Shown here piece by piece: positions 1-64,000 of a stretch of DNA of 64,000 bases. The notes under the pieces were generated by a model. The model was not told the origin of the DNA and ran no database searches. It saw only the letters and a list, made by a program, of their open reading frames with translations. The position numbers and the translations under genes are program-made. How positions within the stretch are numbered: the stretch's first letter is position 1; the number at the start of each line of letters is the position of its first letter. Source of the DNA: an uncultured Candidatus Saccharibacteria bacterium. GTDB taxonomy: Bacteria; Patescibacteriota; Minisyncoccia; Phycocordibacterales; CALRHW01. The stretch is from assembly GCA_964390845.1 (NCBI GenBank), contig CAYMIL010000001.1, forward strand, positions 178,448 through 242,447, written 5' to 3'.

Positions 1-609
1 ATTTCCCTCTTGAATCAAATCAAGAAGCGTAAGGTCGGGACTACGACCGACATATTTTTTTGCAATAGACACTACGAGTCGAAGGTTTGATCGTGCGAGC
101 AAATTTTTTGCCTCCTGATCACCTTTCTCAATACGCTTTGCAAGCTCTTTCTCCTGCCCTCCGGAAATGAGCGGGTACTGACCGATTTCTTTCAAATACA
201 TCTGAATCGAATCATACGGCGACCCCTCACCTTTGTTATATGTATATTTTTTTATTGTTGGATCATCTGCGGGATCCTTTGCATCAAGCAAGCCACCTCC
301 TTCGAGAATATCAATACCTGCAGTCGCGAGCTTCGCGTATAAATCGTCGAGAAACATAATATCCTCCTCGACGGTCGGAAACTCTTTGAGAATTTCATCG
401 TATGTAACAAAACCACGCGCACGGCCTTTTGTCAGGAGCTGTTTTACACCCTGCTCAAGTTTCTGCGTCTTTTTTGCAGATGGCGCAGACGCCGTTTCTT
501 TCTTGCGTGCTGGAGCTGACTTTTTCGCTTTCACAGGCTTCTTCTTTGAAGATGTTTTCACCTTCTTCACCTGTTTCTTTTTTGAAATTGTCTTCTTTTT
601 TTTCTTCAT
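1..609 (-). CDS. rpoD: RNA polymerase sigma-70 factor RpoD, N-terminal part; the gene continues past the left edge of the window
   Basis: Manual reverse translation of 1..609 gives MKKKKTISKKKQVKK...DSIQMYLKEIGQYPLISGGQEKELAKRIEKGDQEAKNLLARSNLRLVVSIAKKYVGRSPDLTLLDLIQEGN. This matches sigma-70 regions 1.2-2.2. The ATG at 609 lies 19 nt downstream of the dnaG stop. Confidence 0.9.
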   Translation of the reverse strand, partial: MKKKKKTISKKKQVKKVKTSSKKKPVKAKKSAPARKKETASAPSAKKTQKLEQGVKQLLTKGRARGFVTYDEILKEFPTVEEDIMFLDDLYAKLATAGIDILEGGGLLDAKDPADDPTIKKYTYNKGEGSPYDSIQMYLKEIGQYPLISGGQEKELAKRIEKGDQEAKNLLARSNLRLVVSIAKKYVGRSPDLTLLDLIQEGN

Positions 610-627
610 ATTGATTTTGTATACACG

Positions 628-2355
628 TTATGTTTTTCTTCCCCTGACTGCAATTTTTCGCGATAACTCCTGACACTCTGCGAGCAACTTCTCAACACGC
701 GGACCATCTTTGTCCCGCTCGGCCGCATGCAAAGCGGCCATTGCTTTTGCGAAACGATCCTTCAAACGCTCTTCTTCCAAATTTCCCAACAGTTCATCAA
801 CATCTTGGACAAGGTCGGCGCTTGTGCCGTAATATGCCTCTGCCTCAAAGATGAGTTCACTTGTCTCATTTTCTGTTACTGTATAGAGCTCCCGCACATC
901 CTCCTCACCCACAATTGCTGTCAGGCGCTCTACAATGGAAGCCGGATTGACGGTGGGATGTGCTACACTTTCTTGCCACAACTTCACACCAAGCGCGCGT
1001 TTTTCAAGCGCATACTTTCTGAATGTTGGGCTTGCTTGTCGCTCGTACTGCACACCGCTGGCAGGTGTTGTTGTCGCGTTTGGTGTAGCGCGCGCGAGCT
1101 TTTTGAGATCTTCCCACACAGACGCTTCATTGATTCCCGTTGCGTGCGCAACACGCGACACGAAATGCGCTTGCTCTATGGCGCTGTCGAGCATATTAAT
1201 GTACGGCAAGACCGAATGCTGTATTTCCTTCCCCATTACACGCGCATCAAGTTTTTTATCTACAAGCGTCTGAAGATAGAAATCGATAATATGCATCGAG
1301 TTTTTCAGCGCGTGAGACCACTCCGATGGGCGTTCGCGGAGCATTTCCGCGGGATCGCTCCCTTTTGGTAGTAACGCAACTTTCACTTCCATTCCGAGGG
1401 ACAATGCAAGCTGTGCACTTTTATTTGCCGCAGAAAAACCTGCGCCATCGGCATCAAACGCAAGGACAATTCTGTTGGATAAACGTTTGAGCTTTTCGAG
1501 ATGAGCGGAAGTAAAAGCGGTACCAGAGGACGCGACCGTATTTCCAAACCCCGCCTGATGAGCCATCACTAAATCCATCTGACCCTCAACAAGAATCGAG
1601 TAATCTTTCCGACGAATATCTGTTTTTGCTTTATGCAAACCATACAACGTCTCGGATTTATTGAACAATACTGTTTCTGGTGTATTAAGATATTTTGCAG
1701 ATTTTCCATCATCAACAAGAATACGACCAGAGAAAGCTATCACGCGACCAGAGGTGTCGAATATCGGGAACATGACGCGACCACGAAACACATCGTAGTA
1801 TTCACCTGGGCGTTTTTCACTCTTTTTAATGAGTCCCACTTTCTCCATCTCAGGCTTTGTAAAACCTTTAGTGAGTAAGAAATCGTGGAGAGACTGCCAT
1901 TCAAGCGGAGCATACCCGATATGCCATGCTTGAAGCGTATCTTCCGACACGCCTCGCCCGAGCACATACTGACGTGCGGGTGGCGTATCAGACAACGTCT
2001 TTTGGAAAAAGAACATCGCTTGCTCAAGGGCAGCATACAGACGATCTTTTTCACTGCGCTCTCGAGGGTTGATGTGCTCGAGTGTTACACCCGCGCGCGC
2101 GGCAAGCATCGAAAGCGCACCGCGAAAATCTACACCCTCAAACTCTTGCACAAACGTGAAGATATCTCCTTTTGCCCCACAGCCGAAGCAATAATATGTA
2201 CCTCGATCCGGTGAGATAAAGAATGACGGTGTCTTTTCGTTGTGGAATGGACACTTCGCACGGAAATTGCCTCCGGCTTTCTCGAGCTTAATATATGACG
2301 CGAGAACGTCAGCAATTCCCAATTTTTCTTTTATGAGATCGACGGATGAGGACAT
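628..2355 (-). CDS. dnaG: DNA primase DnaG
   Basis: 575 aa with the CHC2 zinc finger (CPFHNEKTPSF...YYCFGCGAKGD) and a Toprim core (LVEGQMDLV...FDADGAG). Confidence 0.93.
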   Translation of the reverse strand: MSSSVDLIKEKLGIADVLASYIKLEKAGGNFRAKCPFHNEKTPSFFISPDRGTYYCFGCGAKGDIFTFVQEFEGVDFRGALSMLAARAGVTLEHINPRERSEKDRLYAALEQAMFFFQKTLSDTPPARQYVLGRGVSEDTLQAWHIGYAPLEWQSLHDFLLTKGFTKPEMEKVGLIKKSEKRPGEYYDVFRGRVMFPIFDTSGRVIAFSGRILVDDGKSAKYLNTPETVLFNKSETLYGLHKAKTDIRRKDYSILVEGQMDLVMAHQAGFGNTVASSGTAFTSAHLEKLKRLSNRIVLAFDADGAGFSAANKSAQLALSLGMEVKVALLPKGSDPAEMLRERPSEWSHALKNSMHIIDFYLQTLVDKKLDARVMGKEIQHSVLPYINMLDSAIEQAHFVSRVAHATGINEASVWEDLKKLARATPNATTTPASGVQYERQASPTFRKYALEKRALGVKLWQESVAHPTVNPASIVERLTAIVGEEDVRELYTVTENETSELIFEAEAYYGTSADLVQDVDELLGNLEEERLKDRFAKAMAALHAAERDKDGPRVEKLLAECQELSRKIAVRGRKT

Positions 2356-2399
2356 ATGGTATTACCCTTATCGCACACCGCACGAACCGTCACGTACAC

Positions 2400-6062
<3,663 letters not shown>

Positions 6063-6083
6063 GGTGATAGATATTACGCGATA

Positions 6084-9000
6084 TTATGCTTCGTCTTCTT
6101 CTGTTGGTTCCGACCTTTGATCTTTTCCGAGCTCGATATCCAAACCAATACCTCGCAAGTTGTTGAGAAGCACGCTAAACGATGCTGGTGTGTTTGGCTC
6201 ACCAATCTTTTCACCCTTCACGATAGAATCAAATGTCGCTGAGCGTCCGATGATGTCGTCGGACTTCACCGTAAGCATTTCTCGAAGTGTGTGTGCCACA
6301 CCGTGTCCAAGAAGCGCCCAGACTTCCATTTCTCCAAATCGCTGACCTCCACCCTGTGCTTTTCCACCAAGTGGCTGTTGAGTAATGAGAGAGTATGGAC
6401 CAATAGAACGCATGTGGATTTTGTCCTCAACCATGTGATGCAACTTGAGAATATACATGTAACCCACTGCAATTTCCTGATCAAACGGCATACCTGTTCG
6501 TCCGTCAAAGAGTTTCATCTTTCCGCTTTCCTGGAAACCTGCCTTTACAAGCTCTGCCTTAATCTCCTTATCAGTCGCTCCAGCAAATGGAGGAACGATT
6601 GCTTGGTAGTTGAGTGTGTTTGCCGCGAGACCAAGGTGAAGCTCAAGAATCTGTCCGAGGTTCATTCGAGACGGCACACCGAGTGGTGTAAGGATAATGT
6701 CGATAGGAGTTCCGTCCGCCATGTATGGCATATCCTCAACAGGAAGAATGCGAGAGATAACACCCTTGTTACCGTGTCGTCCTGCAAGTTTATCTCCCAC
6801 AGACACAGATCGAAGCTGGGCAACTTCAATATGAATTCGCTTGATGATGCCAGACTCGAGCTTGTCACCCTTTTCTCGTGAGAATACCTGAACATTGATA
6901 ACACGACCTCGCTTTCCACCCTCCATGCGCTTAGATGTATCTTTTACATCACGCGCTTTCTCTCCAAAGAGAGATCGGAGCAAACGCTCTTCTGGTGTAA
7001 GCTGTGTTTCACCTTTTGGTGTAATCTTTCCAACAAGAATGTCGCCCGGTCGCACTTCTGCACCAATCTGGATGATACCGTCTTCAGCAAGATTCTTGAG
7101 CTTTGATTCTCCAACGTTTGGAATATCACATGTTGTTACTTCTGGTCCGAGCTTTGTGTCACGTACATTAACAACAAACTCTTCGATATGAATTGAGGAA
7201 AACTTACTCTCTTTTACAAGGCGCTCAGAAACAATAATCGCGTCTTCGTAGTTTGAACCAGACCATGACATAAACGCGACCAAAATGTTTTGGCCAAGTG
7301 CCATCTGTCCCTTGTCACTTGAAGATGTGTCTGCAATAACATCACCCTTCTTTACTTTGTCTCCAAGGTTTACGCTCGGTCGCTGATAAAACGCAGTAAA
7401 GCCGTTTGTTCGTGAGAAGTTTACAAGCTTGTACTCCTTCTCCTTACCTTTTTCATTTTTTATAACAATGTGTTTTGAGTCTACCGCAGTAACCACACCA
7501 CCCTCCGTTGCGAGCACGAGTCGTCCTGTGTCCATCGCCGCTCTATCTTCAATACCTGTCGCAACAAGCGGTGCCTCTGGAACAATACATGGAGTCGCCT
7601 GCTTCTGCATGTTCGATCCCATGAGTGCTCGGTTTGCATCGTCGTGGTTGAGGAATGGAATCATTGATGTCGCTGCAGAAAACGCCTGATTTGTAGATAC
7701 ATCAATAAAATCTACCTGGTCTTTTGGAACAAGTCCTGGCTTGCCTTTAATGCGCACCTCAACGTTGTCTTCGATAATAGTTCCCTTATCGTCGTATGCA
7801 GTCGAAGCGTGAGAAATCTTGTACATCTCTTCCTCAAGTGCGTTCATGTACACAACCTCTCCTGTTACTCGTCCATTCTTTACCTTTACATATGGAGTTT
7901 CGATCATGCCAAACTCGTTGATACGCGCATACAAACCAAGTCGCAAGATAAGACCGATGTTTGGACCTTCAGGAGTGTGGATAGGACAAAGTCGACCATA
8001 ATGAGATGGATGCACGTCACGCACTTCAAATCCAGCGCGAGCACGATTCAAACCACCAGGGCCGAGCGCAGAGAGTGTGCGAAGATGCTCGAGCTCTTCA
8101 AGACCGTTGGTCTGCTGCATAAACTGTGAGAGCTGGTTTGTTGTGAAGAACTCTTTGATTCGAGCCTGTAGAGGTTTTGGACTAATGAACTGCACTGGGA
8201 GTGTAACATCAGTATCAACAGTCGACATTCGGTTTTGAATGTTTCGCTTGATCTGCGCCATACCCATGCGGATTTTTTGCTGGAACAATTCACCGACGTA
8301 TCGCACACGACGTGAACCAAGATGATCAATATCATCTTCGGTAGCCCCCGGAGTATTGTTGAGGGTAATCATATGAGACACGATAGTCTCAAGGTCGCTG
8401 AGAGAAATAGTCTTTCGGCCGAGCTCCTTCGCATCGAGAGATTTCTCAAATCGCTGATTAAATCGGAATCGTCCTACGCGAGAAAGGTCGTATCGCTCGT
8501 CGCTGAAAATAGAGTGTACGAACTCTTTTGCGTTTTCTACTGCCGCAAGGTCGCCGTCGCGAAGCTTTTTGTAAATCTCAACATATGCTTCATCGAGGCT
8601 CTTTGCATGATCTTTTGCAATAGACTTTTCAAGATAGTGTTTTGCAAATTCATTACCTTTGCAGAGAGCAAGAATGTCTTTGTCTGTGTGAGCACCGAGA
8701 ACGCGAAGAAGAGACGCGACGGAGAATTTTCGCTTCTTATCAACACGAACATAGATAACGCCATCAGCGTCAGTTTCAATTTCAATCCATGCGCCGCGAG
8801 ATGGGATAATTTTCGCGCCGAATAGAGTTTTGCCTTTTACTTCTTGTGAAGTAAAGAATACACCAAATGATCGTGCGAGCTGTGGCACGATAACACGCTC
8901 AATACCACTGATAATAAACGTACCGTGGTCTGTCATAAGCGGGAAATCCGCGAGGAAAATCTCCTGCTCTTTTGTCGTCTTCAAAATGTGGTTCGTGAGC

Positions 9001-9287
9001 TTCACTCGTACCTTAAGTGGAGCTTCATACGACATCTTGTTGTTCTTTGCAAAATACTCATCAAACTTTGGCGCAGAAAGCTCAAAGCCTGTGAAATCAA
9101 GCTGAAACTTTTTCTCTGTATAATCCTTAATTGATGAAAATTCATCAAATACTTCCTTCAAACCCTTCTCGATAAGCCAGTTGAAAGACATCAACTGTGA
9201 CTCTACAAGATTTGGAAGCTCAGCCAGTGGTTTTTTGAACCGGCTGAAATACTTCTTCTCTCGCGGACCTGCAGCGTGTGTATGCAT
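6084..9287 (-). CDS. rpoB: DNA-directed RNA polymerase subunit beta
   Basis: 1067 aa with hallmark RpoB motifs; it lies immediately upstream of rpoC on the same strand. Confidence 0.97.
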   Translation of the reverse strand: MHTHAAGPREKKYFSRFKKPLAELPNLVESQLMSFNWLIEKGLKEVFDEFSSIKDYTEKKFQLDFTGFELSAPKFDEYFAKNNKMSYEAPLKVRVKLTNHILKTTKEQEIFLADFPLMTDHGTFIISGIERVIVPQLARSFGVFFTSQEVKGKTLFGAKIIPSRGAWIEIETDADGVIYVRVDKKRKFSVASLLRVLGAHTDKDILALCKGNEFAKHYLEKSIAKDHAKSLDEAYVEIYKKLRDGDLAAVENAKEFVHSIFSDERYDLSRVGRFRFNQRFEKSLDAKELGRKTISLSDLETIVSHMITLNNTPGATEDDIDHLGSRRVRYVGELFQQKIRMGMAQIKRNIQNRMSTVDTDVTLPVQFISPKPLQARIKEFFTTNQLSQFMQQTNGLEELEHLRTLSALGPGGLNRARAGFEVRDVHPSHYGRLCPIHTPEGPNIGLILRLGLYARINEFGMIETPYVKVKNGRVTGEVVYMNALEEEMYKISHASTAYDDKGTIIEDNVEVRIKGKPGLVPKDQVDFIDVSTNQAFSAATSMIPFLNHDDANRALMGSNMQKQATPCIVPEAPLVATGIEDRAAMDTGRLVLATEGGVVTAVDSKHIVIKNEKGKEKEYKLVNFSRTNGFTAFYQRPSVNLGDKVKKGDVIADTSSSDKGQMALGQNILVAFMSWSGSNYEDAIIVSERLVKESKFSSIHIEEFVVNVRDTKLGPEVTTCDIPNVGESKLKNLAEDGIIQIGAEVRPGDILVGKITPKGETQLTPEERLLRSLFGEKARDVKDTSKRMEGGKRGRVINVQVFSREKGDKLESGIIKRIHIEVAQLRSVSVGDKLAGRHGNKGVISRILPVEDMPYMADGTPIDIILTPLGVPSRMNLGQILELHLGLAANTLNYQAIVPPFAGATDKEIKAELVKAGFQESGKMKLFDGRTGMPFDQEIAVGYMYILKLHHMVEDKIHMRSIGPYSLITQQPLGGKAQGGGQRFGEMEVWALLGHGVAHTLREMLTVKSDDIIGRSATFDSIVKGEKIGEPNTPASFSVLLNNLRGIGLDIELGKDQRSEPTEEDEA

Positions 9288-9509
9288 GTTGTATGTGATT
9301 ATTAAAAACTAACAAAAAACCAAAAACCCACCTCTTGTGAAGGTGTTTTGCTTATCCCGTCCCCCTTATTTATTGTATGTAGGCAAGATTCGCGTTAAAT
9401 ACAATTACTAAACCATTGCATTTTTCCCCCGTTACTCAATCTTGTGCAATCGCGGTGATTCTATACCAATACCCGTTTTTTGTCAAAGGGGGTGTGGATA
9501 GTAAAATCC

Positions 9510-10175
9510 TTATTTTTTACCACCCTTTTTCATGCGAGAGGCTCGCCACTCGTCTATTTTTGCGTGATTGCCAGAGAGAAGGATTTTTGGCACACGATAT
9601 TTTTTACCTTTATATTCGAGCACTTCTGGACGAGTATACACATCTGGGCTCGCCACCCGAGTTTCTTCAAGGGACGCAATATCGCCGAGCACGCCCTGCA
9701 CCTGACGAGCAATACAATCGATCATTACCATTGCAGGCAATTCTCCACCCGTAAGTACAAATGGTCCCACAGACACATCCTCCATCTTAAACATTTTTTT
9801 TACACGCGCATCGATGCCTTCGTATCTACCAGACACGATAACAATATCTGTATATTTTTTTACAGTTGTCTTTGCATACTCGTTTGTAAACTGCGTACCG
9901 CTTGGAGAAAGAAACACTATTTTAAAACGCTTTTTAGGCGACTTCTTACCAACAGCTTTTGCGATTGCTTTCACGACCGGCAACGCCTGAATCACCATAC
10001 CTGGGCCACCGCCATAGGGTTTCTGGTCGATGTGTTTCCATTTGTTATCAGAAAAATCCCGTGGATTATAAAACTTCACGCGGATTTTTTTGTCTTCAAT
10101 AGCACGCTTAACAATAGACTCGCTGAGGTACGAGTCGAATGCTCCTGGAAATAATGTAACAATATGAAATGTCAT
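9510..10175 (-). CDS. trmD: tRNA (guanine37-N1)-methyltransferase TrmD
   Basis: SPOUT fold motifs (HIVTLFPG...YGGGPGMV...GRYEGID). The start is probably the internal Met (MTFHIV) rather than the first M of the ORF. Confidence 0.9.
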   Translation of the reverse strand: MTFHIVTLFPGAFDSYLSESIVKRAIEDKKIRVKFYNPRDFSDNKWKHIDQKPYGGGPGMVIQALPVVKAIAKAVGKKSPKKRFKIVFLSPSGTQFTNEYAKTTVKKYTDIVIVSGRYEGIDARVKKMFKMEDVSVGPFVLTGGELPAMVMIDCIARQVQGVLGDIASLEETRVASPDVYTRPEVLEYKGKKYRVPKILLSGNHAKIDEWRASRMKKGGKK

Positions 10176-10235
10176 ATACAAAAAATCGTGACACAACAGT
10201 ATCACGATTTTTTGATTTTGTATAGACCGTTCTCC

Positions 10236-10553
10236 TTAGAGCTTCAAGTCTTCCATCGCCTCATCAACAGTCTTTGATGCACGAGGCTGTTCACTCTTCA
10301 TGCCACCTTCTGGCTCGTTGATCTTGAGATTAACACGAGCGTTATTCTTCATTCCAACTACTCGTAGAAGAGTTCGGATAGCCTTGGCCGTGTTACCCTC
10401 TCGGCCAATAATTTTACCCATATCAGCTGGGTTAACATCGAGGTTCATAAGAACACCCATTTCATCAACCGTTCGCTTAATCTTTACGTCGTTTGGATTG
10501 TCTACCAACGCCTTCACTACATATTCTAGAAACTGCGCGTCTTGTTCTTGCAT
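10236..10553 (-). CDS. KH-domain RNA-binding protein (YlqC/UPF0109 family)
   Basis: 105 aa with the GxxG KH signature (IGREGNTAKAIRTLL). It sits in the conserved rpsP-KH-trmD position. Confidence 0.8.
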   Translation of the reverse strand: MQEQDAQFLEYVVKALVDNPNDVKIKRTVDEMGVLMNLDVNPADMGKIIGREGNTAKAIRTLLRVVGMKNNARVNLKINEPEGGMKSEQPRASKTVDEAMEDLKL

Positions 10554-10663
10554 ATTCGTATTGGGAAACTGATTGTATTTCTTCTGGTAATCACACGACT
10601 AAATACAATAATAATTGTACAACGGGTGTAGTAGCCGTCAACGAATAACTATTGGAAGTAGGC

Positions 10664-11053
10664 TTATGCCGCAGGGGTTTCTGCTGGAGTTTCTGCTGGC
10701 GCTTCCGCAGGAACTTCTGGAGCTGGAGTTGATGCCTCTGGTGCAGGAGTAGCTTCTACTGCGCCCTCTTTAAGGATAGGCTTTTTCTTTGGAAGTACGT
10801 TTACTTTCTTTCCAGAAATAACACCCTTTTCTACGAGAATATTGTGCACTGTACCTGAGAGCTGAGCGCCCTGTCCAAGCCAGTATGAGATACGATCTTT
10901 GTTGAACTCAACCTTCTCGCCACGTCGCGCATCGTATGCACCAAGCACCTCAAGAGACTTACCGCTCTTTGGGCCGTTTTTTGAGTCAGTAAGAACGAGT
11001 CGGAATACCGGTTCATGCACTCGTCCTACACGCTGTAATCGAATTTTTAACAT
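10664..11053 (-). CDS. rpsP: 30S ribosomal protein S16 with a C-terminal low-complexity P/A/E/T-rich extension
   Basis: MLKIRLQRVGRVHEPVFRLV... is canonical S16. The C-terminal ~35 residues are PAPEASTPAPEVPAEAPAETPAETPAA repeats. The start is taken at the internal Met. Confidence 0.9.
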   Translation of the reverse strand: MLKIRLQRVGRVHEPVFRLVLTDSKNGPKSGKSLEVLGAYDARRGEKVEFNKDRISYWLGQGAQLSGTVHNILVEKGVISGKKVNVLPKKKPILKEGAVEATPAPEASTPAPEVPAEAPAETPAETPAA

Positions 11054-11136
11054 GGCGGTTATCTTACCAGAAGGCTTTAAAATGGTCAAACTGCTCTGTT
11101 CCCGTTTCCCGCGTAATCTGCTATAGTGGGAGCGTA

Positions 11137-13074
11137 ATGAAAACTACAGAAAAGACCGGCGACCGGGTCCGAGGGATTATCAAACTTTCCGGTAAAGCAA
11201 TAGGTTACGTTCAGGTTGAGGGGTTTGAGGAAGATATAGAAATTCAATCAAGCGTGCTCAAAACCGCTCTCAATGGCGACGAAGTCGAGATTGAGATTCT
11301 TCCTGCTATCGACGGGCAACGACGACAAGGCCAGGTCCTCAAAATCGTTAAGCGCGCAAAAATGGGCTTTGTGGGCGTACTGGAAAAAGACGGGAATCGC
11401 TTTTTTATGATTCCCGACGACCGACGGCTCTATCGCGACATCTTGATCCCTGCTGACAAACTCAACGGCGCCCAAAACGGAGAAAAAATCTACATAAAAA
11501 TCACGTCATGGAAAGACGAAAGTAGTAACCCAGAAGGCGAGGTGCTTCGTGTGCTTGGAAAAAAGGGTGAGCACAATGTGGAGATGGAATCCATCATTTT
11601 CGAAAAAGGTTTTGATACTACATTTCCGCCAGAAGTTGAGGAAGAGGCAGAAACTGTCGCTGAGCTTGAACGCGAACGCTTTGCAGAAGAAGTTGCCCGA
11701 CGAAAAGATTTTCGCGAGACAACCACATTCACTATCGACCCTGTCGACGCAAAAGATTTCGACGACGCGATTTCTCTCAAACGTCTCCCCGACGGAAATC
11801 TTGAAATAGGCGTACATATCGCAGATGTATCGCACTTTGTAACCGAAGGCAGTATCCTCGACAAAGAGGCACGTAAGCGAGGTTTTTCTGTATATCTCGT
11901 CGATCGCACGATTCCGATGCTTCCAGAGGTCCTTTCAAACGACATGTGTAGCCTCAACCCACACGAAGACAAGTTTGCATTTTCTTCTGTGTTTACCATC
12001 ACTCCCCAAGGAGAGATTATAAACCGATGGTTTGGAAAGACGGTCATCAATTCAGACAAGCGTTTCACCTACGAGGAGGCTCAAGAATCACTCAACACAA
12101 AAAGTGGTCCCCATTACGAAGACCTCAACACACTCAACACACTTGCAAAAATCTTTCAGGAGGCACGTTACCGAAATGGTGCTATCGACTTTGAAACAGA
12201 AGAAGTGAAGTTTGAACTTGATGTACACGGTGTACCAGTGCGTGTGTATCGAAAAGAACGTCTCGACACTCACCGACTCGTTGAAGAATACATGCTTCTT
12301 GCAAATCGCGAGGTGGCTGAGTTTATTTTCAAAGCAAATAGCAAAAATAGACACCAGCCATCGTTTATCTATCGAATCCACGACCTTCCTAATCGTGAAA
12401 AACTTGCCGACCTCGCTATTTTCCTCAAAGCACTCGGGTACGACCTCAAGCTCAAAGATGGCCTTACAACCTCAAAAGAAATCTCAGCGATGCTAAAGCG
12501 CATCAACGGAAGTCCCGCTGAATCACTTATCAAAACAGCAACAATCCGTTCGATGGCAAAAGCGGTGTATTCTACAAAAAATATCGGCCACTTTGGACTT
12601 GGTTTTGAGTACTACACACACTTCACTTCACCAATTCGACGCTACCCAGACCTCATCGTACACAGACTTCTTGAACGCGAGCTCATTAATGGAAAAATCG
12701 AGCAAAACGAATTTGCAAAATATGAACGCATCGCGATGGACACATCGGAAAAAGAAATCGCTGCGGCAGAAGCAGAGCGAGCGTCGGTAAAGTACAAGCA
12801 AGTTGAATACATGAGTAAGCGCATTGGCGCGGAGTTCAACGGTACAATTTCCGGCCTTACTGAATGGGGTATCTATGTCGAAGAAGCTGAAACAAAATGT
12901 GAAGGAATGATCAAGCTACGCGACCTGAAGGGCGACACCTTTGAGCTCGACGAGAAAAATTATGCGATTGTGGGAGCACGCACTGGGAAAAAATATTCGC
13001 TTGGAGATAAGATTCGTTTTAAGGTCGCGGCGGCTGACCTCGACAGAAAAACACTTGATTATACGATGATCTAA
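11137..13074 (+). CDS. rnr: Ribonuclease R / RNase II-family exoribonuclease (cold-shock N-domains, RNB catalytic domain, C-terminal S1)
   Basis: 645 aa. The RNB motifs are present (DPVDAKDFDDAISL; HFGLGFEYYTHFTSPIRRYPDL) and the C-terminus has an S1 fold. Confidence 0.9.
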   Translation: MKTTEKTGDRVRGIIKLSGKAIGYVQVEGFEEDIEIQSSVLKTALNGDEVEIEILPAIDGQRRQGQVLKIVKRAKMGFVGVLEKDGNRFFMIPDDRRLYRDILIPADKLNGAQNGEKIYIKITSWKDESSNPEGEVLRVLGKKGEHNVEMESIIFEKGFDTTFPPEVEEEAETVAELERERFAEEVARRKDFRETTTFTIDPVDAKDFDDAISLKRLPDGNLEIGVHIADVSHFVTEGSILDKEARKRGFSVYLVDRTIPMLPEVLSNDMCSLNPHEDKFAFSSVFTITPQGEIINRWFGKTVINSDKRFTYEEAQESLNTKSGPHYEDLNTLNTLAKIFQEARYRNGAIDFETEEVKFELDVHGVPVRVYRKERLDTHRLVEEYMLLANREVAEFIFKANSKNRHQPSFIYRIHDLPNREKLADLAIFLKALGYDLKLKDGLTTSKEISAMLKRINGSPAESLIKTATIRSMAKAVYSTKNIGHFGLGFEYYTHFTSPIRRYPDLIVHRLLERELINGKIEQNEFAKYERIAMDTSEKEIAAAEAERASVKYKQVEYMSKRIGAEFNGTISGLTEWGIYVEEAETKCEGMIKLRDLKGDTFELDEKNYAIVGARTGKKYSLGDKIRFKVAAADLDRKTLDYTMI

Positions 13075-13075
13075 A

Positions 13076-13106
13076 TAAAACCCCCGAGTGCTCGGGGGTT
13101 TTATTT
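13076..13106. terminator. Bidirectional intrinsic terminator between rnr (+) and smc (-)
   Basis: aaaaCCCCCGAGtgCTCGGGGGtttt. The GC stem is flanked by an A-run and a T-run. Confidence 0.8.
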
Positions 13107-15386
13107 TGCCACAGCAGCTGCTTCTTCAAATTGAATCGAGAGAAGTTTTGATATACCAGTGGAGCTCATCGTTACACCGTAGAGAATTCCTGCTCGCGAC
13201 ATCGTCTCTCGGTTGTGTGTAATCAAAATAAGCTGAGAATACTTTGAGAGATTTTCGATCATATCGCCATACTTACGTGAGTTTGCTTCATCGAGCGCGG
13301 CATCTGTCTCGTCGAGAATAATAAACGGTGGTGGATTGACCTGAGAAATCGCAAAAAGGAGTGCGATAGAGGTAAGCGCACGCTCGCCACCAGAGAGCAT
13401 AACAAGGCCTTTTACTTTTTTTCGAGGCAAACTCACCTCAATATCAACACCCTCGGCCTCCTCTTCTTCCGGCACTGGCGTCTCAGCGTCCATCGCAAGA
13501 ACACTTGAGAGGTCAGTATCTGTATCGACGCCACGACGACGCTTTTTCTCACGCACAACAGAGAGCGACGCATGACCACCACCAAACATAAGCGCAAAAA
13601 ATTGCTGAAATTGAGCGTTAATTTTTTCAACACCACTCTTAAATTCGGTTGTGAGTTTTTCATCAAGCTCAACAATGAGTTGCTTGAGCGATGAGGCCGA
13701 TGTTTGCAAATCCGCAAGCTCTCGCGCGAGGAACGCGTCGCGCTCACTCACCTCGCGATACTCTTTCATAATATCCTCGCCCGCGCCGCCGCCCGCATCT
13801 TCGATGCGGATTTTGATCTTTTCTATAGTGCGGCGGCGCTCTTCTTGCGCGCTCCGCGGCTCAGGCCCAGACGCAAATTCATCAACACTGCGAGTAATCT
13901 CGTGGGAGGCAAAATCCAACACCGCCCGCCCAATCAACACCGCCGCCTCCTGTAATTCCCTCTTAAAGTCTTCTTCCTCAAGACGAACACGGTCCTCCTG
14001 CGCCTGCAATGTATGCACGTGAGAAAGTATCTCTTGCTGTTTTGCCATCAACGTAAACATTTGTCGCTCAGCCTCACGGTTTGTATCTTTTTCACGCTCA
14101 ATAGCGGCACGGAGTTCGTTGTATTCAAGCTGAAGTGTCGCCTCTTCTGAAGAAAGACCACGCGCAGATTCTTCAAACTTCTTTTTCTGCGTACGAAGCT
14201 CTTCAAGATGTTCCTCAGACTCCTTTACGAGCGCGCTCTGTTTCTCGCTTTTATGTTTTGAAATAAAGCCCGAGACGATAGTGCGGACAGTATTCACAAA
14301 TGCACGAAGCGTGCCAATATCTGCGGAGCTTTCCACATCGCGCGCTTGTCGTGCGACCTCATCCGCCATATCCTCCACATCGCGAAGGCGTACCATATTG
14401 CCCTCATCAGACTGCGCAAGTTCTTTTTGTTTTTTGATAATACGTTCTTCGGATGCAATTTCACCTTCGATACGTCCGAGGTCGCGCACGAGCGCATCTC
14501 GACGCTCACGCACCGAGCGAATCTTCTCCTCAAGACCGATCACCTCCATACTCTTTGTATCTTTCCCAGACGAGCGTTCAAGTGTTGCTTTTGCTGCGGT
14601 GAGTTCTTTTTCTATAGAATGCAATGCATCTTCATACGGACCACGCTGTTGCTTGTATGACTCTTTTGTTGCTCGAATATATGCATCCTCTCGTTTGAAA
14701 TATTCTGCATACAACACTCGCAACTCTTCTTTTAGCTGAAGTGTTTTTTCTACTTTCTCAACCTGCTTTTTTAAGAAACGCAGATGAGGTGCAACTTCTT
14801 TGCGAAGCGACTCAACAGATGCAATATTCTCTTCTGTCTTCTCGAGCTTCCGCTCGCTCTCTTGGCGTTTGTACTGATAAATCTTGAGTCCGAGCGCATC
14901 TTCTATCATCGCGCGTCGCTCACGCAGATTTGCATTGAGAATACGGTCGGCCTCACCTTGAGAGATGATATGGTGACCTGACGATCCAATGTGCGCCCCA
15001 GCAAGAAGTTCAACAATATCTTTGAGACGCACCTGACTACCGTTGATGAAGTATTCATTGACAGAATCTCGATGAACGACACGCTCAATAGCAACCTCAT
15101 CAAAATCCATCGCGAGAAATCGACGCGTGTTATCGAATACAACTTTCACCGACGCGCGGTTTGAGCGCGCAACTTCAGGACTTCCATTGAAAATAAGATC
15201 TTCACCTTTTTTTCCACGAAGTGATTTTATGGACTGCTCACCAAGCACAAAACGAAAAGCTTCTGCGATGTTAGATTTTCCAGAACCGTTTGGTCCGACA
15301 ATTGCAGAAATTGCAGATGTGAATTCAAGGTTGCTTTTTTTGGCAAACGACTTAAAACCAGTAATTTCCAAACTTTTCAGATACAT
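13101..15386 (-). CDS. smc: SMC-family chromosome segregation ATPase, unusually short (761 aa), with no recognisable hinge domain
   Basis: N-terminal Walker A (GPNGSGKSN) with the FKSF motif. Long coiled-coil-like E/K/R-rich middle. C-terminal signature LSGGERALTSIALLFAI and Walker B FIILDETDAALDE. Confidence 0.85.
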   Translation of the reverse strand: MYLKSLEITGFKSFAKKSNLEFTSAISAIVGPNGSGKSNIAEAFRFVLGEQSIKSLRGKKGEDLIFNGSPEVARSNRASVKVVFDNTRRFLAMDFDEVAIERVVHRDSVNEYFINGSQVRLKDIVELLAGAHIGSSGHHIISQGEADRILNANLRERRAMIEDALGLKIYQYKRQESERKLEKTEENIASVESLRKEVAPHLRFLKKQVEKVEKTLQLKEELRVLYAEYFKREDAYIRATKESYKQQRGPYEDALHSIEKELTAAKATLERSSGKDTKSMEVIGLEEKIRSVRERRDALVRDLGRIEGEIASEERIIKKQKELAQSDEGNMVRLRDVEDMADEVARQARDVESSADIGTLRAFVNTVRTIVSGFISKHKSEKQSALVKESEEHLEELRTQKKKFEESARGLSSEEATLQLEYNELRAAIEREKDTNREAERQMFTLMAKQQEILSHVHTLQAQEDRVRLEEEDFKRELQEAAVLIGRAVLDFASHEITRSVDEFASGPEPRSAQEERRRTIEKIKIRIEDAGGGAGEDIMKEYREVSERDAFLARELADLQTSASSLKQLIVELDEKLTTEFKSGVEKINAQFQQFFALMFGGGHASLSVVREKKRRRGVDTDTDLSSVLAMDAETPVPEEEEAEGVDIEVSLPRKKVKGLVMLSGGERALTSIALLFAISQVNPPPFIILDETDAALDEANSRKYGDMIENLSKYSQLILITHNRETMSRAGILYGVTMSSTGISKLLSIQFEEAAAVAK

Positions 15387-15428
15387 ATATGGCTAAGAAT
15401 ATCATTGATTCGTGTCGTGCAGAATATA

Positions 15429-15459
15429 TTGACTTTTCATTAAAATATGATATTATTAT
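15429..15459 (+). promoter_or_regulatory. Putative sigma70 promoter plus strong Shine-Dalgarno (AGGAGG, 6 nt before the ATG) for GC-rich cassette A
   Basis: TTGACT (15429-15434) followed by an AT-rich spacer and TATTAT-like -10. AGGAGG at 15508-15513. Confidence 0.5.
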
Positions 15460-15519
15460 ATTACTACCTTGAGGTGATCCTCTCGGTATGTTCTTTTACT
15501 TCATTCTAGGAGGTGGTCC

Positions 15520-16506
15520 ATGACCACGCAACAGATTGCTGGCGCCGTGCGCGTCAAGACGATCGTGATTCAGCACGCTCCCCGGCTCGACAGCCTTGGA
15601 GCCCTCTTCCTCATCCAGCGCACGCGCGCTGGTGAGAAGGCGTTCCCTGGTTGCAAGGATGCCACTATCGAGTTCTGGGGAACCGGAACTGCCAGTGGTG
15701 GCAAGAAGCGCTGGCAGGAGAACCTCAAGGAGGGTGTTCTCATGCTCGGCGTCGGCGGAAGTCCGTTTGACGAGCATCCGAGCGCCGAGTTTGGCGACCG
15801 GAAGAAGGAGCAGAAGTCCACGATGAAGCTTGTGGCGGAACACCTTCATCTGGACAAGGATCCGCTCTTCAAGCGCTTGGTGGACAACGTCACCAAGAAC
15901 GACCTCGAGGGCGCCCAAGGACCTCTGGACCTGAGCAACATCGTGAAAGCGATGCACAGGTCTGGTGGCAACAACCCTGAGAACGTCATCGGGTTTGCAT
16001 TCGAGGCGTTTGACGCCCTGCTCGGCGAGCAGCATCAGTTTCTGCTCGCCTGCAAGGAGGTTGAGTCGGCGGCGTGGCGCAGGACAATCACCTGCGGAAA
16101 TCGGAAGCTCGACATCGAGCTCATCTGCTCAGACAACACCCTCGTCGCCAGAGCAGCAAGGCACCTCAACAACCGCCTTGCGGTCCTGATTCAGGTGCGC
16201 GCGAGTGGGAGAACTCAGATTCTCACCAACGCCAAGTGCGGTCTCTGCATGAGCAAGGTCGCCTCGGCACTGCGTCGCGCCGAACTCACCAAGATGGGGA
16301 TGCCCTCGTCTGAGATCGAGAAGATCGGCGAGCGCATGAGCGCTCCAGGGCAGCTCAAGGAGATTCCGACCTGGTGTTATCAGATGCCAGGAGAGAACCT
16401 CCTGAACGGCTCCGAGACCGCTCGAGACGTCGAGCCGACCCACCTCAAGGTGGAAGAAGTCTTCGAGATCATCTGCGCGAACATCATGTTCAAGCAGAAG
16501 GATTGA
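15520..16506 (+). CDS. GC-rich cassette A: MYG1/UPF0160-family metal-dependent hydrolase-like protein (328 aa)
   Basis: QHAPRLDSLGALFLIQR and LGVGGSPFDEH resemble the MYG1 signature blocks (THNGTFHCDEALACALL / VDVGGEYD..HRYDHH). GC content and codon usage are clearly higher than in the flanking genes. Confidence 0.55.
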   Translation: MTTQQIAGAVRVKTIVIQHAPRLDSLGALFLIQRTRAGEKAFPGCKDATIEFWGTGTASGGKKRWQENLKEGVLMLGVGGSPFDEHPSAEFGDRKKEQKSTMKLVAEHLHLDKDPLFKRLVDNVTKNDLEGAQGPLDLSNIVKAMHRSGGNNPENVIGFAFEAFDALLGEQHQFLLACKEVESAAWRRTITCGNRKLDIELICSDNTLVARAARHLNNRLAVLIQVRASGRTQILTNAKCGLCMSKVASALRRAELTKMGMPSSEIEKIGERMSAPGQLKEIPTWCYQMPGENLLNGSETARDVEPTHLKVEEVFEIICANIMFKQKD

Positions 16507-16533
16507 GAAGGTCACTCCAACAGAATGAAGAAC

Positions 16534-16562
16534 GGCCCCCGTATGTATGGGGGCCTTTCTTT
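16534..16562 (+). terminator. Intrinsic terminator of cassette A
   Basis: GGCCCCCgtatgtatGGGGGCC followed by tttcttttt. It abuts the rnc stop codon on the opposite strand. Confidence 0.8.
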
Positions 16563-17255
16563 TTACCAACCTTTCTTTTGAAGTGCTTTGCGAGCCGCCT
16601 CTTGTTCGGCGTCTTGCTTTGAATCACCCTCGCCAGACGCAACGAGCTCTTTACCAAGATACACACCGACAGTAAATCGTTTGTCGTGGTCGGGGCCAGT
16701 TTCTTTTGTTGTTTTATACGACGGCGTAACACCCTCTACTTCTTGTGCTTTTTCTTGAAACAAACTTTTTGAGTCAATCCATGAGCCCTTTGAGATGATG
16801 TCATCTGCAAGTGGAGTAAAGTTTTTATATATAAACGCACGAGCAGTCTCGTATCCTTGATCGCGGTACATCGCTCCGATAATAGCCTCGAGCGTGTTTG
16901 CCAAAATATATTGGCGAGCACGACCCACGTCCTTTGTCTCTCCTTTTGAAAGAAGCAAGAAGTCGTTGACCGACAGCGCGCTTGCAACTTGTGCGCACGT
17001 CGTTGCATTTACAAGCGCCGAGCGAATACTTGTCATGTGACCTTCACTTTTGTCAGGGTATGTTTCGTACAAATAATCTGTAATCACAAGCTCAAGCACC
17101 GCATCTCCAAGAAACTCAAGGCGTTCGTTGTGCTCAAGACCAGAATCTTTGTTTTCATTAATATATGAACGATGAACAAACGCTTGCTTCAGCAAACTTT
17201 TATCACGAAATACAACACCGGATGTTGCTTCAAATTGTGAGAAATCAATAGACAT
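16563..17255 (-). CDS. rnc: Ribonuclease III
   Basis: RNase III signature ERLEFLGDAVLEL plus a C-terminal dsRBD. Confidence 0.93.
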   Translation of the reverse strand: MSIDFSQFEATSGVVFRDKSLLKQAFVHRSYINENKDSGLEHNERLEFLGDAVLELVITDYLYETYPDKSEGHMTSIRSALVNATTCAQVASALSVNDFLLLSKGETKDVGRARQYILANTLEAIIGAMYRDQGYETARAFIYKNFTPLADDIISKGSWIDSKSLFQEKAQEVEGVTPSYKTTKETGPDHDKRFTVGVYLGKELVASGEGDSKQDAEQEAARKALQKKGW

Positions 17256-17257
17256 AC

Positions 17258-18172
17258 TTATGAGCGAACCTTTTCTGTTGATCCAAGCAATGCGTTGATT
17301 GCCTTGGTTACGATTGGCAGAATATCATTATAAAAATTGAGGTCAAGAATATCAGCGAGCTTAAACCATCGCACATCGTCGAGGCCACCACTTTCTTTGA
17401 GAGTAATATCTTGGAACGGGGATTCGGCGAGATAATAATTTACTTCTTTTTTAATTTTTCCTTTTTCTGGATCAAAGGCAATGTACCCATTGCTACCGAG
17501 ATTTTGCCCCACGGTAACATCAAGCCCAAGCTCTTCTTTAATAACCCGAGCAACACCCGGAACATCTTCTTCTGTTTCCTCAAGATGACCCTTTGAAAGC
17601 GTCCAGTGTCCAAAGACATCGTGCACAAGCGCGAGGTATACGTCTTCCCCTTGTCGCGCATATACTACCGCGCCGGCAAGCCTCTCCTTTGGAGCTTGAT
17701 CATCTGGAATATCTGGATGGCGCTTTCGCTTTGATGTTTCCTCTTTTCCGGGCTCACCCATTTCTTTGTAGACTGCGCCAAGTACGCCGTTTACAAACTT
17801 ACCGCTCGTCTCGCCACCAAATGTTTTTGCAAGCTCAATCGCCTCATTGATAGCCACCTTTGGAGGAACTTCTTTTCTATCAGCAAACAACAGCTCATAG
17901 AGCCCGATGCGCAAAATATTTCGGTCAACAATAGATATTTTTTCTATAGGCCAGTCTGGAGCCGCTTTTTCAATAATGGTATCGAGGTCCCGTTGCTTTG
18001 CGAGCACATTCTTCATGAGCGATTCCATAAACGAAAAATCGCCCATACCAGGAGCGAATTCCGCAACATTGCGAGCAAATACCTCCATAGCATCAGCTGA
18101 GCTCTTTTTGTTGAAATCCCACTCAAAGAGCGACTGCATGACTATTGATCTGGATAAGTGCCTGTTTGCCAT
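17258..18172 (-). CDS. nusB: NusB antitermination factor fused to a C-terminal Nudix hydrolase domain
   Basis: The N-terminal ~140 aa are NusB-like (MANRHLSRSIVMQSLFEWDF...). The C-terminus carries a Nudix-box-like GHLEETEEDVPGVARVIKEELGL. Confidence 0.8.
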   Translation of the reverse strand: MANRHLSRSIVMQSLFEWDFNKKSSADAMEVFARNVAEFAPGMGDFSFMESLMKNVLAKQRDLDTIIEKAAPDWPIEKISIVDRNILRIGLYELLFADRKEVPPKVAINEAIELAKTFGGETSGKFVNGVLGAVYKEMGEPGKEETSKRKRHPDIPDDQAPKERLAGAVVYARQGEDVYLALVHDVFGHWTLSKGHLEETEEDVPGVARVIKEELGLDVTVGQNLGSNGYIAFDPEKGKIKKEVNYYLAESPFQDITLKESGGLDDVRWFKLADILDLNFYNDILPIVTKAINALLGSTEKVRS

Positions 18173-18222
18173 TGTCGTATATTGTATGTTGAGAACGTAC
18201 TACCCTACCCCACACTCACCAC

Positions 18223-18438
18223 TTACTTACTTGCTGTCTTCTTTTTGCTTTTCTTAGTTGCTTTCGCGACTGTATCAACTACAGTCTTGCCTTTGTATGT
18301 GCCACATTTTGCACACATTCGATGACTCATGCGAGGCGCACCGCACTGAGAGCACTTTGAAAGCGCGCCCATCTTGATTGCATGATGAGATCGGCGGTTT
18401 CCCGTATGGGATCGTGTGTGACGCATTCGTACTACCAT
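18223..18438 (-). CDS. rpmF: 50S ribosomal protein L32
   Basis: 71 aa, MVVRMRHTRSHTGNRRSHHA...CSQCG...CAKCG, with zinc-ribbon cysteines. The upstream extension of the ORF in the track is a GC-rich read-through artefact. Confidence 0.88.
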   Translation of the reverse strand: MVVRMRHTRSHTGNRRSHHAIKMGALSKCSQCGAPRMSHRMCAKCGTYKGKTVVDTVAKATKKSKKKTASK

Positions 18439-18485
18439 ATACGCAGGATTATATACAATTATGGAAAAAAGGCAACTTTTTACTA

Positions 18486-18522
18486 CAAAAAAATCCGCCG
18501 GACACGCTACAGCGCGCCCGGC
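18486..18522 (-). terminator. Intrinsic terminator of cassette B (minus strand)
   Basis: GCCGG-N16-CCGGC hairpin followed on the minus strand by ATTTTTTTG. Confidence 0.6.
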
Positions 18523-18541
18523 AGAAGGAGAGATTGACTCT

Positions 18542-19174
18542 CTACTTGAAGGTCTTGAGGGTCTTGGGGCAAAACCGCTTCCACTCCTCTCGACGTGAGT
18601 TGGCGAGAGGAAACGCCGACTGAACCTCGCGGGTGCCAGCAAACGAAAGCTTCTCGTCGGAGTGCCCGCACGCGACGATGATGCGCCCCTCTTTCGACAT
18701 GGACACATCAGCGAACGAACCGTCGACAGACACCGATCCGATGCACAGCGTAGTCGTGTCTTGGGTATCCAAGGAACGCCTAGGCAACTTGAAGTGCTTG
18801 GCATCCATGGCGACAACGCCGTACAGCAGAAGCGCCTCAAGCAGAGTGCACCCGCACACCTGCTGTTCGTTGAGCTCTCGCGCGCTCACGGGACAAATGT
18901 CTGGCCCAGGACTGCGCTTAAACGAAACCCTGTACGGACCATCACGCTCGGGGTGGCGGTGGTGCTCCATGTGCTGGTCGAAGCCAGCAAAGCACCACAC
19001 GGGCGCCATGCCGAGCGTTCGCAGACCCAGGTGCACCAGCTCCGAGCTGACACCTGGGCACACGTAGACATTCCACTGATCTTCTTCGTCTTCGATGAAC
19101 AGGTTGGGGACAAACATCACGCCCATTGCTTGGTACAACTTCTGCCACAGGCACAAGTAATGACCGGGCAACAT
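18542..19174 (-). CDS. GC-rich cassette B: hypothetical protein with His/Asp-rich motifs; possible metal-dependent hydrolase
   Basis: A coherent 211-228 aa ORF in a ~60% GC segment. A GGAGGTGA Shine-Dalgarno sits before the internal ATG (MLPGHY...). Motifs HMEHHRHPERDG and VACGHSDE. Confidence 0.5.
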   Translation of the reverse strand: MLPGHYLCLWQKLYQAMGVMFVPNLFIEDEEDQWNVYVCPGVSSELVHLGLRTLGMAPVWCFAGFDQHMEHHRHPERDGPYRVSFKRSPGPDICPVSARELNEQQVCGCTLLEALLLYGVVAMDAKHFKLPRRSLDTQDTTTLCIGSVSVDGSFADVSMSKEGRIIVACGHSDEKLSFAGTREVQSAFPLANSRREEWKRFCPKTLKTFK

Positions 19175-19272
19175 TATCACCTCCATCCATAGGGTGGCCC
19201 TAGCGGGCGGAATGGTTGTCTGCGACACGCGTCACAGTTCCAGATAAATTCTGCCACAAAAAGAAAAAACAA

Positions 19273-19878
19273 TCAAATAATGCGTTTGATGAAACTTCGT
19301 CGATGTATGTTGCAAGGGCCATGTCGCCTAATCTGTTGAATATGAGACGCGGTACCGTATCCTTTATGGGCATCAAAACCAAACAACGGATACTTGATTG
19401 CCAGACGCTCCATATATGTATCCCGATGTACCTTTGCAAGAATAGAAGCGAGGCCAATAACAGGCTCTTGTTCGTCGCCACGAATAATTGTCTTTTGCCG
19501 AAGAAAGGATGCTGGTGCACGCAAACCACCATCAAGCAAGACCACACATTCATCTGGTGCAATATTAAGTTTTCGGAGTATAGTACGTAGCGAACGTCCC
19601 ATTGCGTGTGCAATAGCCCTATTGATACCGATACGATCAATCACCGAAGGGCTCACAGAAGAAACTGCATACGCGCACGTCTGCTGTGCACGCGCAAGTC
19701 CCTTGAGTTTATTTTTCCAAACACGACGCTTTTGTGCAGAAAGCTGTTTTGAATCACGAATACCCTCAAAAAAGGAAGGGTTGATGTCTCGAGATACGCA
19801 GACAGCGCCCACAGTAACAGGGCCAGCAAGTGGCCCCCTTCCCACCTCATCAATTCCAATAATGTAGCGGTAGCTCAT
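19273..19878 (-). CDS. rnhB: Ribonuclease HII
   Basis: IIGIDEVGRGPLAGPV... RNase HII N-terminal catalytic motif (DEDD). Confidence 0.92.
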   Translation of the reverse strand: MSYRYIIGIDEVGRGPLAGPVTVGAVCVSRDINPSFFEGIRDSKQLSAQKRRVWKNKLKGLARAQQTCAYAVSSVSPSVIDRIGINRAIAHAMGRSLRTILRKLNIAPDECVVLLDGGLRAPASFLRQKTIIRGDEQEPVIGLASILAKVHRDTYMERLAIKYPLFGFDAHKGYGTASHIQQIRRHGPCNIHRRSFIKRII

Positions 19879-19913
19879 GGCTCTTTGCTATAATTTTATC
19901 ACACCCCATTTCT

Positions 19914-22900
19914 ATGAACCGATTCGTCCACCTCCACACCCACAGTCACTATAGTTTGCTCAATGCCCTACCTAAAATTTCCGATCTTATTGACGCTGCA
20001 AAAAAATATGAAATGCCTGCACTTGCGCTCACCGATAGCGGCAATCTCTATGGCGCAATTGAATTTTATAAGGACTGTAAAAAGGCGGGTATCAAACCCA
20101 TCATCGGCCTCGATGCGTATCTTGCGGTGCGTACGCGGCATGACAAACAAAGCGGCATCGACAACTCACGATTTCGCCTTGTCCTACTCGCAAAAAATGA
20201 GGTTGGGTACAAAAATCTTATACAACTTGTTACTGCTGGCTATCTTGAAGGTTTTTATTACAAGCCCCGCATCGACAAGGAACTTCTCAAACAATACGCC
20301 GAAGGGCTCGTGTGTATCGCCCCTTCTTTTTCAAGTGATATTGCGCTTGCGATAAAAGCTCACGACACGCAGAAAGCACGCGAACTCATAGAGTGGTACA
20401 CACGTATCTTTGGAACAGACAACTTCTTTATCGAAATCTCTCATCACCCTGAAGTACCTGGACACGAAGATACAATGAAGTCACTTGTTGCACTCGCGCG
20501 AGAAACACAGACCAACATCGTGGCGGCGCATGATGTCTACTACATTCACACCAAAGACAGACTCGCGCGAGAAACACTGATGTCCATACAAACAAGCGGA
20601 GACCGCGAGCGTATTTCTATGGAAGACATCGAGGAAGATTTTTCTTTCATTAGCCCAAAGGAAGCGGAAAAATATTTTAAGCATATTCCCGACGCACTCG
20701 ATAACACCCTACGTATCGCAGATATGTGCTCTCTTGAGCTTGAGCTTGGTAAATGGGTATTTCCCAACTATATCGTCGAGAGCGGACGGTCATACGATGA
20801 TGAGTTTAGGCACGTTGTCTACGAAGGTCTCGCGCGGCGCGGCATCGAACAAACACCTGAGGTAACCGAACGTATTGAATATGAATTAAAAGTGATTAAA
20901 GACAAAGGATATGCACCATACTTTCTTGTGGTGGCGGACCTTTTGAAATATGCGCACAAAAACAAAATCCTTACCACCATTCGAGGTTCGGTTGCAGGAT
21001 CGCTTGTGACATATCTTGCGCACATCACCAATGTAAATCCCCTCGTCTACAAATTGCCGTTTGAACGCTTTTTGAATCCAGAGCGACCATCTGCTCCCGA
21101 TATCGACATGGACTATGCCGACAACCGTCGCGATGAAATGATTGAGTACGCGAAGAGAAAATACGGAGCGGACAGAGTCGCACAGATCGGTACCTTCGGT
21201 ACAATGGCGGCGCGTGGCTCCGTGCGTGATGTAACACGAGCGCTCGGTCATCCGTATGGACTAGGCGACCGTATTGCAAAACTTATTCCAATGGGCGCGC
21301 AGGGTTTTCCGATGACCATCGACCGAGCGCTCGCCGAAGTGCCAGATCTCAAAAAAATGTACCGCGAAGAAAAAGAGGTTCGAGAGATTATTGATATGGC
21401 AAAAAAGATTGAAGGCGCGGCGCGGCACATTTCGGTGCATGCGGCCGGGGTCGTGATCGCGCCGCGCCCACTCACCGACTTCGTACCACTGCAATACGAC
21501 ACAAAAGGTGAGCAAAAAATTATCACGCAGTACGACATGCACTCCGTCGAAGACGCAGGCCTCCTTAAATTCGACTTCCTCGGTATCAAAAACCTTTCCA
21601 TACTCGCAGATGCTGTATCACTCGTAAAAAAAATCCTCGACATAGACATCGATATCGAAAACATCCCTGTCGACGACACAAAAACATTTGAAATGCTGGC
21701 GCGTGGAGAAACAATCGGCCTCTTCCAACTCAACGGTACCGGCATGACCCGTTTCCTCAAAGAACTCAAACCGACCCGTATCTTTGATATCAACGCGATG
21801 GTTGCCCTCTATCGCCCGGGCCCACTTGAATCCATCCCTCAATACATCGAACGTAAGCACAACCCAAGCCTTGTAACATATCTCGATCCTCGTCTCAAAG
21901 ATATTCTCGAGCAATCATACGGCGTTATCACCTACCAAGACGACGTTATGTTGATCGCCATCAAACTTGCCGGCTATTCGTGGCTTGAAGCAGACAAGCT
22001 CAGAAAAGCGATGGGTAAAAAGATTCCAGAAGAAATGGAGGCACAAAAAGGAAAACTTCTCGAAGGCTTCGTAAAAAATGGTTTGTCGCAAGAAAAAGCT
22101 GACACATTGTGGAAACTTATCGAGCCATTTGCCGCATATGGATTCAACAAAGCTCATGCCGCAAGCTACGGAAAAGTGGCGTACCAAACCGCATACATGA
22201 AAGCAAACTTCCCCGCTATTTACATGTCTGCAGTGCTCACCGCGGATTCGGGTGATGTAGAAAAAATCGCAGAAATTATTGCTGAATGTAAACGCATGAA
22301 CATCCCCGTCCTCTCTCCAGATATCAACGAAAGCTGGGGCGGATTCTCTGTTATCAGCAACGAGGGTGGCGTCGGCAAAGGCATCACCGAGGGTGGAGAC
22401 AAAATTCGTTTCGGTCTTTACACAATCAAAAACTTTGGCGAAGGTATTGCCGACTCCATCATTGCGGAGCGAAAAGCACACGGAAAATTTACATCTCTCG
22501 CCGACTTCCTCAACCGCATTAAAGATAAAAACCTCAATAAAAAATCTCTCGAATCTCTTATCAAAGCTGGTGCGATGGACGCGTTTGGCGAACGAGGACA
22601 AATGCTCGCAAACCTCGAACACCTGCTCGCCTTCAACAAAGAACAAAGCAAACATGGTGACGGGCAAGATTCTTTGTTTGGTCTGATGTCAGACACCTCA
22701 ACAATCCCAACACTCAAACTCGAACCTGCCCCCGAAGCTACTATGGCAGAAAGATTGCAATGGGAAAAAGAGTTGCTTGGTCTCTATCTTTCAGGACACC
22801 CTCTCGACAAGTTCCGCGACAAACTTGAGACAAAACAATTCAACATTAAAAAAATCCGAGAAGAAGCAACGGAAGGAATGACTATCGTTGTTGGTGGCAT

Positions 22901-23120
22901 TGTAGAAGAAGTAAAAGAAATAGCTACAAAAAAAGGTGACATGATGCTATTTTTGAAAATAGCTGATCTCACAAACAGTATTGAATGCGTTGTATTCCCT
23001 CGTGTGTATCAAGAATTTAAAACGCTATTCACCCCAGACTCATGTATTGCGATTAAAGGAAAGATGTCGATGCGCAACGGCATACCAAGTATCATCGCGG
23101 AAAAAGCTAAAGCGTTGTAA
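19914..23120 (+). CDS. dnaE: DNA polymerase III alpha subunit
   Basis: 1068 aa with an N-terminal PHP domain (HLHTHSHYSLL), a polymerase core and a C-terminal OB fold. Confidence 0.96.
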   Translation: MNRFVHLHTHSHYSLLNALPKISDLIDAAKKYEMPALALTDSGNLYGAIEFYKDCKKAGIKPIIGLDAYLAVRTRHDKQSGIDNSRFRLVLLAKNEVGYKNLIQLVTAGYLEGFYYKPRIDKELLKQYAEGLVCIAPSFSSDIALAIKAHDTQKARELIEWYTRIFGTDNFFIEISHHPEVPGHEDTMKSLVALARETQTNIVAAHDVYYIHTKDRLARETLMSIQTSGDRERISMEDIEEDFSFISPKEAEKYFKHIPDALDNTLRIADMCSLELELGKWVFPNYIVESGRSYDDEFRHVVYEGLARRGIEQTPEVTERIEYELKVIKDKGYAPYFLVVADLLKYAHKNKILTTIRGSVAGSLVTYLAHITNVNPLVYKLPFERFLNPERPSAPDIDMDYADNRRDEMIEYAKRKYGADRVAQIGTFGTMAARGSVRDVTRALGHPYGLGDRIAKLIPMGAQGFPMTIDRALAEVPDLKKMYREEKEVREIIDMAKKIEGAARHISVHAAGVVIAPRPLTDFVPLQYDTKGEQKIITQYDMHSVEDAGLLKFDFLGIKNLSILADAVSLVKKILDIDIDIENIPVDDTKTFEMLARGETIGLFQLNGTGMTRFLKELKPTRIFDINAMVALYRPGPLESIPQYIERKHNPSLVTYLDPRLKDILEQSYGVITYQDDVMLIAIKLAGYSWLEADKLRKAMGKKIPEEMEAQKGKLLEGFVKNGLSQEKADTLWKLIEPFAAYGFNKAHAASYGKVAYQTAYMKANFPAIYMSAVLTADSGDVEKIAEIIAECKRMNIPVLSPDINESWGGFSVISNEGGVGKGITEGGDKIRFGLYTIKNFGEGIADSIIAERKAHGKFTSLADFLNRIKDKNLNKKSLESLIKAGAMDAFGERGQMLANLEHLLAFNKEQSKHGDGQDSLFGLMSDTSTIPTLKLEPAPEATMAERLQWEKELLGLYLSGHPLDKFRDKLETKQFNIKKIREEATEGMTIVVGGIVEEVKEIATKKGDMMLFLKIADLTNSIECVVFPRVYQEFKTLFTPDSCIAIKGKMSMRNGIPSIIAEKAKAL

Positions 23121-23130
23121 AAACAAAAGT

Positions 23131-23170
23131 AAAAAAGAGAAGCCCCGCGCGACGGCTGTCGCGCGGGGCT
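23131..23170 (-). terminator. Intrinsic terminator of cassette C; also sits 3' of dnaE
   Basis: GCCCCGCGCGACggctGTCGCGCGGGGC, with a T-run on the minus strand. Confidence 0.8.
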
Positions 23171-23178
23171 AGGAAACC

Positions 23179-23925
23179 TTACCTGAAGTACTTGTGCCAA
23201 GGCTCATCAGGGACCAGTCCCATTTCAATAAGAGTATGACAGCTCCGGTGAAAGTGAGTGCCGTCTCTGATGGAGTACAAATGAATCCACCCCTTCTTGT
23301 TCGAGTCCTTCTCCTCTATGACCTCCTGTTGAATCCTTTTGAGCTGCTGGGCACGTATGCGCAGGAAGACAGACGCCGCCACACGGAGCTCTTCGGCGTT
23401 CACGCCCTGAAGAACAGCTGACAAGTCGCGACCCGGAATCATCTCAATCGAACAGAACTCTCGGAAGAGCCTGTCGAAGAGGCTGCGCGCCCAAGACTTC
23501 TTTGCGATGATGGCCTCAAGCTCCGTTATTCTCGCTCGCGCACGAATGATGCGACGAGGAAAATAGATGAAGACCGCAGAAACCAAGACCACCAAGGAGA
23601 CCAGTGCTATCACCCCGCAGAACTGATTGATGCGCGTAGAACCAAACCCAAGGAAGTAGCAGAATCCGCACGTGGTAAAGACCACGACGCTGGTAGCGAA
23701 CACGCAGAAGGAGTACCACATGTACAGATGGATACCCGCCATGCGCATGCTCTTCTCCAGCTCCAGATCCGACCACGCGGACTTCCGGAGAGTTTCAACC
23801 TCGATGCCGTGTTTCTTGGCATACAAACCAAGGAGGGGCGAACCCTCAATGACCGAGTTTTCAATCTGAATGTGCATGGAACCATTCCTTTCAGAGAACT
23901 CAATGGGGATTTCGGGTCCCGTCAC
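23179..23925 (-). CDS. GC-rich cassette C: hypothetical membrane protein (soluble N-domain, 2 TM helices, C-terminal cytoplasmic domain), GTG start
   Basis: 248 aa in a high-GC segment. TTGACA-N17-TATTGT promoter in the upstream spacer. Hydrophobic stretches YMWYSFCVFATSVVVF and FCGVIALVSLVVLVSAVFIYF. Confidence 0.55.
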   Translation of the reverse strand: MTGPEIPIEFSERNGSMHIQIENSVIEGSPLLGLYAKKHGIEVETLRKSAWSDLELEKSMRMAGIHLYMWYSFCVFATSVVVFTTCGFCYFLGFGSTRINQFCGVIALVSLVVLVSAVFIYFPRRIIRARARITELEAIIAKKSWARSLFDRLFREFCSIEMIPGRDLSAVLQGVNAEELRVAASVFLRIRAQQLKRIQQEVIEEKDSNKKGWIHLYSIRDGTHFHRSCHTLIEMGLVPDEPWHKYFR

Positions 23926-24020
23926 ACCATCCTGTTTCGACAGGAGGCCGACACTTCATTGATTCCATGCAAACAATATCACTAAAATACTGGTATGTCA
24001 ACTATCACGCACAACCTCTT

Positions 24021-24929
24021 TTATCGCCCCTTCACAAAACCACCCAACTGATTTACAAGTTCCCCCACCTGAGAAACAACACCTTCAAGAGAGCTCGCCT
24101 TTGCTGGCGTCTGCGGTGTCGCCGGAGTTACTGGCTTTGCCGGAGCTGGAATAGGCAAACCTGGTGGTATAAATTCTGGAGGTATTGTTGTTGGTGGAGT
24201 AAGCCACGGAAGGAAAGGTGCTATTGGAGTAATCGTTATTGGCTGTACCGCAGGCTCTTGCCCCTCTGGGACCTTGCACTGCTTCAGAGTAAAACCCGGT
24301 GTCGGTGTTGGAGTATATTCATAACACAGATCGACTGGCCCCTCAGCAACACCTGTACACCTGAGCTGGATTTTCCCAGGATACTGCGATGGGTGCACAA
24401 TGGTGCACTTTATTTCATTAAACGGTATATCGATTACAACATAGCACGCTGGCGCTGGGTCACCCGCCGGACAAATGAGTCTCAGAGTCACACACTGTAT
24501 ACCAAAAAATCCTGTATTTTTACAAACCTCCAATCTAAACTTCTCTCCACTTCCTGGTGGCACCTTTCTTACGCACACCGGGTCAAAACCTGGAATCTCC
24601 AAATACGTTCCCCCATTTTGCACACACCAATCTCTGAGTTTCTTATCTTTCGGAGGGGTTGGTGCGGGAGTTTGTGGTGTTGCTGGGCTTTGCGTGCCAT
24701 CAGAAGAAATCTGCTGTGGCAGTGCAGACGCAACAAGTGCCAAAAACGTATTTGATTTCATAAACGAAACCACCTGAGATACGAGATTGGATGTCATCTG
24801 TAATATTTTTTCTTCGTTTTGAGCAGATGATGCACCAACCTCTGCGCGTGCCACCATAGGGAAAACTATAGACACGAGCAACAAGAGACTTACACTCACA
24901 TGTATTGATTTTTTGCTATATCGTTTCAT
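24021..24929 (-). CDS. Secreted Pro/Thr- and Cys-rich hypothetical protein
   Basis: Signal peptide (MKRYSKKSIHVSVSLLLLVSIVFPMVARA). Contains multiple Cys pairs and P/T-rich linkers. Confidence 0.65.
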   Translation of the reverse strand: MKRYSKKSIHVSVSLLLLVSIVFPMVARAEVGASSAQNEEKILQMTSNLVSQVVSFMKSNTFLALVASALPQQISSDGTQSPATPQTPAPTPPKDKKLRDWCVQNGGTYLEIPGFDPVCVRKVPPGSGEKFRLEVCKNTGFFGIQCVTLRLICPAGDPAPACYVVIDIPFNEIKCTIVHPSQYPGKIQLRCTGVAEGPVDLCYEYTPTPTPGFTLKQCKVPEGQEPAVQPITITPIAPFLPWLTPPTTIPPEFIPPGLPIPAPAKPVTPATPQTPAKASSLEGVVSQVGELVNQLGGFVKGR

Positions 24930-24990
24930 GCCATTATTTTACCACAGATAGATATGGAAATAATGGCCCCAAACTGCTATTATCAGACGC

Positions 24991-26730
24991 ATGAACATAG
25001 AACATATACGACATTCCCTTGCCCACGTACTCGCTCGCGCGGTACGCACCCATTTCCCTGACGCTCGTCCAACCCTTGGCCCCGCTGTCGATAATGGCTT
25101 CTATTATGATTTTGAGTGCCCAACGCCGATTTCTGAAAAAGACCTCCCTCGACTTGAGAAGGAGATGCGTAAAATTCTCAAGAGCTGGAAAAGTTTTGAA
25201 GGCACTGAAGTATCTGCCGACGAAGCTCGTAAGATGTTTGCAGACAATCCATACAAACTTGAGCTTATTGATGAAATCATAAACAAGGGAGAAGCAATCA
25301 CTCTCTATACTTCGGGAGATTTTACGGATTTGTGTCGTGGTGGTCATGTAGAAAACCCATCTCAAGATATCGACCCCGACGCATTTACACTCGACCGCAT
25401 CGCGGGCGCATATTGGCGTGGCGATGAAAACAACGCGATGCTTACTCGCATCTACGGACTTGCGTTTGGCACAAAAGAAGAACTCGACGCATACGTAACC
25501 CAGCGCGAAGAAGCAAAAAAGCGCGATCACAAAAAAATCGGAAAAGAAATGGGGCTCTTTACCTTTTCAGAACTTGTTGGCGCAGGCCTTCCTTTGTGGA
25601 CACCAAAAGGCACAATCATGCGTGAACTTCTCAATGATTTTGTGTGGGAACTTCGTCGTGCAAAAGGTTACCAAAAAGTGGCGATTCCACATATCACAAA
25701 AAAGGCACTCTACGAAACATCTGGACACTGGAGCAAATATGCTGACGAACTCTTCAAAATAGAAACCCGAGAAAAACATTTGTATGCGATGAAGCCGATG
25801 AACTGCCCTCATCACACACAGATTTTTGATAGCGCCCCAAAAAGCTACCGAGACATGCCCCAGCGATACTGCGAGACAACCATGGTATACCGCGATGAGC
25901 AGTCTGGTGAGCTTTCTGGCCTTTCACGCGTACTCTCTATCACTCAAGATGACGCCCATGTCTTCTGTCGCGTCAATCAAGTAGAAGAAGAAATCTTCAG
26001 CGTCTGGGATATTATCGACCAATTCTACGGCGCGTTTGGTTTCAAGGACGTCCGTGTCCGCATCTCAAAACACGACCCAGCACATCCTGAAAAATATCTT
26101 GGTACACCCGATATATGGGCAACAGCGGAAGAACAGCTCACACGCCTCGTAGAAAAGCGCGGTGTCAAAAACTGGATAGATGGCGTTGGTGAAGCCGCTA
26201 TTTACGGACCGAAAATTGATTTTATCGCAAAGGATTCTATTGGCCGATCGCTACAGGTAGCAACAATTCAGCTCGACTACAACATGCCGAGAAACTTTGC
26301 TTTGGAGTGCACCAATGAAAAAGGAGAAAAAGAACCGGTGGTCATGATTCATTGCGCGATCATGGGTTCTATCGAGCGATTCATGTCCACCCTCATCGAG
26401 CATTACGCCGGCAATTTCCCCCTATGGCTTCACCCAACTCAGGTAAAGGTTATTCCTATCGGTGAGACTCATATTGCACATGCGCGAGAGATACACGACG
26501 CACTCGTTTCAACCGGTGTCCGCGCAGAGCTCGCAGACGACAGTGAGAATTTCGGTAAGAAAATCCGCTCAGGAAAGGTGGACAAGATACCTTACATGAT
26601 TATCGTCGGCGATAAAGAAGTTGAATCACACACATTCACACTCGAAAGCAGAGACTCTGGCAACCTTGGAGCAATGAGCGCACCAGACATACTCGCGCGT
26701 ATTACCCACGAAATCTCCGAAAAGAAATAA
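24991..26730 (+). CDS. thrS: Threonyl-tRNA synthetase lacking the N-terminal TGS domain but retaining the editing domain
   Basis: 579 aa. HxxxH editing motif near the N-terminus; class II core; C-terminal anticodon-binding domain. Confidence 0.92.
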   Translation: MNIEHIRHSLAHVLARAVRTHFPDARPTLGPAVDNGFYYDFECPTPISEKDLPRLEKEMRKILKSWKSFEGTEVSADEARKMFADNPYKLELIDEIINKGEAITLYTSGDFTDLCRGGHVENPSQDIDPDAFTLDRIAGAYWRGDENNAMLTRIYGLAFGTKEELDAYVTQREEAKKRDHKKIGKEMGLFTFSELVGAGLPLWTPKGTIMRELLNDFVWELRRAKGYQKVAIPHITKKALYETSGHWSKYADELFKIETREKHLYAMKPMNCPHHTQIFDSAPKSYRDMPQRYCETTMVYRDEQSGELSGLSRVLSITQDDAHVFCRVNQVEEEIFSVWDIIDQFYGAFGFKDVRVRISKHDPAHPEKYLGTPDIWATAEEQLTRLVEKRGVKNWIDGVGEAAIYGPKIDFIAKDSIGRSLQVATIQLDYNMPRNFALECTNEKGEKEPVVMIHCAIMGSIERFMSTLIEHYAGNFPLWLHPTQVKVIPIGETHIAHAREIHDALVSTGVRAELADDSENFGKKIRSGKVDKIPYMIIVGDKEVESHTFTLESRDSGNLGAMSAPDILARITHEISEKK

Positions 26731-26733
26731 GCG

Positions 26734-27483
26734 CTACACTCCAGCGAGTTTGATTGCAACAAACAAGACCGCCATACCAGCAACAGTCATTACTGTTGTC
26801 CAACGTGTTGGATGACTGTGATGGCTTTCTGGCAAGAGGTCGCTTGCGCCAATATACAAGAAGAAGCCAGCGAATATCGCAAGAACAAGGCCGAGTATAC
26901 CCTCCGGAACACTGAAGAAAAGCGTCGATAGTACGCCGAGAACAGGCGCAAGCGCATCAACAGCAAGCCATCGCATTGCTGTTTTTCGTTCACCCTTATT
27001 TTTTAGAATCATATTTACCGTATTGATACCATCAGAAAAATCATGTACGAGAACAGCGGCCGCCACGATAAAACCAACAGACGATGACACCTGAAATGCA
27101 AGACCAATTGCCATACCGTCGATAAAACTATGCACCGCGAGACTACCGGCACCAAGAATTCCTCGACGATGATGCGCGCACGCATGGCTCTCATCGTGCT
27201 CATGAACATCGTGATGCGTATGGCCGTGCATGATAATAAATCGATCAAGAATCATATACGCAACAAAACCAAGCGCAACAAGCGCCGTGATACTTGAGAT
27301 GTCCGTGACGTGCTCCGCAAGCTCAATTGCTTCTGGAATCAAATCAAAAAACGCAACGCCGATAACAGCACCCGCGCTGAAACCCAAAATGAGATGCAAC
27401 TTATCTTTAAAACGGAGTGCGAACAAACCACCAAACAATGTAAACAAAAACGCGGCACACACAATCAGAATATATGTAATCAT
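26734..27483 (-). CDS. zupT: ZIP-family zinc transporter
   Basis: 8-TM profile with a His-rich loop (HGHTHHDVHEHDESHACAHH). Confidence 0.85.
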   Translation of the reverse strand: MITYILIVCAAFLFTLFGGLFALRFKDKLHLILGFSAGAVIGVAFFDLIPEAIELAEHVTDISSITALVALGFVAYMILDRFIIMHGHTHHDVHEHDESHACAHHRRGILGAGSLAVHSFIDGMAIGLAFQVSSSVGFIVAAAVLVHDFSDGINTVNMILKNKGERKTAMRWLAVDALAPVLGVLSTLFFSVPEGILGLVLAIFAGFFLYIGASDLLPESHHSHPTRWTTVMTVAGMAVLFVAIKLAGV

Positions 27484-27495
27484 AAATATACAGGG

Positions 27496-27822
27496 TTATA
27501 CCACACAGCGGGCACATGTACCGTGCACGACAATATCGCGAATAACTGCGCGTGACGGGAGTCGAGATACTGTAGAGGTTTCGATTGATTCGATGCCGCC
27601 ACAGCCATCACAGACAAAATGACCGTGGTCATGATGTCCAACAAGTTCATACAACACAACATCCTTGCGTGGATATATCTTTCGCACAATACCTTCCGTG
27701 CACAACTGCTCAAGGTTACGGAAAATTGTCGAAAAATCTGCACGACGCACTTTTTTTCTTATGTCTGAAATAGACAGCAAGTGCGCCTGCGTCAACGCCT
27801 GAAGTATTGAATCTTTATACAT
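27496..27822 (-). CDS. zur: Fur-family metalloregulator, likely Zur
   Basis: HHDHGHFVCDGCG and C-terminal CARC metal sites. It sits immediately upstream of zupT on the same strand. Confidence 0.8.
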   Translation of the reverse strand: MYKDSILQALTQAHLLSISDIRKKVRRADFSTIFRNLEQLCTEGIVRKIYPRKDVVLYELVGHHDHGHFVCDGCGGIESIETSTVSRLPSRAVIRDIVVHGTCARCVV

Positions 27823-27853
27823 ACTTGTACGCATGCACGCACTATACATTAAA

Positions 27854-27868
27854 TGCAAACGACTTGCA
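27854..27868. promoter_or_regulatory. Palindrome TGCAA-N5-TTGCA in the zur / yibEF-like divergent intergenic region; candidate Fur-family operator
   Basis: Perfect 5-5-5 inverted repeat. A TATACT -10-like hexamer lies 7 nt before the yibEF ATG. Confidence 0.3.
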
Positions 27869-27905
27869 AATAGAAATATCACGCTGGTACTGCTATACTG
27901 TCCTC

Positions 27906-29069
27906 ATGAAGAAATATATCGCTCTCGCATGCGCGTGTGTTGTTGGTTTGTCTGTGTCCGCAACGCCCCTACATGCACAGGAACTTATTCAGGATACAGT
28001 TGCGATTGTAAAAGCGCGCGTGCTTTCTGTAGAGCACGAAGAACGTCGTACTGTCCCCGGCACTGATCTTGAAAGTACATTTCAAACGTTACACGTAGAG
28101 ATACGTGAGGGCGCACAGCAAGGTAAGACCATAACACTTGAAAACGACTATGTGCCACTACGCGCCGGAGAAACTTTTTTTCTCCGCACAACAGTGCACG
28201 GATTTGATGGAAGTGCTTCATATTCTGTCGCAGACCCCAATCGACTCCCTCCCCTCATCTTCTTTACCTGTCTATTTGTCCTCCTTGTCTTTGTATTCGG
28301 AGGCATCCAAGGTATCCGCGGACTCGCAAGTCTCGCTGGTAGCTTGGTCTTGATTTTATATGTACTGCTCCCAGGCATCCTCCAAGGACACTCACCAATT
28401 CTTGTGAGTCTCGGCGTATCGTCGCTCATTATTATTCTAGGCTCATATATCACTCACGGCTTCAACAAAACGACAACCTCCGCCGTTGTCGGCATGATTG
28501 GCACTGTTGTTATTACGGGAGCGCTTGCGTATTGGGCCGTACACTGGGCACGCCTCAGTGGTTTCAGCGACGAAGAAGCAATGTATCTCAACTTTGACAC
28601 GCGTGGCTCAATAGATTTCATCGGGCTACTTCTCGGTGGCATGCTTATCGGCTTGCTTGGCGTACTCTACGATGTAGCAATCGGGCAAGCAATTTCTGTT
28701 GAAGAGCTACATCATGTGGCGCCACACTTACCACGAAAAACAATCTTCACACGCGCTGTACGTATCGGACGTGAGCATATTGGCGCACTTGTAAACACAC
28801 TTGCGATTGCATATGTAGGTGTTTCACTTCCACTTCTTCTGCTCTATGTACACTCTTCAAACACATCCGTGTTTATCACAATGAATCGAGAAATATTTGC
28901 CACAGAAATTATTCGCACCATGGTCGGAAGTATCGGCCTTGTGGTAGCTGTTCCGATTACTACATATATCGCGGTGCTTATGCTTATGAAGAAGGCCGCG
29001 CCTGTAGATGACGCGACCATCAAAAAGGAAACGGAGGCACTAACGCACGCACACGTGCATCACCACTAA
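27906..29069 (+). CDS. YibE/F-family integral membrane protein
   Basis: Signal peptide, an extracellular N-domain and multiple TM helices. His-rich C-terminus (HAHVHHH). Confidence 0.6.
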   Translation: MKKYIALACACVVGLSVSATPLHAQELIQDTVAIVKARVLSVEHEERRTVPGTDLESTFQTLHVEIREGAQQGKTITLENDYVPLRAGETFFLRTTVHGFDGSASYSVADPNRLPPLIFFTCLFVLLVFVFGGIQGIRGLASLAGSLVLILYVLLPGILQGHSPILVSLGVSSLIIILGSYITHGFNKTTTSAVVGMIGTVVITGALAYWAVHWARLSGFSDEEAMYLNFDTRGSIDFIGLLLGGMLIGLLGVLYDVAIGQAISVEELHHVAPHLPRKTIFTRAVRIGREHIGALVNTLAIAYVGVSLPLLLLYVHSSNTSVFITMNREIFATEIIRTMVGSIGLVVAVPITTYIAVLMLMKKAAPVDDATIKKETEALTHAHVHHH

Positions 29070-29070
29070 C

Positions 29071-31749
29071 CTACGCCCGTGCGTCTACTGGCGCAATAAC
29101 ATTCTCCGCAATCAGACTCCCCCTTCTTCCCTTCTTCACATCAAACGTAAACTCACCATTCTTCATTCCCACAGATACCGCACCACCCTTCATGAGACCC
29201 TTTGAGATAATAAGTGACGCAACCGGTGTAAGAATCTTGTTTTGAATAATGCGCTTGAGTGGGCGCGCGCCATAATGAGGGTTGTATCCTTCTTTTGCTA
29301 GATACGAGAGCACGTCAGCAGACACGTCGAGCTTAATCTCTTTTGCAAGCAAGCGCTCAATCACTATATCTACTTGGATTTTCACAATCTGCTCAATAGA
29401 CTGCGGAGAAAGTACGTCGAAGACAACGATATCATCAAGGCGATTGAGAAATTCTGGTCGGAAGTACTCCTTGAGACTATCCATGAGCTTAGACTTTACT
29501 GTTTCGTACTGCTCTTTTTCTCCACCAGCAGAAAATCCGAGTTTCTGCATGCGGTCGATGTGTTGTGCGCCAATATTTGATGTCAGGATAATGACTGTGT
29601 TTTTGAAATTCACCGTTCTACCTTTTGCATCCGTGAGACGACCGTTGTCGAGCACCTGAAGAAGTATGTTAAACACTTCTGGATGCGCTTTCTCAATTTC
29701 GTCAAAGAGAATAACTGAGTATGGTCGGTGACGCACAGTCTCGGTCAGGCTTCCACCTTCATCATGACCCACATATCCCGGCGGCGCACCGATGAGCTTT
29801 GAAACTGAATGTTTCTCCATAAATTCAGACATATCGACACGAATAAGTGCCTTGTCATCGTTGAACATAAACTCCGCGAGAGCTTTTGTAAGCTCGGTTT
29901 TTCCAACACCGGTAGGACCAAGAAAGATAAACGAGCCAATTGGTCTGTTTGGATCGGCAATGCCCGCGCGGGAACGCTTGATTGTGTCTGAAATTTTCTG
30001 AACAGCTTCATCCTGGCCAACAATGCGCTTCTTGAGAACATCCTCCATGCGTGAAAGTTTTTCTGCTTCAGCCTCAAGCATGCGAGACACCGGGATACCT
30101 GTCCATCGTGCTACAACTTCTGCAATATCAGACTCTTTAATTTCTTCACGAATAATACTTCGAGAGCTCTGGAGTTTCTTAAGACGCTTTGTCTTTGTAT
30201 CAAGCTCTTTTTCAAGTGCTGGAATCTTTCCGTATCGGATTTCGGCCGCGCGAGCTAAGTCGATGCGTGTTTCAGCGGCTTCTGCCTCAAGGCGAAGTTT
30301 TTCGAGATCTTTCTTAATTGTCTTTATATCCGCAACAGTTTCTTTTTCGTTTTTCCACTTAAGCTCAATTTCGGATGTCTGCTCTTTGAGGTCTGCGATT
30401 TCCTTTTCGATTTCTTTTACGCGCGCCTTCGTCTTTGGAGTTTTTTCCTTAGAAAGAGCCTGCTTTTCTATTTCAAGGCGCATCAAACGAGCGTGCGCCT
30501 CCTCGAGCACTGGCGGCATATTTTCAAGAGAGATTTTGAGCTGAGATGCAGACTCGTCGATAAGGTCGACAGCTTTGTCCGGCAAAAATCTGTCAGAAAT
30601 ATATCTACTACTGAGATTTACCGCCGCAACAATTGCATCATCGGTAATGCGTACACCGTGGTACAACTCATACTTTTCTTTAAGTCCACGTAATATTGTA
30701 ATTGCATCTTCAATGCCCGGCTCATTGATATACACCGGCTGAAAGCGTCGGGTCAGCGCTGGATCTTTTTCAATATGTTTCTGATACTCCTTGAGCGTTG
30801 TCGCACCAATAGCTCGCAACTCGCCACGAGCAAGAGGTGGCTTGAGCATATTTGAAGCATCGATAGAACCCTCCGCCGCACCTGCACCGACAATAGTATG
30901 TATCTCATCGATAAATAAGATAATTTTCCCATCGGAACGCTCGATTTCCTTCAGGATATTTTTGAGACGCTCTTCAAACTCACCACGATACTTCGTACCA
31001 GCAATAAGTAGACCGAGGTCAAGCGACACAAGCTCTTTGTCTTTGAGAGATTCGGGCACATTACCTGTTGCCATACGAATAGCAAGACCTTCAGCAATCG
31101 CGGTCTTTCCTACACCAGCCTCACCGATAAGAATCGGGTTATTTTTCTTTCGTCGAGACAAAATCTGGATGATGCGAGAAATTTCATTGTCGCGACCAAT
31201 AACAGGGTCAAGCTTATTTTCCTGCGCAAGCTTTGTGAGACTGCGTGTATATTTTGCAATCGACTTAAACTTCTTTGGTTGCTGGACATCAGTCACCTTC
31301 GAATGCTTCAGCTCTTCGAGAAGTTTGAGGACGTGATTTTTATCAATCTTGAATCGCGACAAAATCTCGCGCGCTGTTCCTGGCACATCGGTAATCGCGA
31401 CAAACAAATGTTCTGTTGATACAAACTCGTCATTGAGGCTCGATGCAATCTTTACACCATTTTCGATGGTGTGAGCGAGCTCGGGTGTAAGGTAAATCTG
31501 ATACGATGGCGCAAGGGTTGAGGTTGTCTCCGGAGACTCAATCGCCTCAAGAATAGAGTCTGTAAGCAAAATAGTGTCTACCTCCAAGCGATCAAGAATA
31601 GACGACACCATACTCTCCTCTTGCATGATAAGCGATGCGAGCAAATGGAGCGGATTGACATGGTTTTGTCCCCGCTCAATAGCAAGCTCGTGAGCCTTTC
31701 GTATTGCTTCTTTTGCCTTTGTGGTGAAGTGGTTAAATGATGGGGGCAT
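29071..31749 (-). CDS. clpB: Chaperone ClpB (two AAA+ modules plus M-domain coiled coil)
   Basis: 892 aa with the Clp N-domain, Walker A/B repeated twice and a coiled-coil insertion. Confidence 0.95.
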
Positions 31750-31826
31750 ATATCTTATAGACGTTATAGCACAGCGGTATAATACAACACATCTAATACC
31801 ACTGTCTACATGTGTAAAAAAACGAC

Positions 31827-32636
31827 CTACTCAGCACTATCCTTTGCAGAAAGGGCTGATACAACAACACTCATTGGCGCAAACGTACTTCCCTGACCAA
31901 ACACATCATCCATCGTATCAAAACCCACAATCTGTCCTGACAAACTCACAAGTGGAGCGCCTGGAGTTGGGTCTTTCGATGGAATATCTGTCTCTATTAC
32001 CGTAAGAGATCCCGACGACCCTTGTATAGATACATCTCGACGCAATGCAGTCACTCGCCCCACCGCAACAGTGTCACGTTCCGCGCCAGTGATAGCAATG
32101 ACCGTCTGCCCGAGTTGAAGCGTATCAGAATTTCCAAACACCGCAGGGACAAGAGTCTTCTTTTCTTCATCGGGTATACCATCTTTTAGACGAAACAGTA
32201 CGAGTCCTGAGCGCACTCCCGCAAAAGCAACTGGGTAATCCTTGCCATTTGAAAGAAGGGCGCTGTATTCGACATTTCTACTATAACTTTTCATTCCCGT
32301 AACAATGAGCCCGTCTGCACCTACTACAAGGCCGAGGCTCGCCACCGCCGCACCCGCATGGATACGAGCGACACTCTTTGAATTTTTACTAATCGCGTCG
32401 ACCACAAGGTCTTCTTCCTTCACGACAACTGTCGTTTCTTTTGTAATTGTTTGTGTGTTATCTGATGACGGAGTCACCTTTTCTATAGTCCGCTCAACAA
32501 CGCGATTAATCGTCTGCGAAACAACCTGTGGCGCCTCATTAAGCAACGAAAATGTGATGATTCCTGTCCCAATAGATGTAACGAAGCTGACGAGCAAACA
32601 CAGAAGAACGATTTGTGTTTTTGTGAGATCCTCCAT
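31827..32636 (-). CDS. Membrane-anchored trypsin-like (HtrA/S1C-like) domain protein with the catalytic triad apparently lost
   Basis: S1C-like blocks are present, but the GNSGG motif reads PTPGAPL, the His block reads TGMKSY and the Asp block is replaced. There is an N-terminal TM helix. Confidence 0.6.
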   Translation of the reverse strand: MEDLTKTQIVLLCLLVSFVTSIGTGIITFSLLNEAPQVVSQTINRVVERTIEKVTPSSDNTQTITKETTVVVKEEDLVVDAISKNSKSVARIHAGAAVASLGLVVGADGLIVTGMKSYSRNVEYSALLSNGKDYPVAFAGVRSGLVLFRLKDGIPDEEKKTLVPAVFGNSDTLQLGQTVIAITGAERDTVAVGRVTALRRDVSIQGSSGSLTVIETDIPSKDPTPGAPLVSLSGQIVGFDTMDDVFGQGSTFAPMSVVVSALSAKDSAE

Positions 32637-32692
32637 TGCCCTTCATCATAGAAAAAAGGAGCCACTTTTGCAAACAATACTTTTTTTATATA

Positions 32693-33178
32693 ATGAAACC
32701 CATGTTTCTTTCTCCGCAAAACATCGCAATCTACGTAGCAGGCGCTCTTATCATCGTGCTTATCATTATTATTATTCGACTCGAGAAACGCCTCAACAAC
32801 ATACTTGGCGGAACACACGCAACATCGATCGAAGAAGGGATGAAGGTGCTACGCGAAGAACTCAAGGCAATGCAAACCTTTTCCGAACGTGCGAGCGCCC
32901 ACTTCCAAAATATCGAGAAGCGCCTTCGCAATAGTATTCAGCACGTCGAGACTGTGCGCTTCAACCCATTCAAAGGAACTGGTGCTGGAGGCAACCAAAG
33001 TTTCTCTACCTCATTCACCAACGAACACGGTGACGGCGTTGTCATTTCAACCCTACACTCTCGCGAGCGAATCAGTGTCTTTTCCAAGCCCCTCAAGGGA
33101 TTTAGTTCAGAATTTGAGCTATCCGACGAAGAAAAAGAGGTTGTTGGCCGAGCAAAGCAAGACACTCGGCACAAGTAA
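32693..33178 (+). CDS. Hypothetical membrane protein (DUF4446-like?); start uncertain (alternative 32636)
   Basis: N-terminal TM helix (IAIYVAGALIIVLIIIIIRL), then RFNPFKGTGAGGNQSFS...VVIS. Confidence 0.5.
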   Translation: MKPMFLSPQNIAIYVAGALIIVLIIIIIRLEKRLNNILGGTHATSIEEGMKVLREELKAMQTFSERASAHFQNIEKRLRNSIQHVETVRFNPFKGTGAGGNQSFSTSFTNEHGDGVVISTLHSRERISVFSKPLKGFSSEFELSDEEKEVVGRAKQDTRHK

Positions 33179-33250
33179 CCATTCGCTCTGTTTTGTGCTA
33201 TACTGCCCCGTTATACAGGGCGCACTCCCGCGTTTGTAGAGAAAACATCT

Positions 33251-34804
33251 ATGGGGAAGAAAACTACACAATCTCACAGCAACACCCAGACCGTATCGGT
33301 ACGTCCGCCGGTTATTGCTGTTATGGGACACATTGACCATGGAAAATCGTCCCTACTCGACTATATCCGGAAGTCAAATATCACCGCACACGAAGCGGGT
33401 GGTATTACCCAACATGTATCGGCATACGAGGTAGAACACACAGGACAAGATGGCATACAACACGCGATCACCTTTCTTGATACACCAGGCCACGAAGCAT
33501 TTCAGGCGTTGCGTATGCGAGGTGTAAAAATTGCCGACATTGCTATTCTTGTTGTTTCGGCGGAAGACGGCGTCAAACCACAAACACTCCACGCACTCTC
33601 ATGCATTAAAGAAGCTGGTATTCCCTACATCGTTGCCATCAACAAAATCGACAAACCAAGCGCCGACATCGATCGAACAAAACAGAGTCTTGCGGAACAT
33701 GAAATCTTTATCGAAGGTTATGGCGGAGACATTCCTTCGGTACCGATTTCAGCAAAAACAGGAGACGGAGTGAGTGACCTCCTCGACATGATGCTCCTTG
33801 TTGCTGAAATGCAAGAACTACGCGCACTCCATGACATACCCGCAGAAGGTATTGTGCTCGAAAGCAACCTTGATTCAAAAAAAGGTATCACTGCGACCCT
33901 CATTATTCGCAACGGAACCCTCTCGCAAGGTATGTATGTCGTCGCCGGCGAAAGCATGGCACCTGTGCGTATCATGGAAAACTTTTTAGGCAAAGCGATC
34001 AAAACCGCTACATTCTCAAGCCCGGTGCGCATCATCGGTTGGGACACCCTACCGACTGTTGGCGCACCGTTTATCACCTTTGCTGGACGCAAGGAAGCAG
34101 AAGCGTACGTACAAGAGGTCCGCGAACGCGCCCTTGAAGCAGCGCGAAAGAAGGCCCTACAAAAACAACACACACAAGGCACATCTCAAGAACGTGTCGT
34201 TGTTCCTCTTATTATCAAAGCAGATGCTGGTGGTAGCCTCGAAGCTCTTCTCCAGAAAATCGAACAATTACACAACGAACAAGTTGTCTTTTCTGTTATT
34301 CAAAGTGGTATTGGTGCAGTTTCAGAAAGTGATGTAAAACTTGCAACCGGCAATGAATCTGCGCTCGTCATCGGTTTTCACACCACAGCAGACCCGCGTG
34401 CAGAAAGCCTCGCACTACGATCAGGTATCACTATTCACTCCTTCAATATCATCTACAAACTCCTCGAGTGGCTCGAGACAGTCCTTCAGGAGCGCAAACC
34501 ACACGTAAGCGTTGAGGAATCCCTTGGCGTGGCCCGCATCCTTAAATTGTTCAGTGAAGCAAAAGGAAAACAAGTAATTGGTGCGAAAGTTGAAAAAGGA
34601 ATTATTGCCGTCGGCACACAGGTAAAAATCTTACGTCGAGATACTGAGATCGGCACAGGAAAAGTACGCGGTATGCAGGTATTCAAAGAGAAAGCGAACG
34701 AAGTTGAAGAAGGTGCTGAATTTGGCGCAATGATTGAAACAAAAATCGAGCTCGCCGTTGGAGATCGACTCGAATCTGTGCGCATTGTAGAAAAACAAAT
34801 ATGA
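33251..34804 (+). CDS. infB: Translation initiation factor IF-2 (short form, G domain onward)
   Basis: GHIDHGKSSLLD G1 motif, DTPGHEAF and NKID. Confidence 0.95.
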   Translation: MGKKTTQSHSNTQTVSVRPPVIAVMGHIDHGKSSLLDYIRKSNITAHEAGGITQHVSAYEVEHTGQDGIQHAITFLDTPGHEAFQALRMRGVKIADIAILVVSAEDGVKPQTLHALSCIKEAGIPYIVAINKIDKPSADIDRTKQSLAEHEIFIEGYGGDIPSVPISAKTGDGVSDLLDMMLLVAEMQELRALHDIPAEGIVLESNLDSKKGITATLIIRNGTLSQGMYVVAGESMAPVRIMENFLGKAIKTATFSSPVRIIGWDTLPTVGAPFITFAGRKEAEAYVQEVRERALEAARKKALQKQHTQGTSQERVVVPLIIKADAGGSLEALLQKIEQLHNEQVVFSVIQSGIGAVSESDVKLATGNESALVIGFHTTADPRAESLALRSGITIHSFNIIYKLLEWLETVLQERKPHVSVEESLGVARILKLFSEAKGKQVIGAKVEKGIIAVGTQVKILRRDTEIGTGKVRGMQVFKEKANEVEEGAEFGAMIETKIELAVGDRLESVRIVEKQI

Positions 34805-35151
34805 GTATCCGAGAAGAAAAAGTAAGAGAACACCTACGCCACCTAGCGGCAGAATTCCTCCAGCATGAAGCGGGACCTTCTTCGCTTATTACCGTTACCA
34901 ACGCAACCTTCAACGAACACAACAATCTTTCCACCATCTTTTTCACAACGCTTCCGGCAGACAGAGAACGTGCCGCGCTTGAATTTGCAAAACGAAAGCG
35001 TCGAGAGTTTCGAGACTATGTAAAATCTAAAACACGTATTCGAGCGCTTCCATTCTTCGACTTCGCAATAGACACTGGTGAAAAAAACCGCCAGCGCATC
35101 GACGAAATTGGTTCGCTCGATAGTGAATTGCGGGGCGACGAACAGGTGTAA
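34801..35151 (+). CDS. rbfA: Ribosome-binding factor A
   Basis: 116 aa with a KH-like RbfA fold signature, directly downstream of infB with a 4-nt overlap. Confidence 0.85.
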   Translation: MSIREEKVREHLRHLAAEFLQHEAGPSSLITVTNATFNEHNNLSTIFFTTLPADRERAALEFAKRKRREFRDYVKSKTRIRALPFFDFAIDTGEKNRQRIDEIGSLDSELRGDEQV

Positions 35152-35190
35152 GATGTGGTATAACAGAAAGGCGTCAGATAGACGCACTAT

Positions 35191-35264
35191 GGCGTAGTGG
35201 CGAAGTTGGTTAACGCGGCGGTCTGCAAAACCGCTATGCGCCGGTTCAATTCCGGCCTACGCCT
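35191..35264 (+). tRNA. tRNA-Cys (GCA)
   Basis: Cloverleaf folded by hand: acceptor GGCGTAG/CTACGCC, anticodon loop cuGCAaa, T-loop TTCAATT. Confidence 0.85.
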
Positions 35265-35306
35265 CAAAGATTCCCTCAAGAAAAAAACGTGATACAGTAT
35301 CACTAA

Positions 35307-35391
35307 GCCCGGGTGATGAAATTGGTAGACATAGTCGACTTAAAATCGGCGGCCGAAAGGCATGCGGGTTCGATTCCCGCCCTGGGCACCA
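35307..35391 (+). tRNA. tRNA-Leu (TAA), type II, with encoded CCA
   Basis: Acceptor GCCCGGG/CCTGGGC, anticodon loop cuUAAaa, long variable arm and T-loop TTCGATT. Confidence 0.85.
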
Positions 35392-35404
35392 CAATACTCC
35401 ATAT

Positions 35405-35432
35405 TTGACATTTCTTTAAAATGTGCTAATAT
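35405..35432 (+). promoter_or_regulatory. Near-consensus sigma70 promoter for cassette D (TTGACA-N16-TAATAT)
   Basis: tTTGACAtttctttaaaatgtgcTAATAT. A GAAAGGGA Shine-Dalgarno lies 6 nt before the ATG at 35491. Confidence 0.55.
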
Positions 35433-35490
35433 GGGTTCTAGTCACATACCGAATAAACGACTGACGCTCCTTTCACGAAAGGGACTACCG

Positions 35491-35898
35491 ATGAGTATCT
35501 CACGTGTGCAAGAACTGTTCAGACGGCTTTTGAAGCGGTCTGAACCAGAGTGGCCGCAGCTCGTCGCAGAGAAGGACGAGATGAAACGCCAACTCGACGA
35601 GTACACACGGAAGTACCGCAACAGCCAACTTCCGTACCGCGATCGAGCGCACGCCGCAGAGGCATACGTGCGCGAAGCTCCGAAGCTCGTCCGCCACGCC
35701 GCTACTATGGCGACTGCAGGCGGACGCACCCAGAGTCTCGAGGACTACGATCCTCGCCTCGTCGCCATCATGACAGCTGAACTTGGCTACATCGCCAAGC
35801 ATTTCAAGCGGTACCCCGGGTGCTATGAGGGTGTCGTGGTGATCATCCGGTCGCCACACTTCCCCGAGCGTCTCCAGGGACAGGTCCTGTTCAACTGA
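35491..35898 (+). CDS. GC-rich cassette D: hypothetical soluble protein (136 aa) between tRNA-Leu and tRNA-Lys
   Basis: High GC and GC3 codons. The longer ORF in the track overlaps tRNA-Leu, so the start was set at the first ATG after the promoter. Confidence 0.55.
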   Translation: MSISRVQELFRRLLKRSEPEWPQLVAEKDEMKRQLDEYTRKYRNSQLPYRDRAHAAEAYVREAPKLVRHAATMATAGGRTQSLEDYDPRLVAIMTAELGYIAKHFKRYPGCYEGVVVIIRSPHFPERLQGQVLFN

Positions 35899-35925
35899 AT
35901 CCGTGATGAAGCTATGCATCACACA

Positions 35926-35960
35926 CCCCCGACCGCACCACGTGCGCGGTCGGGGTTTTC
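35926..35960 (+). terminator. Intrinsic terminator of cassette D
   Basis: CCCCCGACCGCaccacgtGCGCGGTCGGGG followed by tttt. Confidence 0.75.
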
Positions 35961-36003
35961 CATTACTATGTTTTATGTTATAAAGATATCTGTCGTTCCT
36001 TTT

Positions 36004-36076
36004 CCGCCTATAGCTCAGTTGGTAGAGCAACCGCCTCTTAAGCGGTGGGTCCCAGGTTCGAATCCTGGTGGGCGGA
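36004..36076 (+). tRNA. tRNA-Lys (CTT)
   Basis: Acceptor CCGCCTA/TGGGCGG, D-arm GCTCAGTTGGTAGAGC, anticodon loop cuCTTaa, T-loop TTCGAAT. Confidence 0.85.
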
Positions 36077-36103
36077 CTCGGTGTCGTGCGCACACATACA
36101 TAC

Positions 36104-36185
36104 GGGCGAGTGGCGTAATTGGTAGCCGCGCTAGTCTTAGGAACTAGTGGAGTAATCCATGGGAGTTCGAGTCTCCCCTCGCCCA
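36104..36185 (+). tRNA. tRNA-Leu (TAG), type II
   Basis: Acceptor GGGCGAG/CTCGCCC, anticodon loop cuTAGga, long variable arm and T-loop TTCGAGT. Confidence 0.85.
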
Positions 36186-36189
36186 CAAC

Positions 36190-36217
36190 TTGACTTTTCT
36201 GTTTTTTTGTGTATAAT
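36190..36217 (+). promoter_or_regulatory. Strong sigma70 promoter for cassette E1, immediately 3' of tRNA-Leu (TTGACT-N16-TATAAT)
   Basis: TTGACTtttctgtttttttgtgTATAAT. Confidence 0.6.
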
Positions 36218-36245
36218 ATTTTTTAGGCTCACAGCTGTGGCCGTA

Positions 36246-37562
36246 ATGATTACGGCTCGGTGTAGAGTCGTTCTTTGGCATCATCGCAACAAGAGAAAGG
36301 TAGCGTGTCTCGTGAAGAAGAAAATCAACTGGATGTTTTGGATCAACTTGTACCTCCTGAGCGGCTGCGTAGCGGTGCTCGGGTGGTACGCCAACCCTCT
36401 GCTGGGAGTGGTGATCATCGTCATTTCCCTCTTCCACCCCGCCATGTACTTGGCGCTGGGCTGGACGGTCCGCAAGATCGCTTCGTGGGAGAAGAAGAAG
36501 TTCTTCATCTTTCCCACTGAGGGACAGATCATTCCCATTGTGAGAGGTGTCTCCAGCGGAACCGACAAAGACCGTGGTGACGCAAGAAGTGACACCAGCA
36601 AAACTGGTGGCGCCCGTAGTGGCGTGTTTGACCACTTCGTGATCTCTATCCGGGGGCACGTCATGGTCGGCAACAAGCTGGTAAAGCTTCCAGACAACGA
36701 GGAAGCACCGCGTAGCTTTTGGAATCTGCACTTCGGTGTGGAATGGATTGGCTTGTGGCAGACGGTCCAGACGTACCACTTCAAGTGGAACACCCTGAAG
36801 TGGAACGCTGAAACCGAAGAGGCCGAGATTTTTCCTCGGGATGAAATTGTGTCTTCGCTGTTTTGGAGGGCGCAATACGCATTCCTGATTGTTGAGGTGG
36901 AGGACAAAAACAACCTCCGCCTCACTCTCAAGGTTCTCGTGAACCTGAGGACGGTCAATCCGTACCAGACGCTGTACGGAACATCTGGCAAGCCAGGCGA
37001 CTGGATTCAAGCGGTCGCCGCCGCGATTACCGCGGTCATCCGAGACTTCGTGGGCAAGGAAAGCTACGAGAGTCTGATCGGGATGCAGACCGAAGGCGAT
37101 AACTCGCCCTTCATCAGGGCAATCAAGACCCTCAACACGAAGTGCCTCAATGGCAACGATAGCCTCGAGGACTTGTACGGCCAGGTCATCGACAGCGCCA
37201 ACATGATCTCGGTCGAGCTTTCGGACGAGGACATGCGTGAGATCACGCAGGAGAAGTACCGGGCCGAGCAGAAGAAGCTCGCGGCAGAGCAGGACGCTGT
37301 ACGGACCATTACCCTCGGCACCGCTGAGGCAACGGTTCGACAGAAGAACCTCGAGGCAGAAGCCGCTGGCAAGAAGGCCATGCTTAAAGCCGAAGCTGCT
37401 GGCACGAAGGCTGTACTTGAGGCAACTGCGGCAGGCTACGAGAAGATCGGAACCGCTGCAGATGGCAAGGGTGCCAGCATGTTCGCTGCTTCGAAACTGA
37501 GTGAAACCAAGGGCACCCTTGTCTTGGACAAGGACACCATTGGTCTCAACCTGAACCAGTAA
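36246..37562 (+). CDS. GC-rich cassette E1: SPFH/band-7 (flotillin-like) membrane protein
   Basis: N-terminal TM region; SPFH core; C-terminal AEQKKLAAEQ...EAEAAGKKAMLKAEAAGTKAVLEATAAG flotillin-type EA repeats. The start is 36246, with an alternative ATG at 36333. The 5' part of the ORF in the track overlaps the tRNA. Confidence 0.7.
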   Translation: MITARCRVVLWHHRNKRKVACLVKKKINWMFWINLYLLSGCVAVLGWYANPLLGVVIIVISLFHPAMYLALGWTVRKIASWEKKKFFIFPTEGQIIPIVRGVSSGTDKDRGDARSDTSKTGGARSGVFDHFVISIRGHVMVGNKLVKLPDNEEAPRSFWNLHFGVEWIGLWQTVQTYHFKWNTLKWNAETEEAEIFPRDEIVSSLFWRAQYAFLIVEVEDKNNLRLTLKVLVNLRTVNPYQTLYGTSGKPGDWIQAVAAAITAVIRDFVGKESYESLIGMQTEGDNSPFIRAIKTLNTKCLNGNDSLEDLYGQVIDSANMISVELSDEDMREITQEKYRAEQKKLAAEQDAVRTITLGTAEATVRQKNLEAEAAGKKAMLKAEAAGTKAVLEATAAGYEKIGTAADGKGASMFAASKLSETKGTLVLDKDTIGLNLNQ

Positions 37563-37597
37563 CCCTTCGACCTCTCTCTGCGATGGTGCGCCCACAA

Positions 37598-37625
37598 GCC
37601 AGTATTCCACGGACGGAATACTGGC
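37598..37625 (+). terminator. Hairpin terminator of E1 abutting the E2 promoter
   Basis: GCCAGTATTCCacggacGGAATACTGGC followed by TTGACTTTT. Confidence 0.6.
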
Positions 37626-37654
37626 TTGACTTTTATATAAAAACGTGATAGTAT
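37626..37654 (+). promoter_or_regulatory. sigma70 promoter for E2 (TTGACT-N17-TAGTAT); an AAGGAG Shine-Dalgarno lies 6 nt before the GTG start
   Basis: TTGACTtttatataaaaacgtgaTAGTAT. AAGGAG at 37715-37720. Confidence 0.55.
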
Positions 37655-37726
37655 TATACAGGTAGGCTTGCTCTTTCACATATCACTCACACCCAATCCC
37701 CCTTCCGGGGGCACAAGGAGAACACT

Positions 37727-38683
37727 GTGTTCACGTCCATTCACAAGAACGTCTCTCGTCTGTACCGTAAGGCACTTGTCGCCAAGAAGCGCTTGAAGAA
37801 GCGCCGCATCAAGAACCACGGCGGACTCAAGAAGAAGTTCGGCGCGGCATTCGGGTGGATGCGCGACAAGGCATCCGCAACGACCAAGAAGGTCGCACCC
37901 GCGATGGCGTGGGCTCGCGAAAAGTCTGCGCGCCTGTACGCACGGGCAATCGCTGCGGGCAGTGGCACCAAGAAGCGCGTCCCCGCCATGTCGGCATGGA
38001 TGCGCAACAAGGGGTCGCGAGTCCTCGCATGGTCAGGCAAGCACAAGCAGTACGCTGTGCCTGCGCTCCTCGCGGGAGCGCTGGTCGGCATGATCATGTT
38101 CCTCCCCACCAAGAGCCTTCCGTCGTTTGGAGGCACAGGGGCGATCGTCTCGTTCCTGATCTGGACCGGTTGCATCATCGCAGGCCTTGGCATGATCACC
38201 CTCGTGGTGGTCTTGCAGATCAAGAAGAAGTTCCGGGTAGGAACGTTTCTCGCGCTGATCGCATTTTCTGGATCGGTAGCAATGATCGTGTGGCTCATTT
38301 GCCGCGGACCAGCAACGGCAACCGCAAACCGCAACCTCGTGGAGATTGCTTACGACAAAGAGATCGTGGGCACTCTTCACAAGGGAGAGTGGACTCCGGT
38401 ATTCGTCACCCCGACGAACTCTGGAAAAACCGTTGCGGACGTGGGTATGGAAAGCGAGTCGCCGGAAATGGTGATCCGCTACACCGCCCGCACCAAGCAA
38501 TGGGGCTCTGTTCAGAAGGAGCTTCCTCCCTTCCGATGCGAACGGGGTCGAGGGGTTTCCTGGCAGGAGTTCAGCTCCTACTACAGGAACCATTTCGGCC
38601 TCGATGTCATCGAGGTTTGTGCACTGCGAATTGGGTGCACGACCGATGAGCCCCTGACCTATGTGGTCAAGGCACACCGGTGA
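37727..38683 (+). CDS. GC-rich cassette E2: 3-TM membrane protein with N-terminal basic W-M-R-x-K amphipathic repeats and a C-terminal soluble domain; possible NfeD-like partner of the SPFH protein
   Basis: GTG start with a strong Shine-Dalgarno. Repeats AAFGWMRDKAS / AMAWAREKS / AMSAWMRNKGS. Three hydrophobic helices and a ~140-aa C-terminal domain. Confidence 0.6.
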   Translation: MFTSIHKNVSRLYRKALVAKKRLKKRRIKNHGGLKKKFGAAFGWMRDKASATTKKVAPAMAWAREKSARLYARAIAAGSGTKKRVPAMSAWMRNKGSRVLAWSGKHKQYAVPALLAGALVGMIMFLPTKSLPSFGGTGAIVSFLIWTGCIIAGLGMITLVVVLQIKKKFRVGTFLALIAFSGSVAMIVWLICRGPATATANRNLVEIAYDKEIVGTLHKGEWTPVFVTPTNSGKTVADVGMESESPEMVIRYTARTKQWGSVQKELPPFRCERGRGVSWQEFSSYYRNHFGLDVIEVCALRIGCTTDEPLTYVVKAHR

Positions 38684-38701
38684 CGTGTCGAGTGATTTCT
38701 T

Positions 38702-38730
38702 GCGGCGTGGGACTTGTCCCACGCCGCTTT
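38702..38730 (+). terminator. Intrinsic terminator of E2
   Basis: GCGGCGTGGGActtgTCCCACGCCGC followed by tttcgttttc. Confidence 0.75.
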
Positions 38731-38754
38731 CGTTTTCATATTTCTTTCTCAAAC

Positions 38755-38785
38755 AAAAAACCCGGCAGACAGCCGGGCATTTTGT
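38755..38785 (-). terminator. Terminator at the 3' end of the small-protein array (minus strand)
   Basis: CCCGGCtgtctGCCGGG followed by ttttttg on the minus strand. Confidence 0.7.
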
Positions 38786-38794
38786 ATAAAAGCG

Positions 38795-39064
38795 TTAGAA
38801 AAAGCCTGATCCAGGAGGATTGGGGATGCCGAATGTTCTCAGAAGGACTCGAATGATGCCATAGACAGAAACCATGATAAACATTCCAACAATGCCCCAG
38901 AAAATACTACGCTTCCCGTCTTCCACATCGCCTCCATTCCCCGTGTCGCGGATAAACTTCACAATGCCGTAAAAGAATACTGTCAGCGCAATAGCAAATA
39001 GAAGAACAACAATCGGCTGAAGAATATACTGAACAACGTTATTTAACAGTCCATATATATTCAT
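38795..39064 (-). CDS. Array member P1: small two-TM protein (pilin-like core, no signal peptide)
   Basis: 89 aa with a hydrophobic helix, a charged loop (DTGNGGDVEDGKRS) and a second hydrophobic helix. Paralogous to P2-P4. Confidence 0.7.
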   Translation of the reverse strand: MNIYGLLNNVVQYILQPIVVLLFAIALTVFFYGIVKFIRDTGNGGDVEDGKRSIFWGIVGMFIMVSVYGIIRVLLRTFGIPNPPGSGFF

Positions 39065-39076
39065 AGAAAACGACTA

Positions 39077-39448
39077 CTAATTATTACCAGGAATTGGAAC
39101 ACTTGGAACAGTGATAGAACCATTATCTGAGCTACCACCAACACCAACACCGAGTGAATCACCGATAAATCGAACGAGTCCCCATACGCTTGAAGCTACG
39201 AATAGCGCAACGATTCCCCACACCATCATCTGTCGTCCTTCTTTTCGCGCGTCGCTATCTGTCGCATTCATCACAAACTTCAAAAGACCCCAGAAGAAGT
39301 ACACGAGAATGAGAGCGAAGATGATTGGAGTTACAAGTCCAATTATGTCTCCAATAGCCCTAATAAGACTCTTAATTTTTGTGAGCTCTGCAGCAAACGC
39401 GAGTGCCGGTGAGAGAAACAGCGCGCTTCCGATAATAATCTTTTTCAT
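39077..39448 (-). CDS. Array member P2: secreted small two-TM protein
   Basis: Signal peptide MKKIIIGSALFLSPALAFA; FFWGLLKF...MMVWGIVALFV...VWGLVRF motifs. Confidence 0.7.
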   Translation of the reverse strand: MKKIIIGSALFLSPALAFAAELTKIKSLIRAIGDIIGLVTPIIFALILVYFFWGLLKFVMNATDSDARKEGRQMMVWGIVALFVASSVWGLVRFIGDSLGVGVGGSSDNGSITVPSVPIPGNN

Positions 39449-39536
39449 ATACGTTTCTAACTTTTTAAATACTAATATGGTACCCAATAATAATACTACA
39501 CATACACCGCTTTAGCCCAGATGGCTGTGAATAACC

Positions 39537-39851
39537 CTAAAAACCTCCACTTGAAAGCGACTCGCCAGTTTTTATGTTGAGATTGTCTCCCACAAACTTA
39601 ACGATACCCCACACACTCATCATGACAAACAGCGCAATCACGCCCCACACCATAAACTTCCGACCCTCTTCACGCTTCCCGCTTTCTGCTGAGTGCAACA
39701 TAAACTGCGCAATACCCCACAAAAACGCAACAAATGTGATCCCAGCAACAATAGGAATGAGTGCTGTGATAACACTGTAAGCACCCCCAAGCAGGTCGTT
39801 GATACCTCCATTAGACGCTTCTGCAATATACGGGAGAAAAAGATGCTTCAT
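39537..39851 (-). CDS. Array member P3: small two-TM protein
   Basis: FLWGIAQF...KREEGRKFMVWGVIALFVMMSVWGIVKF, paralogous to P2. Confidence 0.7.
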   Translation of the reverse strand: MKHLFLPYIAEASNGGINDLLGGAYSVITALIPIVAGITFVAFLWGIAQFMLHSAESGKREEGRKFMVWGVIALFVMMSVWGIVKFVGDNLNIKTGESLSSGGF

Positions 39852-39854
39852 ATA

Positions 39855-40283
39855 TTAAAAGGTTGGCAATCGAGGCACAGATACAGAGCTCGTGCCCACA
39901 AGATCGCTTGCGAGAAAATTGACAATACCCCAGATACTCACCATCACAAACAGCCCAATAATCCCCCAAAACATAATGTTGCGTGCCGCCTCGTGCGAAC
40001 CACCATCACCACTAGCACTGTACACAAAGCGTGCAAGTCCCCAGAAGAAAACAAGGAGCGCTGCGGCAGCGAGAAGCGGTACAATTTGTCGAAGAATACC
40101 AACAAAAATACAAATCACTTCACGAAAATTTGTTGGAGGCACAGAGCACGTATTTTGATATGTATAAAACTGACCAACTTCAGACTGGGAGAAAAAGCCG
40201 GCTGCCGACGCGCTGTGCATAGGCACAATCATCTGCGCACACGACAGTATACAGAATACGATAACTAGAATCTTTTTTGACAT
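39855..40283 (-). CDS. Array member P4: secreted small two-TM protein with an N-terminal Cys pair
   Basis: Signal peptide; FFWGLARF...AARNIMFWGIIGLFVMVSIWGIVNF. Confidence 0.7.
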   Translation of the reverse strand: MSKKILVIVFCILSCAQMIVPMHSASAAGFFSQSEVGQFYTYQNTCSVPPTNFREVICIFVGILRQIVPLLAAAALLVFFWGLARFVYSASGDGGSHEAARNIMFWGIIGLFVMVSIWGIVNFLASDLVGTSSVSVPRLPTF

Positions 40284-40750
40284 AAATCTGGGATGCTGTT
40301 ATTGGACACTTGGCAGATTGTTGCGCGTACCGCTTCCACAATCACCACAGCGCCAAACAAAATCGCCGCGCCAATCATCACACCATAGAAACCCTTCTTT
40401 GCCTCTTCAAGCTTTTTCACATCACCCTGAGCCGTCACAAACTTGTATCCTGTGTAGATAACGTAGAAAACAACCACTATCGACCCGATAGGCATCACAA
40501 TCACCTTAAGCACATATTCAATAAAACCAATAAGACTGTTTGGTCCATTTACACCCTCTCCAAAGGGGTTTGGAAAATATGACAATTGGCTAGAGCCAGA
40601 ACTTCCCCCGCTCGAGCCTCCTGGATTTTGTGTAATAACCCCAGAAGATTGACCCGATGACGGGTTTTGAGTTTCTACCTGAGCAGACACAGACACTACA
40701 GACGCACACCAGAGAGTCACACACATGAGCACAACAAGTATGTATTTCAT
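40265..40750 (-). CDS. Array member P5: secreted protein with a Gly/Ser-rich linker and two TM helices
   Basis: Signal peptide MKYILVVLMCVTLWCASVVSVSA, a GGSSGGSSGSS linker, then two hydrophobic helices separated by QGDVKKLEEAKKG. Confidence 0.65.
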   Translation of the reverse strand: MKYILVVLMCVTLWCASVVSVSAQVETQNPSSGQSSGVITQNPGGSSGGSSGSSQLSYFPNPFGEGVNGPNSLIGFIEYVLKVIVMPIGSIVVVFYVIYTGYKFVTAQGDVKKLEEAKKGFYGVMIGAAILFGAVVIVEAVRATICQVSNNSIPDLCQKRF

Positions 40751-40767
40751 ACAATGATTATATAATC

Positions 40768-41181
40768 TTATTTCAGCAATGAGAAGGATTGGTCAAGCAA
40801 ACTCACGATTGTATACACAATAAGCCACGCGGAGAGCACCAAGAGAAAACCCTTAAGCACCAGAAAAAAGATGGACCGCGCTTTTTCTACCTGTTTAGGG
40901 TTATCAACAGCAGTAATATACAAAAAACCGGCATAGGTAAAAGATATTGCCGCAAGCGGAATCGCAAGGGCAATGAGATAGTTGATCACATTTTTACCAA
41001 GCTTAAGGAGATCGTTGAACGTACACTCGTCTGTAATACCTCCCGTCGACGGGTCGACTGTGTTGCCACACGGAATCAGGCCATTTCCTCGGCTTTGAGC
41101 ATGCGCCATCGATGGAAGTGCTACAGATACCGCGCACACAAGCATCACACATGCAAGACATATTCCTGAAAGTAGTTTCAT
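40768..41181 (-). CDS. Array member P6: secreted two-TM protein with an N-terminal Cys pair
   Basis: Signal peptide MKLLSGICLACVMLVCAVSVALPSMAHA, a CGN...DEC pair, and two hydrophobic helices around DNPKQVEKARS. Confidence 0.65.
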   Translation of the reverse strand: MKLLSGICLACVMLVCAVSVALPSMAHAQSRGNGLIPCGNTVDPSTGGITDECTFNDLLKLGKNVINYLIALAIPLAAISFTYAGFLYITAVDNPKQVEKARSIFFLVLKGFLLVLSAWLIVYTIVSLLDQSFSLLK

Positions 41182-41188
41182 AGAGTAG

Positions 41189-42490
41189 CTATTGTGTATT
41201 ATTAAAAAGCACCTCAAGCTCGTCATGTGCACGATCAACGGCTTCGGCAGGCGTGCGACGACCACCAGTCACAGACTCAATCATTTCTTTAAAGACAGCG
41301 TTTGTCTGATCTCTGTCTGGTTGAAGCCATGCACGAGACTGAATTGCTGCGTCGTAGAACACAGACATATACGCTTCTGTCGGACGCTGTGTAAGCAAAT
41401 CTCGACGAACAGGAGGTAGCTGTATCGTGTTGCTGAGCTCCTGAAGTGCCTGACTGTTGACGAGCATGAGTGCCGCGCTAATCGCCGTGTCTTTGTGCTG
41501 AGATGCTTTTGGAATCGCCCACGCCATCATCCGGCCAAATGTCACTTTTTGTTTTGCTTCTGGAGACTGAGGCAACATTGCCACGTTGAAGTTGAGATTT
41601 GGGTTTTTGCTTTGAATATCTGCCACCTCAGACGCGTACCCCATATAGAGCGCCAGCTGTCCGGCGATAAAGTAATTTTTGGAGAGGGGCAACGATCTGT
41701 TCCATGAATAAAATGGTTTTAGTGGATTACTAAACTCTGTGTAATAAGAAAGTGCGACAGAGGCAGGCACGAGCGGCGCGCCGTTGTTGTCGTCGATTGT
41801 TGATTCAACCTGTGAGCCGGACCGGCGAGAAAGCACGCCCCCCGCCTGCATTGCGAGCGCGCCGAGAACATCCATCGCATTGGAAACATTGGTATATTCA
41901 CCAAGCGACACTACGCTCTGGCGCACGTTTCCACCCTCATCTTTTGTTGTTAGTTTCGGCGCTAGGTCATAGAGCTCACTCCAATATTTAGGAGGCAAGC
42001 TCAAGCCTGCATTTGAAAATATGGTTCTGTTCCAAAACATTACGAGCGGGTCGACAACAAACGGAATACCCATCACACCATCTGGCGCGAGATATAGCTC
42101 ACCCTCTTCAATAAACACGTCTTTGAAATCACGTTCTGAAAGCGACGCGTATGGGATAGGATACACTTTGCTCTGATACTTTACGATAAGGTCCTGTGGC
42201 AAAAAGAATAGATCTGGTGAACGGCCAGATGCGATTTCATTTACAAGGTCCGCCTCAAGCTGTTGTACTGTTTTAGGTACATACGTAATCTGTATGAGTT
42301 TGTTTTGATAGAGCGGTGAGTTTTCTACAAGCGTTGAAAACACCTCACTCGTAAAAGGACCCCACACTGTGAGCGTTACGGGGTTTTGCGTGTTTCCAAA
42401 ACGTCCAACAGCAAAAATCATGACGCCAATCAGAATACATGCACCAAAGATAACCATGAGCACCAACTGAAATTTACTAATTTCCTTCAT
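41189..42490 (-). CDS. Extracellular solute-binding protein (ABC family-1 SBP), orphan (no permease or ATPase nearby)
   Basis: 433 aa with an N-terminal TM/signal anchor and the SBP_bac_1-type fold pattern. Confidence 0.75.
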   Translation of the reverse strand: MKEISKFQLVLMVIFGACILIGVMIFAVGRFGNTQNPVTLTVWGPFTSEVFSTLVENSPLYQNKLIQITYVPKTVQQLEADLVNEIASGRSPDLFFLPQDLIVKYQSKVYPIPYASLSERDFKDVFIEEGELYLAPDGVMGIPFVVDPLVMFWNRTIFSNAGLSLPPKYWSELYDLAPKLTTKDEGGNVRQSVVSLGEYTNVSNAMDVLGALAMQAGGVLSRRSGSQVESTIDDNNGAPLVPASVALSYYTEFSNPLKPFYSWNRSLPLSKNYFIAGQLALYMGYASEVADIQSKNPNLNFNVAMLPQSPEAKQKVTFGRMMAWAIPKASQHKDTAISAALMLVNSQALQELSNTIQLPPVRRDLLTQRPTEAYMSVFYDAAIQSRAWLQPDRDQTNAVFKEMIESVTGGRRTPAEAVDRAHDELEVLFNNTQ

Positions 42491-42491
42491 G

Positions 42492-43016
42492 TTACTTTTT
42501 CTTAAAGATTATTCCGTAATGATGCTTGCCTGCGTCAAATGTTTTCTCGACGGCGAAACCCGCTTCAAACAACGCCTTGCATGCCGATGCGGTAACAATT
42601 GCTTTCGGCTCAGGGCCAAGGCCTCCAAAAGAATCCGTCCAGTCGACAACATAAACCTTTCCGCCAGGCTTAAGGATTCGAGACACTTCCTCACGAAACG
42701 TATCGCGATTGCCTATCTGAAAAAGAAGATTGGCAACAATCACACCATCGACGCATGCATCACGCAGTCGGGTACCTCCCACCTTTTCCGCATCGCCCCA
42801 AATAATTTCAATATTTCGCAGATGCTCTTTTTGCGCATCATTCGCAAGACGAGTAAGTGGCTCTTTTTGAATATCAATCGCGTATATCTTGCCATGTGGA
42901 CCAACAGCGCGCGCGGCAAGTTTTGCATAAAAACCAGGACCAGCGCCAATGTCGGCAAGTGTCATGCCCTGTATCAATGCGAAGTGCTCTATATTTTTTT
43001 CCGGACTAGAGAACAT
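42492..43016 (-). CDS. Class I SAM-dependent methyltransferase
   Basis: Motif I LADIGAGPGFYA and a post-I acidic residue; 174 aa. Confidence 0.8.
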   Translation of the reverse strand: MFSSPEKNIEHFALIQGMTLADIGAGPGFYAKLAARAVGPHGKIYAIDIQKEPLTRLANDAQKEHLRNIEIIWGDAEKVGGTRLRDACVDGVIVANLLFQIGNRDTFREEVSRILKPGGKVYVVDWTDSFGGLGPEPKAIVTASACKALFEAGFAVEKTFDAGKHHYGIIFKKK

Positions 43017-43066
43017 GTCTTTTCATTATACACAAAAAAACCACACAAGTGGTGTGGTTTTTTATC

Positions 43067-45535
43067 CTACAAACAGATGAGTGAAGCAATTTTGTCCCCT
43101 TCTCGCAGTTTCATGATTCGTACACCCTGTGTCTGCCGGCCGAGCTCTGGAATTTCCTTGATATCAACACGGACAACCTGACTCTTTTGTGACATCGCTA
43201 CGACCTCCGTCTCTTCTTCTGTAACAACTTGTGAGCAGATAATGTCGCCTGTTTTTGGAGTTACTTTTGCGGTCTTGATACCACTTCCTCCACGGTTCTG
43301 AATCTTGTATTCATCAATACCTGTCTTTTTTCCGTAGCCGTTTGCAGAAATGACGAGAAGCTCTGGTTTCTTCCATTCTTTTTTCACAACCTGCGCGGCG
43401 ATAACCTTGTCTCCCTTGGAAAGCTTGATAGCGCGAACACCAGCGGCATTGCGACCCATTTCACGGATATCAGATTCCTTGAAATGTATCGACTGACCCT
43501 TTGCCGTTGCAACAACAACACTGTCGCCTTTGTTTACAAACGAAACCGACACAAGCTTGTCTCCATTGTCGAGAGAGATCGCGATAAGACCACTGCGACG
43601 CACTTCATGAAAATGCTCTGCTTTCACCTTTTTCGCTGTTCCTTGTTCGGTAATCATAAAGAGTGAGAGCTCTGCCGCCGCCTTTGTTTCCTTTGGCATC
43701 GCAAGAAGCGATGTTGTGCGCTCATCATCGCCGAGTGAGATAAAATTGACGAGAGATTTTCCCTTTGTCGCGCGCTTACCTTCAGGCAAATCATACATCT
43801 TTATCTGGTACGCCTTTCCTTTATCAGAGAAAAAGAGCATGTCGCTGTGTGTGCTTGCTGTTACGAGCATTGATACGAAATCTTCTTCTTTTGTGTCGAG
43901 GTCGATAACACCAACGCCGCCACGCTTCTGCTTTCGATACTCATCCGGGCTTGTACGCTTCACATAACCGCCCGCAGTAAGCACCAACGCATTTTCTTCA
44001 TCAGGAATAAGATCTTCGACAGAGATTGCTTTCACGCCACCCTTAATCACCGTTGTGCGGCGCTCATCACCATACTTTTCAACAATCTCCTTGAGCTCTG
44101 TCTTGATAATATCCAAAATCATTTTTGGCTTCGACAATATCTCTTTGAGTTTTTTGATAAGCTCCTGAACACTCTTGAGTTCGTCTTCAATCTTCTTTCG
44201 CTCAAGACCCGCGAGCTTCTGGAGTTTCATTTCCAAAATTGCAGTTGCCTGAATGTCTGAGAACTTAAATTCTTTTTTGAGTTCAGCGTGCGCCGTTTCT
44301 ACGTCTTTTGCGGCACGAATCAACTTGATGATTTTGTCGATATGGTCGAGCGCTTTTTTGAGACCAAGCAAAATATGCTCGCGCTCAAGTGCCTTTTTAA
44401 GATCAAACTCTGTGCGACGACGCACGACAGTTTGTCGATGCGAGATAAACTCACCGAGAAACGACTTGAGTGGGAGTGTTTGTGGCACACCGTCGACGAG
44501 CGCGACAAGATTAAAATGAAAAACGTCTTCAAGCTGAGTATGTTTGTAGAGCGAATTGAGCACTTTCTGTGGATGCGTACCGCCCTTGAGGTCGATAACA
44601 ATGCGAATATCTTTTGCAGATTCATCGCGCATACCCTTAATGCCCTCAATTTTCTTTTCACGGACAAGATCAGCAATTTTTACAATCAAATCCTCTTTGA
44701 TAACACGATATGGGATTGAGGTAATCACAATCTGAAATGTCCCCGCTTTTGTTTCAACAATTTCGGCAACACCTCGCGCGACAACGCCTCCACGACCAGT
44801 CGCGTACGCATGGTGAATGTCTTTTTTATTATAAATAATGCCTCCAAGTGGAAAATCCGGACCCTGCACAAACTCAAGCAAGTCTTCTGTGGTCGCGTCT
44901 TTGTTGTCTATCAAATGAATTGTCGCATCCACAACCTCTCGAAGATTGTGCGGAGGAATGTTGGTTGCCATACCCACAGCAATACCGAGCGTACCATTGA
45001 GAAGTAGGTTTGGCACCGCCGCAGGAAGCACAACAGGCTCCTTTTTTGTGCCGTCATAGTTTGGACGAAAATCTACCGTGTCTTTGTCGATATCTCGAAG
45101 CATTTCTCCAGCAATGCGTGACATTTTTGCTTCAGTGTATCGGTATGCCGCCGCGCCATCGCCGTCGACAGATCCGAAATTTCCCTGACCGATAATGAGC
45201 GGATAACGGAAGCTGAAATCTTGTGCCATTTTTACCATGGCATCGTACACAGCAACGTCGCCGTGTGGGTGATAACTTCCGATCACGTCTCCCACCACGG
45301 TCGCCGACTTTCGAGTTTTCGCAGAAGCAGTCAAACCCTTTTCTCCCATAGAAAAAAGAATGCGGCGATGTACAGGCTTGAGACCATCACGAATATCTGG
45401 GAGTGCACGCGATGTAATAACGGACATCGCGTAGTCCAAATACGAATCCTTCATTTCTGCCGTAATTTCACGCGGCAAAACAACGCCCCCTGAGGCGTCT
45501 TCTGTTACATCTACTCGTTCATCCTTTTTGGCCAT
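43067..45535 (-). CDS. gyrA: DNA gyrase subunit A
   Basis: 822 aa with an N-terminal breakage-reunion domain containing the active-site Tyr region, followed by a beta-pinwheel CTD. Confidence 0.95.
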
Positions 45536-45592
45536 ATATAGCGGTATTATAGCACGAAACCGGTCCTTTCGGAAGCTAGTATTTCTGCCTTT

Positions 45593-45898
45593 TTATTGTG
45601 TATATGTATGCACAAAATCAGCTTTGTACTCGACATTCTGCGAGTCATGAATCTTTTGTGTCACATTCTTAATATTGCCCGTAAGACTAGACAGCACGTT
45701 TGCAATACTGACGCGCGCTGATGAGATCGGATCGAGCAAGTGTCGCTGTGCTGTCTTTGCCTCACCCGACACACCGGGTGCGCGGACAGACATCCATACC
45801 ACAAACACAACAAGTGTCAGCGCAAACGCCGTGGCAAACGCATACGCATGTCGTTGTTGCTCAGAAGATTGTCGCACTTTTTCAATAATGCGTCGCAT
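45593..45898 (-). CDS. Small single-TM hypothetical protein
   Basis: 101 aa with one hydrophobic helix (AFATAFALTLVVFVVWMSV). Confidence 0.5.
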   Translation of the reverse strand: MRRIIEKVRQSSEQQRHAYAFATAFALTLVVFVVWMSVRAPGVSGEAKTAQRHLLDPISSARVSIANVLSSLTGNIKNVTQKIHDSQNVEYKADFVHTYTQ

Positions 45899-45903
45899 AG
45901 TTT

Positions 45904-46563
45904 TTACAATGTTGGCTCGAGGACAACAACATCGCCCTCTTTACCTTCAAGATCTTTCTTCTTAATGGTTAATTTGTCGACGGGCTTCACAGACTCCTCG
46001 CCTCCTTCTTTGAGAAAAGTCTTAAGTGCATTTTTATCGCCAATATCACCATAATGCATCGGGATGATGAGCTTTGGCTCAAGTGATGCCGCAAGTTTGT
46101 ATGCCTGAGACGGATCGAGCACACCCTCTCCACCAATCGGCACAAAAAGAATATCTACTTCATCTATCTCCTCAAGCATGTCGCTTGGAAGTGGGCCGTT
46201 GAGTGCACCGAGGAAACACAGGTTGATACCCTCAAGGAGCACTGTATAGATAGTGTTGAGACGAGGTGCTCCAGCATAGTGTGATTCTGACTGAAAACCC
46301 TTGATGAAAACCTCTTTTATCTCATACTCGCCTGGGCCGGAAATGACGAAGGGCATTCTATCGCCCCGAGACGCCATGTCTGCGCCGTTGAAATCTGGAT
46401 GGTTGGTCGAGACAAGGGCAATATCTGCTCCGTATTTAATAGATTTAAACTTCGAATCTTTCGATACAGGGTTGTAGGCAATAATAATATCGCCAAACTG
46501 AACTTTGAATGATTCGACTCCTTGGTATGAAATAATCATGAGTCCATTATATGGAATTTTCAT
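45904..46563 (-). CDS. MBL-fold metallo-hydrolase (UPF0173-like)
   Basis: 219 aa. Blocks such as ADIALVSTNHPDF, DILFVPIGGE and PMHYG are typical of short MBL-fold hydrolases. Confidence 0.7.
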   Translation of the reverse strand: MKIPYNGLMIISYQGVESFKVQFGDIIIAYNPVSKDSKFKSIKYGADIALVSTNHPDFNGADMASRGDRMPFVISGPGEYEIKEVFIKGFQSESHYAGAPRLNTIYTVLLEGINLCFLGALNGPLPSDMLEEIDEVDILFVPIGGEGVLDPSQAYKLAASLEPKLIIPMHYGDIGDKNALKTFLKEGGEESVKPVDKLTIKKKDLEGKEGDVVVLEPTL

Positions 46564-46725
46564 AAAAAAGAAACCGCCCCTTACAGCATAGACAAAACGC
46601 CATTTCCATGTATAATTCCCCCTACGCCTGATTCCTCCGTTTTGTAGGGATTTTATGTGAGAAAAGGCAACAGTGTAGCGCTTCGGCTCACACGTAGCGC
46701 ATATTATTAATTAAGCAGTATTGTA

Positions 46726-47886
46726 ATGAGTATTAAAGAAAAAATTGTAAAAGCGGCAAAGTCGGTCGTGGAAGAAATTGCAGGCACCGACAACCATGAG
46801 GAGTCTGCGGAATCAAAGGCAAAAAAGGATTCTGTCATGACAGACATCCTCACTAAGACAGACACCCCTCCTTCTCCCGGAGATCTCGTCGAGGGACCTG
46901 TCATTGGTATTGAAAAGAACGCGGTTTATGTAAACATCGCGCCATTCGGCACTGGTATCATTTTCGGAAAAGAGTTTATCAGCGCGCGAGACGTTATTAA
47001 GAAAATCAACATTGGCGACAATGTTGCCGGAAAAGTTGTCACTCTCGACAATAAGGACGGCTATATTGAAATCTCTCTCAAAGAAGCACGCCAGGCGCTC
47101 ATCTGGGGCGAAGCAGAAGCGGCTATTGCAGAGAAGACTATTTACGAAATTCCTGTACAGGACGCAAACAAAGGTGGTCTTATCCTCGTATGGCAAGGTA
47201 TCACTGGATTCCTTCCAGCATCTCAGCTTAAAACTGAGCACTACCCTCGCGTAGCGGATGGCGACAAAGACAAGATTCTCGAAGAGCTCAAAAAGCTCAT
47301 CGGTCAGAAAATTGCAGTATCTATCATCGGCGCAATTCCAAAAGAAGGAAAACTTATCTTCTCTGAAAAGAGTCCCGAACTCAAAAACAAAGAGAAAATT
47401 ATCGGCAAGTATACTGTCGGTGATGAAGTAAACGGTGAAGTTACGGGCGTTGTAGACTTCGGCGTATTTATGAAACTCGAAGAAGGTCTCGAGGGTCTCG
47501 TACACATTTCAGAGATCGACTGGACACTCGTCGAAAACCCTAAGCTCATGTTTAAGGTTGGCGATAAGGTTCGTGTAAAGATTATTGAAATCAAAGACGG
47601 AAAGATTTCTCTTTCTATCAAGGCACTCAAAACAAACCCTTGGAAAGAAGCGGAGAAGAAATACAAGAAAGATGACGTAGTGCAGGGTGTCATCATCAAG
47701 TTCAATAAGCATGGCGCGCTCGCATCGATCGAAGAAGGCATCGCGGGCCTCGTGCACATCTCAGAGTTTGGAAGTGAGGCAAAGCTTCGAGAAAAACTTT
47801 CTCTTGGCAAAAGCTACACCTTCAAAATCACACTCTTTGATGCGAAGGACCAGAAAATGGCACTCTCATTTATCGGAGAAAAATAG
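46726..47886 (+). CDS. rpsA: 30S ribosomal protein S1 (short, ~4 S1 domains)
   Basis: 386 aa with repeated S1-domain OB-fold signatures (GxV.G.V....G.FV). Confidence 0.85.
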   Translation: MSIKEKIVKAAKSVVEEIAGTDNHEESAESKAKKDSVMTDILTKTDTPPSPGDLVEGPVIGIEKNAVYVNIAPFGTGIIFGKEFISARDVIKKINIGDNVAGKVVTLDNKDGYIEISLKEARQALIWGEAEAAIAEKTIYEIPVQDANKGGLILVWQGITGFLPASQLKTEHYPRVADGDKDKILEELKKLIGQKIAVSIIGAIPKEGKLIFSEKSPELKNKEKIIGKYTVGDEVNGEVTGVVDFGVFMKLEEGLEGLVHISEIDWTLVENPKLMFKVGDKVRVKIIEIKDGKISLSIKALKTNPWKEAEKKYKKDDVVQGVIIKFNKHGALASIEEGIAGLVHISEFGSEAKLREKLSLGKSYTFKITLFDAKDQKMALSFIGEK

Positions 47887-47911
47887 TTTCGCAGAAAATT
47901 AAAGGACGAAA

Positions 47912-47940
47912 AAAAACGCTGGTCGCAAGACCAGCGTTTT
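47912..47940. terminator. Bidirectional terminator between rpsA (+) and cassette F (-)
   Basis: aaaaaaAACGCTGGTCgcaaGACCAGCGTTtt. Confidence 0.8.
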
Positions 47941-47946
47941 CGGTTG

Positions 47947-48507
47947 TCACGCGTGCGCGTGAGTACGGGCGTATTTACGCACCACTTCTTCAGTCACACC
48001 CGTCTTCTCTGCAATCACAGGCACATCATCGTCCCACGAAGGACTCATGCCACGATGCCTGCTCAGAAACTGCCCGATTCTGTTGAAATCGGCCTCTTGA
48101 CTGAACCTCTTTGCCTGCGCAGCCGTCGGCGGCTTACGAATGTGTGGCGCATTCTTGACCCTGATACTGTAGCTGCGCACACCAGAGATGTTCGACGTGA
48201 GAACAATTTCAAGCTTGGGAAAGGGCTTGATGATTTCACCGAGCATACCACTGATGCGTTGCAGTTCCTCCTGATTGAGACGAACGTATCGATCTGGCTC
48301 AATTTCCATCTTTCGACGCTTGTCGGTATGCGGAATCCAGACATCAATCACGCTCCAGCCAAAACCATAGCGGGAGATCACGTTCATTCCGATAGTCCCC
48401 CTGTAGCGCTCTGCGACCTCCTCAATCTTCTGTTGAAGCTGCCGATTGCAAGCCTTAAGAACAGGTCTTACTTTCTCCCAATCAACATAGACCTTTTGAA
48501 ACGTCAT
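47947..48507 (-). CDS. Cassette F (moderately GC-rich): hypothetical soluble protein (186 aa)
   Basis: A strong Shine-Dalgarno (AAGGAGGAAG) lies 3-6 nt before the ATG at 48507. A TTGACA-containing promoter lies upstream. No recognisable family. Confidence 0.55.
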   Translation of the reverse strand: MTFQKVYVDWEKVRPVLKACNRQLQQKIEEVAERYRGTIGMNVISRYGFGWSVIDVWIPHTDKRRKMEIEPDRYVRLNQEELQRISGMLGEIIKPFPKLEIVLTSNISGVRSYSIRVKNAPHIRKPPTAAQAKRFSQEADFNRIGQFLSRHRGMSPSWDDDVPVIAEKTGVTEEVVRKYARTHAHA

Positions 48508-48978
48508 GTGCTTCCTCCTTTTGTAAATAGACGTGATGTTCGAAACGTGCCTTAGGCACACATGTGCAATGTACGACGATTTTTATAATGGCATTATAAA
48601 AATAATTTGTCAAATCTCCATCTCGCCCACCCCAACAAAAGCCCCGCGAGGGGCTTTTGTGTTTGGAGAGATAGCGATATACTTTCACATAGAACGACTT
48701 CCGATGGGTCATGTGATTGATGTGGGAATTGGATACCCCCACTGGTAGCCGCGAGATATGCGGGATACTACGAGTCGGATTGAGCACTCCTGCGTGTGCT
48801 TCGGGATGGACCCCCGATGGCAAGGACCACCCAGTGTCTCAGGTCACATGTACAAAAAGGCATCCCGTGTGGTTGGGTGCATACCCATCGCAAGAACAAG
48901 CTGATAGGGTTGAAGCGAAAAACCACCCTGCAGTACAACCTGCCGCGACCGGAATGCGATAACCGGGACAATAGTACT

Positions 48979-49021
48979 GAGCGCGCCGTAGTCCGAGACG
49001 GCGCGCTCTTATTTTTTATTT
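48979..49021 (+). terminator. Strong plus-strand intrinsic terminator with no annotated upstream plus-strand gene
   Basis: GAGCGCGCCGTagtccgagACGGCGCGCTC followed by ttattttttatttt. Confidence 0.75.
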
Positions 49022-49636
49022 TCCATTAAACTCCCCCATTGCTGTTTCGCGCGCCATTCGAATACCTTTCGCAGAAGAACCACCAGACACAAGCACCTCC
49101 ACAGCACTCACTGCCTGCCGAGTAACCTTCTGTAGCTCTTTCATCTCTGCGTCACGAAATACACCGAGAATAAAATCTTGCACCGCAACGTCACCTGATG
49201 GTTTTTTCATTTTCCCTGTTGGCGTTTTTGGAGAAATACCCACACGAATACGGGTAAATGCCTCTGTCTTAAGCGAACGAATAATAGACTCAACACCGCG
49301 ATGTCCGCCCGAACTTCGATTGAAAGAAATTTTCATCGCACCAAGTGGCAAATCGAGATCATCGTAGACAACAATAAGCTGTTCTGCTTTCTTTTCATCG
49401 GTCACCAGCGGCGCAACACTTTGTCCTGATTTGTTCATAAATGTCTCAGGCATGACGAGCTTTATCTTTTTTCCTGAAAGCTCCCCAGAAGAAACAAGCG
49501 CGTTGAGCACACCATCTTTTTTCCACGGAGAAAAATCACCTGCACGATGCACCGCAGACAAGACAATGCGCCCGACATTATGCCGAGTCTGTTCGTAGTC
49601 TGCCCCAGGATTGCCGAGTCCAACAAGAATATACAT
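49016..49636 (-). CDS. pth: Peptidyl-tRNA hydrolase
   Basis: ILVGLGNPG...YDDLDLPLG...H motifs; internal Met start. Confidence 0.9.
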   Translation of the reverse strand: MYILVGLGNPGADYEQTRHNVGRIVLSAVHRAGDFSPWKKDGVLNALVSSGELSGKKIKLVMPETFMNKSGQSVAPLVTDEKKAEQLIVVYDDLDLPLGAMKISFNRSSGGHRGVESIIRSLKTEAFTRIRVGISPKTPTGKMKKPSGDVAVQDFILGVFRDAEMKELQKVTRQAVSAVEVLVSGGSSAKGIRMARETAMGEFNGK

Positions 49637-49725
49637 GGTGATTATCTTTACTATGTGTGTGGAATATTGTACCACGATACGCCTCTATTGTGCCGGAATG
49701 ATATTTGCAGTAAAATTTCTCCATC

Positions 49726-50331
49726 ATGACTGAGCAAGAATCTCCACAGATACAACAACCTGCTCAACAGCAAAAAAAGTCCGGCGGTTTTTTTTGGGAA
49801 ATCGTGAAGTTTACGATTTTCGCCGCAATTATTGTCTTCCCTATACGTTTTTTTATTGCTCAACCATTCGTCGTTAGTGGCGCATCAATGGACCCCACAT
49901 TTAAAAACGGTGAATACCTGATTGTCGATCAAATTTCATATAAAATTGAAGCGCCACATCGCGAGGACGTTATCGTGTTCAGGTATCCAAACGACAAAAC
50001 AAAGTTTTTCATCAAGCGCATTATTGGATTGCCAGGAGAAACTGTTGAAATCCGCGGGGGCACGGTACACATTAAAAACCCTGCGCATCCCGACGGCGAA
50101 GTGCTGGTAGAAAACTACATCGCTCCAGAACACCAGAAGCAAGACACCGTCACCATGACCCTCAAAGACAACGAATATTTTGTTATGGGCGACAACCGAA
50201 GTGGAAGCTCTGATTCGCGCATGTGGGGTCCGGTGGGTACCGACCTCATCATGGGTCGACCATTTGTACGACTCCTTCCGTTAAGCCGCATCGACCTCTT
50301 CCCTGGCACCGACAGAAATGATCAACAATAA
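49726..50331 (+). CDS. lepB: Signal peptidase I
   Basis: SGASMDPT (catalytic Ser box), KRIIGLPGE and GDNRSGSSDSR boxes. Confidence 0.92.
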   Translation: MTEQESPQIQQPAQQQKKSGGFFWEIVKFTIFAAIIVFPIRFFIAQPFVVSGASMDPTFKNGEYLIVDQISYKIEAPHREDVIVFRYPNDKTKFFIKRIIGLPGETVEIRGGTVHIKNPAHPDGEVLVENYIAPEHQKQDTVTMTLKDNEYFVMGDNRSGSSDSRMWGPVGTDLIMGRPFVRLLPLSRIDLFPGTDRNDQQ

Positions 50332-51580
50332 GCATACAGTACCGACCATGAATTCCGGATCACGCACAAAGCATGCACAAAAACAGGCACCGTATCTGCT
50401 CAAAGAGCTCGATCGAGTAGCTGACATCGCTTCGTTTTTCGGCTTCACCCCCATAAAAACACCCGACATCACAAAAGAAGACGTAAGCAAAGCATCGTCA
50501 TTCAAAAGCGGGTCCGCACGAACACTCAACGAAGAACAAGAAGGACTCACCGCCACTCCTGAGGAAAAAATTGCCCTTTTGCGTACATATCTCGAAAACG
50601 ACATGGCATCCCTTCCTCATCCACTCATGCTCTATTACCGAAAGCCATTTGGTGGCCTTTCGGCACGCAAGCGTTCAACACTATTTCAGTGTGGACTCGA
50701 CATCATCGGCACCGCAAACAGTGTTGCTGAAGCACTTGTAATAAAAACACTCTGCGCGATTCTCACCGAACAAGGATTCGGTGACCTCTCCATAGACATC
50801 AACACACTTGGCGACAAAGATTCTGCCGCTCGTTTCGATCGCGAGCTTGCTTCGTATATCCGAAAACATGTCGGAGAAATGTCACCTGAATTGAGAGCTG
50901 CGGTAAAAAAGGATCCCCTCGAATTGTTGCGCTGGATTGATGAGCGAGACGCTCGTGTCTGCGAACATGCCCCAAAACCAATGGGCTTTTTAAGCGAACC
51001 GAGCATCCAGCACTTCAAAGAAGTCCTCGAATATCTAGAAACACTCAACATTCCATACCGCATCAACGACCGTCTCATCAGTGACAGAAGCTACTGCTCC
51101 CATACTATCTTTGAAATCCGCGGCACAGGTGGCCCTCGTAAAGAACAAGAGTCTGTACTTCTTGCAACAGGGTGCCGACACAACTACATCTCAAAAAAGG
51201 TTGGTTTTAAAAAAGATATACCCATGATGAGTGGTACGATTTGTTTCAAAAAAACACCTGATATGGTGCTCAAAATCACCGTTCGAAAAATCCAGCGCCC
51301 GAAGTTTTATTTCATCCAACTCGGCTTCAAAGCACGCCTCAAAAGCCTTATTATCATCGACACCCTACGAAAAGCACGCATTCCGGTATATCATGCCCTT
51401 ACCAAAGAAAAGCTCGTCAACCAGCTTGCCACAGCAGAACACGTCAAACCCTCTCATCTCATCATTATGGGCCAAAAAGAGGCCCTTGATGACACGGTCG
51501 TTATCCGACATATCGACACCCGAGCGCAAGACATTGTGAGCCTAGCGGAGCTTTCCCGATACTTGCAACGGCTTAAGTAG
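50318..51580 (+). CDS. Histidyl-tRNA synthetase-like protein with degenerate catalytic motifs (divergent HisRS or HisZ-like paralog retaining the anticodon-binding domain)
   Basis: Collinear with HisRS. The LTATPEEK...R block is similar to LTLRPEGT; motif 2 reads RKRSTLFQCGLDIIG; motif 3 is degenerate; a C-terminal anticodon-binding-like domain is present. It overlaps the lepB 3' end by 14 nt. Confidence 0.55.
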   Translation: MINNKHTVPTMNSGSRTKHAQKQAPYLLKELDRVADIASFFGFTPIKTPDITKEDVSKASSFKSGSARTLNEEQEGLTATPEEKIALLRTYLENDMASLPHPLMLYYRKPFGGLSARKRSTLFQCGLDIIGTANSVAEALVIKTLCAILTEQGFGDLSIDINTLGDKDSAARFDRELASYIRKHVGEMSPELRAAVKKDPLELLRWIDERDARVCEHAPKPMGFLSEPSIQHFKEVLEYLETLNIPYRINDRLISDRSYCSHTIFEIRGTGGPRKEQESVLLATGCRHNYISKKVGFKKDIPMMSGTICFKKTPDMVLKITVRKIQRPKFYFIQLGFKARLKSLIIIDTLRKARIPVYHALTKEKLVNQLATAEHVKPSHLIIMGQKEALDDTVVIRHIDTRAQDIVSLAELSRYLQRLK

Positions 51581-51601
51581 TATGTTAATATCTTCCCCAC
51601 T

Positions 51602-51847
51602 ATGGCAGTAAATATTCAAATCGAGCGAAACGCAAACGAAAACAACCTAAACCTCCTCAAGAGGTTTACTCGACGCGTTCAGGGTTCAGGTGTACTTCCT
51701 CGGGTTCGATCTATCCGATACAGTGAGCGCCAGCCTTCACGATATGTAAAGAAGAAGCGCGCACTTAAGTCTATTCGAGGCCGTGAAAAAATGGCTGAGC
51801 TCATCAAGATGGGAAAGGTCGCGGAAAAACCAGCGGGTCGCCGCTAA
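51602..51847 (+). CDS. rpsU: 30S ribosomal protein S21
   Basis: 81 aa, basic, with LKRFTRRVQGSGVLPRVRSIRYSERQPSRYVKKKRA matching the S21 pattern. Confidence 0.75.
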   Translation: MAVNIQIERNANENNLNLLKRFTRRVQGSGVLPRVRSIRYSERQPSRYVKKKRALKSIRGREKMAELIKMGKVAEKPAGRR

Positions 51848-51854
51848 TCTCCCT

Positions 51855-52244
51855 GTGAGTCAGGTACCCACATTTTCTATCAAAAACACGACAAAAGGCA
51901 GGCTTCCGAGCTTGCCTTTTGCGCGCATAAAAGACAGTGTGCTAGGCCCACAATACACCCTTAGCTTTGCTATTGTTGGAGTCCGAGCATCGCGACGCCT
52001 CAATAGAACATATAGAAACAAAGATGCTCCGACGGATGTCTTGAGCTTCTCCCTTGAAAAAAATGTTGGCGAAATTGTGATCAATCCAGACATCGCTCGA
52101 CGAAAAGCAAAAGCGTTTGGCAGATCGTATGAAAACTATATAGGTTTCATTTTCATTCACGGACTCTACCACCTCAAAGGATACGACCACGGAGACGCAA
52201 TGGAACGCGCAGAAGCAAAAACACGAGCGGTTTTCAACATCTAA
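51855..52244 (+). CDS. ybeY: Endoribonuclease YbeY (start uncertain; GTG at 51855 proposed)
   Basis: HGLYHLKGYDH zinc-binding motif and NRTYRNKDAPTDVLSF. The ORF in the track overlaps rpsU in-frame, so it was trimmed to the first plausible start after the rpsU stop. Confidence 0.75.
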   Translation: MSQVPTFSIKNTTKGRLPSLPFARIKDSVLGPQYTLSFAIVGVRASRRLNRTYRNKDAPTDVLSFSLEKNVGEIVINPDIARRKAKAFGRSYENYIGFIFIHGLYHLKGYDHGDAMERAEAKTRAVFNI

Positions 52245-52287
52245 CAGCATCATAGACGCATACTCCCGTGCTATACTAACGACATAT

Positions 52288-53481
52288 ATGGCGCGGAATA
52301 TTACTGTAGGTATAGATATTGGAACATACCAGGTGAAAGTCGCCGTCGCGGAGCAGGTTAAGGGCCAGCATGGAACCGAACTCAAAATAATCGGCGCTGG
52401 ATACGCTGAGTCACGAGGCCTTCGTCACGGCTACATCATCAACTCAAACGACACGGCGCGTAGCATCGCCCGCGCAATCGCGCAAGCAGAAAAGTCTTCT
52501 GGACAAAAAATAAAGCGTGCATTTATGTCTGTCGGAGGTATCGGACTCTCCAGTGTTACCGCCTCCGGCGCAGTCGTTATCTCTCGCGCAGATTCAGAGA
52601 TTACACACCTCGATTTATCTAAGGTTCTTGAAAACTGTGAGAAAGAAATACAGCCTTCAATGATACTCAATCGCAAGATTATCCACGCTATTCCAATACA
52701 ATACAAACTCGACGGCAAACAAGTGCTCGGGCAGCCACTCGGCATGAAAGGTATGCGTCTTGAAGCAAAAGTGATGTTTATCACGTGCCTCGAACACCAC
52801 GTCAACGACCTTATTCGCGCAATCGAAGAAGCAGGCGTTGAGGTGATAGATGTGATGGCTTCCCCACTTGCCGCAAGCCTTGTTACACTCACCAAAACTC
52901 AAAAAATCGCCGGTTGTGTACTTGCAAATATAGGCGCGGAAACAGTGTCCATAGTCGTATTTGAAAACAATATTCCAATCTCTCTTGAGGTCTTCCCGAC
53001 TGGTTCGACAGACATTACCAACGACATTGCACTCGGTCTCAAAATGCCCCTTGAAGAAGCGGAGCACGTAAAGCTCGGCGCCGTCACATCAACAACATAC
53101 CCACGCAAGAAACTTGAGGAAATCATTACCGCTCGCCTTCAAGATATTTTTGAACTCATCGAGGCGCATCTCAAAAAAATTGGCCGTGATGGTTTGTTGC
53201 CCGCAGGTATTATTTTGACGGGCGGTGGCGGCGGAGTCATGAGTAATATCGAAGAACTCGCGAAACACGCCCTAAGACTTCCTGCGCGCATTGCGTCAAT
53301 TTATCTTGGAGAAAATGGCGCGTCCGCAATAAAAGATTCTTCATGGTCAGTTGCGTTTGGTTTGTGTGTCTTCGGATTTACTGCCGAAGGCGACGGCGCA
53401 ATCGGCATTGGCCCGATCGGTGCATTACCAAAAAAATTGAAGCGCATGATTGCCGGTTTCATGCGTCAGTTCTTGCCATAG
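52288..53481 (+). CDS. ftsA: Cell division protein FtsA
   Basis: Actin-fold ATPase, VGIDIGTYQVKVAV... FtsA-like. Confidence 0.9.
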   Translation: MARNITVGIDIGTYQVKVAVAEQVKGQHGTELKIIGAGYAESRGLRHGYIINSNDTARSIARAIAQAEKSSGQKIKRAFMSVGGIGLSSVTASGAVVISRADSEITHLDLSKVLENCEKEIQPSMILNRKIIHAIPIQYKLDGKQVLGQPLGMKGMRLEAKVMFITCLEHHVNDLIRAIEEAGVEVIDVMASPLAASLVTLTKTQKIAGCVLANIGAETVSIVVFENNIPISLEVFPTGSTDITNDIALGLKMPLEEAEHVKLGAVTSTTYPRKKLEEIITARLQDIFELIEAHLKKIGRDGLLPAGIILTGGGGGVMSNIEELAKHALRLPARIASIYLGENGASAIKDSSWSVAFGLCVFGFTAEGDGAIGIGPIGALPKKLKRMIAGFMRQFLP

Positions 53482-53601
53482 TCATACCCTCTAAAAAACC
53501 TTGCCGTTAGGCTCTTTTTTAGACATTCAAACAGCGAAAAACAGTCGTTGTCAATATATTTTTCTTTTCTCATCTATCTGATATGATGTAAAAAAAACAA
53601 C

Positions 53602-54756
53602 ATGCCACACATTAAACCTGAAGTAGAAGCATTTGCCCGAATCAAAGTCCTGGGTGTCGGAGGTTCCGGAAAAAACGCTATTAACCACATGATCAACAGC
53701 AAAGTGCGCGGCGTTGAATTTATCGCCGTAAACACTGACGCGCAAGACTTGCACAGCACACAAGCAAAGAAGAAAATTCACATTGGAAAAAATCTTACAC
53801 GAGGCTTGGGTACTGGTATGAACCCAGAGCTCGGACGACGCGCTGTTGAGGAAACTCAGGAAGAAATTCAGGAAGCTATCAAGGGTGCGGATATGGTCTT
53901 TATTGCAGGAGGCATGGGAGGTGGCACATACACCGGTGCCGCTCCACGCATCGCACAAATTGCAAAAGAACTCGGCGCGCTCACTGTCGGTGTCTCCACC
54001 AAGCCATTTTTCTTTGAAGGTACACAGCGCATGCGCCTCGCAGACCAAGGTCTCGAAGAACTTCGAAAATCCGTCGACGCCATCATCACCGTTCCCAACG
54101 ACAGACTCCTCAATGCAATCGACAGAACGACAACAGCAAAAAATGCATTCGCTATCTGTGACGACGTCCTCAAGCAGGCAGTAGAAGGCATTTCAGACCT
54201 CATCACAACCCCCGGCCTTATCAATATCGACTTCGCAGACATCAAAGCGGTCATGGAAAACGCTGGCCCAGCACTTATGGGTATCGGAACAGCTGTAGGA
54301 GAAAAGCGTGCTGAAGAGGCGGCAAAAATGGCTATCAATTCCCCTCTCCTCGAGATTTCAATGCAGGGCGCGAAGGGCGTACTCTTCTCTATCGCGGGTA
54401 GCGACGACCTCACAATGTTTGAAATCCAAGACGCGGCAAAGGTTATCACAGAATCCGCAGACCCAAATGCTCGCATCATCTTTGGAACAGTGCGCGACGA
54501 TAAGCTCAAGAAAGGTGAAATCAAGATAACTGTTATTGCATCCGGTTTCCCTGAAATCCCTTCAAAGAAAAACTCTTTGTTCCAGAGTACAGAAAAAGAA
54601 GAGGTTGCTCCTGTGGCACAAAAAGGAAAAGGATTTACCCCACCCGCAACACAACCATCTCCCCTTGAAGAAAAGAAGGTTTCCGCAACATCTGCAGAAG
54701 ACGACGATGACTGGGGTGCTGTTCCCGCATTCTTGCGACGTTCAAAACTTAAGTAA
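53602..54756 (+). CDS. ftsZ: Cell division GTPase FtsZ
   Basis: GVGGSGKNAINHM, the GGGTGTG tubulin signature (AGGMGGGTYTGAAP), and a C-terminal variable tail with a conserved end. Confidence 0.95.
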   Translation: MPHIKPEVEAFARIKVLGVGGSGKNAINHMINSKVRGVEFIAVNTDAQDLHSTQAKKKIHIGKNLTRGLGTGMNPELGRRAVEETQEEIQEAIKGADMVFIAGGMGGGTYTGAAPRIAQIAKELGALTVGVSTKPFFFEGTQRMRLADQGLEELRKSVDAIITVPNDRLLNAIDRTTTAKNAFAICDDVLKQAVEGISDLITTPGLINIDFADIKAVMENAGPALMGIGTAVGEKRAEEAAKMAINSPLLEISMQGAKGVLFSIAGSDDLTMFEIQDAAKVITESADPNARIIFGTVRDDKLKKGEIKITVIASGFPEIPSKKNSLFQSTEKEEVAPVAQKGKGFTPPATQPSPLEEKKVSATSAEDDDDWGAVPAFLRRSKLK

Positions 54757-54770
54757 TTTCTATAGTATCT

Positions 54771-55709
54771 ATGTACGATCTCATCATAATTGGTGGCGGA
54801 CCTGCTGGCGTCGCCGCGGGCGTCTATGCCGCACGCAAACGCCTCACAACCGCGTTTATCACAGCAGACTTCAATAGCCAGAGCGCGGTGTCCGAGAATA
54901 TCCAAAATTGGATTGGTACTATTTCTCTTTCAGGGCAGACCTTAGCAGACAATCTGAGAAAACACCTCCTCGCATACGCAGACGACGTTGTAACACTCTT
55001 TGAGGGACAGTGGGCACAACGTATAGAAAAAACGGCGGACGGTGAAGGGTTTACCGTAACAACAGATAAGGGCACGTTTACAGCACGTGCAGTACTCATC
55101 GCCACAGGAAGCACCCGACGCAAGCTCACCGTTCCTGGTGCAGACACCTTTGAACACAAAGGTCTCACCTACTGCGCATCCTGCGACGGGCCACTGTTTG
55201 CTGGCCAAGATGTTGCTGTTATTGGCGGGGGTAATGCCGCATTTGAGACAGCTGCCCAACTCCTCGCATACGCAAAAACAGTTACCCTCCTTAACCGCAG
55301 TGACAACCTTAGGGCCGACCCCGTTACCGTAGAGCGAGTACTCGCCCATCCACAGATGCGCGTTATCAAAAACGCAGTCCCTACAGAGGTTCGCGGAGAA
55401 AAGTTTGTAACAGGACTCACTTATGAAGATACGACAACACACGCCCAAGAAACTCTTCCGGTAACCGGCATTTTCGTCGAAATCGGCCTTATTCCTTCAA
55501 CATCTTTTGCATCATCCATTGTATCCCTCGATGAACACGGACACATCCCTGTTGACCCTCGCACACAACGTACGCCAGTCGAGGGTATCTGGGCTGCCGG
55601 AGATTGCACCGACGGGCTCTATCATCAAAACAACATCGCCGCGGGCGATGCTGTAAAGGCTCTCGAAGATATTTATATGTTTATAGTCCGGAAATCACCG
55701 ACGCGGTAA
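54771..55709 (+). CDS. trxB: Thioredoxin reductase
   Basis: IIGGGPAG FAD site, CASC redox-active motif (CASCDG) and GGGNAA NADPH site. Confidence 0.92.
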   Translation: MYDLIIIGGGPAGVAAGVYAARKRLTTAFITADFNSQSAVSENIQNWIGTISLSGQTLADNLRKHLLAYADDVVTLFEGQWAQRIEKTADGEGFTVTTDKGTFTARAVLIATGSTRRKLTVPGADTFEHKGLTYCASCDGPLFAGQDVAVIGGGNAAFETAAQLLAYAKTVTLLNRSDNLRADPVTVERVLAHPQMRVIKNAVPTEVRGEKFVTGLTYEDTTTHAQETLPVTGIFVEIGLIPSTSFASSIVSLDEHGHIPVDPRTQRTPVEGIWAAGDCTDGLYHQNNIAAGDAVKALEDIYMFIVRKSPTR

Positions 55710-56682
55710 GATCTGTCGGCAACTCTGAGCGCGTGTGTGTTATATACACGTTTGCGTACATAAGCCCCGCAATTAGCACCACCATTGCAACAGCACCAGC
55801 GATAATGCGCGGGTGCTGTATTTGTATTTTTACAAACACAGTGAGCGTGAGGGCAAGCAACACAAAGAGAAGGAATGCCCCGAGAACGTATTCTGTCGTA
55901 GCGCGTGGCGTGGACTGTACGCGACGGAGAATTGATGTTTGATCGGGCTGTGATGTCTCACTTCCAAGAACACGTACGGCATCTTGTGATGTAGGCACTT
56001 CAGGCGCTGGCGCTTCTGCTACAGAAGGTATCTGCTGTACAGGAGAAGTAGGCGTACCAGCTGGGGCTGGTGTGGGTGTGGAAGCAGGTGTTTGAAGTGC
56101 CACGCTACGCGACACGCGCTTTGGCGCACCAAAGAACTGCGCAACAAAGATTGCCTGACGGCCCTTGTACACACCCTGAGCAACAGCAATACCGACCTCT
56201 GTATAATGTTCGTTTACAATATTTGCCCGATGTAGCGGCGAATTCATCCATGCACGATCGACGTCCTGTGAATCCACAAAGTTGACCGCGAGATTTTCAC
56301 CTGCATATGAGTAGTTGTATCCAACCTGATGTAGCCAATACCACGGCTCATGCCCCTCAGGGCTTGTGTGCGCAAAGTAACCCTTTGCAGCCATATCATT
56401 TGCCTTCAGCTGAGCCGCCTGTTCAAGGAGTGCGTTGTGGGACAATGGCGCCAAGCTGTTATCCTCACGATTTTCATTGGTAAGTGATACGAGCACACCC
56501 GGCAATACCGACGCGAGATTACGAAAAACAGCTGTATTAAAAAAGAAGGCATTGAGTACGAAAAAGCCCTCGATGCACAGTACGAGCGCGGCCATAACGA
56601 GAAGCGACTTCATTCGAAGCGCGTGCGGCTTATAATCGTTGTCCGGACGAGGGATGAGATATCGTGTAATCGCCTTTCTCAT
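55681..56682 (-). CDS. CAP/SCP (PR-1-like) domain protein, membrane-anchored with a P/T-rich linker
   Basis: GYFAHTSPEGHEPWYW...GENLAVNF...HRANIVNEHYTEVGIAVAQG are CAP-domain blocks. N-terminal TM helix and a C-terminal TM helix after a PAP-rich linker. Confidence 0.75.
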   Translation of the reverse strand: MRKAITRYLIPRPDNDYKPHALRMKSLLVMAALVLCIEGFFVLNAFFFNTAVFRNLASVLPGVLVSLTNENREDNSLAPLSHNALLEQAAQLKANDMAAKGYFAHTSPEGHEPWYWLHQVGYNYSYAGENLAVNFVDSQDVDRAWMNSPLHRANIVNEHYTEVGIAVAQGVYKGRQAIFVAQFFGAPKRVSRSVALQTPASTPTPAPAGTPTSPVQQIPSVAEAPAPEVPTSQDAVRVLGSETSQPDQTSILRRVQSTPRATTEYVLGAFLLFVLLALTLTVFVKIQIQHPRIIAGAVAMVVLIAGLMYANVYITHTRSELPTDLTASVISGL

Positions 56683-56723
56683 AATGCCGAAATTATATCA
56701 CATTTTATTGAAATATCAACAGC

Positions 56724-56796
56724 GACACAAACTGTGGGCGATAGAGGACTCGAACCTCTGGCATCAACAACGTCAATGTTGCGCTCTACCAACTGA
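56724..56796 (-). tRNA. tRNA-Val (GAC)
   Basis: Reverse complement folds with acceptor GGGCGAT/ATCGCCC, D-arm GCTCAGTTGGTAGAGC, anticodon loop uuGACgu and T-loop TTCGAGT. Confidence 0.85.
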
Positions 56797-56822
56797 GCTA
56801 ATCGCCCATAAAGGACATTTTA

Positions 56823-59540
56823 TCAGAACTCCGGTGTGCTGACAAAGAGTGCACAGCGCGCCTTGTGCTTCCCCGCAATCTTCTGCAAGCCATCCTCAAG
56901 GACATTTTCTGATCCACCCTGCCATGCACGAACAGCAGCAATATCATCTGCTCCATACACACCATCTACAGCAAGACTCGCGCCTTCATAGGTATTGAGG
57001 TACTTCTCGAGTAACTTCACCTGAACGGTGTTGTTTGCCGCACCAACCTTAATCTCTTGTGTTGGGTACAACAGAGGAAGCGCACATGACAAGATCTGAG
57101 TTTCGATTTCTGCCTGTGCACACGCCGCTTTGTGAGTCTGCTTAATCTTCTGAAGGCTTGTCATAAAAACGTAGCCGGTACCCTTTGTAATACCCCACGG
57201 CTTGAGTACTTCGTCTGCATATTTCTCCTGCCATGCGACAACAGCATTAAAATCATTCTGAGAATAGATGCCGTCGACTGGGAGCTGTGCACCCTCATAG
57301 GTGTTGAGAAAACGCTCAAGAAGTTTTACATCTTCTGGATTGTTTACTGCGCCGAGCTTGATTGGGCGCGTAAGGTACGGCTCAACTTCACATGAGAGCG
57401 TAGACGCTCCAAGAACTTCTCCTGTAGACGCAATACGGCCTCCACTACTTCCTCCACCATGGTGTCCTCCTCCGTTTCCACCACCATTACCTCCACTGTT
57501 ATTTGCTGAAGCAAATGCCACAGTGAGCGTTTTGTCAGCAACAACATCATACACATTGTCTGAAAGAGCATCGTTTACAGCGACAGTAATTGTTGCGGTG
57601 TCATTGTCTCCCGCTGTCCCTGTGCCAGTCACAAGAACTTTCTGAGGAAGATTCCAGTTGGACGGAGTAAATGTAAGTGTACTTGGCACAACAGTCGCGC
57701 GTGACACATCTGATGATGACACATCTATAACCACATCAGTCGCTGGCTGTGTGTTGAGCACCACGGTGAAAGAATCGTTGCCGTTGCCTGTGATATCAAG
57801 TGATGTTTTTGAAACCGTAATACCCGCGCCAGTCGCAATCGGTGATGCGTAATGCACATATACTGCGCCACGATTTGTACCCATCGTATCGTCGTAGAAT
57901 GCGCCAACAGCCATATCATTCATGCCGTCTCCATTGAGATCGCCCATGTTTGCAATCGACTCACCGTAAAAGTCATTGAAGTTGATTGCTGGACCGTTTG
58001 GAGAGTTTTCATCGAGAAGCTCTGTAGACTTGATCGAACCGTCCGCGTTCATGAAGTGCACAAATACCTCACCCTTGTTGTCACCCGCTGTCGATTCATC
58101 TGCAGTTGAGAAGAAACTTTCCGCACCAACAGCAATGTCATTTACACCATTCCCATCGAGGTCGCCCATATTTTCAACAGAAGTACCGTAGTAGTCATTG
58201 TCGGCAAGTGTTGGGCCATTTGCAGTGTTATCATCAATTTTTACTGTTGAATTGATGCCGTTGGCACTGTTCATAAAGTGAATGTATAGTGCACCACGAT
58301 GGACACCTACCGTATTGTCGTAATTTGCGCTTACAGCGATATCTGAAACGCCGTCATGGTTGATATCGCCGATATCATCAATTGCTGTGCCGTAATAATC
58401 CATGTCTACCAACACCGCACCATGGGGTGTTGTTCCATCAAACACCTTCGTTGATTTCACTGAACCATCGTGGTTCATAAAATGCATAAACCATGCACCG
58501 CGGTCTACACCACCGCTGTCTTTGTAGTGGGAACCCACCGCAAGGTCCTGCACACCGTCACCATCTCGATCACCAATGTCAGCAATAGCCACTCCATATC
58601 GGTCATTGTTTGCAAGAACAGGACCATTTGCAGTGCTGTCGTCGATTTTTACCGTCGACTTAACAGAACCATTTGTATTCAAAAAGAGAATGTAGACAGC
58701 ACCTCGGTTGAGACCCACAGAGTCATCACCGTATGCACCCACAGCAATATCTGTGACACCGTCGTTGTTGAGGTCGCCGATGTTTTCAAGACTCACACCA
58801 AACTGATCGTTTTCAGCGAGTGTTGGGCCGTTTGCAGTGCTGTCGTCGATTTTTACCGTCGACTTAACTGTATTGTCGGCGTTTCGGAAATGGATATATA
58901 CCGCGCCAGTGTCAGTGCCATTTGTATCATTGCGATGCGCACCCACAGCAATATCTGTGACGCCGTCGTTGTTGAGGTCGCCAATGTTTTCAACGCTAAC
59001 GCCGTATCGATCCTCGTTTGCAAGTGTTGGGCCGTTTGCAGTGCTGTCGTCAATTTTAAATGTTGAAAGGAGGCTAAATGGCGTATCTGCTCCGGACAAC
59101 AACAACTCAAACAAGTTTTCCTGTTTTGCAGGAATTTGCTGTGCAGATTTTGACGAACGACGTGAAGAAACAAAACGAGTTGGGTTTGTTGAAACAGGTG
59201 TAAGGGCCTCAGTCACAACAACCGCGCCTGTGTCGTCTTGTGTGTAAGTCTCAGATGCAGAGGTGTCCGCTACCGGAGTTTCTGTTGCTGGAGTTTCTGT
59301 TGCTGGAGTTGTTGTTTGCACAACCTCCTCAGAAGAAATCTCGGGTGTTGGCTCAGATACTTCTTGAGAAGCGGGCTCTGAAGCAACCTCTTCAGAAATT
59401 CCCTCGGAAACCGACGCCACTTCAGCACTTGAAGAAAATACAAACATCGATGGCGGAAAGCCCATTATCAACACAGAAACAGCGAATACTGAGGCAAAAA
59501 ACTTGATCTGGTGAGAGAGATATGTGGCAAGAAGTCGCAT
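56823..59540 (-). CDS. Large secreted FG-GAP/VCBS-repeat protein with Ig-like region, Gly-rich linker and two C-terminal peptidoglycan-binding-like domains
   Basis: 905 aa. Signal peptide; PATETPATETP linker; ~7 repeats of DDSTANGPTLA..D.FG.S...IGDLNNDGVTDIAVGA; NNSGGNGGGNGGGHHGGGSSGG; two domains of PG_binding_1 type (LLEKYLNTYEGASLAVDGVYG...AVRAWQ). Confidence 0.75.
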   Translation of the reverse strand: MRLLATYLSHQIKFFASVFAVSVLIMGFPPSMFVFSSSAEVASVSEGISEEVASEPASQEVSEPTPEISSEEVVQTTTPATETPATETPVADTSASETYTQDDTGAVVVTEALTPVSTNPTRFVSSRRSSKSAQQIPAKQENLFELLLSGADTPFSLLSTFKIDDSTANGPTLANEDRYGVSVENIGDLNNDGVTDIAVGAHRNDTNGTDTGAVYIHFRNADNTVKSTVKIDDSTANGPTLAENDQFGVSLENIGDLNNDGVTDIAVGAYGDDSVGLNRGAVYILFLNTNGSVKSTVKIDDSTANGPVLANNDRYGVAIADIGDRDGDGVQDLAVGSHYKDSGGVDRGAWFMHFMNHDGSVKSTKVFDGTTPHGAVLVDMDYYGTAIDDIGDINHDGVSDIAVSANYDNTVGVHRGALYIHFMNSANGINSTVKIDDNTANGPTLADNDYYGTSVENMGDLDGNGVNDIAVGAESFFSTADESTAGDNKGEVFVHFMNADGSIKSTELLDENSPNGPAINFNDFYGESIANMGDLNGDGMNDMAVGAFYDDTMGTNRGAVYVHYASPIATGAGITVSKTSLDITGNGNDSFTVVLNTQPATDVVIDVSSSDVSRATVVPSTLTFTPSNWNLPQKVLVTGTGTAGDNDTATITVAVNDALSDNVYDVVADKTLTVAFASANNSGGNGGGNGGGHHGGGSSGGRIASTGEVLGASTLSCEVEPYLTRPIKLGAVNNPEDVKLLERFLNTYEGAQLPVDGIYSQNDFNAVVAWQEKYADEVLKPWGITKGTGYVFMTSLQKIKQTHKAACAQAEIETQILSCALPLLYPTQEIKVGAANNTVQVKLLEKYLNTYEGASLAVDGVYGADDIAAVRAWQGGSENVLEDGLQKIAGKHKARCALFVSTPEF

Positions 59541-59615
59541 ATATTTACGTAGTTAGTGCCACTCATACTACACACATAATCGGGCATGTCAAGAAAATCT
59601 CGTAGAAAAACGATG

Positions 59616-59702
59616 CGGAGGAGGTGGGATTTGAACCCACGAGAGGATTTCTCCCCTGCAGCTTTTCGAGAGCTGTGCTTTCAACCACTCAGCCACTCCT
59701 CC
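59616..59702 (-). tRNA. tRNA-Ser (CGA), type II
   Basis: Acceptor GGAGGAG/CTCCTCC, anticodon loop cuCGAaa, long variable arm and T-loop TTCAAAT. Confidence 0.8.
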
Positions 59703-59749
59703 AAATACCGAATAATCCTAGCATTTACGCCATATTTTGCAAAAAGTGG

Positions 59750-59790
59750 TATAAAGGACATTTTTGTTTGTCCTTTATATGTCCTTTATA
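59750..59790. repeat. Inverted repeat TATAAAGGAC-N10-GTCCTTTATA plus an extra tandem GTCCTTTATA copy between divergent tRNA genes
   Basis: Read directly from the sequence; it lies ~10 nt upstream of the TTGACA -35 of the tRNA-Glu promoter. Confidence 0.6.
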
Positions 59791-59799
59791 CTTGTTTTA

Positions 59800-59830
59800 T
59801 TGACAGCACGCCCTTTTTGCTTTTTATACT
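59800..59830 (+). promoter_or_regulatory. sigma70-like promoter for tRNA-Glu (TTGACA-N18/19-TATACT)
   Basis: TTGACAgcacgccctttttgctttttATACT, ~25 nt upstream of the mature tRNA 5' end. Confidence 0.5.
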
Positions 59831-59854
59831 AAAGATGCTACTATGTCGACTTGA

Positions 59855-59929
59855 GGCCCTATCGTCTATCGGTTAGGACAGTGCCCTTTCAAGGCGCAAA
59901 GCCGGGTTCGATTCCCGGTAGGGTCACCA
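59855..59929 (+). tRNA. tRNA-Glu (TTC) with encoded CCA
   Basis: Acceptor GGCCCTA/TAGGGTC, anticodon loop cuTTCaa, T-loop TTCGATT and CCA. Confidence 0.85.
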
Positions 59930-60030
59930 GAAAAATCTAGCTGTGTATAACTTTGCCCGCATCCAATTGCGATAGCGTATAATATAGACATCTACTACAT
60001 TATGTAGTGATTTATAAGTAACACAACATT

Positions 60031-60243
60031 ATGAAAGGACTTCACACTATCGCGTTTATTTTGGTTATCGTTGGTGCTCTCAACTGGCTTCTTATTGGCC
60101 TCTTCTCATGGGGCGTTGAGATGGTCTTGGGTGCTGGCATCTCAAAGCTTGTCTACATCCTCGTAGGTCTTTCTGGTCTCTACCTTGTCTTCACCCACAA
60201 GAAGACTTGCAAGGCATGCACTACAGGTGGTTCAACAATGTAA
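60031..60243 (+). CDS. DUF378-family small membrane protein
   Basis: 70 aa, two TM helices; IAFILVIVGALNWLLIGLF...LVYILVGLSGLYLVF is typical of DUF378. Confidence 0.7.
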   Translation: MKGLHTIAFILVIVGALNWLLIGLFSWGVEMVLGAGISKLVYILVGLSGLYLVFTHKKTCKACTTGGSTM

Positions 60244-60265
60244 CACACTGGTATAGCAGTCTACA

Positions 60266-60296
60266 CAAAAAACCGCCACGGGCGGTTTTTTGTTGA
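60266..60296 (+). terminator. Intrinsic terminator after the DUF378 gene
   Basis: aaaaAACCGCCacggGCGGTTttttg. Confidence 0.8.
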
Positions 60297-60315
60297 ACTG
60301 TGCTAGAATACGCCC

Positions 60316-61491
60316 ATGAAAATATTGGCAGTAGAAACAAGTTGCGACGAGACCGCACTATGCATTATTGAAGGAACTGGTGAAACATCATCCCCTCGTA
60401 TCAGCGTTCTCGGCACTTCCCTTTTTTCTCAAGCAAAAATCCATGAACAATATGGGGGTGTCTTCCCCAACCTTGCGAAACGTGAACACGCGAGAAACCT
60501 TGTGCCACTACTGAAAAACCTACTTGAAAACAACAATCTTTCTTTGGGCGCCCACAGAGAGTTTACACCCGAACAACACACATTTCTTCAGAAGCTCCTC
60601 GAGAGAGAGCCGGATCTATATACTGCATGTAGCGAATATCTGCAGACATGTACCCCACCAGACATTGATGCGATTGCGGTTACCGTCGGCCCTGGGCTTG
60701 AACCTGCGCTCTGGGTGGGTATCAATTTTGCAAAGGCACTTTCGTATATCTGGGGCAAACCTATTGTTCCAGTCAATCACATGGAAGGGCATATCGCATC
60801 TGTGCTTACTGCGTCATCGGCGGAACAATCAACACCTGTTGTATTCCCTGCGCTAGCGCTCCTTATTAGTGGCGGGCACACTGAGCTTGTACTGGTGCGA
60901 GGATGGTCGCAGTATGAGGTGGTCGGTCAAACACGCGATGATGCTGTGGGAGAGGCTTTTGATAAAGTTGCTCGCATGCTCTCACTGCCATACCCTGGCG
61001 GACCGCACATTTCCCGACTCGCACACGAAGCGCGAACATCGAACGCGGAAGTATTTTCTATCCGCTTTCCACGCCCAATGCTTCACTCAGGCGATTTAGA
61101 TTTTTCGTTTTCTGGACTTAAAACCGCAGTACTCACTGCAATACAAAAAACTGGCGACCTTACTGACGACACAAAAAAAGCTATCGCACGAGAATTTGAA
61201 GATGCTGTGGTAGAGGTGCTACGTGAAAAGACGATGCATGCTATCGAACGATACAACATCCGCACACTCATCATTGGAGGTGGCGTTATTGCAAATACAC
61301 GCATACGAGAGGCATTTGCCGAGCTTCACACACATTTTCCAGAACTCACTCTCCTCCTTCCAGAAAAGGGACTGGAGACAGACAATGCCGTGATGATAGC
61401 TATTGCTGGCTATCTGCAAGCTCAGACAAACCCGCACACCCTCTCCACGGACCCCAATACCATTCGAGCACAAGGCAACTTGAGCTTATAA
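60316..61491 (+). CDS. tsaD: tRNA N6-adenosine threonylcarbamoyltransferase TsaD (Kae1/Gcp)
   Basis: MKILAVETSCDETALCII...; the HMEGH metal-binding motif is present. Confidence 0.92.
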   Translation: MKILAVETSCDETALCIIEGTGETSSPRISVLGTSLFSQAKIHEQYGGVFPNLAKREHARNLVPLLKNLLENNNLSLGAHREFTPEQHTFLQKLLEREPDLYTACSEYLQTCTPPDIDAIAVTVGPGLEPALWVGINFAKALSYIWGKPIVPVNHMEGHIASVLTASSAEQSTPVVFPALALLISGGHTELVLVRGWSQYEVVGQTRDDAVGEAFDKVARMLSLPYPGGPHISRLAHEARTSNAEVFSIRFPRPMLHSGDLDFSFSGLKTAVLTAIQKTGDLTDDTKKAIAREFEDAVVEVLREKTMHAIERYNIRTLIIGGGVIANTRIREAFAELHTHFPELTLLLPEKGLETDNAVMIAIAGYLQAQTNPHTLSTDPNTIRAQGNLSL

Positions 61492-61493
61492 AC

Positions 61494-61522
61494 AAAAAAC
61501 CCGCATTCAAGCGGGTTTTTTG
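61494..61522. terminator. Bidirectional terminator between tsaD and the minus-strand PG-binding protein gene
   Basis: aaaaaaCCCGCattcaaGCGGGtttttt. Confidence 0.8.
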
Positions 61523-61541
61523 TACTGCGCCAAGCAAGTGT

Positions 61542-62225
61542 TTAGCCGTGCATTGAGCAGAAGAGATTGTTGAGCTTCTGCTTTGTGTATACATACACAT
61601 ATCCTGTCGGAGCAACATCAGTGCCCCACGGAGCGAGGATTTCTGAAGCGTATCGCCCCTGAAATGCCTTTACAGCTGAAAGTGTTGCATCATCAAACGT
61701 ACCAGACAAAGGTGCTGTGAAGCCAAGCTCTGTGAGGAAAAACTGGAGTCGGACCATTTCCATACGATCATTATTGAGACCCTGCTTGAGGTATGTGCTG
61801 ATCAATGAGCAACCCTCCCCCGCAGAAGTCGAAGCACCGAGTACCTCTCCCTGAATTGGTGAAGAGAACAATGAACCACCAACAGAAGAACCTCGAGAAG
61901 AGCCAGACGTTGTGCCACCACCATTACCATCAGTGTCTTCACCGCCAGTATCGCCTTCATCATCTGTTCTGTTTCCTGCATCACCATGATGTCCTCGGCC
62001 TGTTGAGGTAAGAACATGTGTGTTGTCGATAACATCAACTTTATCGTGAGAAAGTGTTGGCTCCTGAGTATCTGATGTTTCTGTACTCACCATCGGATCA
62101 CCCACGCCGACAATTACAATATCACTTTCCACACCCGCCTCATCAGCAAATACTGCGCCCGGCACAAATCCAAGAGACGCAACCATGGCAACGAGAGCAA
62201 CAATCTTTTTATGCATACGTGTCAT
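61542..62225 (-). CDS. Secreted protein with a Gly-rich linker and a C-terminal peptidoglycan-binding-like domain
   Basis: Signal peptide (MHKKIVALVAMVASLGFVPGAVFA); GGEDTDGNGGGTTSG linker; C-terminal LKQGLNNDRMEMVRLQFFLTELGF...AVKAFQ of PG_binding_1 type. Confidence 0.7.
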   Translation of the reverse strand: MTRMHKKIVALVAMVASLGFVPGAVFADEAGVESDIVIVGVGDPMVSTETSDTQEPTLSHDKVDVIDNTHVLTSTGRGHHGDAGNRTDDEGDTGGEDTDGNGGGTTSGSSRGSSVGGSLFSSPIQGEVLGASTSAGEGCSLISTYLKQGLNNDRMEMVRLQFFLTELGFTAPLSGTFDDATLSAVKAFQGRYASEILAPWGTDVAPTGYVYVYTKQKLNNLFCSMHG

Positions 62226-62334
62226 ATTCATTAACTTATAACCGCTGTTAGCTTGGCTTATTTCTACTTGAATACTGACCATTTGTCAACATCTCGAAAA
62301 AAACGAGTATTTCAACATGTTACAATAACTATGC

Positions 62335-63078
62335 ATGATGAGTCCTTATACAGATTACACACTTCTCCTTACCGTTACTGTCTGCGGCGGCATCCTCCCT
62401 GCCCTGTTTTGGTTGTGGTTTTGGCTTCATGAGGACAACAAATCTCCTGAGCCTCGCGGACTTATTATTCGAGCGTTTCTCGCGGGGGCAGTGGCGGTAC
62501 CACTTGTGTTGCCGTTTCAATTTATTGTTTCAAAATACGTGGCAGGCTATTCTGTACTCGTATTTTTACTCTGGGCATGCATCGAGGAGCTCTTTAAGTT
62601 TGGCGCAACCTTCTTTACTATCTTTCACCGCAGAGAAATGGACGAGCCTATTGATGTAGTGATCTACCTTATCACCGCGGCACTTGGCTTTGTCGCGCTT
62701 GAAAACGTATTATTCCTCTCCTCACCGATTCTTCAGGAGTTTTCAACGCCATTTCAGGTCATCGGCACGCGCGCAGTCGGCACAATGATCGACACCGTCA
62801 TCACTGGCAACTTGCGTTTTATGGGGGCGAGTCTGCTACACGTTATCGCCTCTGCAACAGTGGGCATTATGATTGCGTTGGTCTTTTATCGAGGTGTGCG
62901 TGCCCGTTTTAAAGCAACATTACTTGGATTATCCCTCGCAACAGTATTGCATGCTGTCTTCAACTTCTTTATAATATACAAGAACGGAGAGAATACACTG
63001 ATTGTGTTCTCAATCCTGTGGCTGATGATTGCAGTCTTGATGTTATTTTTCGAAAAAATAAAAACTTTAGCACATTAA
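62335..63078 (+). CDS. PrsW-family intramembrane metalloprotease
   Basis: Multi-TM protein with an EELFKFGA (EExxK) motif, FxxxH and HAVFNF motifs. Confidence 0.75.
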   Translation: MMSPYTDYTLLLTVTVCGGILPALFWLWFWLHEDNKSPEPRGLIIRAFLAGAVAVPLVLPFQFIVSKYVAGYSVLVFLLWACIEELFKFGATFFTIFHRREMDEPIDVVIYLITAALGFVALENVLFLSSPILQEFSTPFQVIGTRAVGTMIDTVITGNLRFMGASLLHVIASATVGIMIALVFYRGVRARFKATLLGLSLATVLHAVFNFFIIYKNGENTLIVFSILWLMIAVLMLFFEKIKTLAH

Positions 63079-63086
63079 AAAGCAGT

Positions 63087-63557
63087 ATGGCACAAAAACG
63101 ATCATTCTTTGAGAGACTCACCGGCGCCGTAAGGGTTGTCGACGATTTAGACATGGACGAACAGCGTGACGACCTCGCTGAGCGAACCATCTCTACACGA
63201 GAAATGATTGACGAAGACACAGGCGAAGGCGAACTCACTGTTGATGTCTACCAAACATCAAGCGACATTATCATCAAGACGATGGTTGCGGGTGTACGAC
63301 CAGAAGATCTCGATATCGCAATCACTCGAGACACTGTCACGATTAAAGGAAAGCGCGAATCTGAGCGCCTTGTCCGCGACGAAGACTACTTCCACCGCGA
63401 ATTATACTGGGGTAGCTTCTCACGCACCATCATGTTGCCTCAAGAAGTAGAGATCGACGAGGCGGAGGCAGTAGAAAAACACGGACTCCTCATCATCAAA
63501 CTCCCGAAGCTCGATAAATCCAAACAAGCAAAACTCCGCGTTAAAAATAACGGATAA
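63087..63557 (+). CDS. Hsp20/alpha-crystallin small heat-shock protein
   Basis: Alpha-crystallin domain (LTVDVYQTSSDIIIKTMVAGVRPEDLDIAI...GLLIIKLPK). The start is at the internal ATG with an A-rich leader. Confidence 0.85.
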   Translation: MAQKRSFFERLTGAVRVVDDLDMDEQRDDLAERTISTREMIDEDTGEGELTVDVYQTSSDIIIKTMVAGVRPEDLDIAITRDTVTIKGKRESERLVRDEDYFHRELYWGSFSRTIMLPQEVEIDEAEAVEKHGLLIIKLPKLDKSKQAKLRVKNNG

Positions 63558-63566
63558 AAAAAGAGA

Positions 63567-63600
63567 GGGCCGCGCAGCAATACGCTGCGCGGCCCTTTGT
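63567..63600. terminator. Bidirectional terminator between hsp20 (+) and GC-rich cassette G (-)
   Basis: aaaaaaagagaGGGCCGCGCAGCaataCGCTGCGCGGCCCtttgt. Confidence 0.8.
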
Positions 63601-63620
63601 CTGTGTGTACCTGTACCAGT

Positions 63621-64000
63621 TCAGCTCACCCACCAGTACGGCACCATCTTCTTCTTCGGATGGTCGTACGTATGGATTCTGATCCAAAAATCCACCTTCT
63701 CGCGCGCAGAAGAGATCAGCTCGTTGCGCAGGTCTTCGCGCGCAATGACAAACTGGTCGAAACTCGACAAACTCCTGTAGAGCGACCCGTAGCGGACAAG
63801 CATGTTGCGAACACTGACGAATTCTCCCGCCTCCTCGTAGCGGTCGAGCGCCTCCTTGAGGAAACGCATCACCGCTTGGCAATCAAGCCGAGCCTCCATC
63901 GTCTTCGCGGGGTTGTAGGACGACCCCAAAAAGAGCAACATCGCCCCAACCCGAAGCTCAAGTTCACGGCAGACGTGCGGAACGATGCGCAGATGCACGG
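63621..64000 (-). CDS. GC-rich cassette G: C-terminal part of a hypothetical protein whose gene continues past the right edge of the window
   Basis: Open frame in a ~60% GC segment reaching the window boundary; no family recognised. Confidence 0.45.
   Translation of the reverse strand, partial: VHLRIVPHVCRELELRVGAMLLFLGSSYNPAKTMEARLDCQAVMRFLKEALDRYEEAGEFVSVRNMLVRYGSLYRSLSSFDQFVIAREDLRNELISSAREKVDFWIRIHTYDHPKKKMVPYWWVS

Follow-up and report, generated by a model that had tools for sequence, protein, structure and literature searches.

GC3-rich single-gene cassettes in variable slots between the housekeeping genes of a Patescibacteria genome

Introduction

Phage "morons" are independent promoter-ORF-terminator units of deviant composition, and codon-distinct gene subsets are known from codon-biased translational regulons ("modification-tunable transcripts") and from the GC3-rich gene classes of grasses. 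Flexible genomic islands are usually shifted toward AT. Replacement flexible genomic islands are exchanged by homologous recombination (Lopez-Perez, Martin-Cuadrado and Rodriguez-Valera 2014, PMC4033161), and horizontally acquired genes and genomic islands have been described in Patescibacteria (mSystems 2025, PMC12455944).

Here we analyzed a 64,000-nt stretch of DNA (the window; GC 47.4%) with eight GC-rich segments, c1–c8, which are real, protein-coding genes accessory to the genome of an ultra-small Patescibacteria bacterium (CPR, Paceibacterota-like). As in the replacement islands of PMC4033161, these cassettes occupy fixed sites between core genes, with a content that differs or is extremely diverged among strains and relatives; their boundaries are sharp, with substitutions clustered at the edge of a replaced tract (window versus strain L025), and membrane proteins are among the products (c3, c5, and c6). 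In contrast to the multi-gene surface-glycan clusters of the replacement islands, they are single genes of 0.4–1.3 kb, eight of which lie within 49 kb, and, unlike flexible islands, they are shifted toward GC, at third codon positions only. They share with the genes of PMC12455944 the phylum, an outlying composition, mostly hypothetical products, and exchange mainly within Patescibacteria, but they have no identifiable donor. Like the codon-biased regulons and the grass gene classes, they form a subset of genes in one genome with distinct synonymous codon usage; no GC3-rich class of this kind in Patescibacteria was found in the literature searched.

Results and Discussion

Composition of the cassettes

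The GC3 values of the eight ORFs (0.58–0.78) lie 4–9.6 standard deviations above those of the 34 backbone genes of the window, which served as the reference set (mean 0.438, sd 0.035, range 0.37–0.50), and no further GC3 outlier gene was found in the window (Table 1). The shift is synonymous almost throughout: taken over the cassettes, GC3 is 0.719 versus ~0.44 in the backbone, with GC1 at 0.568 versus 0.580 and GC2 at 0.416 versus 0.385. AAG makes up 0.89 of the Lys codons in the cassettes versus 0.42 in the backbone, and ACA 0.05–0.06 of the Thr codons versus 0.48.

GC3 already reaches 0.4–0.75 over codons 1–20 and is 0.6–0.95 over the following 20, whereas the pooled DNA 5′ of the cassettes (promoter/UTR) has a GC of 0.38, compared with 0.414 for the other intergenic DNA of the window. 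The GC of the cassette promoters and UTRs is 0.33–0.43, that of the 5′ UTRs being far lower than GC3, although these regions are themselves selected to be AT-rich and are therefore imperfect neutral controls for the coding-only pattern. The long antisense ORFs in the cassettes are real and lie in the codon-aligned antisense frame, an expected by-product of the near absence of TTA, CTA, and TCA codons (0–2 per cassette gene). Thus, the picture drawn in the earlier note, of discrete one-gene cassettes that stand out in composition and codon usage from a backbone of lower GC, with composition breaks at the ORF ends, AT-rich and host-like regulatory DNA, and many overlapping antisense ORFs, was borne out by computation.

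Anatomy and integrity of the cassettes

Each cassette is a self-contained single-gene unit consisting of a promoter, a Shine-Dalgarno site, an ORF, and an intrinsic terminator, within AT-rich non-coding flanks. A sigma-70-like promoter of its own was detected for six of the seven complete ORFs, c2 being the only complete cassette for which none was detected, and a hairpin/T-run terminator was seen at all eight. The hairpin separating c7 from the S1 gene is probably a bidirectional terminator. For c2, the true start is probably 19186, although the ORF reaches 19228.

Table 1. Cassettes, their putative signals, and the tRNA genes bordering c4–c6.
Feature	Coordinates	Strand	GC3	z	Remarks
c1 promoter	15429..15456	+			TTGACT-16-TATTAT, extended TG; 10/12 matches; also read directly
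c1	15520..16506	+	0.775	9.6	328 aa, DHH/DHHA1-fold phosphoesterase; between SMC (-) and RNase III (-), opposite strand to both
c1 terminator	16534..16555	+			Hairpin then T-run
c2 terminator	18494..18525	-			Hairpin then T-run
c2	18542..19186 (ORF to 19228)	-	0.742	8.7	214 aa, Cys/Trp-rich orphan; RNase HII / L32 slot
c3 terminator	23141..23170	-			Hairpin; within zone of 81% identity to strain L025
c3	23179..23925	-	0.679	6.9	248 aa, two predicted membrane helices; directly past DnaE stop codon
c3 promoter	23973..24001	-			TTGACA-17-TATTGT, extended TG
tRNA-Cys(GCA), tRNA-Leu(TAA)	35191..35391	+			Border of c4–c6 hotspot
c4 promoter	35405..35432	+			TTGACA-16-TAATAT, extended TG
c4	35491..35898	+	0.699	7.4	135 aa (also by gene callers), orphan; flanked by two tRNA pairs
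tRNA-Lys(CTT), tRNA-Leu(TAG)	36004..36186	+
c5 promoter	36190..36217	+			TTGACT-16-TATAAT; 11/12 matches
c5	36246..37562	+	0.722	8.1	438 aa, membrane protein; weak SPFH/Band_7 signal, long C-terminal helix
c5 terminator	37595..37628	+			Hairpin
c6 promoter	37626..37654	+			TTGACT-17-TAGTAT, extended TG
c6	37727..38683	+	0.740	8.6	318 aa, membrane protein; strict orphan
c6 terminator	38702..38727	+			Hairpin
Hairpin, S1 gene / c7	47913..47940	.			T-runs on both sides
c7	47947..48507	-	0.578	4.0	186 aa, orphan; between S1 gene and Pth; weakest outlier
c7 promoter	48585..48613	-			TTGACA-17-CATTAT, extended TG
c8 terminator	~63575-63610				Hairpin, downstream of ORF
c8	63621..64000	-	0.754	9.0	3′ part of ORF, cut by window end

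The earlier note had raised an assembly chimera and engineered or synthetic inserts as possible sources of the mosaic. The sole point in favor of an artefact, whether an assembly or binning chimera, contamination, or a synthetic construct, is the sharpness of the composition breaks. However, the junctions are 99.7–100% identical across five independent assemblies (the per-run Logan assemblies of SRR6747781 and SRR6747782, two ENA assemblies, and a 290-kb NCBI contig), and each ORF is joined without a seam to promoter and terminator sequences of the host type. The pattern is also present in dozens of unrelated Patescibacteria assemblies produced by many different studies, and the lineage itself is a wild, metagenomic one. 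An artefact is thus effectively refuted and has a negligible probability.

As units with a promoter and a terminator each, the cassettes resemble phage morons, which are likewise single genes placed between conserved genes and unlike their neighbors in composition; in addition, c4–c6 lie in a tRNA cluster adjoining T4SS-pilin genes. Both features would fit cargo of mobile elements, that is, morons, integron-type gene cassettes, or integrase-inserted islands at tRNA genes. In contrast to morons, however, the cassettes have cellular housekeeping neighbors and no prophage context, the annotated neighbors include no integrase, transposase, or phage gene, and there were no PHROG or PADLOC matches. 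No relative of c1 was found in IMG/VR or among GenBank phages, and no viral homologue of c3, c6, or c7 in IMG/VR. With integron gene cassettes they share the format of small single-ORF units, but neither attC-like sites nor flanking direct or inverted repeats were found, there is no IntI integrase, common orientation, or array, and most complete units have their own promoter; the cassette-style acquisition suggested in the earlier note is therefore not supported in an integron-like form. Single cassettes are also dispersed across 49 kb. Taken together, an origin as mobile-element cargo appears very unlikely.

Variable slots and replacement at the c3 slot

The gene order ThrRS-DnaE-RNaseHII-L32-NusB-RNaseIII-SMC is kept in ~45 loci, with gaps of 17 bp to 4.9 kb, and the gaps that hold cassettes in the window are empty or differently filled in the ~45 relatives, mostly with genes that are not GC-rich. 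In the co-occurring strain L025, the backbone from DnaE to c1 matches the window with zero mismatches over ~7.4 kb. The c3 slot of L025, in contrast, is occupied by a homologous allele that shares only 21% identity with c3 and cannot be aligned at the nucleotide level, although it has the same architecture, a GC3 of 0.61, and a C-terminal PW.KYF motif. Divergence begins at the DnaE stop codon, and the final 240 nt of DnaE contain 5 mismatches, compared with 0 in the preceding 7.4 kb. This sequence comparison indicates that c3 was replaced by homologous recombination, as the cassette replacement process suggested in the earlier note would have it.

Since the c3 slot demonstrably recombines, GC-biased gene conversion may be considered, by which the slots would be recombination hotspots and repeated allele conversion would raise the GC of the exchanged tract. 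The cassette genes are both fast-evolving and GC-enriched, and recombining genes have higher GC3 in many bacteria (PMC4450053). Such conversion is, however, expected to raise the non-coding GC of the tract too (PMC4450053), in conflict with the AT-rich cassette promoters and UTRs, and two alleles that differ as much as those of c3 cannot form heteroduplex DNA within the cassette. In our judgement, the GC3 offset of +0.2 to +0.35 also looks too large for biased conversion. We therefore regard biased conversion as an improbable cause of the GC-richness.

The c1 family and the source of the GC-richness

A homologous family is traceable for one of the eight cassettes, c1, and for none of them was a homologue found beyond Patescibacteria. 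The earlier note had called the c1 product MYG1-like. The resemblance extends no further than the DHH superfamily fold; c1 had no sequence-level match in Pfam, NCBIfam, or PDB sequences. Compared with the DHH/DHHA1 phosphoesterases NrnA, GdpP, RecJ, and family II pyrophosphatase, c1 carries an invariant acidic/His motif, GGSPFDEH, with DEH in place of DHH, and its family is found in Patescibacteria only. MYG1/UPF0160 is a member of the same superfamily as these enzymes.

In all 16 members of the main c1 clade, whose hosts range from 36% to 54% GC across the family, GC3 exceeds that of the host, by 0.21 on average and by at least 0.086, as estimated against 3–21 neighboring ORFs per locus. The two covary (slope 0.63, r = 0.72, p = 0.002). 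Identity at four-fold sites is near the random expectation in seven of the eight pairs compared, so that synonymous sites in these pairs have approached or reached saturation. Conversely, in four distant relatives forming one clade, and in a tandem paralogue in L003 (9023-9958), GC3 is host-like or lower, which indicates that the excess is not obligatory for the fold. The 21 c1-family loci either have a host GC3 below that of the gene or lie in the AT-shifted clade. The earlier note had taken a shared composition and context in sister genomes as evidence against an insertion, and this was found in part: the GC3 excess of c1 is also present in its relatives and is thus a lineage-wide family trait rather than the scar of a recent insertion, but c1 is the only cassette with homologues for such a comparison.

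The main rival to codon selection, and a possible though less favored one, is that the cassettes are recent transfers from GC-rich donors, most plausibly Patescibacteria of 55–60% GC or their unsampled mobile elements, that have not yet drifted toward the host, with GC-rich lineages as the main carriers of the allele pool. GC-rich Paceibacterota of the same gene order exist (L066–L068, 59% GC, GC3 ~0.68–0.73), and the codon usage of the cassettes correlates with that of L066 at r = 0.88, versus 0.46 with their own backbone. The slots are variable, and the c3 swap shows that imports take place over population time scales. The transfer detected in Patescibacteria mostly stays inside the phylum (PMC12455944), and the L003 paralogue could be an older resident.

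Nevertheless, no c1 homologue was found in a uniformly GC-rich context, and c2, c5, and c6 have no homologue at all. The non-coding flanks in relatives are mostly 0.29–0.43 GC (two are 0.48–0.50), compared with 0.53–0.56 for the intergenic DNA of GC-rich Paceibacterota. The GC1 of the cassettes and the share of Gly, Ala, Arg, and Pro in their proteins (0.265) are host-like, whereas L066 has values of 0.636 and 0.311. Two-fold codons in the cassettes are biased at least as strongly as four-fold sites (NNY-C 0.72, NNR-G 0.79, GC4 0.68), and L066 shows the reverse (NNY-C 0.66, NNR-G 0.61, GC4 0.78). Transfer would also have to account for the covariation with host GC3, and it requires at least a dozen recent imports, each independent and all in one direction, including five into one site: in five genomes a c1-family copy sits on the opposite strand between rpsS and rplB. 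Unlike the genes of PMC12455944, the c1 family still shows the excess in all main-clade hosts although its synonymous divergence is close to or at saturation, which a simple transfer-then-drift model does not predict. A coding-only GC-richness that persists in distant relatives is thus not easily explained by ordinary gene transfer, and we infer that it is not a record of a foreign donor genome's base composition.

Because the GC3 excess is confined to the translated region and persists in diverged c1 hosts, we propose a codon-selected regime. The whole reading, to which we give about an even chance, is that the cassettes are single-gene "replacement islets" of a Patescibacteria accessory pool, in which codon selection probably maintains the coding-only GC3 excess. 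Each cassette fills a slot between conserved housekeeping genes that in relatives is empty or holds unrelated lineage-specific genes. The occupants would change very fast and be exchangeable among near-identical strains via homologous recombination in the conserved flanks, as a single-gene version of the replacement flexible genomic islands; this movement was seen for c3 and may apply to the other cassettes. The gene class would hold a distinct codon regime, avoiding A- and U-ending codons and preferring AAG, GAG, CAG, and NNC. Since c1 alone has homologues, the family behavior is extended to the seven orphan cassettes by analogy. As for the selective agent, we can only speculate on translation independent of U34 tRNAs, resistance to ribosome-dependent or AU-specific RNases, or fewer spurious AT-rich promoters within the gene.

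Products and neighbors of the other cassettes

For c2, c5, and c6, search sets of 1.8–5.8 billion proteins returned only the cassettes themselves: c2 matched itself alone (P0009) among 5.8e9 proteins, c5 likewise gave a self match only, and an exhaustive HMMER search of c6 against 1.84e9 representative proteins returned c6 alone. Three other assemblies have the same c2 junctions, and relatives have either no gene or unrelated genes in its slot.

For c5, which the earlier note had described as SPFH-like, a Pfam match to Band_7 does exist, but at 20.7 bits it falls under the gathering threshold of 23.6. The antisense strand of c5 has a frame that is open throughout 36144-37679 and is at times mis-called as a gene (L107). 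At the c4–c6 hotspot, the tRNA block is inverted in the relative L001.

Composition and codon usage of the cassettes

The earlier note had described eight GC-rich coding segments with atypical codon usage and overlapping antisense reading frames, and all of these features were reproduced when computed. The third-codon-position GC content (GC3) of every one of the eight cassettes, c1–c8, exceeds that of the 34 host genes of the backbone (0.438 ± 0.035, range 0.37–0.50), with z = 4.0–9.6, in a window of 47.4% GC, and no further GC3 outlier genes were found in the 64 kb. The cassettes have a combined length of 6.0 kb, or 12.4% of 15429–64000. The first and second codon positions are close to those of the backbone (GC1, 0.568 versus 0.580; GC2, 0.416 versus 0.385), whereas GC3 is 0.719 in the cassettes versus 0.440 in the backbone, and the compositional shift is almost purely synonymous.

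Positions, GC3 and remarks for the cassettes and the other loci discussed in the text
Feature	Sequence	Position (strand)	GC3	Remark
c1	window	15520–16506 (+)	0.775	DHH fold
c2	window	18542–19186 (-)	0.742	
c3	window	23179–23925 (-)	0.679	
c4	window	35491–35898 (+)	0.699	
c5	window	36246–37562 (+)	0.722	
c6	window	37727–38683 (+)	0.740	
c7	window	47947–48507 (-)	0.578	
c8	window	63621 to window end (-)	0.754	
NusB gene	window	17258–18172 (-)		NUDIX domain
Four-tRNA block	window	35191–36186		Cys-GCA, Leu-TAA, Lys-CTT, Leu-TAG
Four-tRNA block	L001	7732–8898		inverted
T4SS-pilin/TrbC-like genes	window	38795–41265 (-)		
T4SS-pilin/TrbC-like genes	L001	14232–16602		
Stretch from c7 promoter to Pth	window	48640–49010 (+)		~330 nt, ~50% GC
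Terminator of that stretch	window	48979–49008 (+)		
c1 family, at rpsS/rplB	L003	10001–11035	0.635	tandem paralogue
c1 family, tandem paralogue	L003	9023–9958	0.44	host-like
c1 family, at rpsS/rplB	L004	9860–10798		
c1 family, at rpsS/rplB	L005	9718–10674		
c1 family, at rpsS/rplB	L008	1017–1982		
c1 family, at rpsS/rplB	L016	7992–8957		
GroEL gene	L014	4786–6423 (-)	0.66	Parcubacteria assembly
Antisense calls for c1	L025	7257–8276		128 aa + 179 aa in place of real gene
Antisense call for c5	L107	9344–10795		483 aa in place of real gene

The high GC3 extends over the full length of the cassettes, their initial and final codons included. The third-position A fraction falls from 0.26 in the backbone to 0.10 in the cassettes, and third-position T is depleted too; since both bases are affected, and over the entire ORF, DGR-like adenine mutagenesis was ruled out. 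The AAG share of Lys codons rises from 0.42 to 0.89, the ACA share of Thr codons drops from 0.48 to 0.05–0.06, and the codon usage of the cassettes correlates with that of their own backbone at only r = 0.46. The amino-acid composition of the encoded proteins is host-like, except for raised Cys (1.8% versus 0.6%) and Trp (2.2% versus 0.6%), both approximately 3-fold, and Arg (7.3% versus 5.1% in the backbone proteins).

TTA, CTA, and TCA codons are nearly missing from the cassettes (0–2 per gene), and for this reason the codon-aligned antisense frame, in which the long antisense ORFs lie, stays open. Selection for an overlapping antisense gene was rejected, because a general avoidance of A-ending codons accounts for the open frames. 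Ordinary translational selection for high expression was also rejected, because rpoB, rpoC, S16, S1, IF-2, FtsZ, and the pilins of the window have backbone-level GC3; the ribosomal proteins and EF-Tu of relatives are likewise near their own backbone GC3. The GC3 of a GroEL gene in one Parcubacteria assembly exceeds the locus median of ~0.45–0.48, suggesting that in certain Patescibacteria (CPR) genomes the GC3-rich codon regime may also include some conserved genes with high expression.

Flanking DNA, neighbors, and junctions

Six of the seven complete cassettes possess their own high-scoring sigma-70-type promoter, of the form TTGAC[A/T], 16–17 nt, TAnnAT, with an extended TG in five of the six. 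No promoter was detected for c2, which may be transcribed by readthrough from RNase HII. For five of the eight cassettes, a GC-rich hairpin followed by a T-run is among the strongest terminator-like sites of its region, the hairpins of c4, c7, and c8 being read by eye only. On inspection by eye, c1, c6, and c7 show a clear Shine-Dalgarno motif. The DNA upstream of the cassettes (promoter and UTR) has a GC content of 0.33–0.43 in each case and of 0.38 when pooled over 602 nt, versus 0.414 for the other intergenic DNA of the window, with the UTRs serving as composition controls that are not themselves neutral. The promoters and regulatory DNA are thus AT-rich and host-like, as had been read from the sequence. 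The cassettes sit 0.14–0.34 above their neighbors in GC3 within one AT-leaning genome while their promoters and UTRs are AT-rich, and such a coding-only excess allows influences on coding DNA to be told apart from those on an entire region.

The neighbors of the cassettes are housekeeping genes (SMC, RNase III, NusB, L32, RNase HII, DnaE, ThrRS, ClpB, IF-2, RbfA, tRNAs, GyrA, S1, Pth, TsaD, and HSP20). The cassette junctions are 99.7–100% identical to the window in several independent assemblies, comprising the per-run Logan assemblies SRR6747781 and SRR6747782, ENA ERZ27309394 and ERZ28656156, and a 290,715-bp NCBI contig. This identity over the junctions rules out an assembly chimera or a synthetic insert, both of which the earlier note had entertained. 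A contig of the Logan assembly SRR6747781 (L109) ends at window position 35241 and breaks in tRNA-Cys, at the edge of the c4–c6 hotspot, where the second run assembles through; the break may reflect strain heterogeneity at this hotspot.

The stretch from the c7 promoter to Pth, which ends with a strong plus-strand terminator, contains no convincing ORF and has no Rfam match, and has a predicted fold that does not significantly exceed shuffled sequence in stability (z = -1.5). This stretch may be a small RNA of a new type or a decayed cassette.

Comparison with known mobile units

The cassettes resemble phage morons in having a promoter and a terminator around a single ORF, but differ from them in that they have no prophage context, that no phage homologs were found in PHROGs or, for c1, c3, c6, and c7, among viral sequences, and that their neighbors are housekeeping genes. 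Integron cassettes carry an attC site at the 3' end, which is absent here, where the downstream hairpins are ordinary, mutually unrelated terminators. Integron cassettes are also promoterless and lie in one orientation, in contrast to the mixed orientations and the own promoters seen here. No direct or inverted repeats flanking the cassettes were found, nor any repeats common to them, and no IntI or other integrase was seen among their annotated neighbors. Like tRNA-targeted islands, c4–c6 lie among four tRNA genes, but there is no duplicated tRNA fragment, and the interval from RbfA to the pilin genes contains no integrase. An integron or a tRNA-integrase island was therefore rejected on the absence of repeats and of any recombinase among the annotated neighbors, and integron-like cassette machinery did not survive as an account of the cassettes.

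In the relative L001, whose ClpB is 81% identical to the window copy, the region from the tRNA block to the T4SS pilins likewise contains genes rich in GC3, namely a c1 homolog, a Band_7 gene, and a 402-aa orphan. The four-tRNA block is inverted between the two loci, and c4 lies between two tRNAs of the block in the window only. In both loci, five or six small T4SS-pilin/TrbC-like genes of host-like GC adjoin the GC-rich hotspot.

Cassette proteins

Searches of the cassette proteins against Pfam, NCBIfam, PADLOC, and PHROGs returned nothing but a sub-threshold SPFH/Band_7 match for c5 (PF01145, E = 4.7e-4), which scores 20.7 bits where the gathering threshold is 23.6. No match other than self was found for c2 and c5 among 5.8 billion proteins, or for c6 when 1.84 billion representative proteins were searched exhaustively with HMMER. 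In ~110 Patescibacteria loci, c2–c8 yielded only self matches and one c3 allele, and no paralogy was found within c1–c8. Viral relatives were found neither for c1 (GenBank phages and IMG/VR) nor for c3, c6, and c7 (IMG/VR), and a phage or defense origin was set aside because PADLOC, PHROGs, GenBank phages, and IMG/VR all gave nothing.

The c1 protein has the two-domain DHH + DHHA1 fold, and D84-E85-H86 in the motif GGSPFDEH, together with D128, are invariant and are candidate DHH/metal-binding residues. The c1 product had been called MYG1-like; this holds for the DHH superfamily fold, but no match to the MYG1/UPF0160 family was found, Pfam giving none at E <= 0.01 and neither NCBIfam nor the PDB giving a sequence match. 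The positional analog of c5 in L001 carries PF01145 and is ~25–26% identical to c5, over just 81 aa. An AlphaFold2 single-sequence model of c5 had a pLDDT of 42, too poor to use.

Variable slots and replacement of the c3 allele

The gene order ThrRS-DnaE-RNaseHII-L32-NusB-RNaseIII-SMC is kept in ~45 Paceibacterota-like loci. The RNaseHII/L32, RNaseIII/SMC, DnaE/RNaseHII, and ThrRS/DnaE gaps, conversely, range from 17–50 bp up to 0.5–4.9 kb, with unrelated, lineage-specific occupants. In relatives, these occupants are mostly host-like or lower in GC3, and GC3-rich ones are a minority (L062, L105, L093, L087, L075, L078, and L102). The window NusB carries a NUDIX domain, according to precomputed Pfam matches of an identical gene in L024, and a free-standing gene that looks NUDIX-like by eye, with raised GC3, occupies the RNaseHII/L32 slot in L062, L087, L100, and L102.

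A contig of a co-occurring strain with a near-identical backbone (L025) showed 0 mismatches to the window over 15484–22878 (~7.4 kb). The final 240 nt of DnaE then contain 5 mismatches, and across the terminator the identity drops to 81%. The c3 allele of L025 is unalignable in DNA and 21% identical in protein to the c3 of the window, and retains the architecture and the C-terminal PW.KYF motif, with a GC3 of 0.61. Only one c3 boundary is visible, as the contig stops inside the cassette. For c1, c2, and c4–c7, the same allele was present in the other recovered assemblies, and a swap was seen for c3 alone.

A substitution peak at the edge of a swapped tract is a described footprint of replacement flexible genomic islands, which are exchanged by homologous recombination (PMC4033161). 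The c3 locus exhibits different content at the same position, a substitution peak at the boundary, and a site that is variable in the wider lineage. Judged from the alignment, the c3 difference matches the footprint of such an exchange, in line with the cassette-type replacement that the earlier note had put forward. The exchange mechanism and the layout would be those of replacement flexible genomic islands, with the cassettes shrunk to single genes.

CPR genomes thus harbor hypervariable slots, each for a single gene, among their core genes, and in some lineages such a slot lies within the S10 operon itself. For the genes in these slots, roles in interactions with phages or hosts are candidate functions. 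What is new here is the combination of hypervariable replacement islets with an unexplained, persistent, coding-only GC3 excess. In the literature searched, a limited library that gives weak evidence of absence, no earlier work on a GC3-rich class of genes in the CPR was found.

The c1 family across Patescibacteria

Homologs of c1 were found only in Patescibacteria; a scan of genomes with the single c1 sequence as the query gave no match. GC3 of the c1 family lies above that of its own neighbors in all 16 of 16 main-clade members (mean, +0.21; minimum, +0.086), in host loci of 36% to 54% GC. The family GC3 rises with host GC3 with a slope of 0.63 (r = 0.72, p = 0.002), the host value being an estimate based on a small number of neighboring ORFs at each locus. 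The non-coding flanks in the c1-carrying genomes are mostly at 0.29–0.43 GC, with two at 0.48–0.50. Four distant family members, forming one clade, have host-like or AT-shifted GC3.

In five different Paceibacterota genomes, c1 occupies the rpsS/rplB gap of the S10 ribosomal operon, encoded on the opposite strand, and thereby breaks up an otherwise near-universal ribosomal-protein operon. In the four of these genomes that were compared, the c1 copies are mutually 38–50% identical, whereas S19, L2, and EF-Tu are 74–91% identical. In seven of the eight c1-family pairs compared, 4-fold sites under conserved residues agree about as often as expected at random, indicating that synonymous divergence is near or at saturation.

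One of these genomes (L003) contains tandem c1 paralogs in the same orientation, one with host-like GC3 and the other GC3-rich, which form a natural paired control for any account of the excess. In L004, on the same contig as L010, the c1 homolog has an in-frame TAG at ~9986 in place of an otherwise invariant Trp (TGG to TAG). This gene is either a young pseudogene or yields a shorter protein, called as 265 aa, from a restart further downstream.

Origin of the GC3 excess

The causes of differences in GC content and codon usage among bacteria have long been debated; those considered are mutation bias, biased gene conversion, and selection. Foreign-donor composition, biased gene conversion, and transcription-linked mutation all predict GC-rich non-coding DNA within the affected unit. 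That GC-biased gene conversion raised the GC content of the exchanged tract is quite improbable, since the regions upstream of the cassettes reach just 0.33–0.43 GC and conversion is expected by its proponents to affect intergenic DNA as well (PMC4450053).

That the cassettes are recent imports from unsampled GC-rich donors appears less likely than not, but import stays a serious rival, because transfer within the phylum is common in Patescibacteria (PMC12455944) and seven of the eight cassettes are untraceable. The cassettes are compositionally atypical for their host, and potential donors exist, such as a Paceibacterota genome of 59% GC (L066) whose codon usage correlates with that of the cassettes at r = 0.88. 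No donor lineage emerged, however: c1 homologs occur only in Patescibacteria with GC3 below that of the gene, c2, c5, and c6 match only themselves, and no viral relatives were found for c1, c3, c6, and c7. Intergenic DNA of GC-rich Paceibacterota is at 0.53–0.56 GC, versus 0.38 upstream of the cassettes, and L066 has a GC1 of 0.636 and a Gly, Ala, Arg, and Pro fraction of 0.311, versus 0.568 and 0.265 in the cassettes. Furthermore, 4-fold sites are the most GC-rich in L066 (0.78 versus 0.61–0.66 at 2-fold sites), whereas the 2-fold sites of the cassettes (0.72–0.79) are no less biased than their 4-fold sites (0.68).

The coding-only shift, the bias at 2-fold sites, and the c1-family excess, which persists despite saturation, together favor a force that acts on codons and is tied to translation. 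Such a force would keep the synonymous sites of the cassettes GC-rich. We tentatively propose, at somewhat less than even confidence, that Patescibacteria keep a fast-evolving, strain-variable class of accessory genes synonymously GC-rich against their AT-biased genomes, with few codons ending in A or U, through translational selection. The class could, for example, form a codon-defined regulon that would be translatable while U34 tRNAs or AU-rich mRNAs come under attack or run short. One candidate agent is U34-tRNA independence, in view of the preference for AAG, GAG, and CAG and of a tRNA-Lys(CUU) gene that adjoins c4–c6. Other candidates are protection against ribosome-dependent toxins or RNases with a preference for A-rich or AU-rich targets, and fewer spurious AT-rich promoters in organisms without xenogeneic silencers. 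If selection on codons is the correct reading, the cassettes would offer a naturally occurring case for the direct measurement, within a single genome, of how selection acts on synonymous GC.

Mis-annotation of GC3-rich genes

In two public records of the same genome, antisense ORFs were called in place of c1 and c5, and the c1 product is missing from the records because the gene caller picked the antisense ORFs. These calls indicate that GC3-rich genes of AT-rich CPR genomes are systematically mis-annotated. Gene callers trained on host codon usage misread the GC3-rich cassettes, which is a practical problem: as the antisense strand was taken for c1 and c5, protein databases contain too few genes of this class, or garbled versions of them. 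Another c5 call, of 467 aa, has its start at 36159, inside tRNA-Leu.

Follow-up and report, generated by a model that had tools for sequence, protein, structure and literature searches.

The window analyzed here, a 64,000-nt stretch of DNA from an ultra-small Paceibacterota (candidate phyla radiation) bacterium, holds at least eight GC-rich single-gene cassettes (A, B, C, D, E1, E2, F, and G) between housekeeping genes. A sigma-70 -35/-10 promoter is a predicted feature of every cassette, with a TG-extended -10 box in six of seven, and is followed by a leader of 55–95 nt containing a small GC-rich hairpin, by a Shine-Dalgarno (SD) sequence in most cases, and by one ORF and a predicted intrinsic terminator at the 3' end. 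All promoters, leaders, terminators, and leaderless starts given here were predicted from sequence. Because each cassette has a complete transcription unit of its own, its gene could be expressed without relying on the housekeeping operon or tRNA cluster that it interrupts. The cargo proteins are mutually unrelated, and they are either orphans or members of families restricted to Patescibacteria.

Cassette A lies on the forward strand between smc and rnc. Its promoter (15429..15456; -35 TTGACT, 16 nt spacer, TG-extended -10 TATTAT) and leader (15463..15519), which includes a small hairpin (GAGG-TGAT-CCTC) and the SD AGGAGG at 15508–15513 (duplex energy −14.7 kcal/mol), precede an ORF of 328 aa (15520..16506, GC3 0.78), and the intrinsic terminator (16534..16562, +) abuts the rnc stop codon. 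The protein has 8 homologs among 5.8e9 proteins, the best at most 48% identical. Its AlphaFold2 model (pLDDT 87) gave Foldseek matches to DHH-type enzymes (3e-6 to 6e-4), suggesting that the product has a DHH/DHHA1-like phosphoesterase fold. Cassette B, on the reverse strand between rnhB and rpmF, has a promoter at 19248..19276 (TTGATT, 17 nt spacer, TGG-CAGAAT) whose -35 overlaps the rnhB stop codon, an ORF of 210 aa (18542..19174, GC3 0.74), and a terminator at 18494..18525. We set its start at the ATG at 19174, behind the SD GGAGGTG (19184–19178; −13.6 kcal/mol); in the public gene call, the ORF begins at the ATG at 19186. A search of the 5.8e9 proteins returned nothing beyond the B protein itself, making it a true orphan. 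Cassette C, also on the reverse strand, combines a promoter at 23973..24001 (TTGACA, 17 nt spacer, TGA-TATTGT), an ORF for a two-TM membrane protein of 232 aa (23179..23877, GC3 0.69; 248 aa if read from the GTG at 23925), and a terminator (23141..23170), a bidirectional hairpin that also stands directly downstream of dnaE.

Three cassettes are associated with a conserved native tRNA cluster, which is kept in the relatives L002, L090, L092, L096, L100, L101, and L103. Cassette D splits this cluster into tRNA-Cys(gca) with tRNA-Leu(taa) (35191..35391, +) and tRNA-Lys(ctt) with tRNA-Leu(tag) (36004..36186, +), and consists of a promoter (35405..35432, +; TTGACA, 16 nt spacer, TGC-TAATAT), an ORF of 135 aa (35491..35898, +; GC3 0.70) with an uncertain start (35491 is taken here, and a public call uses 35431), and a terminator hairpin read from the sequence (35926..35962, +). 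The equivalent inter-tRNA position holds a 1.7 kb insert in L101. The E1 promoter (36190..36217, +; TTGACT, 16 nt spacer, TATAAT) begins 4 nt after tRNA-Leu, and the ORF (36306..37562, +; about 418 aa, GC3 0.73), at which public gene callers annotate an antisense ORF, encodes an SPFH/Band-7-like membrane protein. This protein scored 21.3 bits against Pfam Band_7, below the cut-off of 23.6, has 470 homologs (the closest about 38% identical), and shares homology with the syntenic SPFH gene of L092 (2e-12). The 3' arm of the E1 terminator hairpin (37595..37628, +) overlaps the -35 of E2, whose promoter (37626..37654, +; TTGACT, 17 nt spacer, TGA-TAGTAT) precedes a GTG-initiated ORF for a multi-TM protein of 318 aa (37727..38683, +; SD AAGGAG at 37715–37720, −8.6 kcal/mol; GC3 0.74) and a terminator (38702..38727, +).

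Cassettes F and G lie outside the range covered by the original prediction (15429–37654). F, on the reverse strand, has a promoter at 48585..48613 (TTGACA, 17 nt spacer, TGC-CATTAT) that includes TTGACAAAT at 48613–48605, an ORF of 186 aa assigned to no family (47947..48507; SD AAGGAGGAA, −11.8 kcal/mol; GC3 0.58), and a terminator, a bidirectional hairpin read from the sequence that lies between F and the preceding native gene (47912..47945). Only the 3' part of the G ORF (63621..64000, −; GC3 0.75) is present, cut by the end of the window; its terminator hairpin (~63566–63598, −) is also directly downstream of an hsp20-like gene.

The GC3 of the cassettes (0.69–0.78 for A, B, C, D, E1, and E2, and 0.58 and 0.75 for F and G) deviates towards GC in all eight from a native value of about 0.43 (range 0.37–0.48, 27 genes). 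The excess is almost wholly confined to codon position 3, as GC1 and GC2 are equal in cassettes and natives. AAG makes up 0.89 of lysine codons in the cassettes vs. 0.42 in the natives, and A-ending codons account for 0.10 vs. 0.26; the share of CTG among leucine codons (0.29 vs. 0.04) argues against codon optimization for the host. The borders of composition are knife-sharp at the ends of the cassette ORFs, with no gradient into the flanking core genes, and core genes as GC3-rich as the cassettes were found in none of the sampled relatives.

The cassettes also differ from native genes in their expression signals. TTGAC[AT] with a proper -10 precedes 6 of 7 cassettes and 3 of 32 native transcription-unit starts (Fisher p = 1.7e-4), an SD duplex of ≤ −7.5 kcal/mol was found for 5 of 7 cassettes vs. 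1 of 47 native genes (p = 3.8e-5), and a leader of at least 55 nt for 7 of 7 vs. 7 of 30 (p = 3e-4). The typical host gene has a TGnTAnnnT box 6–12 nt before its ATG and no SD, which is absent from 46 of the 47 native genes in the window. A -10 box so close to the ATG in the first gene of a native unit indicates a leaderless mRNA, and native transcription-unit starts are mostly predicted to be leaderless. The same holds across 80 relatives, where an SD precedes 2 of 221 core-gene starts and is scarce in every GC bin, and where the leaderless-type -10 box is found at 84% of dnaE and 68% of smc starts vs. 21–29% of operon-internal genes.

The original prediction attributed to the GC-rich ORFs near-identical, host-like promoters sharing TTGACTTTT. 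Every promoter motif that it quoted was found in the sequence, and its contrast between classes is borne out, as the GC-rich ORFs share an architecture that the natives in the window lack: a complete promoter with -35 and -10 boxes, a long leader, an SD, and a terminator. The description of this architecture as host-like is not supported, as host genes are mostly predicted to be leaderless and SD-free and the cassettes are the exception to them. AGGAGG- or AAGGAG-type SDs, said to follow each promoter, are strong in A, B, F, and E2, moderate in C, and weak in D and E1. GTG starts had been proposed for B, C, and E2: E2 has one, B starts with ATG, and C is ambiguous between the GTG at 23925 and the ATG at 23877, the latter used by a public gene call.

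We consider it very improbable that the cassettes make up a co-regulated regulon or a set of common origin defined by TTGACTTTT, perhaps under a dedicated sigma factor or activator, as was first supposed. The cassette promoters are indeed near consensus, and each of the three TTGACTTTT copies in the window (15429, 36190, and 37626, all on the forward strand) stands directly upstream of a GC-rich ORF, but three copies against 1.2 expected, a count reached in 15 of 100 shuffles, is not significant alone, and the 9-mer is carried by only three of the eight cassettes. The promoters show no similarity beyond the consensus sigma-70 hexamers. In the wider clade, TTGACTTTT and the equally common TTGACAAA are two frequent -35 contexts of leadered genes, TTGACTTTT also heading SPFH genes of normal GC3 in L092, L096, and L103, and consensus TTGACA occurs upstream of rpoB, one tRNA, and one native surface-protein gene in the host. 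The only sigma factor seen beside the window is a standard four-region sigma-70. We therefore ascribe the resemblance among the promoters to a consensus promoter common to the leadered class and partly inherited with the site, not to a cassette-specific motif.

The gene order dnaE-rnhB-rpmF-nusB-rnc-smc is kept in 80 related Paceibacterota genomes. No homolog of any window cassette was found in this region in the 80 genomes, and the cassette junctions are empty or differently filled. Of 71 genomes, 37 have a gap of ≤146 bp between rnc and smc and 33 have one of 0.28–3.6 kb; between rnhB and rpmF, 21 of 70 genomes have a gap of ≤172 bp and the others one of up to 2.5 kb. The gap fillers are mostly singleton ORFs. 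These genome comparisons show that the smc/rnc and rnhB/rpmF junctions, the position downstream of dnaE, and those within and after the tRNA cluster are clade-wide hot spots.

At site A, TTGACT is located at a fixed 41–42 nt from the smc start in seven of the eight closest relatives, two empty sites among them. In the window and in L010/L012, L011, and L014, the conserved flank of 41–42 nt with TTGACT precedes cargo of unrelated kinds, and in the empty sites of L013 and L016 the rnc stop codon comes next. Judged from this alignment, the predicted -35 hexamer of site A belongs to the conserved smc-side flank and not to the cargo. The idea of one derived set placed behind strong promoters does not fit a -35 that is present even without cargo, an E1 promoter that is orthologous across distant genomes, or unrelated cargo proteins; of the original interpretation, the shared expression architecture stands.

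Variation was also detected between strains. The window and contig L171 differ at 2 positions in 15.4 kb of native DNA and at 52 within 560 nt of the A ORF, with identical A promoter and leader; the two alleles, about 9% different within the ORF only, are both present in one sample. Another assembly of this population has, in place of C, an allele that is 21% identical, shares the topology and the C-terminal PWxKYF, and sits between flanks that are 99.7–100% identical. A and C are thus the two polymorphic cassettes in an otherwise clonal population, and D, E1, E2, and F are without strain variation (1 mismatch in 22 kb). The alignments show cargo that varies among genomes and even among co-existing strains, the differences beginning just 3' of the predicted -35 box or at the ORF start and ending on the other side at the predicted terminator. 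Short-read contigs tend to break within A and C, as might be expected if GC-rich DNA of another organism had been mis-assembled into a low-GC genome, but the breaks are accounted for by the co-existing alleles. Such an artefact is extremely improbable, given that the junctions are base-for-base the same in at least two ENA and two Logan assemblies of separate sequencing runs and that promoters and terminators precisely abut native stop and start codons.

With moderate confidence, we interpret the cassettes as moron-like single-gene accessory units, exchanged at hot spots bounded by promoter and terminator. Cargo ORFs may be swapped by homologous recombination anchored in the conserved flanks, including the resident promoter, which would require no dedicated recombinase. 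The GC3-rich dialect would then mark a separately evolving, Patescibacteria-restricted gene pool and not the mutational equilibrium of the host. Clade-wide, the median GC3 excess is +0.14 for ORFs that combine a promoter, a leader, and an SD (n = 36) vs. −0.006 for leaderless-type ORFs (n = 374; Mann-Whitney p = 4e-16). Counting against this reading, no donor was found for the cassettes (A ≤48%, E1 ~38% identity, B without homolog), and the GC3 of relatives ranges from 0.19 to 0.71, so that random exchange among them would not predict a uniform GC-ward deviation. The link between SD and GC3 was also not reproduced in more distant Paceibacterota loci (n = 10, median +0.009, p = 0.23), and in the near set it depends heavily on a few families at a single locus, which makes the data points non-independent.

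In support of exchange, members of the A family are found at different sites: the smc/rnc junction in the window, a position behind the tRNA cluster in L002, and the rpsS/rplB junction in L004, L005, L007, and L009. Every copy carries a promoter, an SD, and a terminator of its own and has a GC3 0.15–0.35 above that of its host. High GC3 is seen in seven genomes whose native GC3 spans 0.25–0.45, and it is kept in the four divergent genomes with the rpsS/rplB location at just 37–51% protein identity, at which synonymous sites are taken as saturated. Together with the synteny of E1, this fits long residence better than recent import, and GC3 may therefore be maintained or generated in place.

Accordingly, the cassettes could instead be a long-resident native class of leadered, SD-dependent genes whose GC3 excess was made in place, in which case composition would be silent on foreign origin; we regard this as possible but rather unlikely. 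The most plausible cause would be GC-biased gene conversion at unusually often recombining loci, the alternative being selection on mRNA stability or structure. Higher GC3 has been reported specifically in recombining bacterial genes (Lassalle et al. 2015, PMC4450053), and the variable ORFs here are the GC3-rich ones, with recombination visibly concentrated within them. In-place origin would also suit the E1/SPFH genes, whose synteny and TTGACTTTT promoter are conserved in L092, L096, and L103, the Patescibacteria-only families with no donor found, and the invariably GC-ward deviation. On the other hand, an excess of about +0.3 (+0.15 to +0.35) and borders knife-sharp at ORF ends seem well beyond the contrast described between bacterial genes that recombine and those that do not, and strain variation is absent from D, E1, E2, and F. 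One site often holds unrelated cargo among close relatives, which indicates gain and loss, not conversion.

Carriage by a dedicated mobile system, i.e., integrase-moved integron-type cassettes at hairpin attC sites, or prophage morons or their remnants, appears very improbable. D, E1, and E2 resemble integron cassettes as single-ORF modules with a hairpin end that can stand head-to-tail, the E1 hairpin even overlapping the E2 -35 in compact -35-to-hairpin units, and some sites are at tRNA genes. However, the hairpins are terminator-like, with T tails and without a conserved core, each cassette has its own promoter, and the cassettes are scattered in both orientations. Among the window genes that were scanned or had precomputed Pfam annotation, none was recognized as an integrase, transposase, or phage gene, and the cassettes had no matches in phage and viral collections.

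The architecture itself fits the definition of phage morons (Hendrix and colleagues; reviewed in PMC3594210), which are independent units, each with promoter, gene, and terminator, that have been inserted among conserved genes. Like the cassettes, morons are single genes with their own promoter and terminator, have a GC content unlike that of their neighbors, are wedged between genes adjacent in relatives, and are expressed independently of the surrounding operon, as predicted for the cassettes. In contrast to morons, the cassettes are in a cellular chromosome, between housekeeping or tRNA genes and, in relatives, in the S10 ribosomal-protein operon, outside any prophage and without phage genes found nearby, and they also depart from their host in translation start (SD vs. 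no SD or leaderless).

The exchange of moron-like units that we favor can also be set beside horizontal gene transfer (HGT) among Patescibacteria (PMC12455944). HGT hot spots and flexible ("replacement" or "additive") islands share with the cassettes their core-gene borders, a content that varies across relatives and strains, the occupation of one place by highly divergent versions of equivalent genes, and, at some sites, adjoining tRNA genes. Flexible islands are multi-gene, whereas the cassettes are single genes of 0.5–1.4 kb with borders that coincide with the predicted promoter and terminator. Acquired DNA is usually AT-richer than its host; the cassette cargo is GC-richer.

The window has a background GC of ~0.46–0.47, interrupted by GC-rich islands at 15.5–16.55 kb, 18.5–19.15 kb, 23.3–23.85 kb and 35.5–38.75 kb. 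The native gene content is that of a typical candidate-phyla-radiation bacterium and includes rpoB, rpoC, dnaG, rnr, smc, rnc, rpmF, rnhB, dnaE, thrS, clpB, infB, rbfA, gyrA, ftsA, ftsZ, an array of T4SS-pilin genes and a gene for NusB fused to a NUDIX hydrolase domain (17258–18172, minus strand; publicly annotated as PF01029 and PF00293). Judged from tblastn coverage, 80 relatives keep this fusion partner. The nearest public genomes, with Rnc identities of up to 83%, are labeled Candidatus Paceibacterota, Parcubacteria or Zambryskibacteria. Several independent assemblies yielded contigs that are 99.7–100% identical to parts of the window, the sequence of which is thus not chimeric. The GC-rich single-gene cassettes number at least eight and not six, with F (47947–48507, minus strand) and G (minus strand, starting at 63621 and cut by the window end) standing beside A, B, C, D, E1, and E2.

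The cassettes differ from native genes in composition, codon usage, and the layout of their starts. Their GC is 0.53–0.60 against ~0.46 in the surroundings, and their GC at codon position 3 (GC3) is 0.69–0.78 in A–E2, 0.58 in F, and 0.75 in G, compared with 0.37–0.48 in 27 native genes. The excess is located at codon position 3, with GC1 and GC2 similar to those of native genes, and therefore fixes the strand and frame of the cassette ORFs. The codon dialect is also distinct, i.e., AAG accounts for 0.89 of lysine codons versus 0.42 in native genes, CTG for 0.29 of leucine codons versus 0.04, and A-ending codons for 0.10 versus 0.26. A predicted −10 box lies 58–95 nt ahead of the cassette start codon, the leader contains a short GC-rich hairpin, and a hairpin and T run are predicted after the ORF. 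Most native transcription units, in contrast, start with TGnTAnnnT 6–12 nt ahead of the ATG, and a duplex resembling a Shine-Dalgarno (SD) site was detected for only one native gene in the window. Cassettes and native genes were separated by the TTGAC[AT] −35 box (Fisher p = 1.7e-4), the SD (p = 3.8e-5), and the long leader (p = 3e-4).

Because native genes are without an SD and the first genes of their units have the −10 box this close to the ATG, leaderless mRNA appears to be the main mode in this organism. First genes of this kind include thrS (24991), a yibE-like gene (27906), gyrA (45535, minus strand), and ftsA (52288). In the 80 relatives, an SD was found at 2 of 221 core-gene starts, irrespective of genome GC, and the leaderless-type −10 box preceded dnaE in 84% and smc in 68% of genomes versus 21–29% for operon-internal genes. 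The literature provided no paper on leaderless mRNA as the main mode in Patescibacteria and no description of a dichotomy between leadered, SD-dependent and leaderless expression; the 16S rRNA 3′ end, for an anti-SD check, was absent from the fetched loci. Promoter type, translation-initiation mode, and codon dialect are three independent signals that split accessory from core genes in an ultra-small uncultivated bacterium, and they provide a way to spot the flexible genome in orphan-rich, hard-to-annotate organisms. The cassettes also matter for gene calling, as public callers choose an antisense ORF in E1 and A. Public assemblies carry long antisense ORFs in place of the true cassette genes, with one of 483 aa opposite E1 (36144–37679, minus strand) and two opposite A (15496–16035 and 16129–16569, minus strand; 128 + 179 aa in the public annotation).

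All promoter motifs on which the original prediction relied are present in the window, i.e., TTGACTTTT at 15429, 36190, and 37626, TTGACA-N16-TAATAT at 35405, TTGACA-N17-TATTGT at 24001–23973 on the minus strand, and TTGACAAAT at 48613–48605 on the minus strand, the last outside the range that the prediction covered. A TG-extended −10 box was found in six of the seven complete cassettes. As a specific signature, TTGACTTTT was ruled out both by shuffling, in which 15 of 100 shuffles reached three copies of the 9-mer (1.2 expected) so that its count is not beyond chance, and by its distribution across the clade, in which leadered promoters have TTGACTTTT or TTGACAAA without relation to the GC3 of the cargo. 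What had been read as the mark of a co-regulated or commonly derived GC-rich set is therefore a clade-wide promoter habit. Of the SD sites proposed for the cassettes, only those of A, B, F, and E2 are strong. Of the GTG starts proposed, that of B gives way to an ATG at 19174 behind GGAGGTG (ATG 19186 in the public gene call), and the start of C is ambiguous.

GC3 was associated with the type of gene start in a near set of 85 loci (1.3 Mb). The median excess in GC3 was +0.14 where an ORF combined a TTGAC[AT] promoter, leader, and SD (n = 36) versus −0.006 for leaderless-type ORFs (n = 374; Mann–Whitney p = 4e-16, or 7e-14 minus the window), the 36 ORFs being non-independent because many are from few families at one locus. 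The effect was absent in a more distant Paceibacterota set (54 loci; n = 10, p = 0.23), and the association is therefore not phylum-wide.

The gene order dnaE-rnhB-rpmF-nusB-rnc-smc is kept in the 80 related genomes, and in many of them the rnc/smc and rnhB/rpmF neighbors are separated by a gap of 7–170 bp. At the rnc/smc junction, which holds A in the window, the gap is short (≤146 bp) in 37 of 71 genomes and long (0.28–3.6 kb) in 33; at rnhB/rpmF, the site of B, it is short (≤172 bp) in 21 of 70, and the rest reach up to 2.5 kb. Most gap fillers are singletons, the others including three small families confined to rnhB/rpmF, and none of the 80 genomes has a relative of any window cassette at the dnaE-smc locus. 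The flanking core genes are thus conserved and their occupancy varies between relatives, the pattern of hot-spot (flexible-genome) genes. In L010 (L-numbers denote related genomes or loci, or contigs of the same population), a masked N run at the smc/rnc site (11270–11500) is flanked by a duplicated smc-upstream segment, which suggests an assembly gap or collapse at the hot spot in this genome also.

After infB-rbfA, even distant relatives keep the tRNA cluster Cys-Leu(taa)-Lys(ctt)-Leu(tag), with variable inserts between and after the tRNA genes, and the window's copy is split by cassette D. The clusters of L101 (11879–14437) and L103 (11936–17782) have inserts of 1.7 kb and 4.9 kb, respectively. 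The cluster is inverted as a block in L002 (7732–8898), and tRNA-Lys alone is inverted in L090 (8680–9336) and L101. Five small tandem T4SS-pilin/TrbC-like genes (38795–40750, minus strand) lie directly downstream of the E1/E2 site, and L002 has the same array.

The A family occupies three kinds of site: smc/rnc in the window, after the tRNA cluster in L002, and between rpsS (S19) and rplB (L2), on the opposite strand, in L004 (10001–11035), L005 (9718–10674), L007 (10001–10798), and L009 (1017–1982). All copies have their own predicted promoter, SD, and terminator, and a GC3 well above that of the host. The adjacency of rpsS and rplB is established, and in these four divergent Paceibacterota genomes the A homologs break the otherwise almost invariant S10 ribosomal-protein operon. 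L004 has tandem A paralogs. The copy at 10001–11035 is GC3-rich (0.63); GC3 is normal (0.44) in the copy at 9023–9958, which diverges more than any other family member (33–37% identity).

The promoters are in part a property of the site, as comparison of the smc upstream flank shows. The 41–42 nt directly ahead of smc contain smc's own leaderless-type promoter in seven of the eight closest genomes, with TTGACT beyond them at a fixed distance. Similarity between genomes ends exactly at this TTGACT, beyond which L010/L012, L011, L014, and the window have unrelated cargoes. Only 19–21 nt separate TTGACT from the rnc stop codon in L013 and L016; the site is therefore empty in these two, yet the −35 hexamer is retained. 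L092, L096, and L103 keep the E1 promoter (TTGACTTTTC...) ahead of their syntenic SPFH gene.

At the strain level, contig L171 has 2 differences from the window in 15.4 kb of native DNA versus 52 within a 560-nt part of the A ORF (~9%, ~20 amino-acid changes), and its cassette A promoter and leader are identical to the window's. A second contig from the same sample has the window's A allele, and both alleles therefore co-exist in one sample. Contig L174 equals the window from A to dnaE, but its C ORF is exchanged for a homolog that is 21% identical and shares the topology and C-terminal motif. Short-read contigs break inside A and C, and D, E1, E2, and F are without variation in the data available. 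Allele replacement is thus confined to single ORFs in an otherwise clonal population, and one site keeps its promoter while the cargo changes; both bear on gene movement in bacteria with few mobile-element genes.

The cassette proteins had no match in Pfam, PHROGs, PADLOC, or NCBIfam, except for a sub-threshold SPFH match of E1. Among 5.8 billion proteins, eight homologs were found for A, and B retrieved only itself. The predicted structure of A (pLDDT 87) resembled pAp phosphatase, NrnA, DhhP, and family II pyrophosphatase (E = 3e-6 to 1e-3, with low TM-scores), and on this model the protein, unmatched in Pfam, would fold as a DHH/DHHA1-like phosphoesterase. Residues D84-E85-H86 are invariant in the alignment, and by eye we take them to occupy the expected place of the DHH motif. 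E1 scored 21.3 bits against PF01145 (SPFH/Band-7; gathering cut-off 23.6); its syntenic counterpart in L092, a homolog at 2e-12, is above the cut-off at 28.5 bits. This SPFH-like family has a few hundred members, the single named one being from a Patescibacteria genome. Hydrophobic stretches assessed by eye suggest that C and E2 are small membrane proteins. A reading of B as a diverged YceD was rejected: the conserved ~150-aa ORF that relatives have at rnhB/rpmF, at first suspected to be YceD, has a Nudix-like motif by eye and no Pfam match, and it is unrelated to cassette B.

Like phage morons as defined previously (PMC3594210), cassettes A–F each have a predicted promoter and terminator around a single ORF (from consensus scans and direct reading). 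As in morons, too, base composition is unlike that of the neighbors, and the flanking genes are direct neighbors in relatives, as at rnc/smc, rnhB/rpmF, and rpsS/rplB. Unlike morons, they are not in a phage or prophage, neither the cassettes nor those window genes that were checked having any phage protein family. A and E1 have no relatives in IMG/VR or GenBank phages, and the D–E2 region matched plasmids only in its tRNAs; a phage, viral, or plasmid origin was rejected for this lack of relatives. As for an integron array, neither the window genes scanned with Pfam nor those with precomputed Pfam annotation included an integrase (IntI), and the 3′ hairpins differ in sequence, precede T runs, and share no core, whereas attC has a conserved core. 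The cassettes also have a promoter each and lie in both orientations, whereas integron cassettes are mostly promoterless, in one orientation, and behind a common promoter. With no recombinase in the window genes checked and no common hairpin core, an integron or transposon mechanism was discarded. Cassette anatomy and the comparison of genomes support a reading of the cassettes as autonomous, moron-like accessory units at conserved hot spots. Their cargo would be exchanged within limits set by the promoter and terminator, and the simplest mechanism would be homologous recombination in the conserved flanks, since the window genes checked included no recombinase or phage gene and these searches gave no relatives in phages, viruses, or plasmids. 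Transfer among Patescibacteria has been reported to be frequent (PMC12455944).

As to origin, we lean, with limited confidence, towards a separate gene pool as the source of exchangeable accessory cassettes. The alien codon dialect, including the CTG that native genes avoid, speaks for import from a GC-rich pool. Against import, we found no donor and no homologs closer outside the lineage than inside it (only distant ones in Patescibacteria context, or none), no relative is equally GC3-rich (the best RSCU correlation among GC-rich relatives tried as donors was 0.73, all of them being less extreme than the cassettes), the families are confined to the phylum, the bias is always towards GC, and E1 and the rpsS/rplB A family appear to be long-term residents. 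The absent donor, phylum restriction, GC-only bias, and long residence all favor instead GC-biased gene conversion, as described for bacteria (PMC4450053), acting in place at recombination-prone ORFs; the cassettes would then be native genes with GC3 generated where they stand. However, the effect size and boundary sharpness seem well beyond those described for bacteria, and we consider this origin unlikely. Codon optimization for high expression is disfavored, as ribosomal-protein genes, tuf, and rpoBC have no GC3 shift and the cassettes use the CTG that native genes avoid. The small probability left by the separate-pool and in-place origins is spread over three further readings, namely a dedicated regulon, a dedicated mobile system, and an artefact. 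Accessory DNA that is GC-richer than its host is the opposite of the usual rule, and if the bias is made in place, the cassettes would offer an exceptionally clear natural experiment on how recombination enriches bacterial DNA in GC.

A bolder and quite doubtful proposal is that each Paceibacterota chromosome has two dialects, i.e., a leaderless, SD-less, low-GC3 core and exchanged, leadered, SD-dependent, GC3-rich cassettes. The cassette pool would be swapped between lineages and strains via promoter- and terminator-anchored replacement without a recombinase, and would extend even into the S10 ribosomal-protein operon. The extreme GC3 would be generated or kept up by the exchange itself (gene conversion of unprecedented strength) or by a distinct translation regime, and not come from a donor.

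The F promoter is separated from the pth gene by an intergenic stretch of ~330 nt with GC near 0.53 (48630–48990), which is bracketed by hairpin terminators (48641–48662 and 48980–49015). It has no convincing ORF, and it was rejected as a non-coding RNA because Rfam gave no hit even at E ≤ 1 and its folding z-scores reached only −1.65 and −1.26. GGA motifs are the target of CsrA, and several occur in the cassette leaders, which may be a lead on regulation. The csrA gene of L008 (2352–2588) is itself a GC3-rich cassette (GC3 0.61 versus ~0.43), and its TTGACT promoter begins directly after the terminator of an A-like gene.

Follow-up and report, generated by a model that had tools for sequence, protein, structure and literature searches.

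SPFH Proteins and Their Membrane Partners

Operons that pair an SPFH protein with a membrane partner are a classic theme (PMC2636767). The NfeD partners combine three hydrophobic stretches with a soluble all-beta domain and are encoded next to the SPFH gene, and sequence identity between the known NfeD2 proteins and the remaining NfeDs is only ~21% (PMC2636767). VirB2-like pilin arrays have also been described; they are widespread in Patescibacteria, and one cultured Saccharibacteria strain has an array that is reported to be essential (PMC12102498).

We analyzed a 64,000-nucleotide stretch of DNA (the window) from an uncultured Paceibacterota (CPR) genome, in which three genes, D, E1, and E2, are associated with four tRNA genes and a pilin array of this type. 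A sequence-only reading had described the three genes as a single accessory module without counterpart in operon catalogues, which is overstated in view of the SPFH-plus-partner operons cited above. On balance, we incline to the reading that D is orphan cargo of one slot and that E1 and E2 are a fast-evolving SPFH-partner pair whose cassette alleles are replaced at a fixed slot.

Conserved tRNA Frame and Its Variable Gaps

All four tRNA genes reported in the sequence-only reading were confirmed on the + strand by ARAGORN and Rfam: tRNA-Cys(GCA) at 35191..35265 (Rfam tRNA, 67.9 bits), tRNA-Leu(TAA) at 35307..35391, tRNA-Lys(CTT) at 36004..36077, and tRNA-Leu(TAG) at 36104..36186. The order Cys-Leu(TAA)-Lys-Leu(TAG), which begins 3' of rbfA, is common to 42 related loci, and a pilin array lies 3' of tRNA-Leu(TAG) in 31 related loci. 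These and the other locus counts were taken without de-replication; L016 and L086, for instance, do not differ from each other. In the window, this array comprises six VirB2/TrbC-like T4SS pilin genes on the - strand (38795..41265) with Pfam T4SS_pilin and TrbC matches. The array is convergent with E2, and the slot lies between tRNA-Leu(TAG) as its left border and the array as its right border. IF2, rbfA, the four tRNA genes, a slot of 2-4 kb, and the pilin array would together constitute a conserved chromosomal frame of Paceibacterota, and the gaps within it may act as slots that take changeable genes. Among the 42 loci, gaps longer than 300 bp were observed between the Cys and Leu genes (n=14), the Leu and Lys genes (n=16), and the Lys and Leu genes (n=11). 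Their cargo in relatives is miscellaneous (a giant PG-binding/fn3 protein, GDSL lipase, Fic, PAP2, DAO, and ORFs without Pfam matches) and includes no integrase.

The foreign composition attributed to the D/E1/E2 region was borne out, with a GC content of 0.53-0.65 across ~35550-38700 compared to ~0.46 in the remaining window. This excess comes from the third codon position, with GC3 values of 0.70, 0.72, and 0.74 in D, E1, and E2, respectively, versus 0.38-0.48 in housekeeping genes; GC1 and GC2 of E1 are ordinary. Since GC3 far exceeds GC2 solely in the called frames (0.70 versus 0.42 for D), we conclude that D, E1, and E2 are all real genes. Each of them has its own promoter-like site and terminator-like hairpin, as had been proposed. 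However, a promoter match alone is weak evidence, because the region contains 4 such sites compared to 2.8 +/- 1.6 expected from shuffled sequences.

Gene D (35491..35898, + strand) encodes a 135-aa soluble protein and occupies the variable gap that separates tRNA-Leu(TAA) from tRNA-Lys. Its promoter-like site TTGACA-16 nt-TAATAT (35405..35432, + strand) matches 10/12 positions and has a TG upstream of the -10 hexamer. The probable terminator, a bulged GC-rich hairpin followed by TTTT (35926..35959, + strand), was read directly from the sequence; it is missing from the list of our hairpin scan, which permits no bulges. Searches against Pfam, PHROGs, NCBIfam, PADLOC, PDB sequences, phages, and viral contigs gave no match to D, the ORFs found in the slots at 150 related loci include no relative, and its 90% cluster holds nothing except two start variants of D itself. 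The idea of one three-gene module fails on these results, as D has no relative in the searched sets and its gap holds unrelated cargo elsewhere. D is probably lineage-specific orphan cargo of one inter-tRNA slot, and its functional independence from E1 and E2 is in part demonstrated and in part presumed.

E1, a Divergent SPFH Protein

E1 (36312..37562, + strand) encodes a divergent SPFH/Band-7 membrane protein, in which a hydrophobic hairpin at the N-terminus precedes the SPFH domain and the tail is an A/E-rich coiled coil. Its reading frame is open from 36159, within tRNA-Leu(TAG); the likely start is the GTG at 36312, with which the homologues from L004 and L008 align at their N-termini, and the ATG at 36246 is an alternative. 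The promoter described beside tRNA-Leu(TAG) is present as TTGACT-16 nt-TATAAT (36190..36217, + strand; 11/12 positions match), although at other distances than first given: its -35 hexamer begins 4 nt and its TATAAT 26 nt past the tRNA gene. Downstream of E1, the hairpin scan found a terminator-like 14-bp stem at 37595-37628 followed by ACTTTTATAT (37595..37638, + strand).

The E1 sequence alone scored 20.8 bits against Pfam Band_7, under the cutoff of 23.6, whereas 7/17 members of its family match Band_7 (best 2.5e-8). The family profile matched the Pyrococcus (PH) stomatin 3bk6 at 2.1e-9 and HflK at 1.3e-5, in agreement with the original assignment of E1 to the SPFH proteins. All 26 E1-homologous ORFs in related loci are on the + strand of the same slot. 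The public gene call on the ENA contig left E1 out and took an antisense ORF of 511 aa that covers it (36144..37679, - strand; GC3 0.54 versus GC1 0.68). We rejected this ORF as a by-product of the high-GC3 gene on the opposite strand; it has no homologues in the related loci and E1 does, so the + strand E1 is the real gene.

E2, a Membrane Protein in the Partner Position

E2 (37727..38683, + strand) starts with a GTG 3' of AAGGAG and encodes a 318-aa membrane protein. It is preceded by the promoter-like site TTGACT-17 nt-TAGTAT with a TG element (37626..37654, + strand; 9/12 positions match) and followed by a scanned terminator-like hairpin of 11 pairs (9 GC) at 38702-38727 and then TTTCGTTTTC (38702..38737, + strand). 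The architecture proposed for E2 was recovered, as was its operon-type partner position: a basic N-terminal region (residues 1-107; 31 K/R versus 2 D/E) with three Trp-basic repeats, GWMRDKAS, AWAREKSA, and AWMRNKGS, is followed by three TM segments and a soluble beta-rich C-terminal domain of ~120 aa. This charge distribution, together with 4 K/R in loop 2, predicts an N-in/C-out topology, in which the C-terminal domain would face outward.

No sequence relatives of E2 were found among 1.84 billion proteins. Against the HMM of the partner family from related loci, E2 scored an E-value of 0.29 (21st among 5890 ORFs), and its hhalign comparison with this family was no better than shuffled controls; the weak scores imply that E2 may be a non-homologous replacement. 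E2 fills the partner place of the SPFH module by position and architecture only. A structure model built from the single sequence (modest confidence, pLDDT 61.6) folds the C-terminal domain into an 8-stranded jelly-roll-like sandwich and matched no PDB entry in Foldseek at E<=1e-3, which makes the fold assignment provisional.

The suggested likeness of E2 to NfeD could mean that the pair is a canonical NfeD-SPFH operon diverged past sequence recognition, with E2 a true NfeD whose beta domain binds the SPFH protein. E2 does share with NfeD the three hydrophobic stretches, the soluble all-beta domain, and the adjoining SPFH gene (PMC2636767). However, neither E2 nor 11 positional analogues matched Pfam NfeD at E<=5, which speaks against the likeness, and so, at low confidence, does the modelled sandwich, which differs from the 5-stranded OB barrel of NfeD. 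The lack of a sequence match does not settle the matter in view of the low identity of NfeD2 to other NfeDs (PMC2636767). We regard a diverged NfeD operon as rather unlikely.

SPFH-Partner Pairs in Related Genomes

At least 21 of the 31 related Paceibacterota loci carry an SPFH gene between tRNA-Leu(TAG) and the pilin array: 19 complete frames have HMM-detectable SPFH genes, and L052 (Band_7 5e-6) and L042 (Band_7 3e-3) add two further loci. A demonstrable SPFH gene is absent from the slot in 10/31 frames; weak hhalign signals for SPFH were obtained in L074, L015, and L020. In 25 loci, the SPFH gene is followed by a + strand membrane protein with a C-terminal beta-type region, which holds for every examined case except two genomes with tandem SPFH genes. 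The two genes are separated by 40 bp or less in 17/25 pairs, with a 4-bp overlap in 6, and 12/25 partners, including those of the nearest relatives L004 and L008, form one phmmer-linked family. Genes of the E1-E2 type are 164-383 bp apart in the window genome, L004, L007, and L008. The hairpin and the separate promoter-like site between E1 and E2 leave their co-expression in the window genome unsupported. Conservation at the tRNA locus in relatives, which the sequence-only reading had named as an argument against an undescribed system, was found for the E1/E2-type pair, not for D.

These data bear on the proposal that a recent genomic island brought D, E1, and E2 into a tRNA integration hotspot as a single accessory system. 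Their GC and GC3 well above the genome background, the flanking tRNA genes, and the lack of relatives of D and E2 in the searches run on each would fit such an arrival. Nevertheless, we consider it improbable: no integrase, att-like repeat, or full or partial duplicate of a tRNA end was found around the three genes, as originally stated, and phage, plasmid, and viral collections gave no match. Moreover, SPFH-plus-partner pairs hold the same slot in most of the 31 loci, the most similar E1 is carried by the nearest genomes, and the slot of D is filled with unrelated cargo elsewhere.

An anti-phage defense or abortive-infection module in a variable hotspot, another suggestion for this region, appears highly improbable. 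The slot is indeed hypervariable, compositionally foreign, tRNA-adjacent, and occupied by fast-evolving membrane proteins. However, PADLOC reported nothing for the three genes, domain searches of their products revealed no nuclease, NTPase, or other effector, and the slot holds one conserved pair type rather than a rotating set of different systems.

The pair might also serve as an accessory of a VirB2-like pilus/T4SS apparatus for host contact, with the SPFH protein organizing a membrane platform and E2 as a surface component. The adjacency with the pilin array is kept in 31 loci, such arrays are widespread and one is reportedly essential in a cultured strain (PMC12102498), and T4SS components of Agrobacterium are reported in detergent-resistant membranes (PMC8656257). 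Residues 96-154 of E2 weakly match F-pilin TraA, although the match is not significant (E 0.054) and falls within the TM segments. Yet the pair runs convergently to the array and lies outside its operon, no VirB4 or VirB6 gene is present nearby, and the entire neighborhood is syntenic, so the adjacency may reflect gene order alone. Since the pilin genes, and not the pair, also track host GC3 (see below), we find a role in the pilus doubtful.

Decoupled Composition and Proposed Cassette Replacement

The SPFH/partner pair evolves ~5-fold faster than IF2, and its GC3 stays within ~0.35-0.75 while host GC3 spans 0.15-0.86. Across 23 genomes, SPFH GC3 follows IF2 GC3 with a slope of only 0.25 (r 0.42) and partner GC3 also with a slope of 0.25, whereas rbfA (slope 1.01, r 0.96) and the pilin genes (slope 0.76, r 0.94) of the same loci track the host. 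Throughout the clade, base composition at synonymous sites of the pair is decoupled from that of the host genome. SPFH similarity is only weakly congruent with housekeeping genes: the Mantel correlation was 0.30-0.34 with IF2 (reached by at most 6/2000 permutations) and 0.11 with rbfA (reached by 320/2000), versus 0.57 between IF2 and rbfA.

The GC3 pattern suggests that the cassette is replaced recurrently at a fixed slot flanked by tRNA genes. Most likely, cassette alleles would be repeatedly replaced from a shared mid-GC pool via recombination in the conserved flanks, which would explain an island-like composition without an integrase or att site. Between the window and L004, L007, and L008, tRNA-Lys and tRNA-Leu(TAG) are 96-100% identical, and stretches of up to 74 nt match exactly (tRNA-Lys(CTT), 74/74 identity with the L007 and L008 copies; tRNA-Leu(TAG), 96-99% identity with all three), and these genes are possible recombination anchors.

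GC-biased gene conversion or selection at synonymous sites could also yield the GC3 pattern. Under strictly vertical inheritance with either process, the former acting locally at a recombination hotspot, one could account for the positive correlation with IF2 and for the rise of GC3 alone in E1. On the other hand, SPFH similarity shows no congruence with rbfA, and SPFH GC3 is below that of the host in the three highest-GC genomes, as is partner GC3 in the two highest; biased conversion predicts no such deficit. We regard strictly vertical inheritance as an unlikely explanation.

Possible Role of the E1/E2 Pair

We propose that E1 is an SPFH scaffold anchored by its N-terminal hairpin, with both the SPFH domain and the coiled coil on the cytoplasmic side of the membrane; some family members have a single N-terminal TM segment, which could place the SPFH domain on the extracellular side. 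Like stomatin, flotillin, and HflK/C, E1 may oligomerize and enclose a patch of membrane within a ring or cage; this step depends on the analogy with those proteins because the E1 structure model is unusable (pLDDT 41.7). E2 would be its client or partner, with the basic Trp-rich N-terminal region and three TM helices in or under the patch and the beta-sandwich domain displayed on the cell surface.

We see the region as a variation on the SPFH-plus-partner theme, not as an isolated island or an established new system. E1 is shown to belong to it, and E2 is placed in it by position and architecture; together, they would be the form that a membrane module of two genes, present in the last slot of the frame in most relatives, takes in this genome.

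Organization and composition of the tRNA-associated genes

Four tRNA genes were identified on the + strand by both ARAGORN and Rfam, at the positions proposed in the sequence-only reading: tRNA-Cys-GCA (35191-35265), tRNA-Leu-TAA (35307-35391), tRNA-Lys-CTT (36004-36077), and tRNA-Leu-TAG (36104-36186). Among and after them lie three high-GC genes, D, E1, and E2, all on the + strand. Gene D (35491-35898) encodes a protein of 135 aa. The SPFH gene E1 likely runs from a GTG at 36312, which aligns with the N-termini of its two closest homologs (loci L004 and L008), to 37562; an alternative ATG is located at 36246, and the open reading frame opens at 36159, within tRNA-Leu(TAG). E2 (37727-38683) encodes a membrane protein of 318 aa from a GTG start 6 nt 3' of an AAGGAG motif. 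Convergent with E2 on the - strand is an array of six VirB2/TrbC-like pilin genes (38795-41265; 89-165 aa; Pfam T4SS_pilin/TrbC). The proposal that D, E1, and E2 each have their own promoter and terminator is corroborated by a sigma-70-like site 5' and a hairpin with a T-tract 3' of every gene, the terminator of D being a bulged hairpin at 35926-35959 that was read directly off the sequence. An antisense Rfam 'Plastid-ycf2' match on tRNA-Lys, with 30 bits where the gathering score is 65.7, was discarded as spurious.

The GC content of the segment at ~35550-38700 is 0.53-0.65, compared to ~0.46 elsewhere in the window. The GC excess resides in third codon positions, as GC1 and GC2 of the three genes are ordinary, whereas their GC3 values (0.70 for D, 0.72 for E1, and 0.74 for E2) exceed those of the housekeeping genes of the window (0.38-0.48). 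Because the GC3 periodicity is confined to the called frames, it supports D, E1, and E2 as real genes. An antisense ORF of 511 aa (36144-37679, -) was rejected as a gene, since no homolog of it was found whereas E1 has many; it is a by-product of the GC3-rich E1 on the other strand. Public gene calls differ at this point: the ENA contig ERZ27309394 k141_167102 carries a 483-aa antisense ORF (8286-9737 in collected locus L001) instead of E1, and the Logan gene calls carry E1 together with the 318-aa E2. Reads from this genome are also present in SRR6747781 and SRR6747782.

No integrase or recombinase domain was found in D, E1, or E2 using Pfam, PHROGs, NCBIfam, and PADLOC, and the interval 34800-39200 contains no direct repeat resembling a tRNA end, both in agreement with the sequence-only reading. 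The 12-mer AAAAACGTGATA, common to the region upstream of tRNA-Leu and the E2 promoter, was dismissed, as chance alone would produce ~0.6 repeats of this kind in 4.4 kb. Searches of phages, plasmids, and viral contigs with the three proteins gave no matches, PADLOC-DB 2.0 gave none at E<=1, and the BFVD fold search, from which the low-confidence model of E1 was left out, returned generic low-TM matches only.

A conserved frame with variable slots

Related loci were collected using RbfA as an anchor, 74 from species-representative genomes and 80 from metagenomes; all named ones belong to Paceibacterota/Parcubacteria or other CPR MAGs, and the closest RbfA proteins are only 67-68% identical to that of the window, where rbfA is preceded by the genes for a DUF4446 protein and a short IF-2. 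The same four tRNA genes follow rbfA in the same order in 42 loci, and a pilin array is present downstream of tRNA-Leu(TAG) in 31 loci, so this frame is ancestral to a broad clade. In the 29 of these 31 frames with all four tRNAs in order, the array lies 0.35-4.5 kb from tRNA-Leu(TAG), with a median of 2.6 kb and a minimum of 347 bp.

Spacing within the tRNA cluster is not conserved: the intervals measure 0 to 5.7 kb, and those longer than 300 bp number 14 (first interval), 16 (second), and 11 (third) among the 42 loci; the gap that holds D, between tRNA-Leu(TAA) and tRNA-Lys, spans 4 to 5680 bp among the relatives. The inter-tRNA cargo differs by genome and includes a 1717-aa PG-binding/fn3 protein, a GDSL lipase, a spermidine-synthase-like protein, Fic, PAP2, and DAO/FAD oxidoreductase proteins, as well as Pfam-less proteins (for example, the gaps L070 11113-16792, L021 2583-7464, L087 10813-15618, and L009 11175-14697). 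Among the ten largest ORFs in these gaps, no integrase domain was found.

The last slot, between tRNA-Leu(TAG) and the pilin array, is filled in nearly all relatives, and the same type of pair, an SPFH gene followed by a membrane protein gene, occupies it in at least 21 of the 31 frames, none of which comes from the same species as the window. An SPFH member detectable by HMM was found in the slot of 19 of the 31 complete frames, two further frames have a Band_7-positive protein at the same position (L052, 5e-6; L042, 3e-3), and three further loci give weak SPFH profile signals. Larger slots (L016 9705-13141, L086 2421-5857, L023 13613-16762, L043 4201-8441, and L087 15816-19084) have two further genes 5' of the SPFH gene, one for a stand-alone receiver-domain protein (Response_reg, 5e-15 to 6e-22) and one for a Pro-rich protein with a single TM segment. 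Two short tandem SPFH genes (286-294 aa) were observed in each of L016/L086 and L023, and in L043 and L113 the partner is followed by a third gene, whose product is related in its C-terminal region.

Gene D, a probable orphan

Gene D has no match in Pfam, PHROGs, NCBIfam, PADLOC, PDB sequences, phages, or viral contigs and no relative among the slot ORFs of 150 related loci. By exact-sequence look-up, its 90% cluster comprises only its own two start variants, and no similarity links it to the remaining high-GC3 ORFs of the window. In L008 and L004, the nearest relatives, the corresponding gap contains other small Pfam-less ORFs of high GC3, 162 aa in L008 (GC3 0.67) and 111 aa in L004 (GC3 0.69). 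D most likely represents independent orphan cargo carried in a variable slot rather than a member of a three-gene system. The suggestion that the three genes constitute one island or module is not borne out: D is probably orphan cargo, the E1/E2-type pair recurs in the slot of the relatives, and the region is neither a three-gene island nor a demonstrated novel system.

Four more ORFs of the window (15520-16506, +; 18542-19186, -; 23179-23877, -; 47947-48507, -) encode products of 186-328 aa with GC3 values of 0.58-0.78, compared to 0.38-0.48 for the genes of this genome. They have no Pfam match and resemble neither one another nor D, E1, or E2. There seems to be a scattered class of GC3-rich orphan genes in this genome. 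Acquired genes are usually biased toward AT, and the GC3-rich orphans show the opposite tendency.

E1 is a divergent SPFH protein

On its own, E1 scores 20.8 bits against Pfam Band_7, under the cutoff of 23.6, and a word-index search with E1 returned only E1 itself among the matches listed; its relatives were found via synteny. Using tblastn against the collected loci, relatives with 22-34% identity were found in five genomes, a few hundred bases 3' of tRNA-Leu(TAG), and iterated HMM searches extended the set to 26 homologous ORFs, all on the + strand and all in the slot. Band_7 is matched by 7 of 17 family members (best 2.5e-8), and the family profile matches the solved structures of Pyrococcus (PH) stomatin (3bk6, 2.1e-9), HflK (1.3e-5), and human stomatin (7e-4). 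Based on these Band_7 and profile matches, E1 is a divergent SPFH protein that by sequence is nearest to stomatin and HflK. The sequence-only reading had described it as an SPFH/band-7 protein with flotillin-type EA repeats; the SPFH domain, the A/E-rich helical tail, and the flotillin-like length hold, but specific similarity to flotillins does not, as flotillin-2 (1win) scores E 0.73, far behind stomatin and HflK. A word-index search with the 17-sequence E1 alignment gave three proteins among the matches listed, and in a metagenome scan with the E1/L004/L008 alignment patterns were matched and no relative was confirmed.

Like other members of the SPFH superfamily, E1 has an N-terminal membrane anchor. 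Hydrophobic stretches at residues 30-48 and 51-73 (numbered in the 438-aa form) are flanked by K/R clusters and agree with the helices 29-49 and 51-81, the sole confident part of the single-sequence AF2 model (pLDDT 41.7). By the positive-inside rule, the N-terminus (MKKKINW, the two hydrophobic segments, and RKIASWEKKK) is predicted to form a hairpin whose two ends face the cytoplasm.

E2 and the partners of SPFH genes

In all 25 examined loci, with two tandem-SPFH genomes set aside, the SPFH gene is followed by a + strand gene for a membrane protein of 123-399 aa, in which one to six hydrophobic segments are combined with ~100 C-terminal residues that lack such segments and are apparently of beta type by sequence. 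The spacing is <=40 bp in 17 of the 25 pairs, and six pairs overlap by 4 bp, which is an operon signature. In the window, E2 lies directly downstream of E1, yet the 164 bp between them hold a hairpin and a promoter for E2 alone, which predicts separate transcripts of the two genes.

One phmmer-linked family unites 12 of the partners, among them those of the nearest genomes, L004 and L008. E2 itself belongs to no family in Pfam, NCBIfam, PHROGs, or PADLOC, and both an exhaustive phmmer search of 1.84 billion representatives and a word-index search retrieved only E2. Its comparison with the partner family was not significant by phmmer, reached E 0.29 with the family HMM, and was no better than shuffled controls by hhalign. 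E2 is thus a positional and architectural analog of the partners, with homology remaining putative. Residues 96-154 of E2 (38012-38188), covering its first two TM segments, weakly match the F-pilin TraA (5ler, E 0.054) and the pilin 9moq (E 0.15); E2 adjoins the pilin array, and the match is probably compositional.

The TM segments of E2 span residues ~108-126, 136-164, and 172-193. The N-terminal 107 residues contain 31 K/R and 2 D/E, loop 2 has 4 K/R, and the C-terminal domain is neutral; this charge distribution predicts an N-in, C-out topology. The C-terminal domain is modeled with eight strands and one helix. NfeD partners are defined by three hydrophobic stretches and a five-stranded OB barrel (2EXD, 2K12; PMC2636767, PMC4208085). 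The earlier suggestion that E2 is an NfeD-like partner is favored by its architecture of three hydrophobic stretches followed by a soluble all-beta domain and by its position as the partner of an SPFH gene. Sequence does not bear it out, as neither E2 nor 11 positional analogs match Pfam NfeD at E<=5. The predicted topology provisionally argues against it, and the fold, which in the weak single-sequence model (pLDDT 61.6) would be an eight-stranded jelly-roll-like sandwich rather than a five-stranded OB barrel, may do so as well. E2 is about twice as long (318 aa) as the short NfeDs of 140-150 aa and has an extra basic N-terminal region of 107 aa.

This N-terminal region (37727-38047) contains the Trp-plus-basic motifs GWMRDK, AWAREK, AWMRNK, and AWSGKHK. 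The partner in L004 (14072-14170) has NWLRKN, GWRNRK, and KWIKTQ, and similar motifs occur in L030, L050, and L121. They could represent a membrane-interface or SPFH-binding motif. The ENA gene call starts E2 at residue 45, and the same 274-aa form is found under NCBI and ENA.

Compositional decoupling of the pair from its hosts

Across 23 genomes in which the GC3 of IF2 spans 0.15-0.86, the SPFH gene remains within 0.33-0.70 and the partner within 0.39-0.74. Regression on IF2 GC3 gives a slope of 0.25 for each of them, whereas both rbfA (slope 1.01, r 0.96) and, despite their fast evolution, the pilin genes (slope 0.76, r 0.94) follow the host in these loci. In most of the 23 genomes (20 or 21), the pair is above the host in GC3; it is below the host in the highest-GC ones (the top three for the SPFH gene, the top two for the partner). 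For proteins with 20-30% identity, synonymous sites are expected to be at host equilibrium. The GC3 of the pair is off this equilibrium despite its divergence, suggesting cassette replacement. GC-biased gene conversion or selection on synonymous sites could also lie behind the GC3 pattern.

Under cassette replacement, alleles from a common mid-GC pool would repeatedly have displaced the resident pair through recombination in the conserved flanks, where tRNA-Lys and tRNA-Leu(TAG) are 96-100% identical to their counterparts in L004, L007, and L008. tRNA-Lys(CTT) (36004-36077) is identical at 74 of 74 positions to the L007 and L008 copies, and tRNA-Leu(TAG) (36104-36186) shows 96-99% identity to its counterparts in L004, L007, and L008, where RbfA is only 64-67% identical; across the wider locus set, both tRNAs are about 77-81% identical. 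SPFH similarity is weakly congruent with housekeeping genes in Mantel comparisons (0.34 with IF2 and 0.11, not significant, with rbfA; 0.57 between IF2 and rbfA). The most similar E1 proteins are nonetheless found in the nearest genomes. If the pair instead follows ordinary vertical descent with a local mutation bias, the finding would amount to one orphan gene plus an SPFH operon that has diverged.

Comparison with known systems

An SPFH gene with a small membrane partner is a classic operon theme (PMC2636767). The E1 family resembles Pyrococcus PH1511/PH1510 and E. coli QmcA(YbbK)/YbbJ in being membrane-anchored SPFH proteins, with PH stomatin as the best match among solved structures. As in stomatin-NfeD operons, the E1-type gene is paired, often with overlap, with a gene for a small membrane protein that has hydrophobic stretches and an all-beta soluble domain (PMC2636767). 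In contrast to NfeD, the partner lacks an NfeD sequence signal and a ClpP-type protease domain, is predicted to face outward, and in the E2 model would be an eight-stranded jelly-roll-like sandwich, compared to the five-stranded OB barrel of NfeD (PMC4208085). Typical stomatins are also shorter than E1, which is 416-438 aa in length and has a long A/E-rich tail.

With the SPFH2 flotillins (FloT/YuaG-YuaF, YqiK-YqiJ), E1 shares the N-terminal hairpin, the SPFH domain, the long Ala/Glu-rich coiled coil, and a similar length. The partner likewise has three TM segments and a beta domain, although yuaF and yqiJ precede the SPFH gene whereas here the SPFH gene comes first (PMC2636767), and the partner is not NfeD2 by any test run. 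HflK is the second-best match among solved structures after the PH stomatin entries (1.3e-5), and an SPFH cage around a membrane-protein client is a concept that the pair may share with HflK/C-FtsH. However, the present locus has one SPFH gene (tandem copies being found only in L016/L086 and L023), neither FtsH nor another protease is encoded nearby, and the hairpin anchor of E1 predicts a cytoplasmic rather than extracytoplasmic SPFH domain.

Capsule and O-antigen loci are fixed-locus cassettes exchanged through conserved flanks. The frame resembles tRNA islands and such replaceable cassettes in its foreign composition, tRNA borders, and variable content between conserved flanks, but it has no integrase, att repeat, or mobility gene, and its last slot keeps the same type of pair. 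Flank-mediated exchange of the kind seen at capsule-type loci is putative for the slot.

The six-gene pilin array directly downstream of the pair is of the kind described as VirB2-like arrays in 383 Patescibacteria assemblies, one of which was reported essential in a cultured Saccharibacteria strain; the text of that study mentions neither SPFH genes nor tRNA genes (PMC12102498). The pair is unlike the array in composition and convergent with it. Apart from the weak E2-TraA match, the pair has no homology to T4SS components and no shared operon with them, and neither VirB4 nor VirB6 was found within 10 kb of the pilin array of the window. The sole link of the pair to T4SS is its adjacency to the array, which is conserved in 31 loci.

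Implications for CPR bacteria

The locus is a variant of the SPFH-partner theme, characterized by a CPR lineage of SPFH proteins, a partner unlike NfeD, a fixed tRNA-flanked slot, and marked compositional decoupling. The literature that could be searched yielded no paper on SPFH genes or proteins of CPR bacteria. SPFH proteins are universal membrane organizers. To our knowledge, their clients are known in few cases, namely FtsH for HflK/C and NfeD for stomatins and flotillins, and a clade-wide pair with a partner unlike NfeD would add a new client class. With its fixed slot adjoining VirB2-like arrays, the pair is a candidate module of the cell surface in these uncultured episymbionts. Both the identity of the partner and the GC3 pattern deserve further attention; a slope of 0.25 compared to 0.76-1.0 in the neighboring genes is a testable sign of locus-specific gene flow or another locus-specific force.

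A broader proposal, which we consider rather unlikely as a whole, is that Paceibacterota maintain a cassette slot beside the VirB2-like array for a hypervariable SPFH scaffold and a surface-exposed beta-sandwich protein, joined in some lineages by receiver-domain and Pro-rich TM proteins, whose alleles are exchanged across genomes of very different GC content via the tRNA and pilin flanks and which serve the surface or host contact of the episymbiont. CPR-type genomes are usually regarded as streamlined and static. If this cassette-slot proposal is true, the locus would represent a novel type of diversity locus in CPR bacteria, driven by recombination and independent of integrases, together with a non-NfeD class of SPFH partners.
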